A stretch of 64,000 nt of DNA from Phoronis australis (taxonomy: Eukaryota > Animalia > Phoronida), in the NCBI GenBank assembly GCA_002633005.1, contig NMRA01000098.1, forward strand, positions 433,435 to 497,434, read 5' to 3'. A program made the position numbers and the translations under genes. This document shows, in pieces, positions 1 through 64,000 of this stretch. The notes under the pieces are model-generated. The model saw nothing but the letters and a program-made list of their open reading frames with translations, was not told the origin of the DNA and made no database searches. Position 1 is the stretch's first letter. The number at the start of each line of letters is the position of its first letter.

Positions 1-168
1 CTATCCCCTCCATACCTATCCCCTCCATACCTATCCCCTCCATACCTATCCCCTCCATACCTATCCCCTCCATACCTATCCCCTCCATACCTATCTCCTC
101 CATACCTATCTCCCCCATACCTATCTCCTCTATACCTATGTCCTCCATACCTGTCTCATCCATACCTG
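1..168. repeat. 15-bp minisatellite (CTATCCCCTCCATAC)n, degenerating rightwards
   Basis: About 11 units directly visible. Confidence 0.95.
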
Positions 169-335
169 TGTTGTAGATTGTCGTAACTTCGGTTTTAGTT
201 GGGCAATTTTGGCAATTCAAAAACTAAACATGATCACCATTTGATGAAAATTTCAGAAATGCTATTGTTCAAATATGTTATGACCTAACTTTTATTTCTA
301 GCAGCACAGCACAGTCAGGCTAGATATGATCTTAC

Positions 336-457
336 TGGAGATTAGAGCAATTATCAAACAAAAGAGAGCTGGCCCTCCAACCATAAACACCAGAATGGAG
401 TTCATCAGTCGTGTAAGATATTGTCTACAGGGGTGTTCTTCCCAACTTGTTGTTGGG
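336..457 (-). CDS. Probable coding exon 27: TM5 (PTTSWEEHPCRQYLTRLMNSILVFMVGGPALFCLIIALIS)
   Basis: gattctatag acceptor, A|gtaaga donor, phase 2-1, clear hydrophobic helix. The gene continues beyond the window start. Confidence 0.55.
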
Positions 458-3400
458 CTATAGAATCAAACCAGTTGGGAGCAACGGGAAAACTCCGTAA
501 TGATTTGTTTTACAAACAAGGGAAGTTCAAAAAAATGTATTACAACAATTCGCTTGTAGTGTAGGAATGAGAAACCCCTGCTCTCACCCAGAATACCCGT
601 CTCTGACTGACTGTTTTAAGTACAAGTAATTTAATGGGGATCAGAAGGTTCATTTACATGGGAGATTTCTAGGGACATGCCTCCAACTCAGATGTTCTTT
701 ACTCCCTCAGGTATACGGTTTCTGGAGGGTTTTTCCTGGAGGGTTGAAGGGCCGGGTGGTGCGAAATAGTTGACAATAGCAAAAACTGGTGGTGACCAGG
801 TAGGTATTGCGTAGGGTGGAAGATCATGTCCATCTGAATCTAGAATGCAAGGCACTTCCCACCTATAATACAGATAACAGCCCCCAGGAACAGTTCAATG
901 TGCCAGACATTAAAAAAACACCGCAGGTGGTCTGATCCACATTGGATCAAACGTACCAAGGTCGCTCAGCCTGGCACGTTGCATCAAACACCTGAAGCCA
1001 TTTTCCATTTACAAATAAACACATGTAATGCATAGAGACATTTACACAAATTAAGACAGAGCTGAGAAGAGACAAACTCAAGGGTCTAACAATGGTGTCC
1101 AGTGAGATTTGAATCCAATAACATCGTAAACAGAAGGCGAACACTTGACCCACTAGGCCACACTATCACCTATGCCATACATTACCTGAAGTGCGAGTTC
1201 CTGCAGTTTTCCCATGAACAGCTGACACCTCTCCTTGTTGGCGTTACTCACGTCGTTCTGCCTCTGCATTTCCTGACTAACGTACTGTTGAAGATTGTAC
1301 AGGTCTAGGCGCTGCAGGGAGTCCACAGTAGAGGCATAGGCAGGGTAATGGGATAGCTTCATGAAAGACTCCCTGGAATAGAGTGGCAGTTAACAATTAC
1401 TATGTAAGCTGCACAGATCTAAAAGAGTTCCCGGAATAAATTAAACCAAACATTCCTGAATTCATGAAGATCTTTTCACTTTAGGAGATCATAGCAAACA
1501 CCATGAGGGCAAAAACTTTGTTTATAGATATGATGAAATGTACCGTCTCCTTAGGAATGGATATCTAAACAAAAACAAAGAGGGTGAAAACTTTGATATG
1601 ATGGAATGTACCGTCTCTTTATGAATAGATTTTTAAAAGTTAAGAGATCACCCAATGATTTGAACTTCTTGATGACCAAGTACTATTCTCTTTTAAGACA
1701 GCAAACAAAAATTTTTCTTTTTTCTTTCAAACTAATGTTAATAGTATCCAGAGTAAAAGTTTTATCCCAATTCCATTTCGCAGTTTTGAGTAAATTCGGG
1801 TCATGGTTCTTTATTACAGCAGGTTAGCTTTTTTAATTACATGTTTTAACACTGAATACCAACACAGATTGAATGAAATTAATTGATTGCTTCAATGAAC
1901 AGTCACTACAGCTAGCTTGGCGTATTCAAGTTTGAAATTTAGGATTTTGATTTCATTAAATAAGTGCTGTGGAGGACTTTAACTCATCTCAACACTGAAA
2001 AAATGCAATTACATAACAAAGATCCTCTTTAGCAGTTAAGGTGGAAATCATAGGCCTTGTTTTCACCGAACCCAGTCACCAACACATAGCTTCACCAGAC
2101 CCAACCACCAACACATAGCTTCACCAGACCCAGCCACCAACACACAGCTTCACCAGACCCAACCACTAACACACAGCTTCACCAGACCCAACCACTAACA
2201 CATAGCTTCACCAGACCCAACCACTAACACATAGCTTCACCAGACCCAACCACCAACACATAGCTTCACCAGACCCAGACACTAACACATAGCTTCACCA
2301 GACCCAGTCACCAACACATAGCTTCACCCAAGTCCTTGACAAACCTGTTAATAGCACCCCAGAGCAGAATGAAGACTGTGAATGTCATAAGCAAGGAATA
2401 GGCTGTCCAAAACACTGAGTAGAAGAGAGTGAGCAAGACTCCCCACTTGAGTTTACTTTCACTGGGAAGAGGGTAAGCGTCCTCTGAAATGGCAGATTAG
2501 TAAAATGTAGTGAAAACATTGTGAAATTGTATGAGGTAAACTGTGAAAATGGGACACAGGTACATATCAGGGATAAAAATGTGAAATGGAGAAAAATGTG
2601 AAGACAAGATATATGAGACAAAATCACCATAAATGTGAAAGTTAATCAACTTCAACATCTACTACGTTTAAATCATCAATTTTCTATCAATGTGTAAGCA
2701 AATGTAAAACAAAAGTGAAAATGTGTGAAATTACATGAAGCAATTGAAGACAATTTAAGAATACAATGAATGTGTATATTAAATTATTTTACTAATTTGC
2801 CAGTCTCAACAATTTTGCACCAAGATGTAAAATGTTAAACGAAAGTTAAAATGTGGGTAATTACGTGAATCAAATGATTATGTGAAGACGAGAAATAGAG
2901 AACAGAAAAATTTAATGTAAAATGTGAAAATCTAATACATTAAAATAAATGTCCAATTAAATTATTTATTCATTTCAGTAGCCACCCCACAATTAGCTAC
3001 TGCAGTGCTTACATGTACTCTACTCCACTACAATAGAGTGATCTATAACAACCAACTCACCCATGCTTAGATATCCGAGAGTCCAGAGAATAACGAACAG
3101 CAAAACGAACCCGCACACAGACACAATAAATGTTAATGAAATGTTGACTTCTTCGTTTGCACTCTCCGTCTTCTTGGAACTTTCACCCGCATATTTGTTC
3201 TTTATCCAGTTACCTGGCAAAACATTCACGCAGGTTGAAACGAAATTGGGAAAATTATTTTTGTCTTCGAAAACTCTTAACTGAAACTGCATTTGTTTTA
3301 AAATTTATTAAACAGTGTACAAAACCAACGTCATTTAAACTAAGCTGTCTATCTACACAAAAGTTGTCTCAAAATTTCTTGATCACAATTAGGACTATAT

Positions 3401-6400
3401 TGCTGTTAAAAAAAACCCGTTAAGTGCATCAAAAGTCAAAAGACGTTTTTGAACACAATAGGGATGGCTGGATCTTTTGGAATTTCACTATTTCAATTCA
3501 ATTGCAGATATCTCTTCTCTGAAGCGTATTCCATCACAGCACAGAAAATTTAAGGCCGAAATTTCATTCCACTCAATCTTTAATGAGAACACCAAAAATA
3601 TGTGACATAAGCGCATCAAACCGAACTTAAAACGGCTTTAATCCAAGTTCCATGCATTAATACCACTTACCCATTCGTATAAAATCGGCCAAAACGAATG
3701 TGGTTTCTGGTCTTGCAAAGCTGACAGTTCACTATTGCTAGAGACAACACCACGTGACAAACGTAATGATCAAATGTCAACTTCCTCGTCTCTGGCAACA
3801 ACAAACTGTAAGTTCTTTTCCAAGCCCAGATATCACAACTATTTGGACTAAGAAATAATTTGAGACCAATCTGGTAATAGCATGTGGTCTAAATCAAAAG
3901 TTTTAGTGACGTCTGCTTCTGTGAAGCTTGTTTTGGTGTAGGTTTTTGTCGGGATTGTTTTAGTGGGAGTTCCTTTTCATGCTGGTCGTTTTTTATGACA
4001 GTTGTTTTTATGATGGATACTTTTTGTGCGAGTTATTTGTGGTGGTTGTCTTTGTGGCGGTTGTGTTTTGTGGTATTTGTTTTATGACTGTTGTCACATA
4101 TGTCATTATTTTGTGATTGTTGTTTTTGTGTGACGGTTGTTTTCAGTGAAACTTTATTGTCACTTTAAAAATTTCCCTTCAATTGCTATGATAGCATCAG
4201 TATCAAACTTCGTCAATGCGAGATGACTGAATTGAAATGGCCAAACTTTAAAAAAGGCCGCGAGAGAAATTTCCGAGACCATTTGATAGCTGTAAATGGA
4301 CTCATTTTTTTTCTCGCCAGCTTCAACAAAAGCAAAATGTATTGTAACAAAATACAACTAATGAAGAATTCCGTTCATCCGTTCATAAAAATTAAAATAC
4401 TTTTTCACAGTGGTGTAATGTGAGCTATGAAATACAAGACTTTGAATTTAGAGGAATAGTCCATTCGAATTTAGGACACTGAAATTTGACAGAAAAAAGG
4501 TGACATGTTCACAGCATCTCTCAGAGAAGGTTATGGTTCCAAACGAAACCATTTCCATGATTGTAAACATCAATAAATTAATTTCTTTATAATCAAATGT
4601 TACTTTGTTCCTAAGTTTTACAGCCAAAACCTGAAATTAACAGTCTTGTTACATCCTGTGAATTATAGCACGCACATGGGTTACAAACAGTAAAATCTCA
4701 CCAAATTCAGACAAAAATAATTGACAAAATTGCCCTTTTCTCAATTTTCAATGTCTCCTTACATTGTTGTGAGAGCCCACAAGTTTCTCTGATAGCAGAT
4801 ATTATACAAAACTTGAACATGGCAAAGCAATGATTTGGTGATACATATTTTATATGAAAAAAATGAGCAAATAAAATTTCAAGTCTCAGCTATATCGCAT
4901 CCTAAACTAATAAAGATTTTACTTTATGCAGGAACAACAAGTTCCAGGAAAAATGCAACATCTAAAATAAAGAAATTTTTATACTTTTAGATCAATACTA
5001 AAATCTTACTGCTTTTCCTCCATTTGCCGGCCACTATCTTATACTCTTCCTTGGATACGGATGGCTTCCATAGTAACTTCTTCACAACCACCTTTTTACT
5101 GTCACGCAAACTCAGAGTAAAACGTCGCTCAAATGACATTTTTCTGGTGGTTGGTATAGAAAACTGCATGGTGAACTCCTTGGGACAGTCAATACCCAGG
5201 TCGTAGTTGTAGATAGGTTCTGTTGGATAGGTGTCATCATGGAGTTGGAGGTGTACAAAACCTGATGGTGGAAATAATGATGATACAGATATTGATATCA
5301 AGGCTAGAAGAACTAGTGGGAAATGTAACAATATCAATGTTGGTGGTGGTACTGACATCAGTACCTTCACACCTTCCTTAAGTAAAAAAGGGGAAATACA
5401 TACAACCTTGACATCAGATTGGAATATGGATTCTGAAACTGATACTGATTCCGATACTGCAATGGATTCTGATACTGATATGGACTCTGATAGTGAAACG
5501 GATTCAAGCGTCACAATTTATTATTCAGTTTGCAACGCACTTGACAATGTTATGTCTTGAACACATTATACGTTGGGCCTGTGGCCTTATGTATATAGTA
5601 AAAATGCTTTACATATGAACAATTATCAATATTGTAAATGAACACAACAGAGGTTATACTGATAACTGCTGAAAGTACAAAGAAACAAATCAAAATAAGA
5701 CTAAGAGCAAAATTGATTCTGTCAGTACTGAACTCGGGATAAAAGTCAACCATGAAATTCATTGGGGCACTTTCACTCAACTGGAAGATAGGACACATTT
5801 TGGGCACAGGTAGTCAAAACCAACAGGGGGTAATCAAACAATTTTTGCCAGGACCACAAAGTCTTTGTTAAGCTGGGGTCAAATAAGTGGAGAATGATCT
5901 TGGTAATCCATGATAATAAACACTAGGTCTAATTCAAAATTCTTACACAAAATCTAAAGCCATTTTGCAGAGCACATACTCCTCAAGGCTCAAATGCAGG
6001 TGTAAAGAATGGATAATTGTGAACATAGTCTGTTTCGTAGCCGGCGTCAGTGTTCAGCGATTGTTGCCGGGACATTTATATGCAAATGAACTGCTGTGCT
6101 GGCCGGGTGCATTCAAATGTTCAACCTGGGTGCGGCAGTCGCGAGCCAGCCGTGACAGTGTAGATGAGTTAGAAGCTGTTCACAGAAAGTGGAACGTTTG
6201 TGTCTACAGTAGACTTGGGACATTCAGCGGAAAAAGATGATGAGGTCGGATGCTGACCACAAAAGACTGTGCACGGACTGTGTGAAATAAGATGGACTCT
6301 TGACTCAGTAATATTAGTTTGGGGTGCCACGTGGAGAGTGGTCTACCCAGTGACAAAACTTATTAATTGTGTGTAAATGTTCGTTTTTGAATGTTGAAGC

Positions 6401-9400
6401 TTCATTAAATATTATTTCTTTTAAACTTAATGTTTTCTATAAAATTGTCTCATTTAAGTCACGCCGTAACAGCAGGTAACAGTAATAGTGGACCAACATC
6501 AAACAGGGTGTTCTCAAAATAAACGCCGCATACCTGGACACGACTCGATCATTGCAGACACTTGAATGGACCACTTGTCGAAGTCTCGACTAATGCTGGC
6601 AACGACATTGCTCTCCACCAAGTTTGCCTTGCCGTACATGTGTTCCAGAACAGACTCGTTTCGACGCACTGTGATCGTCAATCTAGGAGTCTGGTCGCTA
6701 CTTCGGATCTTATACCTCGGGAGTTTGCCCTCGTAGGTCTTATCAAACTTGATCTTAAGGCGGGGAATTCTGTCGAATACGCCACTGTCGCCCAGACTGT
6801 CGCTGATAGTCAGATTGGCGATCTTCTCCTCACTCGACCCTTCCTGTTCTGAGAAAAAAATTAAGCAAGCCAATTAACAACAGGGTTATACACATAAATG
6901 TTCTACACCATTGATACACTTTATAGCACTGAAATTCTTAAAAAGTTTCTGAACACTATGTAAATGCCAATTGAATTGTTAAACAACAAAAACAATAAAA
7001 CGTTAATAACAGTTGCAAAAACAATAATAGTAATAATATAACACGAGTGTGAATGAGTGCATGAAAGTTCTTCCCCTTCCCCTTCCCCTTTCCTCTATTC
7101 CTCTTTTATAATAATCTCAAGTAAACTGTACGCTCAATCACCACGACTTATTTTCAAAATATTCATTTTTGCTGTATGATGCATATAGATATTTAGGTTG
7201 TAAGGATAACGTAGCTGGGGCAACTCAACCCCAGCCATATTCACTAATCATTNATGTTATGTCTTGGAACACGTTATACGTTAGGCCTGTGGCCTTATGT
7301 ATATAGTAAAAATGCTTTGCATATGAACGATTATCAATATTGTTAATGAACACACCAGAGGTTATACTGATAACTGCTAAAAGTATAAAGAAACAAATCA
7401 AAATAAGACTTAGAGCAAAATTGATTCTGTCAGTACTGAACTCGGGATAAAAGTCAACCATGAAATTCAGTGGGGCACGTTCACTCAACTGGAAGATAGG
7501 ACACATTTTGGGCACAGGTAGTTAAAACCAACAGGGGGTAATCAAAAATTTTTGCCAGGACCATAAAGTCTTTGTTAAGCTGGGGTCAAATAAATGGAGA
7601 ATGATCTTGGTAATCCGTGATAATAAACACTAGTCTAATTCAAAAGTCTTACACAAAATCAAAAGCCATTTTGCAGAGCACATACTCCTCAAGGCAAAGA
7701 ATGGATAATTGTGAACATAGTTTTCAGCGATTGTTGCCGGGACAATTATATGCAAATGAACTGCTGTGTTGGCCGGGTGCATTCAAATGTTTGACCTGGG
7801 TGCGGCAGTCGCGAGCCAGCCGTGACACAGTGTAGATGTGTTAGAAGCTGTTCACAAAAAGTGGAACGTTTGTGTATACAGTAGACTTGGGGACATTCAG
7901 CGGACAAAGATGATGAGGTCGGATGCTGACCACAAAAGACTGTGCACGGACTGTGTGAAATAAGATGGACTCTTGACTCAGTAGTATTAGTTTGGGGTGC
8001 CACGTGGAGAGTGGTCTACCCAGTGAGAAAACTTATTAATTGTGTGTAAATGTTCGTTTTTGAATGTTGAAGCTTCATTAAATATTATTTCTTTTAAACT
8101 TAATGTTTTCTATTAAATTGTCTCATTAAAGTCACGCCGTAACAGCAGGTAACAGCAATAGTGGACCAACATCAAACAGGGTGTTCTCAAAATAAACGCC
8201 GCATACCTGGACACGACTCGATCATTGCGGACACTTGAATGGACCACTTGTCGAAGTCTCGACTAATGCTGGCAACGACATTGCTCTCCACCAAGTTTGC
8301 CTTGCCGTACATGTGTTCCAGAACAGACTCGTTTCGACGCACTGTGATCGTCAATCTAGGAGTCTGGTCGCTACTTCGGATCTTATACCTCGGGAGTTTG
8401 CCCTCGTAGGTCTTATCAAACTTGATCTTAAGGCGGGGAATTCTGTCGAATACGCCACTGTCGCCCAGACTGTCGCTGATAGTCAGATTGGCGATCTTCT
8501 CCTCACTCGACCCTTCCTGTTCTGAGAAAAAAATTAAGCAAGCCAATTAACAACAGGGTTATACACATAAATGTTCTACACCATCGATACACTTTATAGC
8601 ACTGAAATTCTTAAGAAGTTTCTGAACACTATGTAAATGCCACTTGAATTATTAAACAACAAAAACAATAAAACGTTAATAACAGTTGCAAAAACAATAA
8701 TAATAATAATATAACACGAGTGTGAATGAGTGCATGAAAGTTCTTCCCCTTCCCCTTCCCCTTCCCTCTATTCCTCTTTTATAATAATCTCAAGTAAACT
8801 GTACGCTCAATCACCACGACTTATTTTCAAAATATTCATTTTTGCTGTATGATGCATATAGATATTTAGGTTGTAAGGATAACGTAGCTGGGGCAACTCA
8901 ACCCCAGCCATATTCACTAATCATTAGCAAAGATTCCTGGGTAATGTATGAACTGGAAATTAAAAACAATGACATAATGCGAGTGACAAATATTTTAACT
9001 CCTCATCAAACCTTCAAGAACTTACTCCAACTCTGTGTGTTGACACTGAACGGTTTCAGTGGTCTGACATAGACAGAACTGCCAGACATGGTGCCACTGG
9101 AGATGGGTGTTCCCTGTGGTGAATAAAGGCCGGCCTCCATGATCGGTAGTCCATCCGATCCATTTTTGTCGGTTCTGCCCTTCACGACGTCCGGAATCCT
9201 ATCCAGGCCCGTCCGTAGCTCCAACTCAAAAATGCCTTCTCTGCATATTACAAACCGATAATCAGAATATAAACTGGATAAATTTTCTTAGTGTTAGTTC
9301 ATGGTACATGTAAGCCCAGCCTTAGATGCAAAAAAGCTGTTGCAACTTCCTAGTTGAACTAAGGTAGATGACCTTCATTGTCCAGCTTGGATTCCCTTGA

Positions 9401-12400
9401 TTGGCAATTCATTTGTTCAGTTCTCAGTCAGGTTCCAATTAAACCAGAAATAACAAAGTTTATTCAGCAATCAGGCAACCATTTTAAAGGTAACCATGAC
9501 ACGCAGAACATTGATCACATGACTTGACATCACATGACTTGACATTACTGCCTTAGAATGCTGATGCATCATTGTCAAAATTAATCACAAACAATAAAAT
9601 AGTACACGTCAAAAGTAATCAGACAAAATCTTGTTGCCCAACGACAGCTTATTTTGTTTCCTAGCTGTGAAAATGATCAGTAATTGATTGTTGCTGCAGC
9701 AGAAAATCCCATCTATAGAGCATTCAAAATATTAAAATTAAAGATTTCTCCTGAATTAATCATCATTGCTGAACATGATGGTCTGTTGCTATGACGATGA
9801 ATTCCACTTGGACCAACCGTTATGATGGAGAATTCCATCTGATTCTGTCTCTCTACATCTGCTGTGTTAATCTGCTCTAATACTACTCCATACACTGTTT
9901 TACCTGCTACGCCTTGTGACAATATGGTCCATTTTGTGTATCCTTGCCACTGATTTCATTTTGTTCAGTGCCTTCTGTTTGTAACTAATGTCATAACTGA
10001 ACTTGTACCAATATTCAGAGAGCAGTGGCTGTACATGACATGTGAACTTGGTCTTTTCGTACGGTGGAATGGGTCGAAGGACAAACTCGGCAATGGAACC
10101 ACGGCGACATCTGCAGTACATTGAAGAATACATGTTACTTATAACCAATGAGAATTGCGGCGGTCTGATGGTGGTTTTGGCAGTGGGGTTATTTATTATG
10201 GTGATGGTGACCATGGTGGCAATGACAATGGCAACATGGTGGGGATGATGACAGTTGTTAGGGTGGTGGCAAAGGTTGTCATGGTGACAGTGGTGGCAAT
10301 GGCAATATGTCAATTCCCCTAGCGCAGATGGTGATGATTGTAGTGAAGACCTTGGTGGTGATGGGAATATTAATTAAACACTTTCAGGACAATGTTCAAA
10401 TCAGTTACAAACAATGTCCTTGGTCTCACCTGACAGGGAGGCAGTCTCCTTTGTTATAGTTCCTACAGATGTATGTGCAGTTAGTCTCCACACAGCAGTC
10501 AAAACACATCTTTAACCGGGTCGACTGCCTCTCGTCTGATCCGTTGGTGGATAGGCCACACCAGCCGTCTCGTTTTCTTGTGATGCGTGTTGAGCACGTC
10601 TTCACGCAAGCATCACAGTTGGCATTGTCACGTGCACATCTGGATGAGTAACAGATAAAAAAATTAATATTCCTATGGTGTTTCACAGCCCTAAAGTTGA
10701 AATTTCTATCAAGCTCTGCAAGCACAAGGATCCACTGTGGCAATTTTTCCATAAGTGTTACACAGAATTAAAAAGAAACTTTGGCCAAGCTAGAAGATTG
10801 GTGACCTCTCAGTTACATCTTCCTCCAATCACATGCTTATTTAAATAATGTCCACACGCTATCTTAGCCAGGGCTTGGAATGACCAATGACAAAAAAAGA
10901 GGAAAAATAATGATAAAAGAGACGAAAAAGAGGAAACTGGAAATCAAAGAGGAAATCGAAAACAAAGAAGAGGAAATCCTCTTAAAATAGGAAAATTCCA
11001 AGCCCTGCTTAGTGCTGGCTCAAACCCCATCCACACAGTATGTTGCTGCTGGTTTAAAACAGTCCACACAGAGAGAATGTTGGCATTCAGTGTAACCTGA
11101 AGACACAGGATTAATTGTACACTATACTGTTGTTGGTGCTGGCAACATCTAACTTTCCTATTCATAACAACACAAATGCATATACACTCACATCTAACTG
11201 GACCACTTATTTCATTACAGCACCACTACTATCCCCTATAACCCACCATCAGGGGACTGATGGTTGATTCATGTGATCAATTAAAAGACTACAGCAATGC
11301 CTGATCATACCAGATTATACCCTGTAATGACCAGCACCAAATGGCCCAATTTAAGCAAAGCCTTCGCTAACAAAAGACTGAATAGATAGTCACCAGTTTA
11401 CTACTAAGCTGAACACGGTTCACTAAACCCAGGGGGGACAGCAATGACTGTCTTGAAAAGACAACACCTGCACGTGGTGACTGCCATACTGTACTTACTG
11501 TGGCAAAGGTTCCACAAGGATGGTTTTAGCACTGTTGAGTGCGTCACTGAGCCCGAACTTATCGGTAAGAGGAGTGGCTTGGAGGCTGAAAAAGCTAGAC
11601 TTCCTTGTTCTGTCGTTGGAGGAGGGAACAGAGCCAAACTTCTTGTAAGTGACACATGGCTTCACCTCAGCAGTGTATGCTTCCATTGGATCTACGTAGG
11701 CACTGGTCTTGTCCTGGCCAATAAGAACATCACCATCAACAGGCTTCACAAGGAAAATTCAAAACTAAATGTAAAAAAGTGTGGCAAATGATGGCTGCAT
11801 GTGTGAGTTAACGTGTAACAAAGTGGATACTATATTTGAGGAGGACAATCTTTTCTAACAGTTGTCGATTAGCGCGCCTCAAATTTAGTCCTAACTTTTC
11901 CTATTAGTGTTGACGAGGGCAACAGGGAGTATTTTTTTTAGAGCAATTTAAGTGACCTGGAGGTAGTTATAAGCCAGAACAGGGTTAAGTGTCCACATAA
12001 CTTACATTATGCCTCACTACAGTCAACTGGTACATGTCTGGGATGGGGTAGGGGCAGTATCTTTTCAGTAGGGTCATGTTGAAGCCATCATTCTCTGTGT
12101 CCAGTGAGTGATTGACCACACTAAAAGATGGCAGAATGTTCAACTTCTCCATCGTGATTGAGATCTCTAGTCCAGTGCCTAGCAACAGTAAACAAAAAAT
12201 GTAAAACAGAAGAGATTAACTGGTATTTTTATGCAAGGACAATGTCATCACTCATCAGAATGACATCATCAGAATCCAATGTTATGCTCGGGGCCGATGT
12301 TGAGAGGGAAAAAGAAAATTGGAAACTTTTTCAATGATCATTGGTTGCTGTACACAATTAAGTTTAGCCATTAGAAACATTGTTGAGTACGGTAAGAGGT

Positions 12401-15400
12401 TGGTAAAACAAAATAAAGCTTATCATATGATTCAACTCTGAGTGCCACAAAAATGTCAGTGCTACCTGTTCGCCAATCACTGTTTTCACCGATACTTCAA
12501 CCCACTGTTCTTTTTGATAAGATTGCGCACAGTTCACAAAAAATTACAAGTCAAAGTGATTACACTTCATAATAGCCCAATACATTAAAAATAACAAAAA
12601 GGCTTTAAAATACAAAACCCTACCTCTCTTGATGTGGTACTGCCCACTTTTAACTGTAGAGTGACTGTAGTAAACGCTGAATACATTATCCCGGTGCAAT
12701 AACCTGCGATCTTCAACTACTACATTGGCCGAAGGCTTCCCACTTGACAACAGGTCTTTACCTTAAAGAAACAAAATCGGATACTTAAAGTTGCTACAAA
12801 CCAGAATTCCGTTAAAAAATAAGATCTGATTCAAACTGTGGATTACTATATTATTTAAAAGGGGTCTGAACCACTCAGATCAAAACTGAGATTTCTAGGA
12901 TTGGGAAGAACCGATAGTTCACGGTTACTTGAGAGATTGAAACTTGACAATGACGCTTGATCGAGCTTGTCATTTTTGGAAACAAAGGCAATATGGTAGG
13001 CATACTAGGAGGTTATAAGAAGGAACACCAAATGGAGCTCTAGCTGTTAGACTGGCCATAACGCTTTGGTGCACGAAATATCTAGCAGGAATAATCTGAT
13101 ATTTTAGCTAAACATAACCATAAAACTGAGGCTTGACAATGAAGTTTACAAAGAAAAATTCTTGTCTACTGAGTAGCACAAGCACAAATCTGAAATTTGC
13201 TAAAGCTCCCCACTATAGGTAAAGGGTCTCCATCCAACCTCTTTTCAGCTGTATAACGACAGGAAATGCAAACGAAAAATTGACACTATTGATATTCCAA
13301 AGGAGGCTGACTGTAAAGTCCAAATGACAACTGCAGGCATCTTTTCATCTTTTATCAATTAGTTTTAGTGGGCAGGGGGGTTCACCCTGCATGTACCCCT
13401 AAATTATTCTAAGCCTTGATGCTTAGTAACATGACCATACTTTTACACTCTCTGTCTGTGTGGTTAGTACAGGGCGAGAACTCAAACTTGTCTGGTGTGC
13501 ACTTGGCTTCGCATGCTGTACACAAGATGTCCTCGGCCTCATCACAATACGAAGTAATGTAGCTCTCTGGTGGACAAAACTCCTTACACTCTGTTGAAAA
13601 GATAAAAAATGAATTACCAGTTCGTGAACGACAGAAGGGCTATGGCAAAATGGCCAATATCGTGTAAAATAATATGAACGATTATCAGTTCCTAAGACAA
13701 CTTAGTGCAGATTCTGTTTAAAAATAATATTATATATAAATCAATTGTTAGCCTATTAACTTATTTCTGTGACAGAAGTTGACAAGACTTCACAAAATAA
13801 AGCATGGTAAAATCTTATCAATTTGGGACACAGCATGGAAGAAAAAAAATTTTGCATCCTCATTTCTTCATAAAAGACAACTAGCATAAACTTAATGCTT
13901 TACAATGTTCAAGTCCTGTACCACAGCTACCATCAAAAATATTTTGAAAACTGTCGGGCATTCACAAATTGTAAGAAGACTTTGAAAGACGAAAAACGGG
14001 TGATCTTAACAATTATTATCGTCCAAAATTGATGAGATTTTACCGCAAGAACACCACCCCTGAGTATATGAATGATGGATGAACTATACTTGTATCTACA
14101 GAAAAACCATTTACCAAATACAGCAAGGAACTACGGCAGGAGGGAAAAGGAAGAAGCTGAAGTTAACATGTTGCACAATGCAAAGCAAAATACCACTTGC
14201 AAATTTTCCTCAAATAAAACAAAACATTGAACTTGTTCTTGTAAACAGTAAGACATGTATAAAAATCGGACACCAGCCGAGTCGGATGTTGAAGAACTGT
14301 ACAAGCTTATCCCTAACTATTTTAGAAAGAGCCAAACATGGTAATACCAAAAATGGCATCATGGAAAATAAACTGAATTGAAATAGATAACTAACTTATG
14401 AATGAATTGTCAAATTTCATCAATTTTGGTTAATTTTTAATGAAAACATTGTCATAGCAACAATTGATTTGAATGTGTTACCACAGAGAAGACAACAACC
14501 AGGCAACAACGGAGTATTCACAACATTACTTATCAACAAACATTCATCAATATTTTAGCCTAAAAATATTCACCTGCTTTACTTATGAATAATATATTTA
14601 ATAAGACATGCATACTTCAACTGGAGACAGAAAAATCAGCTACATTTTAAATAGATCAACGCACGAACTAAAACTCTAAAATATTTTCAGCTTTTTTCCT
14701 TATTCATTAAGTATGAACTCATTACACGACTGTGTGCTTGGACACATTTTGGTTTACAGGGATGAGTCTTTAATACATTTATTAGCATTAGGGGAATAAA
14801 GTTTAAGTCAGAACTTTAAGTCTTAAGCAATGGACACTAAAATATAGGGGTTATCCAGTTCAAATTTGGACGAGATAGTTCATCTGACGGTGAGTGTGCA
14901 AATCCCACACTCAAAGCAAACATGTCTGGCTAATTTTCAAAATTGTTATTAAAAGCATCTTTTTTGATTTATGTCTCAGTGGGTTTTCATAGTAACTTCT
15001 ACAAAGCAAAACGAGTCTTGATGAAATGTGCAGTACATTTACAGCAAGTGAGCTCCAATACACAACAATTAAAACATTGGTTAAAGGTGTCCCTGCATTA
15101 TCATTGGTCTAACTTCACAGACTCCAACAAAACTTAACACAATTAGTTCACAGAATATTACACATGGTGCTATATACATAGTTTTCCGTCAATCAAAGTT
15201 TCAGCAGAAGTATCTTATAAGAAACAACGTGGAAATGTACAAACTTTAATGAACGGCATTAGATTACATAGAGAAGCTTGAAAGCAGGGGTCTGATTCAT
15301 GAAGAAAGACTCAAGACTCAAATCAAAAATTTGGTCTTACACTCCACACATCTACTTCTGTACAACAAAATTTCAACATTAAAAGGCTAAATATTGTTTA

Positions 15401-18400
15401 AGCAATTGTAAAGACCAAACTTCTGTCTTAAGTCAATTCCATGGAATAGATGACCCCAGGAATTGCAACAAGGGAAAATAAGGGTGAAGGGTGACAGGTG
15501 AAGGGTGAGGGGACAGGTTAACATGGATAAGATATGTTCAATCCATAGCAAGTGACTTGAACAAGGTTACACATTAAGGTCCAGGTCTGTTTTAGTTACA
15601 ATAAAGAAAGTTTTGAAATGTGTTTGATGTTTGCTTTGTAACTAAAAACTAACACTGTGTGTGGGTGGACCATTCACTACAGTAGTCCAATGCAACTTTT
15701 TGTGCGCCCGCAATCATAAACATGATGCTGGTTTAATGGCAACAGCCACTTTCAGGGGTCCAGATTTTGAGAGCTAGTCTGATGCCTGTTATTCAGTAAT
15801 GATCTGGTTCTCAAACAACCATTCTTGTCAAGAAAAAATTACAAGCCATGCAATGTGCAGAGTGAATGTAGCTCTCCGCATGATCTTACATCAAACCACA
15901 TGGTGTCATGCAACAAACCGGCAACAAAATACCATGGAAATAAAGCATCACTAGATCTTATTCTCTGTATGCAACATTCATGTTGACCAGAATTCTTCTC
16001 AGTAATGCCATGAAGCCAATGAATATGTTCCAGTACTATGCAACACACCAATCTGAATGCCAAAGCAGCAGCCGCAGTTTCAAGAAACAATCCCAGACAG
16101 GAAATCAATTATACTTCCTAAAATTTCAGTGAATTTATAGATATGTGCTGACATTGATTTCCTTCTTTTATTTTATCTTCAAGTCTATTTCTAACTTTGA
16201 TACAAACTGATAGTGAACTCTGTGTTGAATTCTTAATATCATAAATTGGGACCTATTAAGACATTGACCCTAATTTAAGGACACAAATCTTTTTATTATC
16301 AGAAATATTATTCATTAGAAAGTGTTGTAAATAAAAGAGAAACCCATAATCAAGATAAAGTAATAGGAAAAATAACATCACCAAAACAAAAAATTCAAAC
16401 TGTTCAAAAGAAGATTAGTGTCAATCATAGATAAAACTAGTCAGTCTGAATATAATTTCTCCAGTATATTTTGCATATAGTAATGGAACTCGTATTGCAA
16501 CCAATAATATAAGGAGATACCGTACTTTAACATAGGTTTATTGATGACTATCCCCGGGCTAGAAGTTAACAACCTAGGATGAAGCCCCTGGTGCCCTCTG
16601 AACAGTTACACATGGTCACTACTACCATCACTGCCCTTGTCCAGACGCACGAACTTCCAAAAAGCCAGACAAAGTCTTTTGTTTGTAAGTCACTGTACTG
16701 CATTGCCACACAATTGGTTGATTTGGCTTGCCTATATGCACTGAAGAGCCAAAATAGAGGCTCCTATCCCAATCATCTAAGTACCACAAGGGGGCGTGGC
16801 ATGCAGCAGGTGCTGACGGAGATGCGTTTGACTCAGTTGGCATGTATAGAATTTTTAGTTTACTATTTCCCTCTCTAAGTCAGTACAGTCAACGTAAGCG
16901 AAAGTTATGAGCACAGTTAGTTAGCGACAGAGGTACAGGGTACGTGTTAGTGCCATTGCCAACAGATGGCGACACCATGAACAGCAGGCATATTAAACGA
17001 CCAGAGTAACACACCTTGACACAACTTATCGGGGCATGGCCTGGCCCGAAAGTGACCTGTTGGGCAAGTGTTCTGACATGCTGAAACATACACGGTGGAT
17101 ATGGTCACAATTCTAGAACACAAGAACAACAAAAAAGTATGGAAAAAAAACAAAGATCTCACAGACCAAGCTGCAAGGAAATATGTAAAATTACAAAACT
17201 GAAAGACTGACTGTGGCTGCATTCTAGAGACCCAAGAAATTCGTAAAAATGCAAGATTCAATTAAAATGTAAAACTTCAAGAGAATTTATGCCCTACATT
17301 AAAATCTAAGCAAATGATGACGCAAGCTGGTTTCCCAAATGTCTTAGGGTCTATGGTGTAGTGTAATGGACACTGTAAAATACAGTTCCAGTTACTGAAA
17401 CCAAAAATCAATGCACAATCATCAAATTTAATTAACCAATAACAAGGAAAAATATAGAGTGGAAATTAGTTACATTACTAGTAAAATTACCGAACTGATA
17501 GACTAACCAGTAGTGTATAAAGAACACTAGCATACAGTTCAAGTTACAGAAACTAAAAAAACAATGCGCAAGAATTAACTTTGACGCAGAAATAACAAAC
17601 TAACGGAAGACAGGAAGAACATGGTATGTTAAGTGTGCTCGATGCAGTGGACAAAAAATAATTATGCAGTTCATTCCTAACTGATAATCCTCCATTATAA
17701 ATGGGTGTAAACCATGACTTCCATCACAAACAATTTCGTTTAGATGACTCATGGTTACTGCTCCTCAAATTGTTGCTCAGTTAAATTAGTAACTTCAGGG
17801 CTTTGAAAGAAATGCATGTTTGTAACTTATTGATTGAGACAAGTTTCTACAAACTGGATTGTCGCGGCGTATCACTTCATGAACTAGCATGATCCCGCAT
17901 GGAATAACAAACTGTCAGTTTTCTGCAAACCCAAGAACCATGTCTCATCTCATGTGTTATAGCGGTAGGTGGTCTAAACTAAAAGTTCGCTTTTTGAATG
18001 GAACAGTGGTTTGGCCACTTAAACGCTGAAACTGGAACTGTGCTGTAAATGAAACAATGAAAAATGTATGTGTCAAAAGATCATTAACTTTCACAAATCT
18101 CACTTATTTATCACAACCTCTGTGTAAATTCTCATGCAAAATAGTAAGTTATTGTTTATAGCCAACTCAAGACCAAAAGTTACAAAATTCTAAGGTAACA
18201 AACTGAGCACCTAACCTGACTTGTTTAACTCTGAAAATGAATTTACATTGCAGATAAAAGACTGCAACTGTTGACAATAAGTTGAAATACTAACCAGAAA
18301 AAGCCACGTTAAACCATGGCGACCTATTTCTGACTTTACAAATAGCTACCATCATTTATCATTTTTCATAGTTCTTGTTCAAAAACGAAACACCTTTCTT

Positions 18401-21400
18401 TAAAACCTAATTTCAACCTGGGACACTAGAGAACAAACCAGGACTGCTAATACTGGTTATGCGCTTTGATCTAGAATTAAGGTCAATCAGGAAAGTAAAC
18501 TATCCAGAACCCAAGTCCCATCTTCAGCACATGTAACATGGAACAAACACACTTGTAATTAATTCACATAGCCATGGAGGTGGATGCAGCCTATCCTAGC
18601 CACCCATTTCATGTGAAATATTTTTTCCGGATTCTTTTGACACCGTGAACAAAATTATACACAAGTTTGCTCCATTTCAGATGGATGTGCAGACTATTAT
18701 AGATCAATGATTTTCATAACAGGAAGATACAAGGAGCAAATGCAGAACTTTGGCATAATGTGAGTGGAGTATAACAGGCCATATTAAGATGCACATATTT
18801 CAAAAGAACACACAACAAGTCTATCTGTCCTCTTACTTTGTACATAATTGTATAGAATTAGGTTATACATATTTGTTTATTACAAACATCAAAATAATGA
18901 CACGACTTGGACCTCTTACCAAGCTTGAGAGAAGAAAACGTTTTTCAAAAAGTTCGTGGGGAAGATGTTTTTTGTTTGACAGATGTGCCTTACCTGAGCA
19001 TATTTTTCCATCGCCATAGAAACCTTTCTTGCATGTGCACCTGTATGATCCGTGTGTATTTTCACAACGAGCGTTTTTATCACATGGTATCATCAAGCAC
19101 TCCAGGGTGTCTGTTGGAGAATACGAGGAAAATAGGAAAACAATGACAGCAAAATGTTCACAAATATAAAACACCAACTGTTTACAAGAAAGTCCAGAGA
19201 CAGGTGAATATTTCATTAAGTCTTTCATACATCCATCATCTCACATGCATACGGACGGAAGACAAACAGTCCTGAGATATTACAGTTTCTTGGCCGTTTC
19301 AACCTAAACCCTCCAATGCATTTAAAAATAATAAAGCCCTTGAACCACACAGCATATGTTTCCCACCTTTGCTACTCATAATAATACAATGTCTATATAA
19401 AATGCAGTTACCAACATAGCCTTTTTGTAAAGCAGTATATTAAATATACAGCTTTGTACTGATGTGGGTAAAAAACTGGCCAAATAAAATTTGACACAAA
19501 AGTAGTGTCATTAAAACTACACTCTTCCTTGAGTTAACTAAATTACTTACTGGTGTTGGAAAAATTAGCATTCTACCATTATTCTGTGGAGCAATCTTTT
19601 GCGTCGGCTTTTGGCGCCATGAAATATTGCATCACCTATCGGCCAGTTTCATTTTTCGTCGATTCGTCAATCAACTTTCTTCATCCACGAGGTTGTGTAC
19701 ATGTCACAACAAATTATCGCAACTGATTTCATTTCATTACAAGTTTTTAGTATTTTAATACCAGCAAACCAAATTTCAGAACAAATTTTGCTGCTGAGAA
19801 GCTGACATCACCTCCCGAGAGATTTTGCAGAAAATTTAGGAAATGGTGCGTGCGCGTGTCACGAGTGTAATGTTTTCAAAACGACGAGACTTTTCTTTGT
19901 TAAAAAAGGTGGAAAATAATGCAATAAAGTCGTTTATTAGATTGTTTTTCACTTGAACGGCTGCAACGGGCAAGGCCAGTGTCAGTTTACCAGATTTTGC
20001 ATGCAGTCCTCAGCAAGTTGTTAGCTCTACATGTTGATATAAGTTTCACGACAAGTGACGATCAGAACTACCTGGGCTGTGTGAAATTCTGGGGTCTAAC
20101 GGAGTGCAACACACAGTGGTACCTAGCTGTATTTTGACGACAGTCTTCATACAGCTAGCTGGCTGGCTGTTACCAGCCCTCCCTGACCCTTCACCCCAGA
20201 CTCCAATCTTCACCTCCATGATATCTCACATTTACTGCTGAAAATGCAACGATGTCTATACCTCAAGTAGCTATCAACTCCTTCACCCTTGACCCTTCAC
20301 ACTTGACCCCTGGCCCTTCACCCCTGACCTCAATCTTCACCATTCTCACCTGTGCACTTGTTACCACTGTAAAGCCTGAACCCCCTGGTGCAAACACATC
20401 TACCAGTTTGCTGGTCACACCCTTGTTCGCAGTTCGTACAGTTTGACGGCTCACTGGTACTGGATAAATAGGCGTTCTTCACATCTGAAGAGACAAACAA
20501 GGCTATTAATTCATATACATCTTGTTGCCATTATAACTGTTGTAGTTGCATCACCTACTATAATATAAACTATGCAAAACTTTAAAGTTAAAACAACCCT
20601 CAGGTGTGCCAATCATACCAGGATAAAAACTCGGTAAAAAGCATTCTTAATTGTACATACCATAAACCTTAGCGTCGAAGTCTGGCACTTTATTTGTGAA
20701 TTCAGCACTGGCGTTAGCGTTGAGATACACTTCTGATCCACTGTTAACAGCGAACCCTGCTGGTAGGAAGACGGTGATGTGAACTTGTGGAGGTGACACA
20801 ACAGATTGACTGTAAACTCCACTAGCCAGGCAAATCACTGCCGAGAGGACACTGATCATAGCCAGATGGGAACTGGAAAATATGGGCATCAGGTGAACAA
20901 TTCCACAATTAGAGTGTATGGACAGATATGCTACAAATTCATAAACCAAGCTGCATGACCCAAAGCCAGCAAATCAACCCAAAACTACTGAACAGCATTT
21001 GCAAATTTGCTTGAGCGTGCCAAACGAGCACCTAATATATAAATAAATTCCAAAGTTTTTGGAGGCATCGGGTCCAAAGATACAACAAGATTCAAGAAAA
21101 GAGCAGAAAGGTTGCTGAGCAATTATCTCTGAGGACTTCAGTTCAAACAAATTATGTCGACACCATAGTACACGTGAATTTTTTTCCATGAATGTACAGT
21201 ACAGCAACTCACTTAGGAGCTCCTCCGTTATGTTTCCCATGATGCCTTGCTGTGCCCTTCTTGTTGTTGTTCTCCGGCTCCAGCTCGTTGCTGTGTCCAT
21301 GTGTAATGGCGGTCTCATAGCCATCATCCAGCGGACTATCGGGACTGTCGCCACGACTGGCGCGGCGATCGTTCACCCCAACCTTGCCAGCCTCCACCAC

Positions 21401-24400
21401 GGTGACTGCACTACTGTTTGTGCTACTGCGTGTGCTGACCTGGCCAATGAAATCAGACAATCGACGTTTCCTTAAAGATGATTTTCATCAACATTTCTAG
21501 GTTACTAAAAGTGTACGCTGGCCATTAGCTCATCTCGAGTGTACATTTTGTGAGTTGAAAACGCTGAAAATTCGGTAGACATGCAAACCGATTTCGTTAA
21601 ATTCACTGACCACAAAAACGTGTGTAAACATCAAAAAATCCACATGTAGCACTGGGAAAGAAGTTATAATGAGCAGAAACAGAATTTCAAATATCAGAAT
21701 TTTCAATAATGGTGGCTATTAATTGCATTAATCATGCAAATTTTATCATGCAACAACCTACAAATGGTTTCATTTAGAAACAAGAAACATGGGGGCAAAT
21801 ATCAATATAATTAGCCTGTAGTGCCTGATATCAGTAAGCACAAGTAGAATTTTTAATCATGGGTGCTTTAATTTGCATAATCTATGAAAATTCTCGCCAA
21901 CATAGCTCCATTAAATTCACTGACCAAGGGTGAAAACATCAACATAATCTAACTGCAGTGCTTGGTGAGGAAGTTAAAAGGAAAAATAAATTTTTGCATA
22001 ATGGTAGTCTTAATTTGCATGAATATTTTAAAAAATGCTCAAGGTTGTCACAAGCCAGCTAAAATGATTCATGGGTAGTACCACCAAACACTTGTGGGTA
22101 CCCCGGGCTACTGGACAATTAAGGCTATCTTAACATTTAAAAGATAATGAACATGTAACTGAATTGAAACCTTATCTTACTTGGAAACAAGTGAAATCTC
22201 TTTTCATTAAAGTATGAAGCACCAATTAAAAGGAATGCATTGTCATTCTTAAGTTGCATACCATAGCAACCATTAGACGATGTTTAGAGACATTGCGGGC
22301 ATTCACCATTCCCTTCATAAAACACTTCAACCATGAGAAGGACCAATTTACTGCCAATTACTTTTGCTATAATTAGTGAAATTCTTCTGTTGAAACTATC
22401 TTCCTTTCCCTTCGCATACCTCCTAACTCCCATCCAATCCCATCCCACATTCCTTCCCAGTTCAAACCCTTTATCGCCCGACCACTCTGGCTCCTGACCT
22501 TGCAACTCGACTCAGTCCCTGCTCTCTCACATCATATTTCCTTCCTCATCACCTCAACAACCTATACTCTCTCACCGTCCTTCCATCCCAATGCCCTGTC
22601 CCCTGTTCCCATATCTCCTCTCTCCCCATGCTGAAGCCCCATCACCCTACCATTCCAAACCACCACCTGCCTATTCTAAATCTTTTTTCCGATCCCAAAG
22701 CTGTCACACACCTCCTGCCTTATTCCACCTCCACCTCTCACTCACCGATTCTCCATCGCCACTTTGTAGGGGACGTGTCAAATTCTGGAGAGATTTTGGC
22801 GAGAAAATATCAGATTGAAATCCGTCTGGAGGTGGTAACGGCCAATCTTCTTCATCACCTTGTGACACACGGTTGGGTTTAAGCGGAGAGAACGTTGAAA
22901 GTTTTGTGTCGACTTTCCTCGGTAAACTGTTTTGTTGGAGTTGGAGAGTGAACGGAGCGCCAAAGTCTGAATGACGGTCTTCATCATGCTCGTTACTGAT
23001 TGGCTCAGGCAGTGGAGGCGGGGGGATGTTCCATTCTGTGTCATCCTGAGAACTGTTACCACTAGCCCTCTTACGCTCAGGGAAATCTGAAACACCGGTG
23101 AGGCATGAAATTCAGTTAACCAAGTCAACTAACGATAGACCCATGAAGTAAACTTACCACTAGAGGCTCGACCAGTTTCACAGCACTTAGCTTGTATTTC
23201 ATCCACTGATTAGTATAAGGACCTGCTGTCATCAGGAGGCCTATTTAGCAGGGAATTTGAAAAATAGCCTCGTGTGTAGTAAAGCAATTTCTGTATTAGC
23301 GACGACTCCACGGTATTAAAGCAATGGATAATATAAATTGATGTACCGTCGACCAAAACTTGTGATTTTTTAACTGTTTGGCTACTGAAATTGAATTACT
23401 CATAAAAAGCTAAGCTCATATATTTTTTTTGCAAAGAAATACAATAAAAGCCAAAATAGATGCGTTAGGTTTTGGTTCTCTGGTACTCGATGATGAACAG
23501 TTTCAGTAACTTTTTGAATCATGGTAGATAATTAGCCTGTGAGTTGTGATGGCAAAAAACATGAGAATGCTTAACACTGGGCTAGATTACATAATAGCTG
23601 GACTGAATGCGCTGTTATCTGAATTTGATACAAAACGGGGAATTTTTGTAATGTACAGGAAACAAAGCGTGATTAAATTTTGTTAATTTTAAATCTGTGG
23701 CTGAATATATTACCAAATTTCCTTTATACCATTTTGAACCTGAAGTCACACTACAACCTATCGTGAACACAGAGCCCATTAAATGTTTTGATTTAAAGAA
23801 GTATAGAATAATGTGAAATCATAACAGATGCTTACAGTTGGTATATTTATTTAAAACGGCATAAACGTTAAGGGCACTGGCAAACACAGCTCCCTTCAGG
23901 TGTGCTGTCTGCATTTTCTGTCATTTCACACTGAGGAAGGGCCAGTAACGTCTGTGACTTTTTAAAATGAATTTACTGTCTTTTGATTTACACCATTTTA
24001 CATCATTTGATGTTAGTTTTTACTATTTTATGAGGTCAAGAACTGTTTTTTGATCTTAATCTGTAATAATAAAATACTCATGACAAAACATGGGTCTGCT
24101 AAAATGAGTTCACACCATGTGTAAAGTTACTATTCCACAAACAATTTTAGCAGCAGACAACAAAATGTTACCATTCAGTGGCGCCCTCTCTCCACTGGTA
24201 TTCAGTGTATCAGCCATAGCTGTAGTGCCGTATCCTGAAACACTTGATTTAGCCTCATCTCCACTTGAAACACCAGTGCCTAAATGATATTGTCATTTTC
24301 ATTTAACTCTCTTTTGAAGAAGATCAAAATACGTCATTTTCCAATAATTGCATGTAAAATCTTTTGGTTGAATAATAGCCAATTACCAATTTATTCTGCA

Positions 24401-27400
24401 GAGCCTTAGCACATATGTGTAGAGATAAACTAAAACCTGAAGCAGGGCAACTAAATGTATTTAAGAGGCAAATCCAGGATTCTCTTATGGGCCTAAAACA
24501 CCCAAGCTTGCATTTTTACAACTAACACCATTAAATACGTTGTGATCAAAATCATTATCAGTACACACTACAATAATTTTCAAAATAAACAAAACAAACT
24601 TCGACAGATTTCTGTCAGATTCTGCCGAACTTGGACTAACTTTTTGCCACAATTACTTGGCAATTGAGTCAGACATTTGTCACAATAAAAAGGTGTCTTT
24701 GTCAGAGTTTAATATGACATTATAGTGCTTATTTCTCAACTGTTTGGATAGTCAACATTTTGTGTGTTGAAACCAATTTCGATGCTGTCCAGTTATTTTG
24801 AGAACTGCTGTACACTGAAATGAAACTTGGCATTAATCAATATCAAATGCCAAGAACACCATCAAACATACTGAGTCCATATCTATTCAAGTTACTGAAT
24901 CATTATTTTTTATTGGCTTTGAATTGTTAGGGATTGAAATTAAACGAGGTTTTACAAGCCTTCGTAAAGTATTGAGTTTTTTCCACAAACAATTTGAGGT
25001 CATTGGCATTTCATTGCCAATGTCTCAGGCTTTTCTGGAGAAGCTGATTAAATTATACCAGATTATTATTATCCAGAAAATCCAAGCAGGTTTGGGGATT
25101 TTTTGTTCCTGGATCAAAGATCATGTTTTGTTTCAAAGCATTAAGTCAGATAAAAATTTGGTTTAACTTGAATTTCAATTATTTGCCTGACTCGAGTCCA
25201 GCAACAAGTACAGAGAAATATTTTTTCACACAGGCATCATAAACTCTATTGAAACAATATCTTTGGGACAAACCTTCAACTGATGCACAAGGAGCTATGG
25301 TTGGCTTTTCTTGACATCTCGTCAAGGCGGGATGTTTCACAACTATGACCTCCTTACGACCTCGTCGAGGGACTTCATTCACTATTGGTTTCCTGATTGG
25401 ACGAGGAATGTCTTCCTCCTCAGTGGATGATTCGCCGGAGTTAAATGAAGGTCGCTTTTTCTTCTTTTTCTTGTTCTTTAGAGATGACTGCTGAGAGCTC
25501 TGTGAACAAAATATAATAAATTCTATTCAATTTCTCATCATGACAGCTACCTGTCAATTTATTTGCACAAACAAATTTTTAAGTAATATTATGAAAAAGA
25601 CAAAATAAGTCTATTGAATAAATGGCTATTAATATAACACTTAGAGCCAAATGGTCATGTTTCTCATATCAATCTGCTACTTTCAAAATAAGTGTAGTGT
25701 AACAGCCTTATTTTATAAATTCTGTTATTTTCTTAAATATAACGAGTAGTAATTGTTATTGCTGAGTGGTTAAACTTTAGAAAATAACTCAGTTATCTAT
25801 TCAAAGCCGAACAAACTGAAACACACCATAACAGAAACATAACACTGTTATAACTATGACAGCCTTGGATAAAGTTTATAACATGCTATGGTATCTAGGC
25901 TGTTAAAGGAAATGAACTTATACGTGAACTATAATTCTCCAGCGAGGATGTCCGCAAAAGCGTCTGTCTTTTGAGAATTGAGGTCAGGGACCCCATCTTG
26001 ACATCCAAGATACGCTTACGAGCATGTTTTCTGTTTTCTCATGAATGTGATACCTAATCAAAGACATCATCAATTCAAAAAAAAAAACAGCAACAAAGTG
26101 CTCTCTACGCAATGATTTGAGACTTCAAAAATTTTTAGCAAATACATGACCCACTGCATGTTGCAAAACAAGTGGGAATGGACATTTACATTTCGAACGA
26201 AATCGTCCTCATTAGGGCTTGCAAACTGCACTACAGACCACGAGACAATAAGTGACTTCTTACATTTCTGGCTGTCAACCCGTTTTCAACACCTCAGTGG
26301 ACACCAACTTTTTTCTGAAAATTCACTCGAAAACTGCATTTGTGATATCTAGGTCGCAATGTTTGTGTCCTCGTCTAACGGCAAACAAGGGAACTGGATT
26401 ACATCTCTCCACAGATTTGAATCAAAAATGGATCTCATCTGCGCTCGAATATGACTTTCTGCGCAACCATCAACATGGGTAAACTTCAAACTTCAATGGA
26501 CACCAAAAATTTTTCACCAATTTTTCCAATATTCAGCATACTGCAGCTACAGGTCTATCTTTTTTGTCGCAAGCTATCAGCAAATTGCGGAGAAAGCCTC
26601 GCCCCCCAAATCAAAATTCCTCAGAAAACCCCCTTCTTGAGTGTATTTCTGTGGGGAATACCTAGCTGTCTGCTGCGCATGCCCACTGCCCATGTCAGTT
26701 ATTTCTGGCATTGTCACAGCAAAGCTAGTCCAAAACATTAAATGAAAACTTCTTTTCAAATACCGAAAAGCAGTAAACATCTGCGATAAGAATATTTTCC
26801 AAATCCAAACTTGCATTGTCAGCGCCGATTGGATTATACACACGTGTATTGAAATACAAACGAGTGAAATGCACATATTCTCAAAAGAACACAACAGTTC
26901 CATACGTGCACGGTGGTAAAGTCTCCTACCTTAGACGTTGTGGTGCTGCTACTCGTTGCCGACCTTCCTGGAACACTGCCATTTGGAAGACTGTTGACTG
27001 TCTCGGGCTGGTCCATTAAAGGTGCCCGGCTCTCATCTGTAACAGGGGAGACCAATATGTAAGGAATTAAAAACAAGATAAATCACTGAGAGAAAGACAG
27101 TTCAGACACCAATATAGTTTGTACGCCTTTTCATATTCCGTGTGTATGGTTTCAGCTGACTGGCCTGATTTTTCAGAGGCTATTTAGCATGAATTTCTTT
27201 AATTGATCAAACACCCTAATTAATCAAAATTTGCCCTTATTTCAAAAATCTAAAGCCAAGAAATGAATTTTTTTAAACGATGTGTAAGTGAATTATACTA
27301 CGTACAGACTCAAGCTTAATTGCAACCCCAAACAGAAACAATTACACAGCTTTATTGAACATTGGCCAGCATGGTTTTAGGATCATCTTCTGCTGCCACC

Positions 27401-30400
27401 TGTTGGCTGATTATCCAACTACCAGTGCAAACTTCTTTTGTCAAACAGCTCTTTTGTGCAGAACTCAGTGAATTCCAACAGACATTGTCATCACATAAAA
27501 ACCTCATAAAACAACATTAGGGAATGAAGTAAATGGAGAATAGGCAGTAAAATTTCCAATATACGAGGCGCACACAATTGGTAAAAAATAGCGCTTTAAT
27601 CCACTACCACTTAGCGTTCATTCTCCAGGAAACGTTCATGCAAACTATCTTGCAATCTATCAGTTCGTCTCAAATTGTTCGTTATCTGGTAAAAGGACAC
27701 AATGTTCGATCTTTATTAACACTGCAATTAACTCCTGCTTAAAAATAACACTCAAAATAGATAAAATCACAGAAGTGGTAGGTGGCTTCAGGCAACCTCT
27801 GTAGCAAGAGAAAAAATTGGCGACACTCCTTGACACAAGATTGCATATTCAGCTTTTCAGAGGTAAAGTAAGAAGGAATGCCAAGTTCACAGGAGCTAAT
27901 CACATTGGAGAAACCCTTAAGAAGCCCCCATTAGGCACTTGGAACAAACAAACAGGCCTGTATCCAAAACTGCAGCAAATAGCCCAGCTCCCTACCTAAT
28001 CTCTGGATCAACAAATTGCTTCAAATCTGAGCAGATTCTCTTTTCACCAATTAAGGATAATATTTAGTTAACAACCTGGCTATAATGACCCACCATTAGA
28101 GTTAATCTGTTGTGAAATCAAACAGGGCTGTAATGACTGCATGGGTTTGTGTTTACTCTAGATTCTTGTTATGTAATGGGGTAGGGAGAGGTTGAAATGT
28201 GTATTGTGTGGTCTTGGTAGGGTCAATGTAGAAATGAGAACTTGGCTGTATGTGGATAACAATGATGTAAAGTATAATATAAGTTAGAAAATTCTTATAC
28301 ACCAGTACAACACATAATAACCACACAAAATGGCGCTTTCCGATCATGATGGCAAATAACGTTAACAGCAAAAATTCCTGGTGATAACTATTAGGGGATA
28401 CAAACTGGAATTAGCCACCATATTATCTTTCCTGCTCCTCTCATTCTCGGTCAAGACGGAAGGCTACACTGAAGATGAGTTTGGTATCTGCCTTGTCATC
28501 ATGACTAGAATTCTAGGTCAGTTTGTTTGAGTACTTTTAGCATGTACTGAACATGCATGATAATTGTGTTTTGTTTTCTGGTGAAATGTGTACTAGACTA
28601 TCCAAGTTAAATGTTCATAGATTGTAAACAATGAAAAACCTGCTTCCATGTAAGTATGAGGACTGATCCAGCACCTGTACAGTTGATGAATATATTTCAA
28701 CCGAAGTTTAAACTTTCCAAATTTTTTTCATGAAAATATCCCTTATTTGCGCAGTGCAAGAATTTCTTTTAAGCAACAAACTCCAACGCCTATCCAAACC
28801 CAGTTCATTCATCACCCAGGCAACCACTCAAAAATACTGTGAAAATGGCAGTTAATGAATCCAGCTTACAGTGATAAAAAAGCCTGATCATGTTCTTAAC
28901 AAATAAACAAATTCCAACCAAGCTGGCTGAAGACACCAAACTAGTTCTCAGCAAGCCTGAGTCCATCTTAACACCCGGATGAAACAGGACCCGTGACACG
29001 GTCCACCTGATTTTTACCTTTCTCATCAAATTATTCAATTATTTAACAATTGCTTCCAGTATTTCTGGGAAAAACTACTTTTCACAATCATTGTAGGCGT
29101 ACTTTTTCTTGAAGCAGATCGCTTATTAGTGTTACGCAATTGCTTAATTATGCAAGAAGGTTTTCATCTTAATGCAGTAATGCTTCATCTGGTAACAAGA
29201 CGACGGTAGAAAGAGGATATACAATTTAGAATTAAATATACATTAATAAGTAGACACTTAAATGAAGCATTCACAAAGATAACAAAATGTATAATTAGCA
29301 TCTTATTTTATTCAGAAAGATAATTTCGGCAAATTGTAATCGATACGTGATGCTTTCATTAGAGGTTTGTGCGAATACTAAAAGCAAACTTCTCCGGATA
29401 TCTACAGCGCCCGTTAACCAGATAAAACACACAGAGAATTAATCTCCTTTTTAATAATCGCTGGGAAAATGAAAATTCAGCACAGGTGAGGATTAACAGG
29501 TTTAAATGATTCTTTTACCTGCCTGGCTTCAATAACATTTACACCTTAGACATTTAGCAACATCAGGCACGAGTAAGCAAAATGAACAGAGGTGGAAAAC
29601 CATGGAATACAGTGGCTATTCAGCAGAAACAAGAAAAGTTTACATTGATAGTGGTTATTATTCTTTGGCAGGAGAAAGGAGTATTGGTATAAAGGTGTTC
29701 ATAATGGGTCGTTCACTGTTCATTGGGAGGTAATTCGACCGTGCCAAGCTGGAGTATAAGACGGGCTAAGTTGTTGAGAAATTCAACACGACCTTATGTT
29801 TGTTTTACCGTGACCCCATTGCATGCAGCAGCCTCAACAATGAGGCCAAGAAACATAAAGAGAATCTGAAAATATGGCCAACTTCTTTCTTGATACACGT
29901 TTTACTTTTTGTTATACATTTACAACAGAAAATGCAATTTATAATATACAACCATAGTTCAGAAAGTGTCAATACATTCAGATGCCAAGACAAAACTTGG
30001 ATATTTTTAATTTGACAAAGTCTAAAAGGTCATGTATACCATTGTTTATATGCAGTTTTTGAGGCAATAGTAGAGAGGTCCCTCATCTTGAGAACCAGTT
30101 TGATGCCTATTATTCAGTAGAGGAAACTGGTTCTCAAAATGCAGCACCCCTATATCTGACCATTACCTTCACAAAACAACCAGAGAAAAGGTGCTTTTTG
30201 TGAAGACATCATAGGCTTCAGAAGGATCTTAGAAAATTTAGGCTTGACACAAAACCATGGCAACTAAATGAACTATATTCAAATGTCTACTGAACAAATG
30301 TATAGTGTTCTTTATCTAGACATATATGACGATACTGCAAAAAATACGGAAGAACTAATCTTTATATTTCGAATTAGAATTAACTACCATTACTCCCAGT

Positions 30401-33400
30401 GAAACTTCAGGCACTACAACATCGCAATCCACTAGCTATTTCAGTGTAGCAAACCAGAAGATGTTTCTAGTGACCAACCTACTGTTATCTCTACACTACC
30501 ATTACTGAGTTCCAGTTAAAATCTGCATTGTCACCACTTAACTCACCAACAGTAGATTCAATAAATGTGCACCTAAAATAGTCCGTTGTGTACGTATTAT
30601 AAACATGTTATATCTCATATGTGACGATGATTGGGTTATCATATCTCGATTCATGATATGCAAATCAGCTTGCATGTCATGAATGTTGATGTAACAACGC
30701 ACAGTTATCATCACATACATTGTATAACATAATTAATTACTAACACAAGACAATTTTGGAACCAAAAAAAATGTAAATGGTGTATTATTTCTGATTAAAA
30801 TATTTCAGCCAACAAATTGCCCAATCCTACATGACAGATAGTTTCCTGAATTGCTTAAAACATTTCAGCCAAGAAATTGCAACAATTGTATGTGACCCAA
30901 CTATGCTGAATAAGCCGAGGACAACAATTCATGTCACCTACTCTAGAGAACTCCTGTTTTGACTTGTGTCATGAAGCTAATATTAATGAGGTCAGGGGGT
31001 CAATTTCCGACATTGTGTCACTAATCGCTTCTTACGCCACAGGAATTCACCATGGTTTTTATTAAACAAAATTTCTCCCGGGGAATTATGCATGAAAACA
31101 TTCATTGTATATGGAGAACTATTAAAGCAACAGAAACATACGAAGGACGATTGAATACGAGTTTTTGACACGATTGTAAATAACATCACAAAAGAAACAC
31201 AACGAAAGGAAAACAAAAATGACAAAGAAACTTGTTTATCAAATAGTTGCCATAAACTTAGATAAAACACATTGCAGGCATGAGATGACCAGAATATAGG
31301 AAGGATACATGTGCCATAGAGGGGTACTTAAAGGTTATTTAAACAGGTGACAACAGAAAGTACAACTGTAGAAAATGTCCAACTCACAATTATCCCCTCT
31401 GGCTACTTTCTTTGCAACCTGTCAATCTTATTGGCAAACTCGTAAACATGGCTCGGTAAAAAATGAATAGCAGCCTAGTGTCAGGGTATACCTGAACTAA
31501 ATGAATAGCAGCATACTGTAAGGGTATACCTGAACTTTGGTAGCACTTTTGGTGTATGTTCTTTGTAATTATGTAAAGGATTAGGAAAAAGTTGTTTTCT
31601 ATACTAACAAAAACGTCTGTGGAAAATCTGGTTACTTTTCTAGCAATCTAAATGATAATGAAAAATTCAAGAATTTCCAAATGCTTAATCTAATAAAGTC
31701 TATGTTCAGGTAAAGGAGTGGAACAGATATTTCAGTTGTGTGATGTATGATAAATATTTTACTCTGTGTTTCAATAACAGCCAACTTTTCTGAGAGAGGA
31801 ATGGTCAGTCTCATTCAAATTTGACTAAAAAAGGCAGGTCGGATTTATTTGAATCTTTCAAATGCTATGCTTTATACCACATCAGCCTGGAATAGCCAAT
31901 ACAACCATTAAATAACCCATTTAGTTATTCAACGACGTTGAATAACATTTTGGCAGGAAACCGTGGTCGGTTTCGAACCTGCTCCGCAAGAGTTTCCAGT
32001 TGTCGACTTTACCACTGTACCACACAGCAGATGACGTCATCGAACGTGATAAATGAGCATGTGCAACAATCGCAAGTTCAACACAAGGCATTGCACACTA
32101 TGAAAAATAAGACACACATTTTCAATAAAAACATCTTTAATTCAACAAAATTTATGTCATTTTTTCTCACTTGTAAATCATCGATCTCCAGTTTGAATGC
32201 GAGTAACGTGTAACGTATCGTCGGGATCCTTTGCCTTGGATATTAAACTCAGTAATCAGTGGTAACCTACTTTAGCAGACGACATTTTCATGATGGAAGT
32301 TTTCAAGATGTGTAGTAAGCTAGAGTAGTTGCTTAAATATTATTTTGCAGATTCACTTTAGTTCTATTTTGTTTCAATTTTTATTTGGTTTTAAGTAAAA
32401 CATCATTTTAACAAGAAATACTCGGCGTTTCTTGAAAGGTCACAACCTCCGACCTCAGACCTGTGACATAGAAAGTATTTTCAAAAGCCGAGGCGATTCG
32501 AGAAAGGTAGATCGATTCATTGCAATGTTTATCATTCAGAATGTTCTCAGTCGTTATCCCCCTCGTGGATTTTGTAGAATTATCACCCAAGGGGCGCTAG
32601 CCCAGAGGGCGATAATTCTCTAAAATCCATTCGGGCTCTAGATTACGGGGATAATGACTTCGCCATGTAATTATTATTATTATCCAAAACACTGTTAGGG
32701 ATTGTCTTCAAAATGTCCCACTTTTGTATGAGAGAATACCAGAAATATTATTTTTGTTTTTTCATGAAAAATAAATATTTGCATGAAACGGAAATGTGTT
32801 TTTGAGATTTCATCTCTAGTCATTTCTATCAACCAAAATTTGGCCATCTTATTGATAAAACATTGTTTTGCTAGCAATGTACTTTTTTCTGAAATTCATT
32901 AAAAAGACATTAATTGACATATGACCCAATAAATGTCAGACTGGTAAACAGTCAAATTCTACCGGCTTTCTTCTTTTGGAAATATATACTTTTACTGAGT
33001 TTAAAGGTACAGTTTTGAAGATATTTACCTATACATGTATATTACACAATCTTATGGGCAAGGTTCTACATAACCTAAATACCAACAATACCAGGCAAAA
33101 GCTTACATTATTCAATTAGACAACCAATTCAATTTTGACTGCTCATAAATTCCTCTTTGGTGAAAGACTCCCACTGTCTAGACAGGAATGTTTTATACAA
33201 CATATGTGTTCTATAGCTTCAGTTCTTATTGATGGCATTGCACATTGATAACCAGATAACCGCCATATTGAATAACCGTGTTGTGACAGTTCTTCAGTAG
33301 TTTCGGAATTACAAAAATTATCATTGTTTTTCACAGGCAGATTACCTCACTACCAATTATAAACTTTGCCAAATGCAAATACACTCAAATCTCTTCAAAT

Positions 33401-36400
33401 TGTGATACAGTATGGCTGACAAGTAAAATTTAATTTACACATTTTTCCAAGCAACATAAGTAGCACACAGTAAAATCTATTTCCATGTTCAAGTTTTGGA
33501 CCACAGCTACCAACAAACAAAGTTTTGAAAAACTGTAGGCATTCACAACAATGTTCAAATGACAGTTACGTCACTTTTTTACCAAAAATGGCAAGAATTT
33601 AGAGAAACTTTGCCAAATGTTGCGTTAAGACATCCAAAATATAGAGACATTGCAACTGGATGAAGGAAGTTCATTGCTTAACTGATAGCTGGATTTAGCC
33701 TCAATTTTGAAACTACTGTCGTCTGGAGTTAAAACCAAATAAGAAATTTCAGTAATGTTTTCAAAAGTCAAATCTGAATGGAGTCATTGAACCTGAATGA
33801 TAAGTCAGTAGTGAGGTACATCTCGTTAACACCTGCACGACCATACTTTGTTTCTAATACATGGCCACATCTGATACATGGCCATATATCCGAAGACTTG
33901 GGTGATTTTGCATTTTTGCGACTTTTGTTGCACCAATGTAATGCAGCCCGGACGCATGTAACAAGTCACCATTGCAGTCATTAGTCACAATATATAAGTC
34001 CACCAATCATTACTAGTCACTGGTATTATGTGACCCCTCATCACTGGAAGCATGATCCCACGTCTGACCACTCACTACTTGGTGCATTGGTCTCAGGTTA
34101 TTGGTCATGACAGGAGTCAGGGATATGGGCAATAGTCACCTACAGTGGCCCCAGATTCAGAGAACCAGTTTGCTGCCTGTTATTCAGAAGAGAAAAGTGG
34201 TTCTCAAAATGTGGGTTATGTGCCCGTCTTGGTACTATTGGTGTATTCAATAGTTTCTTTGCTCCACAATCCACTCACCTCTCAGACTCGGCCCAGCAGT
34301 GGCCAAGTTGATGTTGAACTTGCGTTTCTTGTGCCAGCAGTGAATAGCGATGCCAGTGGCAAGAAGAGAGATGAAACAAGCCAGTAGCACGAACAGAAGG
34401 AGGTTACTTAAGGTTGCATCGGGGTCAGCAGCGCCACCTTGGAACTACAACGATCGAGAAACATACGAGTCTATGAAAGTTTTGTGCTGTGTCAACTTCT
34501 GTCTTGTAAGTGGTTTTTACTCAACAATAAGTGTATTAGTGGTCATTGTGCATCAGCCACAAACGCGACCTTAAAAAGTCGGCCTGTTCTGACCAATTGG
34601 TCAGTTATTTTATTGAGAGCTATTTTGGGACGGGGCGCAATTGGCTTATTAGGCCAAAAATAAAGCCTATAAATCACAATCTGATCACAGCATTGTCACC
34701 ATACACGATTACGTGTGATTTTATATGACTGTTGAGAAATATAGTAATAAAAACAGCCAACCCTTGACATTGTGCGAAACGGTATGTCCCAAGATAATAG
34801 TCATATCGGCTAAACGGAGCTCAATATACTACGGTAGTACGGCATATGTTAGCTACACTGAGAACAAGTGGGGTTTCAATTATTAAAAAGAAGATAATGT
34901 CAAAGTGATGCAAAAAGCCTAACAGACAATTATCTGATGTCTGAAGCAGAGAATGTTAGCAAAACACATACCACTTCACACTAAGTACATGTAAATATCA
35001 AATATGCATGTTATAAGTATTAATGACAAGTTAGTCAAGACAAAACTCTTATAATAGACACATGTACAGAGAAAATACATTAGAACAACATAAGAAAATT
35101 TCAAGGTACAATGTTTATACCTTGCATGCCATTGTAATGTGAGTCCGGAAGCTTTGTAATTCAGAACCAAAATCTCAGTTAAGTCAGAACCAACAACAAA
35201 AAACAGAACTTTTCCTTAACTTAAATGGCGCCCCACTTTTCTTTATCGCTTGCCAGAATGCATTTTTGGCCCATATCCAATGTTTTCAGTTCCCAAGCCA
35301 ATTAGAAGAGGAAGGCTCACAATACAATTCCCTCACATTTTCGTAAATGTTTTTTGTAAATGTAACGGAAAACATGCATCAGCAACGAGAACTAATATGT
35401 CTACTCACAACCTAATGTTACTATAGTTACTACTTCATGCACATATACGAATATGTTTAGATTAGTAAAACCTTCTTATTTCCAGCATTAATTAACCAGG
35501 TATTTCAAGCACAGTGTTACATAATCACGATGTGTAAACCATTACCACTACAAAATTCCATTAGTGTTACACAAACCAACTGCAACAAGAAAATCACAAG
35601 CCATTCATGCTGGATATCTTGAAGCCTCTTACACCAATAATTAGGTCAGTTGAACTGGATAATTAGGTCAGTTGAAGTCATCAACTTCAAAGCAGAATAC
35701 ATCAAGTGTAGGGCAGCCAAACTGGCCTCAGAGGCTAATCAATGAACTCCATTAGATAGATTAAGATGAAGTGAAATAAGGATGCGATAAGGCCGCAGGA
35801 AAAACATTTTTTTTTCAGTGCTGCCTAAGGCTTTGATTAAATAGTCAAATCTTAGTCCACACTGACAGCATTCTAGTTTAATGTCAAGCGACGCATTGGT
35901 TTTTGTCCCCCACATATTTGACAGCCACTTAATCCTCTACTATGCCTTCAAGTTCGACTGGACCTTCAAGGACGATCTTTTTTCAACTGACCCCAAATTT
36001 AGCCCAATCAAATACAAAATTTGACGATAACACACAAGCGTGCATTTCGACTAGGCATTAAATAACCCCCCCATGCACAAGAAACAATACACCCAGGGTA
36101 GTGACAGACTAAGCTCCCAGGCAGTGAAAGAATGTCCACAAGATTTAAGCAGTAGACATTTCACAGCTTGCTGCACCAGAAGGGTATATTACTAGTTGTC
36201 ATATTCTATACGAATCCTTAAGATGGCTTCATTTTTAGAACGATCAGATACACCTAGTGGTAGAACTGTACTTCACCAATAGATTTGTAAAGTACCGCTG
36301 GCATTATTTTTATCAGGAACGTTAATCTAAGGTGCTTTTGTTTGTAGAAGAACAATTACCACACAGAAATTGGACACTAGCTAAAATAAATTGATATATG

Positions 36401-39400
36401 GACTAAAACCGGTTATTTTTCTGTTAAGTTTCTGCAGTTGCATTCCTCACAAAAATTGGGAACAAATACATTAAAAGCAAGCTAAAATGAATGCGTTAGG
36501 TTTCCGTTCTCTAATATCCGTTCATGAAGTAACCATTTGTTGTTAGCCTAACTCTTTAAACCGTGCTAGATAACTGGTCTACAAGTCAAGATAACCAACA
36601 AAACACTGTGAGGAGACTCAACAATGGACTAGATTAATATCTGCATTTGCGTCGATTTGGAAACCACTATCGTCCGAAGTTGAAATCGAATGAAAGGTTT
36701 TCGTAATGGAATCAGTGGCATGCTAGAAGAGTGTTGGGAACGACCATTTGTTTTGAAATAACTGTTAACTCCAGTTACGCTGTTGCAACGAAAAACAAAA
36801 CATTTTGTTTATGTAAAGGTCAGTTAGTAGCCAATTGAAAATGGGTAAAAAATTGGAAAAGTTGCTTATGGTAACATCATTTAGAAAATTCCAAATGAGT
36901 GTCCTCACTGCACAGTGGACACCCCTGCTGTTTAGGCACCTAACTACAAGAAATACATTAGAATTCTAGATCAATTTCATCAACCAAAAATGCTACATCA
37001 AGATACAGAATTACTTCATTTTAATATCATCTTATTTGTGATACATAATGAGGATGCAAGGTAAAAATAAACTTAATAACTTTTACTTCCATCATTGTGT
37101 ATGAAGTGTGGACAGTTATAAGCCAAACTCAAGTTGAGAACTACATTAGAATTGGAGAGTTACTTGCACACTGTTAACAAATTAGCATACAAGCAAAGAG
37201 CGATTAAGTTTTTAGTTGTGGGACAAAACATATTCGGTCATTCCTATTGACTCGACTTCATTCATTAAGTCATTAATGAGGTATGACATCTAAATAGGCA
37301 GTAAGAAGTGACAAACAGACAGACAGACAGGGACTTGTAGTGAGTCTTACCAACGAGTTAACAAACACAGGATCAACCTGTGGCGCATCTTGGTACTGAA
37401 ACACGACAGAGTGTCACATTTGCATTCACACAACACGTGATTAAGCCGACGAATTTCCCGGGATCTTTTCTCTGGGTGATGGACGGGGCGACAATGTTGC
37501 CACCCATCCCAAGGCGATGCCAAGGCAATACGTGTGCATACAGGTACAACAGACATAATAGTGAGTTGCATGAAAACATTCCCAACTGAACACTAGGACT
37601 AAATACCTAGCCCAGGCCATTGTCCCACAAAGCTAAACAGTCCACCCCAGACAATATCAATGCCACATTATGGTAATTCTCCACTTATTTCGCACAAAAG
37701 TAATTGCCAAGGCCGATTACTTTTTTACAAACGATGCAAACTTTACAAAACAGCGTTTCACGGTGTCTACACAGTACAGACCATGTAATAGACTGAATTT
37801 TCTTCAAATTAATTTTAGTGGAGAAATTTGACAAAGTATAATTTCACTTGTTGGCCATACTGCATGCTAAATTCTATGAAGAGTTACCCTAGTCACCCAA
37901 GATTACACACTTGGGGCAAATTACCAATCCCAGATGATGGCTTGACCTCACCAACACTTGCATATGAGACCCTTCTGGAAAAAAATTACTCCCAACATCG
38001 CACAGGCGATAAATACAAAATATGATTTAATAACTGACATAATCCAAGCATTGCGTGGCTGTTGACGCCATGGCGATGGTTAGATGTCTGTCTCTGTTCT
38101 AGACAACGTCAAACCTGGGTTATGATAAAACATATAAAGCAGTGCAACTTGTGCAACGCCATTCACACGTTTCAAAAATCTGCTGCCCAGCAATTTGTTT
38201 CTATGGTAACGGAATCGTGAAGTTCAACACAATTTCTCAAGCAAGATACTGATATGTGTCAATTAAGTTTTATGCTCAATTATAAATGTGTGAAAATTGT
38301 GATTCATAAAAAATAATGATGATAAACAAGACATGCAAAGTGTACTTTCTGCAACAGATTGAGAAATTGATGAACAGAATAAACGCATTTTCTACCAAAA
38401 GAATAAAACAGGTTCTGATTTTTAAAAATGTATGCATGGCACAAACCAAATCACCTATTTGCCTACAATACGGGTGCGGTGCAAATGTAGCGCGTATTCA
38501 TACACTGAAAGTAGTGCTGAGTGATCATTAGGGTAGTTCTAAACTCATCAAGGGAATAATTAAAGGCTTTCGCTCAGTAGATTTTGTATCACTAGATGAA
38601 CCATGTAAACAAAACAACTCTGACACAGCACATTGCTTATCAAGTTCCTTAGAAATGCATAAAGAGGAAATATGGACAGCAATTGTGCAATTTTCTGCAA
38701 ACGAACCAATGTGTAAAATTTCCATAAGGTTTTGAATCATTATCATCACAACTTAAATCAGTTGTAGATGACGTCATTGAGGCCCATCTGGAATTATGAA
38801 CAAAATCTGCTGGTAGAAAGTCTTCATCACACTTCAGGGATGGGAAGCGGTGGTGGGATACATACCACCTGCAACAGCACTTGCTCATTGTAAGTCTTGT
38901 ACGAGTGCTTGATGGTTGATAACTGCTCCACAGAGGGCGCTGAGACATTGATCAAGATGGCAAAGTCTGTTGCCTCCACAAATGACACGGAGCCCTGAAA
39001 AAATAAATAGTTGCAATTTGGCAGAACAACCACACGACAATAAAACGCCTAAACACTTGAGATATGTTTTTTCAGGACAAAACGTATTCAGTTATACAAC
39101 TGGTCTCCAATAGGGTCCTGATAAGAAACTAAATATTAACAGTCAAGTTAACAAGATGGTATAAGAAGAATTTAAAGAAAACGTTCTAACGTTAACAAGA
39201 AATTTGACACAAATAAGTGAAAGACAATACAATCAAAAATAGCAAAATCATCCTGTTGAGATTACAGAATTTTAGGAAGTCTTCATTTTATTACAAATAC
39301 AAAATTCAAAGTTACAGTGGATATTTGATGTGGACAAAACGGAACTAAATGCAGAGAAAGCAATCAATTTAATAACCAGGAAAACGACTACAGGAAATAC

Positions 39401-42400
39401 ATAGAGGCTATGTCGAAAGAAAATTAGGATGGTGCCCTAAAGACTAGTAACCAAATTTGCTAAAATGAACATTAATTCTTAAATTCTATAAATGTCCAAG
39501 GGAAATGGATCATGTGAATTAATCAAATAAAATCAGGAGACAGAAATATTGCATACAAGGATAACAACATTATGTGTGACCACAGGGTACAGAAAAGTAG
39601 CGTTTTGGGAAAACACCTCCATACTAATTACTGTAAAGGCCAATTTAAATAATGGAATTAATCACTTGATAAAAAGCAATGAATTTGGACATTCCTCAGT
39701 CTGCCGAGGAAATTAAACTGCCTTTTCAATCAAGTTTTTCACAAATAACAAATCCTATTCCTATTGGGTTTTGATGAAATTGAACAGGCATCTCTCCATG
39801 ACTGACTTTCACTGCTCCCCTGAAGGGGTCACTCTACTATATGTATGCACTCATAGACCTAGTAGGGTAGACACCTTGGTCAGTTAGATAACGCAAAACA
39901 TACAAGACTCTATTAGAATACATCCAGTCAGAGAAGTAGTTGTCAATGAAGTACCTGTTACAATTGCACAGTGCAGTGTGATAAGAATGAACACCTGAGT
40001 TTAACATTAAATCCACAAATGATTTTCTGTTATTGTTCATATTTTACGTAAGTACATAGCTGAGTATTTGTTTAAAGGACTGTGAAGAACTTTCTTGGTT
40101 GCCAAACAAGCATAGTTAATGATGACTTAATGAGCTTGGGAAATTTCCAATTAGAGTGATGGCTATAATCCCCAATGGCAAACTAAGTTAGTTATAGGAT
40201 CAAGAAAACTGACCTACTGGTCAGCAGTATCGGGTTGTAGAGAGCCTTAGGATATGACCAAATGGTGTAGTTACTGAATAGCTAACATTTACTAGAAGTT
40301 GAGATCAAAATTGGACACCGCGGAAACGCTCGAAGGTCAATGTGTCAAAATGAATTCTAGGCACCTGTATAATGGAATATTTTTGTTAATTCCTCAAACG
40401 CAAACCAGGTGGCATTCCTTGCAAAAATCGTAGACACCATATATTAACAAACTACTTTGTTTCAGGGATGCCACAACTGCTAAAAGGTGGCACACTGGCA
40501 AACAGTTCTACAAAATGGCTGTTATGGCAATTTTTACACCGAACAAGTCAATAAATAATCACCTAAACTTTAATGAACACAGGAAAAATATGTTCTCAAA
40601 AACAACTGACAGCAAATGCTTTTTCAACCCACAATGAAATCAACATTCTACATAATGTTTCAGACATTCCCTGCAATTCTTGCAAATTGTGAGCAGCAAA
40701 TTAAGTGTTTGAGCAAATATTTTTGTCCAATTGAGATTTATCATAATACACCTTTTCACCTCCAACTGCTCATCACATAAGGGCCTTTCATACTAACGTC
40801 GACGCGTCAATGGTTTGGGGAGTTGTGGTCAGTATGAACGCTTAACTCCGGTCCTGGATCGCAGTTAACAGCTCCTGTTAACATCACAGTTAACAGGTGG
40901 ATTCAATAGCGCAGCGTCAACGCTGCGGTGCAGTATGAACTCTTAACTTTGGTCCAATCGAAGTAATCGCCAGGTGCCACTCTGTTATTGTCAACAGTTA
41001 CAGGGCAGTGCCGTCACTAATAGCTGCTTATATTTTGTTCTAATAATAACTAATCAATTTAAAAATAAGTTTAATGTCACTTAGCACATGTAAATGTTTC
41101 CAAATTGAAACATTGCAAAAAAATCTTAGCGTGAAACGCTACCTTGCGATAACTTCGATGACGACAGCGGCACCAACCGCTTACTTCGATGTTCATTAAC
41201 TACCGAAGCCAGTATGAACGGTCCAGTTAACTGTGCTGTTTACGTCGACGCTCCGCTCAGACCGGAGTTAAGTCAACATGAAAGGGCCAACAGAGAGCTA
41301 TCTCATCTAAGGTTAACCTATTTATATTCTGCATGGCAATTTTTATGGCATATGCACTAGTGACATTAGGAATGACTTTGTAAGACTAGAGTGCCGTTTA
41401 CACATCAAAAGTTGACACGGATCAGCTGACACAGAACAAGTTATTCCAGTCTGTAAACGGGACTGACACAGGGCAAATTGACACCGCGGTGACAAATTTT
41501 GCCACCCGTTTGTGAGGTAGAGCAATTTGTGCCCGAACGTCTTGCTCCGTGTCCGTTATATGTCTAAACGCGAAACTGGGGCAAGGCGGAAAGGATCATC
41601 TCCACTGCGCTTGCCTAATGACCTACGTACGGGTTCTTTGTCTCTGCAACTCTCGTCATTTGTAAACCCGCCCATGTGCGATCCAGTCTCTCCAGCCTGC
41701 AATTTCCGTCTTGCCACAGTTAGCGAGTTGTGTGTGTAAACGGCCGCTTGACACGGGTCAATTTGCTCCGTGTCAGTTGCACCGGGCCAAAACTTGATGT
41801 CTAAACGGGACTTATGTTAGTAGGGTATTTCTGTCTTTCAGCAGCGCAACAAAATTGGATTCAACAAAATGGAAATTCTTTCTTACAGAGCCTATTTCAG
41901 CTTAAACTGATTTTTTACTTTTACCAATGGGTCATTAATCGGGTCGCATGACCTTGTTGTACTGGTAAAATTTAGTAAAAAACAGAAAATATTGTACACC
42001 GATATCAAAACAACAGTTTCAATAACGTGACCAAATTTTATTTCGTATGAATGTTCAAGATGAAATCTCAAAAATGCTGTTACAGTTTTTAAAATAATTG
42101 TTTAGTTTTCGTTTTACACATCTGTTAATTTTTCATGAAAATTATAAAAGCAACATTTTTTGAAAACCGTTCATATGCAAAAGTGAAACATTTAAAAAAA
42201 TTCTGACAGTGATGTTGAGACCAGTGTATAAAGCACTGTATGTGAATTCAGTCATCCTCCATTTTGAGATATGATGTTCCAAAGTTACCATAGCAATTTT
42301 GGACGTTTTATTAGGGTCCTACATAACCTGAACTGATAAGGTTACGGTATAAGTATCACATTCACTTAGTAACCTATTCTAAGAATAATGCAATACATTA

Positions 42401-45400
42401 AGAATTTACTGATTGTATTTTCTTTAGGTGGTGGCCAGGGAAGGTTTTCTTTGAAGATCCTTGGCTTATACCATACATGTATAGATGGGTAATGTTTGTT
42501 TTTATTGTACTCCAGACAATGCAAACCAGTTAATAAATGCATCAGCTCTCCTCTGTCTCAAATGTCCCCAGGCCAAACTAATTTGCATCCTCTAAGTAGG
42601 AAATCATACACTTGTTTATTTTCTCTACACCTACAGAAAAGTATGCCATATACCGTAGCATGCCACTACACAGGTAACAGAGCTGAGTAGCCCTAAAGCC
42701 ACAGCAATTTTACTGAATAAAATTAGCACCACTTCCTCATAACTGTTGGTTTTGTTATAAACATTAACACAAAGTAAGTGCATTCGCACTTATCAACAAT
42801 CTGTTATTGAAATCGCCTATAATTATTTACAATAGTGTTCATGAAATTTCAGGCCACAATCATTACAGATTACTAGATTGTAAGTCACAGAGATCTAATG
42901 CAGAATGACATTTTGATTTCAACTAATTTAATGGACGGTACCCAATCATAACACCAATTGAATTACCATTACCATTTCCTTTCCTGGCCAACAATAATAA
43001 TGTGGTAGGAGCCTGTCATAGCCAGAGGAGCTCTCCTTGGGTGGCAGGAAGAGTGAAACAGCATAGTGCTAATCTCTTGTAATCATAATAGGAGCCTAAC
43101 TACCCTAGGGGTGGATCAGGCAAGCAGGTGCTTTGGTCTTTACAGGTCTTGAAGAGCTTGGAAGTGATGTACCACCAATGGAACCATTGTGCGAAAATGA
43201 GCAAAATTAAGCCGTTTAGGAGATAATTATCAGGTTGGAGGATGATTTTGCTGATGGAATGCACTGCTTATAGATTTCACCAAATGTAAATGGATGAGGG
43301 TGGATTAAAACAAGTTAGATTTTTTGTTCGGGGAAAAGAGACCCAATTTTAGGATTTATCGAAGAATAATGACAGTTATACAACACTTTTTTGTATAAAG
43401 ATTTAAAAAGGATGAAAGTTACCCTGGATTCCGACCATACTTTTTCCACAAGGATCATGATGTTCTAAGCATTGTCCAGACAAGCCGACAAAGGCGGATC
43501 CAGGATTATGGCCAGAAGGGGTCGGGTCTCCTAAAGGACAGTCATGGGGCATTTCATGATATGTCTCCATTGCATCATTTACATATTAAAAGGACATAAT
43601 CACTTTTAAGCCTGAAAAACATATTTCTGGGATTAATATTAGATCAGATGTATTTCATGAAGTTGTTACCTTGGACCAAAGCTATAGAACTACAAAATCC
43701 ATAGTTTTTTGCATTTCAAACACCAATCGACAATTCTAGACATTCGTTGAAATCAAGGCTGGTTCCTTTACCAGTTAAACACTTAAAATCCTCTGTCCCC
43801 TGACAGGTGGGGTTTAGATACAGCTAGGGCCCATCTCAGAAAATCAATTTTCTTGCCAACATGTCACTTTAGGACGTTCACTTAGGAAATCCAGATCCTT
43901 TCTAAATCGGAAACTACTTGCACCCGTATAAGTTTTCCCGGTGGCAACTACGGGGAATTACTGATGTCCGAGGAAGAATTTGGCGCCACGATTCCGCCAG
44001 AATTTAATAACCAATGGACTGCAAATGAAGAGATAAGACTGAAGCTGAAGTCTTTCTCCTCAGGCAAACTAAAGTAATCAGCAACTCAGGAGACAACAGC
44101 AATTTTTCACATATTTAGCTCCCAATTTAGCAGACAGGTGGAATTATACATTCTCAAAGTTGCACATGGAAACCCTTCTGTTTGGGCCTCAAAATGTCGG
44201 ACAAATGGAATTACAGTACGTCAAATTTTTTCAATAATCTAGAATCTTATAAGGATACTTTTGTTTCATATACTAGTAAAGTTCAGCTGACATCAAAGAA
44301 CCTTTTTGTGAACATGTGCAGACATTTAAAATGAGCCTTTGAAAAAGAAAAATGCAAATTTTTTAAATTGACTCAAATTGAAGAATTCTTACAATTCAGT
44401 TTTTATCAGTAACAGGTTTGTAGTATACAGCTATCATAGCACACAACACTAGGTGAAATATAATTCCCGTATTCGTGCTAATAAGCGCCCAGGGTGCTCA
44501 GAAAAATTAGGAGGGTGGCGCGCTAATAATAGCCTAAGCCAGTTGAAACCCGGTCTCCGAAACGGGTGAAATCTTAAGCTAGGATTCATCAAATTTACGC
44601 TCTGTGACGTATCTGTAACCTATGACAGACTTGTGGTGCATTGCTATCACACTTCGTTGTTAAATTACGATCATTTTTCAGAAAATTGTGCTGAAATCCC
44701 AGGGCAAAAACTTGCTGACTGATGCGTAGCTGCCTCGAGATTGTCGATTGAGCAACTTGAATTCTTGAATGTAAATAGATTCGACTCAACAAATTATTTG
44801 AAGTCCTCCTTAACCTTTCAAAATAGCTTTCCAAAGATTTTAAGTTCCTGTGGAGTTAGGATTGACTAGATATTAATGAAATGCCTTATGGGATGTTCAG
44901 AGTTAAGTCCAAATCTGCACTAGATCGTACTCCGCAACACGAGAAAAATCTCTGGACAAACACACATTGTTGTCACGTGATGTTTGTTTTGAAGTTCGTT
45001 TGCGTGTTGTATGAGTGAGCGAGCGAGTGCGTGTCATCAGAGTTCATTTGCCATAGTAAATGCGATGTAACGATCAAGTTGTATGTAGTATAGAGAACAC
45101 AGCATGAACAGTTGCTTTAGAACTAAAACGCTTTAGAACTAAAACATAAAGAGACAATGATTTTCCGCAACAATGGAGACCAGATAAAGTTCACTGAATC
45201 AGACTTCTGAAATTCACATAATTCAGCAAGAATCCAGAATTTTAAAATGTTGGTTTTTAAGTACCAAAAATTAAATATATATTCTATTTAAATTCACTAT
45301 CCGAGACCAATTCTGCCCCCATCTTTATCCATGAACACTTCACGGCAGTCACGATCAAGATGTCGATTATTTCCTAAGGTGGCTCAGTTCACTTTCAGGT

Positions 45401-48400
45401 TTTTATAAACAATTGACATGGCTTACAAGATTAAGTTATGTCATAAATGCCCGACAGAGTGAGGGCCAAAAAAGACAATGTAGTCTATTGCAGCACATGG
45501 TATTCACATTCAGAAAGCATCTTAGTGAAAGGGAATTTTTTACAACTTCAAGGGGAAAATCATGACACAAACTGTATCATATATTCTTGAAGATAATAGC
45601 CACAGAAGTCAAGACCACCCAAACACCAACACAGAAAAAGTCGCAGAAAAACATGACCCATACAAATCAAGACAGTCTATATGGAATTAATAAAACACAA
45701 GAAAAAATTGCAATCTTTTTATGCAAACATAATGGCCCATGAATAAACATTAAGTGTACACTTGCTGGTCATTATTGAAATGTACCAACACCTAGTACAC
45801 TGTTTCACTACATCGTCATTAGAGGATGGCTTATTAATCCACTAATATTTGTAGCAAAAAACAGGAACACAAAAAACCCACTGCCTTGCCATTAATTCTT
45901 CACTTATTTTACACAAAAATAATTTCCAAAACTGTCCATTTCATTTTTCGAAGGCTGACTGTTTGGCAACAAATAGTGGAAACTTTACCAAAAGATGTTC
46001 TATGACATCTACACAGTGCAAACCATGCCAATAATATGTAGGTAGGCTAACATTCTCTTAATCTTTAAATTTGTAAAGAAATTTAACAAAATAGAATTTC
46101 AGTTGTCAACCACATATTGTGCTAAATAGTCTCAGACAAGTAATTCTGGTGAGAGGGTTTACACTTGAGGGTCGATTGCAAAGATGCTTGGCTCATTAGC
46201 GTGGCGCACAATTACAAATCATTTTAACGGGATTTCCTGCCCAATCAGCAAGAATAACATAATAGATAATGTAATTGCTAAGTCTGAAGCTAACAATTAC
46301 CAAAGTACAGTAAAATCCCACCAACTTCGGACAACAATAATTGTCTGAAATTGGTTGTTTTTCACTTTTCAAAAGCTTTAACATTGTTGTGAATGTCCAA
46401 GGATCTTCAAAGCATTTTCTGACAGCAGGGGTGTCAAACAACTTACGAACTGACAAAGCCTACATTTTGAGCTATTTATTTTTAACAGAAAAAAAAAGAA
46501 AATACCAAATTTCACTCGCCTGACATATTGGGTCAAAAATTGGTAAGATTTTATGGAACAAATGAAAAACAATAGAGTTTATACAAGACAGCATTTTTCA
46601 GTAGCAGCACCGTCCCAAATTGATCTCTCCGTCACAGATACGTAAAATGAATTGCATGAGTAACCAAATTTTCAAAATGTCAGGCATTTTCATGAGTCTG
46701 GAAAGCAATGAACAACACAATCCCTGGACTGTTAGTACTGTGCAGTGTTGGTGATTAAAATATATTGAAATTGGAGCACAAGATGAATAAAAAATGGATT
46801 TTCAGTTTGTCCAATTTTTCAAGACATTAATACCGTAAAATCACACCAATAACATCCAAAACTGCCCTGCTTTTCAATTTTCAAGGTCTTTTAATATTGT
46901 TGGAAATGGACATAGTATTTCAAAATATTGTCAGGAGGTAGATATGGTAAAAAATGCAAACATTGAAGAGCAGTCATCTGGCGCTGTATATCCTTTAGAG
47001 AAGTAATGAGAAAATAAAATTCACTTGTTCGGCACATCACGTCCTAAATTGGCAAAATTTTACCGTATTACGAAAAATTAACTTTGTTACAAGTATGATT
47101 TGTGCAGTCATGAACAATTAATGATAAAAATTCGAGGACTAGTGCCAGTTTTCTACCACACTTCTGCACACAGGCAGATTTAGGGAGCCCTGTAGGCTGC
47201 CCACACAGTCACATGACCAAAACTGATGCCAGCGGATCACATTCAAGTGTTTTCAATGCTATCATCGATGTCCCTTTTCTGACACTGTGGTGGGGCATAG
47301 ACTGATACTTCAGATACGCCACCCCTCCATTGAAAAACTGCTTTTAGGTTGAAGAAGTCTTCCTGCAGATTTATACAAAAATGTTCAAATGATGTATTCA
47401 GAGTTTGTGCTTTCTCTCTAGCAGAAGCTGACAATGTTGTTAATGAAAACAGTCCAACATTGTTGGTGGGCTGAGAATAAACAGGGGAATGTGTAACAAT
47501 GAATAACAACAGCCTATCATGAAGGTAATGAATTGTTAATAATCTCTTTAGCCTGGGAGTGTGAGAACTGATTGGGAAAGTCTCAGGCAGTTGGACAGTA
47601 GATGGCCCACTCTTATTTTGAAAGTAACTGTGTTTTATTATTGAAAGACAATGACCTAGTGTCCCCTAGCATCCTTTCACAATATTGACTTACATTCCTC
47701 TCCTGTGACTAGAGAAAGCGAACCAAGGAGTTCTATTGTCAGAATGGTTATTTTGAAACATTACCATGTTTAAGGTTGATTTAAAGCTAGACATGCAGAG
47801 ACATTGGCAACAATGAAACTTTCTTCAGTTGATCATGTATCATTCTTCATGGGACATTTTTATCGTCTCTGACAATTTTCTTGGATTAATCATGAACGTC
47901 CACCCTCTGTAGACTTTGCCTACAGCTTACCCTAAAACCCAACAACGAAAGTATTTCAGATACACTGACTGTTTCTTAAACACTATTACTTTGAGTTTAG
48001 GTCATGTTATTGTACAACCAGCACATCACTGGACTCTTTTCTCACACATAAACTACCTCAAATACCTATAAATAAAACTTAGCAATAGTTCAAATATTTT
48101 ATCCAGGTGTCAGACAATCAAGCCCATAACAATGTCTTGTTTCCACTGTATTGTCAACTTCAAGAGTAAATTATGTAACCTTAGGGTCACTGGGTCTCTT
48201 TCATGAAAACGCACGCAAGCAGTCTGTGAGAAACTTTATTATTGCCATATTATGTCTACCAATACAATTGAAAAAAATAAGAAGGACGTGTCAAGTAAAG
48301 CTTGTATTTTGCCAGGTTACAGAGATCAAGTAAATCCCTGTGAGACATCGTTAGGTATATACAACTGAAGCACTTTGAAATTCCATTAAACACTCATTTA

Positions 48401-51400
48401 GACAAGCTAAGGGATGTTTTAAATCAGTTTGTGATGGCCATCAAAATAAGTTGCAAAATAAAACAACTGAACACTTTCTGTTTTCTGTAGTCGACATGCA
48501 CTTCATACAGGTTGTTTTAGACCACTTAATTCTTATTTTAATTTACTCTGGTAAGTTAGCATTAGCGCAGCTGTATAAAATATACAACTTAGGACCCAGA
48601 TGGGTAAAAAACTGGTCAAATAAGATCTGACACAAAATAAATGACACTAAAATCTATGATCTTGCTTGAGTAAAAAAAAATAATTACCAGTGCTAAAAAT
48701 TTGCTGTTCTACGATTACTCTGCTGCTAAACCTGTGCAACGATCAACTGCTTCCGCTTTTAGCACTAATAGAACATCACCTATTGGCTAATATCTTTTTG
48801 ACTCTTCAATCAACTGTTCTTCTTCAACAGGGTTGCATACATTTCACAACAAATAACCGCAATCAGTTTCATTTCATTTAAGTTTTTTAGTATTTTACTA
48901 CCACCTAACCAAATTTCTGAGCAAATTTTGCTTCAGCAAAGCTGTCATCATCTCCAAAAAGATGTCACAAAAAGTTTAGCGAATGGTGTGTACCACTAAC
49001 ACTGTTTTCAAGTCGACACACAGAGTTTTTTTGTTGCAAAAGCTGGAGAATAATGTTCATTATATTCATTTAAACAGTTATGAAATGCAAGATGAGTGTC
49101 GATTGACTCCGTTCCCAGATTTTGCATGGACCCTGTCTGGTCGATAGTTCTACATGTTGATATAGAGTTCATGACAAGGAAGTCAGCAGAACTACGTGGC
49201 CAGTGTGATATTGTGAGCTCTATGTGAAGTTGATTTCTAGCCTTGCATTTTGATATTAGTCTTCATACAACAAACTGGCTGCCTACTTTGAATTGGTACA
49301 GTTTTGACACCCCAATAGCAGTCAAAGTAACCCTAAGGTATATTGCAGCCATGGTAGTTAAAGAAACATTGTATTCAGAATATGAAATTTCATAATCATT
49401 TTCAAAAGTCTATTTCATATGGCAAAAGTTTAAAAGTTGGGCTTTTCAATATTTGAGTGTAGCGCACTTTGTAGGGTAAGCCTTGTCAGCAGGAATTACA
49501 CATCAAATAATCAATCACACAAAATTTAATTTTCGAGTGGTCTAACAGAAATCCGTTAAAGTAAGTTAAAGTAAGCAAAACGTATAGGCAGAGACAAAAT
49601 TAAGAACACTATATTGATTCTGTGATGCAAATGTCAAATGTTGCTGAAAGAAAGCTTAATCACGAAAAATTTTCAAACCACTTAATGGAATTGATCCCAA
49701 TTGCAGACTTAAAAACTTGATACCCTGTCAAAATGGTGATGCAGTGTTTAGCCAATTTGCTCCATTCATTACAGGATATTGACTGATGTTACAGGGATAT
49801 GTTTGAGGAAGTGATTTAATACTGAAATTTGGTCTCACACTCTACACATTTCTGAAAATTTATTAAATCTCACTGGAGAAAAAGTGCAAAGTCTCAGAGA
49901 ATCAATATATAACTGCTAGTCACAGAGAAATTTTCTACAAATTATTCCTAGACTCTGAGGCGCTCATTACTTGGCTAAACCTTTTTGCGAATTGGGAGCG
50001 TAAGACAAAATTTGCACTTTCATGAAACGTCTTAGCCTTACCTGCCCTGCACTGCATTCTATAGACCTAAGTTACTTAAGAGAAAAAAAGCTTTTATCTG
50101 ATCACCTGCTTCACTTGCAATGCATGTTGTTTTCTTGTAGACTTGTGTGATTTTACTTTTTCTTGAGTTTATGGAATGGAATGCAGATACAAGCCTGCTA
50201 CATGAATTGCATTAAGGACTGTCCTGATGGTTGTTATGGTTACGTAAGACTCTAGAAAAATGCCCAAATTTGACTAAGTCCAGAACAGCATATCTCGGTA
50301 ATGTTTGATTGCATTCACATGAAGATATCCGATACTACACTGTACTTTATGTACAGTTCTTCAAAACGCTGTTAGAAATTATATTTTTGAAAATAATGTT
50401 ACAATTATGTACAAGCTATAAAAATAGGGGCTATAATGACTTTGTGAAAATTTAAAATTCTGTAAATGAGATTATAGTTTAAGAAGCTGTAACGTATTTC
50501 TTGCGAGTTCATCTTGAACTTTTATATCAAACGAAATTTGGCCATGATGTTGATGTAGTTGTTCCGCTCGTTGGTTTGTGCATTTCTGTTTTGCTAAATT
50601 CTACGGTCACGTGACCTAAAATGGCAAATTGGCATCAAGGCTTCCTACTTTCAGTAAATATATATGTGTGCTGAGTTAAAATCTATGATTTGTAGATATT
50701 TGGCTAATACACAAAGTTGTGGATTAGGGCTTACACAATGAGGATGGTGTGGCCCTGCAATGACAAATTCAGAATAAATCATAACTTTAAAGCTGGTTAT
50801 TGAATAGCCACACCACCATTTTATTTTCTGTCCATCCATATAGTAATTTGACCCACGGCAAAGTCTAGGATTCAAAAGCTGTCCAGTGTGACTGGTATGA
50901 GTGAGATAGATTGGTCAACATGGTTAGCCAATGCAAACAGCTGTAACTAAATATGAGGAAACATTCATTGTGATGGGACAAAACAACTGGACAGGAATGA
51001 AACACGTACTCTGAATATTGATCTGTTTTTATATACTTTGGTGCCACAGTATCAACAAATGGTCAAAGAAAGGAGTTACTTAGGATGACAGGCTGTGGCC
51101 CTTTACGTGCAACTGAACTATTTTTTGACACTACGCATGGACATAGATATTTTCATAAGAGAATCAGGGTTATGATGACCGTTTCTCAGCGAACAGACAA
51201 TAACATCAAACTTGATATATTACCAAAATACAAAACTATACTGAATGAGTAGAAGTTTGCAAGCTGATTTTGCAAGCTGTAAAGGACATGCTTAATGCTC
51301 ATATCCAGTTTCGACAGCAATTTCGCTCCATAAGACATCTTTCACTATTTAGACATAAACCTTGCGTTGTTGGAAATATTTTATACCAAAGTCAATCCTC

Positions 51401-54400
51401 ATTTACCAGCAACTTTTCGGACGATGCAACGCCAAAAATATCCAATCAACGTTTCATGAAGATGGCGTTCTTCACTGTCACGGTTTGAGTCAATTAGCCA
51501 CTCAATAATTCTGATTTTCTCAATTAACATGTCATTAGACAACAAATAAACAGCTTACTTTATTGATGTGTCAATTAGTATTCTGTGATATAACTATCTT
51601 GGAGTTGCTGTAGCAACATTGCTAATGATGGCAAAAGCAGCACTGAAAACATGGAATCTAGATCAGCATAAATACACCAATAGAGGGCTCTCCACATTCA
51701 ACAATAGTAAATATTATATTCAAGGACCAGCTGTCTGTCACTCACTTAAATATGGTACCCATCCCACACTGCCACAAATTTCCCCACCAGCAAAACCACT
51801 TCTGTAGTAAAACAAACTGGTGAACCATCACCACTGATGAGGCTTCCCTCAGAGTCCTTGCTGACAGTTAAACAACACAGCAACTGGAAAACTAAAATGT
51901 TTGTAAACACCAGCAAACACATGTTGCATAAGACAGTGTTTAAGCCCTATCAGAGAGCTTGTTGTGTACCCTTTACAGTTGGCAAGATTCAGTTTGTGTT
52001 GGCTCTTCATGGCAATACTCTGATTATGGGAAATATACCTAAAGTGTCACTGGTGTGAACCATGAGCACACCACAGCTAACATGAATACCATTGTCTTTC
52101 ATGGAAGGTTTGATAGCAGAATTTCATTTCAAATAACCGGTGTTATCAGAATCATGTCCGCCTCANCTTTATGTACAGTTCTCCAAAACGCTGTTAGAAA
52201 TTATATTTTTGAAAATAATGTTACAATTATGTACAAGCTATAAAAATAGGGGCTATAATGACTTTGTAAAAATTTAAAATTCTGTAAATGAGATTATAGT
52301 TTAAGAAGCTGTAAAATATTTCTTGCGAGTTCATCTTGAACTTTTATATCAAATGAAATTTGGCCATGATGTTGATGTAGTTGTTCCGCTCGTTGGATTA
52401 AACATTTCTGTTTTGCTAAATTCTACGGTCACGTGACCTAAAATGGCAAACTGGCATCAAGTCAAAAATCGAATTCTTCAGGTTTCCTACTTTCAGTAAA
52501 TATATATGTGTGCTGAGTTAAAATCTATAGTTTTGTAGATATTTGGCTAATAAACAAAGTAGTTGTGGATAAGGTGTTACACAATGAGGACGGTGTGGCT
52601 CTGCAATGACAAATTCAGAATAAATCATAACTTTAAAGCTGGTTATTGAATAGCCACACCACCATTTTATTTTCTGTCCATCCATATAGTAATTTGACCC
52701 ACGGCAAAGTCTAGGATTCAAAAGCTGTCCAATGTGACTGGTATGAGTGAGATAGATTGGTCAACATGGTTAGCCAATGCAAACAGTTGTAACTAAATAT
52801 GAGGAAACATTCATTGTGATGGGACAAAACAACTGGACAGGAATGAAACACATACTCTGAATATTGATCTGTTTTTATATACTTTGGTGTCACAGTATCA
52901 ACAAATGGTCAAAGAAAGGAGTTACTTAGGATGACAGGCTGTGGCCCTTTACGTACAACTGAACTATTTTTTGACACTACGCATGGACATAGATATTTTC
53001 ATAAGAGAATCAGGGTTATAATGACCGTTTCTCAATGAACAGACAATAACATCGAACTTGATATACCAAAATACAAAACTATACTGAATGAGTAGAAGTT
53101 TGCAAGCTGATTTTGCAAGCTGTAAAGGACATGCTTAATGCTCATATCAAGTTTCGACAGCAATTTCGCTCCATAAGACTTCTTTCACTATTTAGACATA
53201 AACCTTGCGTTGTTGGAAATATTTATACCAAAGTCAATCCTCATTTACCAGCAACTTTTCAGACGATGCAACGCCAAAAATATCCAATCAACGTTTCGTG
53301 AAGATGGCGTTCTTCACTGTCACGGTTTGAGTCAATTAGCCACTCAATAATTCTGATTTTCTCAATTAACATGTCATTAGACAACAAATAAACAGCTTAC
53401 TTTATTGATGTGTCAATTAGTATTCTGTGATATAACTATCTTGGAGTTGCTGTAGCAACATTGCTAATGATGGCAAAAGCAGCACTGAAAACATGGAATC
53501 TAGATCAGCATAAATACACCAATAGAGGGCTCTCCACATTCAACAATAGTAAATATTATATTCAAGGACCAGCTGTCTGTCACTCACTTAAATATGGTAC
53601 CCATCCCACACTGCCACAAATTTCCCCACCAGCAAAACCACTTCTGTAGTAAAACAAACTGGTGAACCATCACCACTGATGAGGCTTCCCTCAGAGTCCT
53701 TGCTGACAGTTAAACAACACAGCAACTGGAAAACTAAAATGTTTGTAAACACCAGCAAACACATGTTGCATAAGACAGTGTTTAAGCCCTATCAGAGAGC
53801 TTGTTGTGTACCCTTTACAGTTGGCAAGATTCAGTTTGTGTTGGCTCTTCATGGCAATACTCTGATTATGGGAAATATACCTAAAGTGTCACTGGTGTGA
53901 ACCATGAGCACACCACAGCTAACATGAATACCATTGTCTTTCATGGAAGGTTTGATAGCAGAATTTCATTTCAAATAACCGGTGTTATCAGAATCATGTC
54001 CGCCTCAACAATTATTTGGCAGCAAAGGAAACTTGGCCAGAGTCTAAATTTTGAGCTCAAACTCTACTCAGACTCAAAATTAAACCCATCACATTGACGG
54101 TTCCAGTACAAATTTATAAGTTTACTTAAAGCATGCAATGCAATCGGTCAATTTTCAAGTCAAATTTTGAGTATAGTAATTGAACCCCTGGTCCTGGATC
54201 TTACGTGATAAAAATTGACAACAATGGAAATTAAATTGGCAAGTAAGTGTTCTTGATTCAATACCTTCACTTCTAAAATAACATTAGTAATCAAACAAGA
54301 CTTTTTCATTCACTGCACTGTGGTCTCACTCGCATCAACACTACGGCTGCAGATCTGCCTGTCAACACACCTTTCTTTTTATCACATCTAAAATTCATGA

Positions 54401-56604
54401 AAAGCTAGTTAGAGTTCAAAAATAACCATGGGAGAAAATTGAGTAGTCATCCACGCAGGTGTTGGCAAATGCCATAATGAATAGGTGACTGACCACATTT
54501 TCCTTACCAGAGGAGTTCTTAATGTACTGGCTTCATGATCAAATCAGCTGTAGGTATATGGTAGTTTCTTCAAATTAGAACGCAGTACAGTGAAACAGCA
54601 AAATTTTATTTTACCAAAATATTCTACACTAGTGAACAAGAAGACATTTTTATTTGACAATTTGAAAACTTTATACAGTGTGGCTGTCGTCAACAAACAC
54701 AAGATGAAATTTTGATCATTTTTGGCAATAAAGTAAGTGTTCGAAAAATAAAAAAATAAAAATTTTAGCCATTCTTTTTGTTCAAATTCGAGGAAAATAC
54801 ACTGTACGTGGAATTCAGAACGAAGCAGTTCTACACCAAGATATTTGCATTAGATAATCACTAGGCTGGCTCCACAAGTCACAATTAGGAGATCGAAAGC
54901 ACAATTACCCAGCATTTTTAGACTGTTGGCTCCAATCACCTAATTTCCCTATCACTTTATCTAACCACAGTGGGGGTAGATCAGTTCAAAGCTCTTTTCA
55001 AATGCATCCACTCTGTCCACATCAATGCGTCTGTGTACACAAAATCTACTTCACCAGTCGGGACACTAAATCAAACTTGTGCGATAAAAATTTCCATAAA
55101 AATAACAGCCATAACCGAAGTTAGCGAACTGGACAAATAAGAAAGACAAACAAAAACACAGTTCATTCTGTAGTAGTCAACACTATTCACTGGTGTTCAA
55201 ATGTTCTTTCTTCAAAAACCACTGACGTTGCAATGGAATGAACCAAATGTACACAGAAAGGGAGGCTAAGTGTATGTTCTAGGATATGATTCTTTCTCCT
55301 CCATTGAACTGGTGTAAATCTGCAAAGATAATAATTTTCCATGCGGCTGCGGCTTAGTGCACGAAGCTAAGCTACTATAGCTTAATTTAGAACAAATAGC
55401 TGGCTTACAGCAACCAAACAGTAAATAGAGCCAATGGTACATTAATGCCTAAGACCTATAGTTTTCCTTGGATCAAATATGCAATAATTGATTGCTATGG
55501 CTGGGCAATCCAATAGTTTTTATTGAGCTGGAAGTTCAGCTCTGAAGCATTGTTGATTAGGTTAAGCGCAACGGTAATTGTATATCTACAGGTAAAAAAT
55601 GTCACATGTTCAACCCTCTTCGAGTGGTAACATGACCTTAAAACAACAGACCTTTTTCCATGTTGGAGGGTAAAGTAAATATTTCGTTAGGAAATCAGCT
55701 GGGTGACCCTGTTTCACAGTCCCAGTGTTTTAGGCTACAATAAACTGAACCAGGACCTGATACTGGAGGTACTTAAAGGGTAATTTGAGATAAAAGTTGA
55801 GTTAAATACAATGCACAAAACCCTTAACTTAAGACTCGAAAGACTAGAGATTTCGACATAGAAATTTGAAAACACACTGCAAACGAGTTAGAGAAACCTA
55901 ACAGACACCTACCCACAGATAACAGTGCATGGGAAATGCAAATTCTACATTATTCAGAATTTTGAGACATGTTATTTCTACTATAAACTTCATATGTACA
56001 AGTCCACACAGGTCATTTCTCTCACTTAAACTGGTCGAGTTTGACAACGATCATTTGCTCTTTATTTATGAACTGAATTTTGCAAATTCTGAAGCAGGTT
56101 ATGACAGAAAGTAATTTCATCCAGGCCACCCACAAGGAAAAGAGTGTCAAAAAGCTTTCAAGTCTGGCAGGGGTTGTCAGCCTGTTCAGTTTTATATCAA
56201 TTGCTGTTTATTTTGCACAGCCCTTCTGTCGATAAAAACCAATTGCTATCATGGCGATAAAATTTTCTTGAATATTTTTGATCAGCACATTTAGCGATTT
56301 TCTTGTTTTGGTTATAAGTTTGATGGCATGAAAGCCCTTCGTGAATCATTAAACATCTTCTTACATGCACTTCAGATGTTTAAATCGCAAAGAACACAAA
56401 AAAATCACTGAGTGTTTTTAATTTGAATGCAGAAAGATTTTGAAATTATGAGTAACATACCTGGAAGGTGGATCTGATGTTGAACTTTACAGGGGTTCTA
56501 GATTCATCAGGAAGACTTCTGTACAGCGTCACATGTCCCACAGCATCACAGACATCAAGAAGCCAAAGTGGTGACAGGAAAACTATGAACCTCACCAGAA
56601 ACAT
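336..56604 (-). CDS. Multi-exon gene (27 coding exons, ~1,550 aa, 3'-incomplete): astrotactin-N-like hairpin membrane protein with EGF, cbEGF, TNFR-Cys repeats and a C-terminal multi-pass region
   Basis: Manually joined exons 56461-56604, 38866-38994, 37351-37395, 34279-34444, 26930-27036, 25274-25499, 24172-24279, 22746-23086, 21213-21439, 20661-20872, 20350-20484, 18994-19110, 17015-17080, 13441-13590, 12624-12761, 12006-12178, 11499-11743, 10430-10639, 9904-10110, 9026-9240, 8207-8521 (or 6534-6848), 5010-5261, 3061-3213, 2345-2483, 1186-1372, 703-839, 336-457. All have AG/GT boundaries with matching intron phases and give one open frame. The last two exons are less certain. Confidence 0.85.
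703..839 (-). CDS. Possible coding exon 26 (IQMDMIFHPTQYLPGHHQFLLLSTISHHPALQPSRKNPPETVYLR)
   Basis: gcattctag acceptor and weak gtaaag donor. Phase 0-2 bridges exons 25 and 27, but the protein evidence is weak. Confidence 0.35.
1186..1372 (-). CDS. Coding exon 25: amphipathic helical segment (ESFMKLSHYPAY...QEMQRQNDVSNANKERCQLFMGKLQELALQ)
   Basis: ctattccag acceptor, CAG|gtaatg donor, phase 2-0. Confidence 0.82.
2063..2330. repeat. 29-bp minisatellite (CACCAGACCCAACCACTAACACATAGCTT)n, ~9 copies
   Basis: Direct tandem copies in the intron immediately after the TM4 exon donor. Confidence 0.95.
2345..2483 (-). CDS. Coding exon 24: TM4 (DAYPLPSESKLKWGVLLTLFYSVFWTAYSLLMTFTVFILLWGAINR)
   Basis: ccatttcag acceptor, AG|gtttgt donor, phase 1-2, ~30-aa hydrophobic run. 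Confidence 0.82.
3061..3213 (-). CDS. Coding exon 23: TM3 (ISLTFIVSVCGFVLLFVILWTLGYL)
   Basis: gttttgccag acceptor, G|gtgagt donor, phase 1-1. Confidence 0.85.
5010..5261 (-). CDS. Coding exon 22 (GFVHLQLHDDTYPTEPIYNYDLGIDCPKEFTMQF...IVAGKWRKS)
   Basis: tttccaccatcag acceptor, gtaaga donor, phase 1-1. Confidence 0.82.
6534..6848 (-). CDS. Coding exon 21, copy B (protein-identical duplicate, probably an allelic assembly duplicate)
   Basis: Identical translation to 8207-8521. Lies in the 1.7 kb duplication whose junction is a single N. Confidence 0.6.
8207..8521 (-). CDS. Coding exon 21, copy A (QEGSSEEKIANLTISDSL...WSIQVSAMIESCP)
   Basis: ttttttctcag acceptor, G|gtatgc donor, phase 1-1, 315 nt. 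Confidence 0.85.
9026..9240 (-). CDS. Coding exon 20 (EGIFELELRTGLDRIPDVVKG...YVRPLKPFSVNTQSW)
   Basis: atatgcag acceptor, gtaagt donor, phase 2-1. Confidence 0.85.
9904..10110 (-). CDS. Coding exon 19 (CRRGSIAEFVLRPIPPYEKTKFTCHVQP...HIVTRRSR)
   Basis: tactgcag acceptor, AG|gtaaaa donor, phase 2-2. Confidence 0.85.
10430..10639 (-). CDS. Coding exon 18: unassigned Cys-rich module (CARDNANCDACVKTCS...CFDCCVETNCTYICRNYNKGDCLPVR)
   Basis: ctcatccag acceptor, gtgaga donor, phase 2-2, 11 Cys. Confidence 0.88.
11499..11743 (-). CDS. Coding exon 17 (PVDGDVLIGQDK...KTILVEPLP)
   Basis: AAG acceptor after ttttccttgtg, gtaagt donor, phase 0-2 matching both neighbours. Confidence 0.7.
12006..12178 (-). 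CDS. Coding exon 16 (GTGLEISITMEKLNILPSF...RYCPYPIPDMYQLTVVRHN)
   Basis: ctgttgctag acceptor, gtaagt donor, phase 1-0. Confidence 0.85.
12624..12761 (-). CDS. Coding exon 15 (KDLLSSGKPSANVVVEDRRLLHRDNVFSVYYSHSTVKSGQYHIKR)
   Basis: tttctttaag acceptor, G|gtaggg donor, phase 1-1. Confidence 0.8.
13441..13590 (-). CDS. Coding exon 14: TNFR/NGFR-type cysteine-rich repeats (ECKEFCPPESYITSYCDEAEDILCTACEAKCTPDKFEFSPCTNHTDRECK)
   Basis: Two CxxxxY/FxxxxCxxxxDxxC units, ttttcaacag/gtatgg boundaries, phase 1-1. Confidence 0.9.
17015..17080 (-). CDS. Coding exon 13: short Cys-rich TNFR-like module (ACQNTCPTGHFRARPCPDKLCQ)
   Basis: tgtttcag acceptor, G|gtgtgt donor, phase 1-1. Confidence 0.75.
18994..19110 (-). 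CDS. Coding exon 12: calcium-binding EGF domain ([39 protein letters not shown])
   Basis: Canonical DxxEC...CxNTxGSYxCxCxxGFxGDGxxC, phase 1-1, ccaacag/gtaagg boundaries. Confidence 0.95.
19464..20168 (+). repeat. Dispersed ~700-bp repeat, copy 1
   Basis: Collinear similarity with 48600-49283 (tgggtaaaaaactgg.caaataa...cttcataca..ctggct). Confidence 0.8.
20350..20484 (-). CDS. Coding exon 11: EGF-like domain (CTNCEQGCDQQTGRCVCTRGFRLYSGNKCT)
   Basis: ctcttcag acceptor, G|gtgaga donor, phase 1-1, six Cys with CxCxxGF. Confidence 0.9.
20661..20872 (-). CDS. Coding exon 10: TM2/internal signal-like segment (HLAMISVLSAVICLASGVYS) plus beta segment (QSVVSPPQVHITVFLPAGFAVNSGSEVYLNANA...)
   Basis: attttccag acceptor, G|gtatgt donor, phase 2-1. 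Confidence 0.85.
21213..21439 (-). CDS. Coding exon 9, end of cytosolic loop (VSTRSSTNSS...HGKHNGGAP)
   Basis: ttggccag acceptor, AA|gtgagt donor, phase 0-2. Confidence 0.8.
22746..23086 (-). CDS. Coding exon 8, cytosolic loop with acidic-W-polyproline motifs (DDTEWNIPPPPLP, DEEDWPLPPP)
   Basis: gtgtttcag acceptor, TCG|gtgagt donor, phase 1-0, open for 113 codons in a different frame from the ORF-track call. Confidence 0.8.
23330..23660 (+). repeat. Dispersed repeat fragment, second copy at ~36385-36706
   Basis: Shared blocks ataaattgat, aaaat..atgcgttaggttt..gttctct, tagataa, ctagatta. Confidence 0.6.
24172..24279 (-). CDS. Coding exon 7, cytosolic loop (GTGVSSGDEAKSSVSGYGTTAMADTLNTSGERAPLN)
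   Basis: catttag acceptor, G|gtaaca donor, phase 1-1. Confidence 0.7.
25274..25499 (-). CDS. Coding exon 6, cytosolic loop with polybasic tract (SSQQSSLKNKKKKKKRPSFNSGESSTEEED...)
   Basis: ttttgttcacag acceptor, G|gtttgt donor, phase 0-1. Confidence 0.75.
26930..27036 (-). CDS. Coding exon 5, cytosolic loop (DESRAPLMDQPETVNSLPNGSVPGRSATSSSTTTSK)
   Basis: cctgttacag acceptor, AAG|gtagga donor, phase 1-0. Confidence 0.75.
30079..30141. repeat. ~60-bp hairpin mini-repeat (GAGAACCAGTTT...AAACTGGTTCTC), further copies at ~15759-15815 and ~34149-34211
   Basis: Three diverged copies share the loop sequence gatgcct.ttattcag. Confidence 0.75.
32549..32659. repeat. Nested inverted repeat (hairpin), likely the end of a repetitive element
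   Basis: Inner arms tggattttgtagaattatcaccc / gggcgataattctctaaaatcca, outer arms agtcgttatcccc / ggggataatgact. Confidence 0.6.
34279..34444 (-). CDS. Coding exon 4: TM1 (LLLFVLLACFISLLATGIAI) followed by basic stop-transfer HKKRK
   Basis: ttgtag acceptor, G|gtgagt donor, phase 0-1. Translation FQGGAADPDATLSNLLLFVLLACFISLLATGIAIHCWHKKRKFNINLATAGPSLR. Confidence 0.85.
37351..37395 (-). CDS. Coding exon 3 (YQDAPQVDPVFVNSL)
   Basis: gtgtttcag acceptor, gtaaga donor, phase 0-0. LLQVYQDAP resembles astrotactin LLFHIHHQDGAP (recalled from memory). Confidence 0.7.
38866..38994 (-). CDS. Coding exon 2 (GSVSFVEATDFAILINVSAPSVEQLSTIKHSYKTYNEQVLLQV)
   Basis: Strong tttttcag acceptor, gtatgt donor, phase 0-0. 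An alternative donor 3 nt earlier is possible. Confidence 0.8.
40781..41288. mobile_element. MITE-like non-autonomous DNA transposon (possibly PIF/Harbinger type)
   Basis: Termini gggcctttcat / atgaaagggcc, internal repeated cagtatgaac and ttaactccggtc motifs, TAA on the left flank. Right TSD not clean. Confidence 0.55.
41391..41811. mobile_element. MITE-like element with ~50-bp imperfect terminal inverted repeats
   Basis: Left end gtgccgtttacacatcaaaagttgacacgg... matches the reverse complement of the right end, gtcccgtttagacatcaagttttggcccgg.... Internal gtaaacgg/tgacac repeats. Confidence 0.7.
48600..49283 (+). repeat. Dispersed ~700-bp repeat, copy 2
   Basis: Diverged copy of 19464-20168 in the same orientation. 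Confidence 0.8.
50345..54007. repeat. ~1.8 kb tandem near-duplication (50345-52165 / 52167-54007) joined by a single N
   Basis: Near-identical copies with the N at 52166 at the junction. Intronic. Confidence 0.95.
56461..56604 (-). CDS. Coding exon 1: signal peptide plus start of luminal domain (MFLVRFIVFLSPLWLLDVCDA|VGHVTLYRSLPDESRTPVKFNIRSTFQ)
   Basis: Acceptor ttttgtag (exon starts 56621), hydrophobic N-terminus with small-residue cleavage site, donor CAG|gtatgt phase 0, in-frame stop upstream in the 5' UTR exon. Confidence 0.8.
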
Positions 56605-56855
56605 ATCTTTAAGTTTCAAACCTACAAAAAGTCGTAGTTCAGAAAAAAAACGACATCAAGGCACTTTGTGTCCATGTCGTGCCACATTACAATAGCAGAC
56701 CACAGCAACCTAGTCAATGTTGGTGTATTCAAGCCATGCAGCCATCAAATGGTGGAAATGCTGACGAAGTTAACACCTATACCCACCAAAGGTCATTATA
56801 ATACTTAAATAACGAAATTTGGAAAGAAGTAGCAACTTGGATCGCATTTACTCAC

Positions 56856-56940
56856 CGTAAGCTCGCTATGAACCAGACATGTTCGGCCGACTGTACCACG
56901 CTATTGACTGATTTAACCCGTTTAGTTTAATAGCGGTACT
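56856..56940 (-). other. Non-coding first exon (5' UTR) of the minus-strand gene, with uORF MSGS*
   Basis: Strong donor ACG|gtgagt at 56856/56855 and CpG-richer sequence. The 5' end is not defined. Confidence 0.55.
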
Positions 56941-57292
56941 CCCTCTGAAATAATTATCAAATTAAATACTCGCCGGACAGTTTCGTCATAGAATATTATT
57001 ATGCTTTCCAAATAATACCTAATCTCGGAAAATGCAGCAAAAAAACGTTTAAAACTGATGAGTTTTTGTGAAAAATATTTACTTTTCATTTACCGGAAAC
57101 TTGACATTTCGTGCAGTGGGAGGATAGTCTAGTGAGTAAAAAGCCATATTTGTCGTAGAATGTGTCAGTGGATAGATGGTGGTGGCATTTTGCTACAAGA
57201 CTTGTGGATCAGTACATGAGATTTCATCGCCGAAATGGGTTATTAAGTAGTCAGCATGTGTTAAGGAAGTTTGTGTGATTGTGTCATCGAAA
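56900..57292. promoter_or_regulatory. Putative bidirectional promoter between two head-to-head genes
   Basis: Only ~440 bp separate the minus-strand first-exon donor (56856) and the plus-strand ATG (57293). Confidence 0.55.
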
Positions 57293-57490
57293 ATGACGCG
57301 AATTCTTACGAAGAGGATTTTTATTTCAATCATCTTAGTAAAATTTCTCGTCTGCTTTTCCCACGCTGGGTCGGAAAAATGTGAAAGGCTGCGCAACTTA
57401 CTCAAATATGAAAATCTTGCTGAAAAGGATCGCAAGGCATTGGGAGCTACTTCTAATGAAATTGAGATTCATGTTCGACAAAATGTTAAG
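57293..57490 (+). CDS. Plus-strand gene exon 1: signal peptide protein (MTRILTKRIFISIILVKFLVCFSHA|GSEKCERLR...EIEIHVRQNVK), astrotactin-N-like
   Basis: aaaATG context, n/h/c signal peptide, perfect donor AAG|gtaagt, phase 0. Confidence 0.8.
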
Positions 57491-57626
57491 GTAAGTACCT
57501 TGTTTTGATCGTCAGCTCTTTGGATTTAACTTTTATTCACAGTTTTAATTGATGCGTGTAGCACTCGGCCCGTTTAAAAAACTATGGTGGCACATATGGG
57601 ACATTCAAACGTTTATTTCTTTTCAG

Positions 57627-57797
57627 GGACGGATCAATGTTACAAGAACTCTGGGTACAACAAACGACGTAACCACTAAAGTCAACTGGAGTTTCCCACA
57701 TTCACTGGATTATAAAAATCTGTTAAAAGCCAACTTTAACGTTTCATCTGTGTTGAGTTTAGGAGGGACAGTTTATACAGTCTATACTATTCAGTTG
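57627..57797 (+). CDS. Plus-strand gene exon 2 (GRINVTRTLGTTNDVTTKVNWSFPHSLDYKNLLKANFNVSSVLSLGGTVYTVYTIQL)
   Basis: tttcttttcag acceptor, gtgagt donor, phase 0-0, three N-glycosylation sequons (NVT, NWS, NVS). No further exon confidently found before 64000. Confidence 0.8.
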
Positions 57798-60700
57798 GTG
57801 AGTTGTTTTCCTTAGCTTAATTTTTTGTAGGCAATTGGGCCTACATCGCCCTGGATGCCGCTGTCATACAGGGGTGATAGTACATCCCCATAAAAACTTA
57901 CGCATTTCAAGATACATCAAATAAAATCAAATGAAACATGCATAAATGCACATGGAGTTATTATTAACACATACCATGACTCTGAATACAATTTAGTCAA
58001 CATAACTTTAACATATCCATGAAAATCTGTCGATGTTCGCTTGAGTTTTTCTCACCGGGTGCCAATTTGAGGAAGTTATGAGAAATCACACCTGATAATG
58101 AACAAAAAGTCCAAGGGACACAAAGCTCGCAAATTCCACCTGACATCTTCCCATGCTATTTTTTAAGTGTCACGCGCCAGCCTTAGCCTAACTCACGTGA
58201 CTCAGTTGAAATATTTTGTGGTCATTGCGCGCGCGGTGAAAAAGTTAACGGTGACCAAAAAGTGGAGTTGGAATTCTTCTCCAAAGTCACCTTAATTCTA
58301 GTAGATAGGTTTCATTGAAGATATGTGTAAAAGCAGAAAGGATCACTGAAGAAAGTAAGCTCATTTTTAAGTGATAGTTTTGAGTCTAGAATGTACTTTT
58401 CACGAGGTGAAAACTCTTAATCGTTGGCCGGATTTGGCCTACCGCCTGTTTAAAATACACGGGACGAAATTCGTACAGAAAGCGATGGGAAGTATTGTAG
58501 CCCCTAACCGGCCAACCGAGGAGCTACGTGTTGCCTAAATTTTTTGAGGATCACTGGTTTTGCTAATGTGTGCTGAGGTTTAGTTTCATTTGAAATATCA
58601 AATGCTTTGAGTTCCGTGATTGGTCAGTGGTGACTATTTGTCTGGTTACGGTAAATCAGTTTTACTCTCCTTATCTGTCTCACAGTGGTGGAATTTTTAT
58701 TTTCAGTCTGTGAAGTGCCTGTAGTCTTATTTTCTGGTGATTCTGCTGTATTTATCTCCTCAGTTACGAGAAAAAAATACCCGTGTGTATTCATTCAATT
58801 GCTTATGCCTAGTAGTCGATTCTGTTATTTTTTGCTCCCTTCATTATGCTGGCGATGTGGCAGAGTTGAGTTGAAAGACGCTACAAGCACACCTTCCATC
58901 ACAAAAAAACAACTATTGATTTAGACCACCATCACATGGTTCCTTAGTCGCGTAGGAGGTGATTTCATGATTTTGGAAGGCCTGACAGTTCGCTTATGCT
59001 TGAGACCTTGCTCTAAAAGTTGGCTTGTCATGCCGTGTCTGTATGCACTGAGCATGATCCTAAGGAATAACTTAACTATTCTTTGCAAACCTTTGAAATC
59101 TTTCCAAGGTACAAAACATGTCAAGGCTAATTTTATAGTGGTAAGTAGCCTAGTTCAAAAGATCCCTTTTGCGTTCCTACAATGGATCTTTGCACTTTTA
59201 GAGGTTTTGAACTGTGTATAATAATTTTATAACACAAAATTTAACTAAACTAGCACTTGTTTTGAGAAATAATTGAGGAATTTTGAATTTTAAAGAAAAA
59301 TTGATGATTTTTTGGTTTCTTGCCACGTGATGTCATCAGTGGAAAACGTTATGGTATGGAAACGGGTGTGAATACGACACTCATGTCATAGGTAAAAGAG
59401 ACCTCTATGAGTTAGACCTCACCATATTGGCAGACTGCGTGTTTGAGGCTGTACAAAGTCCCCCAGCCTCCCGCACCGACGTTTTCGGCGATTGAAGCCG
59501 AGTGGATGCCTACTCAGTATGCGGATAATTCTGATTTCAGAGTGGCCTTTTATTGTATCATGACATAAGTTTCTAACCGCTTCAGTGTCAGGTAATGCAT
59601 GCGTCTTGAACTGTAGATCTAACTGAAGATTTTACTGTGTGACTGTCAAAGCCGAGGGACACTGATTTCATTTCTTCAAATGCCGTGTGCGTTTGTCAGG
59701 AATGATCATATCTAATTATTGTGATACTACCTGGATTTTATTTATGGTAAATGATACTGGCTTCTGCCTTGTCTGTTCCAAAATTGTGAAAGCTTTGTAC
59801 CATTGTGATTTGTCAATTATTTCGATATAGTTTTCGACTCTAGCCTCTGTGCTGGCTGCAGTCGTGACCTCAAACTATTTGTGTGGCATCTACGTCTCAT
59901 TTTCTACTATTGGGCATTGACATATATGTGGATAGCATGCATTCCAAGAAAATCTTGAGCAAGCGTAGACTGATGAAAACTTTCTGCAATCACATTCATT
60001 ATCTAAGTCACAATTTGATGTGGAGGCTTATACTCAGTATGTGCCTGACAACTATGCTCCCAGCAATGGCACAACACAATTTTTTCTTTCAAATTAACTT
60101 ACACGTTTCTGCGACGGATTGACGCATTATTCTTCAAAATGGGCTGAGCACAACGTGGCAACTGAATTGATCGCTTGCTCCACTGTGCACTGCCATACCC
60201 GTGTGCGACACACAAACCTTTGTCACTGGGGTCTTTTGGAAATGCAAAAACAGAAATGTTGTCTGTCCTATTGCTATTACTGCTTCCTTCACACTTACAA
60301 CTATTCGTAATAGTCAGTCGAACTCAGTTTTTGAGACAACGGCAGAACAACACAACAGCTGAAACCGGATCCACTGATGACGCCACACAACATTTATAAT
60401 TTTTGCGTTTATTTCTTGACTAGAAGTACACAAGTTGAAGGAGAAATACTTATAATACCATGTACCATAATTGTTGGTAACTGAATTAAAACATTGATGA
60501 CCATATTGTGAAGGGTTTAATACTTGAATTCTGTTGTTATTGGGCGTAGAGTAGGGGGTATTACTCTGGAATCACGCTGTTGATGAACATTACGACAGCT
60601 AATACTAGGTTTTGTAGAGACCTTGGTTTTGCGTGTTAACGGAAAATGGACGGAATTCATGGAATCTGACTTCATTCGCAGAACTTGAGATTTCAAACAA

Positions 60701-62561
60701 AATTTCGGTATTCAGTAGTAGATTCCATTATTCTAATCTTTTGATTTTTGTTTTTTTTTTTATTATTAAAAATTGAAAATATTAACCAAAAATTTGACAT
60801 ATTAGTGCAACAAGTAATGGATGATCATTTTGCAGCAGCTGTGTTTGAGTAGTTGTTCATTTTTTGGAAGGTGGCTTTGCTCTTTTTTCGGTTTTGAGAA
60901 ACAGTACACATGGTGAGCAGTAAGTTGTTGGCATAATGAATGTGTGGCATGATTTAGCAGAAATTTAAGACAATTCACACATCATTTTTATGCTATTTAT
61001 CACTTTGATATAATATTAAAATAGTGTTAGATAATTTACAATGGAAACAAATGGAATTATATGTTTGCTAAAACAGATCTCTCTGTTTTTAATAACGGAA
61101 AACCAGGGTCTTTTATTTAAACAATAATAGCACCCCTACAGATTTGAATAAGTGTGGTATACAACTTTCCTCTTAATCCTATTTTTTCTACCCAAACTTA
61201 CCTCTCTCTAGTATTACATAGGTAATCTGAAATTAATATCGTCAGTGGTCTCAACAGGGTGCTGAGTTTATAGCAAAACTGAAATTTTAAACTGAAGTTA
61301 TTTTCATAACAAAGGTTAGGGAATTTTGATGACAATTTCATATGGTTTCATCCTGATTTATTTGCCATTACATAACCTCTGTGGTCACCCTTGACATTTA
61401 TTCTGCATGTCATCATACTGCTTTACTAGTAGCTCTGAGGCCCTAGCAGGTATAGTTCAATAACTGTCTAGTGCGGTGAGAAAAATCTGTCCAAATCGCA
61501 TGTTCTCACTGAAAATACACAGCGATATCTTGAGAGATCATGCTTTTCTAGCGGGACACTAAGATTACTGAACTCTCGCCAAATTTCATGTTATGCGTAG
61601 TCATTTTCCCCCCATAAATAAACTACAGGGAACAGCAAAGCATGAAAATGTCTAATTTCAAAGATCATTCATTATCATCTTATGTTACCTGGCTGTATTT
61701 ATGTGTAAAACACCAATAAGAAGCTGTGCAAGTCGTTGATGTAGAAAATTGTGTGCCTCAGGGTTTGAATTGAGCATGTAAGCTAATATGGCTTTACTTG
61801 CACCACAACTCCTCTGTTTTGGGGTGTGTCGGTAAAAATTTCCCTTGTGTGGAACACGGGTTTTAAGAAGCTGAGTTTGTACCTTTGAAAAGCTTTTTAC
61901 TTCTTGGTTTTGCTTCAAGCTTCAAAAGTTGGAAGCGAAGTGTGCTTGTGAGGCCAGCATTCATAATGTGGTCTGTGACAAATTGTGGTACACAATGGAA
62001 ACTGGAACCTGGTGGTTACATTCAAACACTCTGCTGGTAGGACTAACTCCCACTCAATAAGTGGCAGAGCGTTTCAAGTGTATTTAATTGGATTTTAGTG
62101 ACTCTCCGGCACAGGCAACGTTGAGAATTGGCATGATTTGTGATGATGTAAAAAAGTGCAACATTTGTATTTTGCTGTCCAATTGGTTGGTTCTAGAAGT
62201 CTATCCCACGCACAATACATTTCTGAAAGACCGATTGCTCTGTTTCGCACTAGGAATGAAAGAGAAAAACATGTAATTGTTGAAATGTAAAAAAATCTTA
62301 ATTAAATCACTTGCTGTGTGTTCTTTGTTGTTCGTGTTTCTTTGATGTGCCTCTCGTCTCTGCCAGAACAACTTCTGGTGTTGTGAAGTCTTCTCGTTTT
62401 AGATGCTGTCTCGCACAGTCCAATGTTTTGTATAGAACTTTTTATGTGACATTCACGCTTGGAGAGTACAGGCAGGTGCTCCAACACCGAATTTAAGAGC
62501 TACGAAGATATAATACAGAAAAGTCGTAGTTTGCAGATAGTCCAAAAGTCATGCATGCAAC

Positions 62562-62611
62562 CACACACACACGCACACACACGCACACACGCACACACAC
62601 ACACACACACA
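62562..62611. repeat. (CA)n microsatellite with CG interruptions
   Basis: Directly visible. Confidence 0.95.
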
Positions 62612-63179
62612 AAATCTGAGCGCTATAATCGACTTTAAATGATTGGCATGGGTCTGTAGCACACATATTTTGATGACTGCATGGGACTGTTTAACCTGGG
62701 ATTATCTACTCTTTTCGTGTACTTCTATATGTCTATGACCAGACTTATGACACCTCTGTTTACTTAATACCTTGGTGTGCTATGTGAAATACTTTCAAGT
62801 AAATTCATGATACTGGTTAACATTTTTTATCTAGCATGGTGATAGTACCTCGCTTTTCATTTCAATCTTTGTATCATGTCTGTTGTTATTGTAAGTCAAC
62901 TTTGTCGAGTTCAAAATGTGAATTTTCATAAGTCTTGATATAAATGTCTTGCAATAAACGGCTACCAATTTATGCTACAGGTTTTTCAACCGTTACTTTT
63001 ATTCAATTTTTATGTAGTATTATTTTGTTCCAGTGGCAGGAAGGAAAATATGCTTAATCATGAATTTTCCCTTTAAACCATCTGCAGAACAACATTGTTC
63101 TTTCTACAGAACATTTCTGACAATCGTTGTCGTCAATTTGTGTCATGAACATTGTTACCGTATTTATTGCTTGCATTGA

Positions 63180-63361
63180 ACTGCAATAGCATTCTGAATA
63201 TGATAAATGTATTGGACTGCAATAGCATTCTGAATATGATAAATGTATTGGACTGCAATAGCATTCTGAATATGATAAATGTATTGGACTGCAATAGCAT
63301 TCTGAATATGATAAATGTATTGGACTGCAATAGCATTCTGAATATGATAAATGTATTGGAC
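63180..63361. repeat. 36-bp minisatellite (CTGCAATAGCATTCTGAATATGATAAATGTATTGGA) x5
   Basis: Five perfect head-to-tail copies with no spacers. Confidence 0.95.
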
Positions 63362-64000
63362 AACATACTGGGCTGATAGAATTCAGAAACTGGTCAGCTG
63401 TATTAATGAACATGAAATATGCAAACAATTTGTAACAGCTATAATAACAGAAATTTTGATTTTGAGTCTGTCGAATGTCACTGAAAGTGGAAGCTCCTCC
63501 ATTGCACTAAACCAGAAGTGAAACATCAATGGTGTTCTCAGCCAGGGTACCAAAGCATTTGCATATGTTTCTAACGAGGAAGCTAAGCACAACTGGTATT
63601 GCTACCAGCACCATATGATTTGCATATATCTGATGAGGAAACCAAGTTTGTGACATAGCCTGTTATGTAAAAAGTAATTTTATTTTACTCTGTAACATGA
63701 CCTGTAGGTGTTTAATGCTGGTGCCTGTAGGGGCCATTGTTTTGGATGTGTCTATGAACTGCGGTGGGAATCCTTGGTGGAGTTTCGTAATTGCAAGTCT
63801 CACTAAGAAGCTGGTATGATCATGTGCCTCGCTTGTAACACATGACGATATCTTGCAAAGTCTTGTGTTTTCGTCAGACCCTCGCTGCTACGGAAGGCAC
63901 GCACGCCTGGTTTTCCTCACACTAATAGTTCATTGTTTGATGGAGCGTTGCCCTCCTGTATTTACCTAAGCTGTAAGTCACATCTGGTAACACATGTTTA

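Follow-up and report, generated by a model that had tools for sequence, protein, structure and literature searches.

A probable homologue of the astrotactin hairpin module heads a predicted multi-pass membrane protein with EGF and TNFR-type repeats in Phoronis australis

Results

A minus-strand gene of at least 1,444 codons

The window, by which we mean the whole stretch of 64,000 nucleotides analyzed here (GC content 35-43%), carries a minus-strand gene whose start codon, an ATG, lies at 56604. We modelled this gene with 24 exons that give 1,444 stop-free codons, and all 23 introns are GT-AG. Because the model ends at a GT donor without a stop, the gene extends past the window; between 1185 and the window end at position 1 no further exon is evident. 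The features of the gene, with residue numbers of the product, are as follows.

56461..56604, minus strand: exon 1, residues 1-48; predicted signal peptide (1-19/21; hydropathy 1.98) and first luminal strand; ATG, GT donor, phase 0
38866..38994, minus strand: exon 2, residues 49-91; predicted luminal N-terminal domain; joint to 34444 with 6 reads; 2 of 2 variants synonymous
37351..37395, minus strand: candidate in-frame cassette exon of 45 nt; AG/GT borders, open frame; skipped in reads
34279..34444, minus strand: exon 3, residues 92-146; TM1 (107-125; hydropathy 2.74) and basic stop-transfer motif HKKRK; both joints read-backed
27036-26930, 25499-25274, 24279-24172, 23086-22746 and 21439-21213, minus strand: exons 4-8, residues 147-482; predicted disordered cytosolic loop; all joints read-backed
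20661..20872, minus strand: exon 9, residues 483-553; signal-peptide-like TM2 (486-504; hydropathy 1.99) and post-TM2 strand; joints with 14 and 17 reads
20350..20484, minus strand: exon 10, residues 554-598; first EGF-like module, six-Cys pattern (Pfam EGF_2 only at E 0.52); 17-read joint to exon 9
18994..19110, minus strand: exon 11, residues 599-637; second EGF, of the calcium-binding type (Pfam EGF_3, E 1.8e-12); joint to 17080 with 3 reads
17080-17015 and 13590-13441, minus strand: exons 12-13, residues 638-709; TNFR-type cysteine-rich repeats (Pfam TNFR_c6, E 1.1e-4); joint between them taken from phase
12761-12624, 12178-12006, about 11713-11499 and 10639-10430, minus strand: exons 14-17; start of a predicted luminal region of about 590 residues
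10110-9904, 9240-9026, 8521-8207 and 5261-5010, minus strand: exons 18-21; rest of that region
3213-3061 and 2483-2345, minus strand: exons 22-23; TM3 (1309-1327; hydropathy 2.83) and TM4 (1358-1376; hydropathy 1.81), a short second hairpin; joints read-backed
1186..1372, minus strand: exon 24; polar segment, helix-like; GT donor at its end; joint with 7 reads and one contig

RNA evidence came from three raw-read runs and one contig set with the same species label, mapped on 19150-39100 and 620-20560, with about 18-19% of each raw run used. Among the joints listed, at least 16 of the 23 modelled introns are backed by RNA-seq. Eight of them follow one another in a row, all minus-strand GT-AG, and lead from the luminal exon through TM1, a loop of 357 residues and TM2 to the first EGF: 38866>34444 (6 reads), 34279>27036 (7 reads), 26930>25499 (11 reads), 25274>24279 (9 reads), 24172>23086 (10 reads), 22746>21439 (11 reads), 21213>20872 (14 reads), and 20661>20484 (17 reads). 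The earlier note on this DNA had staked its reading on the upstream exons being spliced to what follows, and the 14 reads at 21213>20872 join them to the TM2 exon. The eight other read-backed introns lie downstream: 18994>17080 (3 reads), 11499>10639, 10430>10110, 9904>9240, 8207>5261, 5010>3213, 3061>2483, and 2345>1372 (7 reads and one contig). The joint between exons 1 and 2 (56461>38994) we infer from phase 0-0 and an unbroken frame, and for exon 16 the acceptor was chosen from two that keep the frame. In intron 1, additional exons of phase 0 were rejected, the only candidate lying within a duplicated block.

Six downstream joints, including the one from exon 10 to exon 11, are absent among the joints listed and were taken from matching phases. 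Such a gap could mean that two genes are present, of which one comprises the two-helix hairpin (TM1, loop and TM2) with a single EGF and ends separately, while the remaining EGF, TNFR and TM3-TM4 exons belong to another transcript. We consider this division extremely unlikely, since the phases are 1-1 at every such joint, a GT donor rather than a stop closes exon 10, exon 11 has neither a start nor a signal, reads cover both parts to a similar depth and on the same strand, and five further joints exist beyond those listed. We therefore continue with a single transcript.

In the luminal domain, the read-supported form differs from the product that had been proposed. The earlier note had read VLLQVYQDAP in the protein, of which the YQDAP part needs the 45-nt exon at 37395-37351; the sole listed joint across this place, 38866>34444 with its 6 reads, skips that exon, and no inclusion joint is found among those listed. 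Because of this skipping, the luminal domain has about 85 residues rather than the roughly 100 once assigned to it, and reads VLLQV followed directly by FQGG.

Among the exonic read variants listed, 24 of 28 are synonymous, whereas for transitions a share of 34% would be expected (p = 2.4e-8); in the exons of the disordered loop the count is six of seven. The gene is transcribed at a low level, spliced, and under purifying selection, and its product, with 1,444 or more residues, is a predicted multi-pass membrane protein.

Several features surround or interrupt the gene. Two pairs of tandem blocks (5547-7252/7254-8925 and 50345-52165/52167-54007) are 95% and 97% identical, respectively, and each pair is split by a single N; they probably reflect overlaps in the assembly where the scaffold has gaps. 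In the first pair, exon 20 occurs twice (8521-8207 and 6848-6534), with reads that fit both copies, and a tandem duplication of this exon as a matter of biology was rejected on account of its location at a scaffold N. On the plus strand, a divergent gene (57293-57490 and 57627-57797) starts about 690 bp from the ATG at 56604; it has two phase-0 exons and a signal-peptide-like start, and gave no Pfam match under E 0.02. Interspersed short repeats within introns (20108-20168 and 10868-11007) have hundreds of RNA reads from both strands mapped to them with a partial fit, and minisatellites with periods of about 29, 36, and 15 nt lie at 2062-2328, 63172-63361, and 1-180.

Domain anatomy of the predicted product

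Five segments of the product exceed a Kyte-Doolittle hydropathy of 1.8, the threshold that we used for hydrophobic segments (residues 1-19, 107-125, 486-504, 1309-1327, and 1358-1376). From hydropathy, residues 22-106 are predicted to face the lumen and residues 128-485 the cytosol, with TM2 at 486-504. The basic motif HKKRK sits at 129, just after TM1 (107-125), and the 357-residue loop contains 60% disorder-promoting residues, a run of lysines at 192, and two motifs of the form W..PPP at 312 and 375. In hydrophobicity, TM2 is as weak as the N-terminal signal (1.99 versus 1.98; TM1 has 2.74). Small residues stand at its end, where six sites fit the loose -3/-1 rule, which is a permissive one. 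The same helix (20872-20810, minus strand) contains Met488, and the sequence from this residue onward resembles a complete signal peptide; translation beginning at this methionine instead would yield the EGF/TNFR half without the hairpin.

Behind TM2, a strand segment is followed by an EGF at residue 572, a second EGF, TNFR-type repeats, about 590 further residues, TM3-TM4, and a polar segment. Hydropathy and read joints thus bear out the predicted topology that had been described for the first part, namely, signal peptide, luminal domain, TM1 with HKKRK, disordered loop, TM2, strand, and EGF; the product had been taken to end at that EGF, and in our model it goes on through the second EGF and all that follows, past the window. 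The match of the repeats to TNFR_c6 reaches 22.9 bits, under the curated cut-off of 29.4. In the region of about 590 residues (exons 14 to 21), which has a cluster of 12 cysteines and in which four internal joints and the exit joint are read-backed, exon-wise searches gave no Pfam, NCBIfam, or PDB assignment. The second hairpin with its polar segment (3213-1186, minus strand) had no Pfam match either; the helix-like segment after TM4 would be luminal.

There is no cysteine at residues 20-113 or 498-568, so that an inter-fragment disulfide of the astrotactin type is absent. Cys19 would be kept only if the signal peptide were left uncut, and it has no nearby partner before residue 569.

Searches for relatives

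Eight of nine motifs that had been pointed out in this DNA lie where they were placed; six are whole in one frame, and the VLLQ and EGF/TM pieces lie at or over exon edges. The absence of a detectable perforin-type MACPF domain, as had been supposed, holds for the visible 1,444 residues: no exon matches MACPF in Pfam, and the MACPF signature described in PMC5483515 does not occur in the product. Fn(III) and annexin-like domains likewise found no Pfam or PDB match on the exons searched, exon-wise scans being weak for this purpose.

Pfam includes a model of the astrotactin N-terminal region. Neither in Pfam nor in NCBIfam did any astrotactin model match a single-exon piece, a result of little power with pieces of 27 to 70 residues. 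PDB sequence searches with five exons returned nothing under E 0.6 and no astrotactin chain. Protein-database searches with three exons, which covered longer partners of up to 2,000 residues and are weak evidence, gave 60, 104, and 2 candidates, respectively, none of which scored. Atlas searches gave no usable match for either of two exons, and an exact look-up matched none of three sequences. The models that AlphaFold built from single sequences for two of the exon pieces reached pLDDT values of 60.6 and 36.0 and were set aside. A pattern scan of metagenomes let 1 of 247 matches pass, which was rejected as a spurious Cys-repeat protein; this is an unrelated open reading frame of 587 residues with Cys-rich repeats in an AT-rich metagenome contig (L001, 688-2451), whose C-terminal segment is presumably nuclease-like.

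Discussion

Kinship with the astrotactin hairpin

We conclude that the first 600 or so residues probably hold a homologue of the N-terminal hairpin module of astrotactins, a reading based on the layout and on presumed similarity to ASTN1. The ASTN1 segments quoted in the earlier note presumably match ASTN1, and on this assumption the likeness in the luminal domain and behind TM2 is collinear with ASTN1, continues over most of exon 2, and includes a spacing between the strand after TM2 and the first EGF that is nearly equal to that of ASTN1. Four motif matches had been offered in support. One of them loses its YQDAP part together with the skipped exon and keeps VLLQV, and the EGF match is generic, the pattern CD..TG.CVC..GF occurring also in an unrelated EGF protein in the PDB; the other two, along with the order and spacing of the helices, we take to agree with ASTN1.

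Alternatively, the hairpin might be a convergent gene seam, in which a type I membrane protein with a long disordered tail was joined to another gene, the signal peptide of which now serves as TM2, without any relation to astrotactin. It fits this proposal that no more than 4 codons separate the exon 9 acceptor from the start of TM2, that this helix contains Met488 and resembles an ordinary signal peptide, and that all sequence searches for astrotactin remained blank, although blank searches with single exons have little power. A seam would leave unexplained, however, why the presumed similarity lies on both sides of the hairpin, in the luminal strands before TM1 and in the strand after TM2, and why an EGF stands directly behind it. 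We therefore regard a seam as unlikely, and retain homology of the module as our reading.

At the other extreme, the gene could be a true but very diverged astrotactin, with a MACPF domain in the unseen C terminus or with residues 710-1300 as a drifted MACPF/Fn3 cassette. Here one can point to the gene leaving the window, to the segment after TM4 that would be luminal, and to the modest reach of exon-wise scans, which cover only 45 to 104 residues each, and of single-sequence folding (pLDDT 36). Against this, the TNFR repeats occupy the place of the third EGF and the MACPF domain of astrotactins, no MACPF signature was found, TM3 and TM4 do not exist in astrotactins, and ASTN2 keeps 53% identity between human and lamprey (PMC5483515), all of which makes such a divergence very unlikely. 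With no MACPF domain found in the visible 1,444 residues, additional helices, and no bridging cysteine pair, this gene falls outside the astrotactin family, and it is the homology of its front module that we carry forward.

A model for biogenesis and function

As a whole, our explanation comprises homology of the module, a single transcript, absence of a MACPF domain, and cleavage behind TM2, and we hold it to be reasonably likely in this combination. The hairpin module would be joined to EGF modules, TNFR repeats, and a second pair of helices, which would stand in place of the MACPF cassette of astrotactins. Following the rules of ER biogenesis, the signal peptide would open translocation, TM1 with HKKRK would stop the transfer with the positive charge inside, and TM2 would act as an internal signal that restarts it, leaving the loop of 357 residues in the cytosol as a possible docking platform for trafficking or cytoskeletal adaptors.

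In mouse Astn1, residues 22-152 are luminal and residues 174-380 cytosolic, the lumen resumes from 402, and signal peptidase cuts after TM2, at 401/402, leaving fragments that are joined by one disulfide; cleavage after TM2 is described for both mouse paralogues, Astn1 and Astn2 (10.1101/493858). By analogy, and in line with a compatible sequence, signal peptidase probably cuts the phoronid protein near G501-S504. Two subunits would result: the N-terminal hairpin piece would carry the cytosolic loop, and the second, a large ectodomain piece with the EGF and TNFR repeats, would stay anchored in the membrane through TM3 and TM4. The C-terminal piece of astrotactins, in contrast, lacks a helix and is held by the disulfide; the lack of bridging cysteines here would be explained if the TM3/TM4 anchor makes a disulfide tether unneeded. 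The strand after TM2 likely packs on the small luminal N-terminal domain, completing that domain and keeping the pieces together. As a working role, we envisage a surface or endosomal adhesion or trafficking receptor whose loop binds adaptors.

It could also be that the module is homologous and TM2 is never cut, so that the protein is one receptor of four or more passes in which the hairpin is only structural. The missing disulfide, without which separate fragments would lack a bond to hold them, points in this direction, and the N-terminal signal of Astn1 itself escapes cleavage (10.1101/493858), so that predictions from sequence can fail. Nevertheless, TM2 is signal-like in both its hydrophobicity and its c-region, and both mouse paralogues are cut at this place; an uncut TM2 thus seems highly improbable to us, and cleavage remains part of the preferred model.

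Age and novelty of the module

Astrotactins, which are proteins of the brain, are usually derived from the perforin side. They have been termed vertebrate-specific (PMC4892435; 10.1101/493858). Two genes of Branchiostoma floridae are, however, annotated as astrotactin-1 (LOC118421619) and astrotactin-2 (LOC118421140) (PMC11401434), so that a pre-vertebrate origin already stands in the annotation. The proposal that the module predates vertebrates was to this extent anticipated, and what is new is the architecture rather than the age alone. In the openly accessible literature that we searched, no paper on a MACPF-less relative of astrotactins was found.

Given the hairpin layout and the perforin domain not having been found, we consider it likely that the front part of astrotactin is a module of older origin that can be reused. 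It is tempting to go further and to propose, tentatively and at slightly less than even chances, that the hairpin, a split luminal domain closing over two helices with an internal signal peptidase site, is an ancient free-standing module, placed at the front of multi-pass EGF/TNFR receptors that form an undescribed family in invertebrates. Chordate astrotactins would then have arisen by exon shuffling of a MACPF cassette behind the EGFs, with the disulfide replacing a lost TM3/TM4 anchor. If a MACPF-less relative is confirmed, the hairpin and its internal signal peptidase cut would form a separable, older unit, and the protein would offer a natural test of hairpin function without MACPF. Distant sequences would, moreover, help to define key residues in the corresponding region of ASTN1 and ASTN2, which is tied to neurodevelopmental disorders.

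Comparison with known systems

Among known proteins, the TNF receptor superfamily shares the cysteine-rich repeats at residues 638-709. In the phoronid protein, however, these repeats lie within a multi-pass chain and stay below the cut-off, and neither a death domain nor a type I layout is seen. The amphioxus genes (PMC11401434) are non-vertebrate genes with an astrotactin label, cited there for synteny, and are compared here by label alone.

The closest parallel is to ASTN1 and ASTN2, with which the protein shares, in this order, a signal peptide, a small domain in the lumen, TM1, a long loop in the cytosol, a TM2 that resembles a signal, a luminal segment, and EGFs. No known structure matches the N-terminal and cytosolic domains of astrotactins (PMC5483515). 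Within this common order, the luminal N-terminal domain has 85 residues here and 131 in Astn1, whereas the cytosolic loop is longer, with 357 residues compared to about 207. A cysteine pair for the inter-fragment disulfide of astrotactins is missing here. Behind TM2, the three EGFs of astrotactins are followed by MACPF, Fn(III), and annexin-like domains (PMC5483515), while the phoronid protein has two EGFs and then TNFR repeats, its C terminus lying beyond the window. Finally, astrotactins have two internal helices and a C-terminal part that is wholly luminal, whereas the phoronid protein returns to the membrane with TM3 and TM4.
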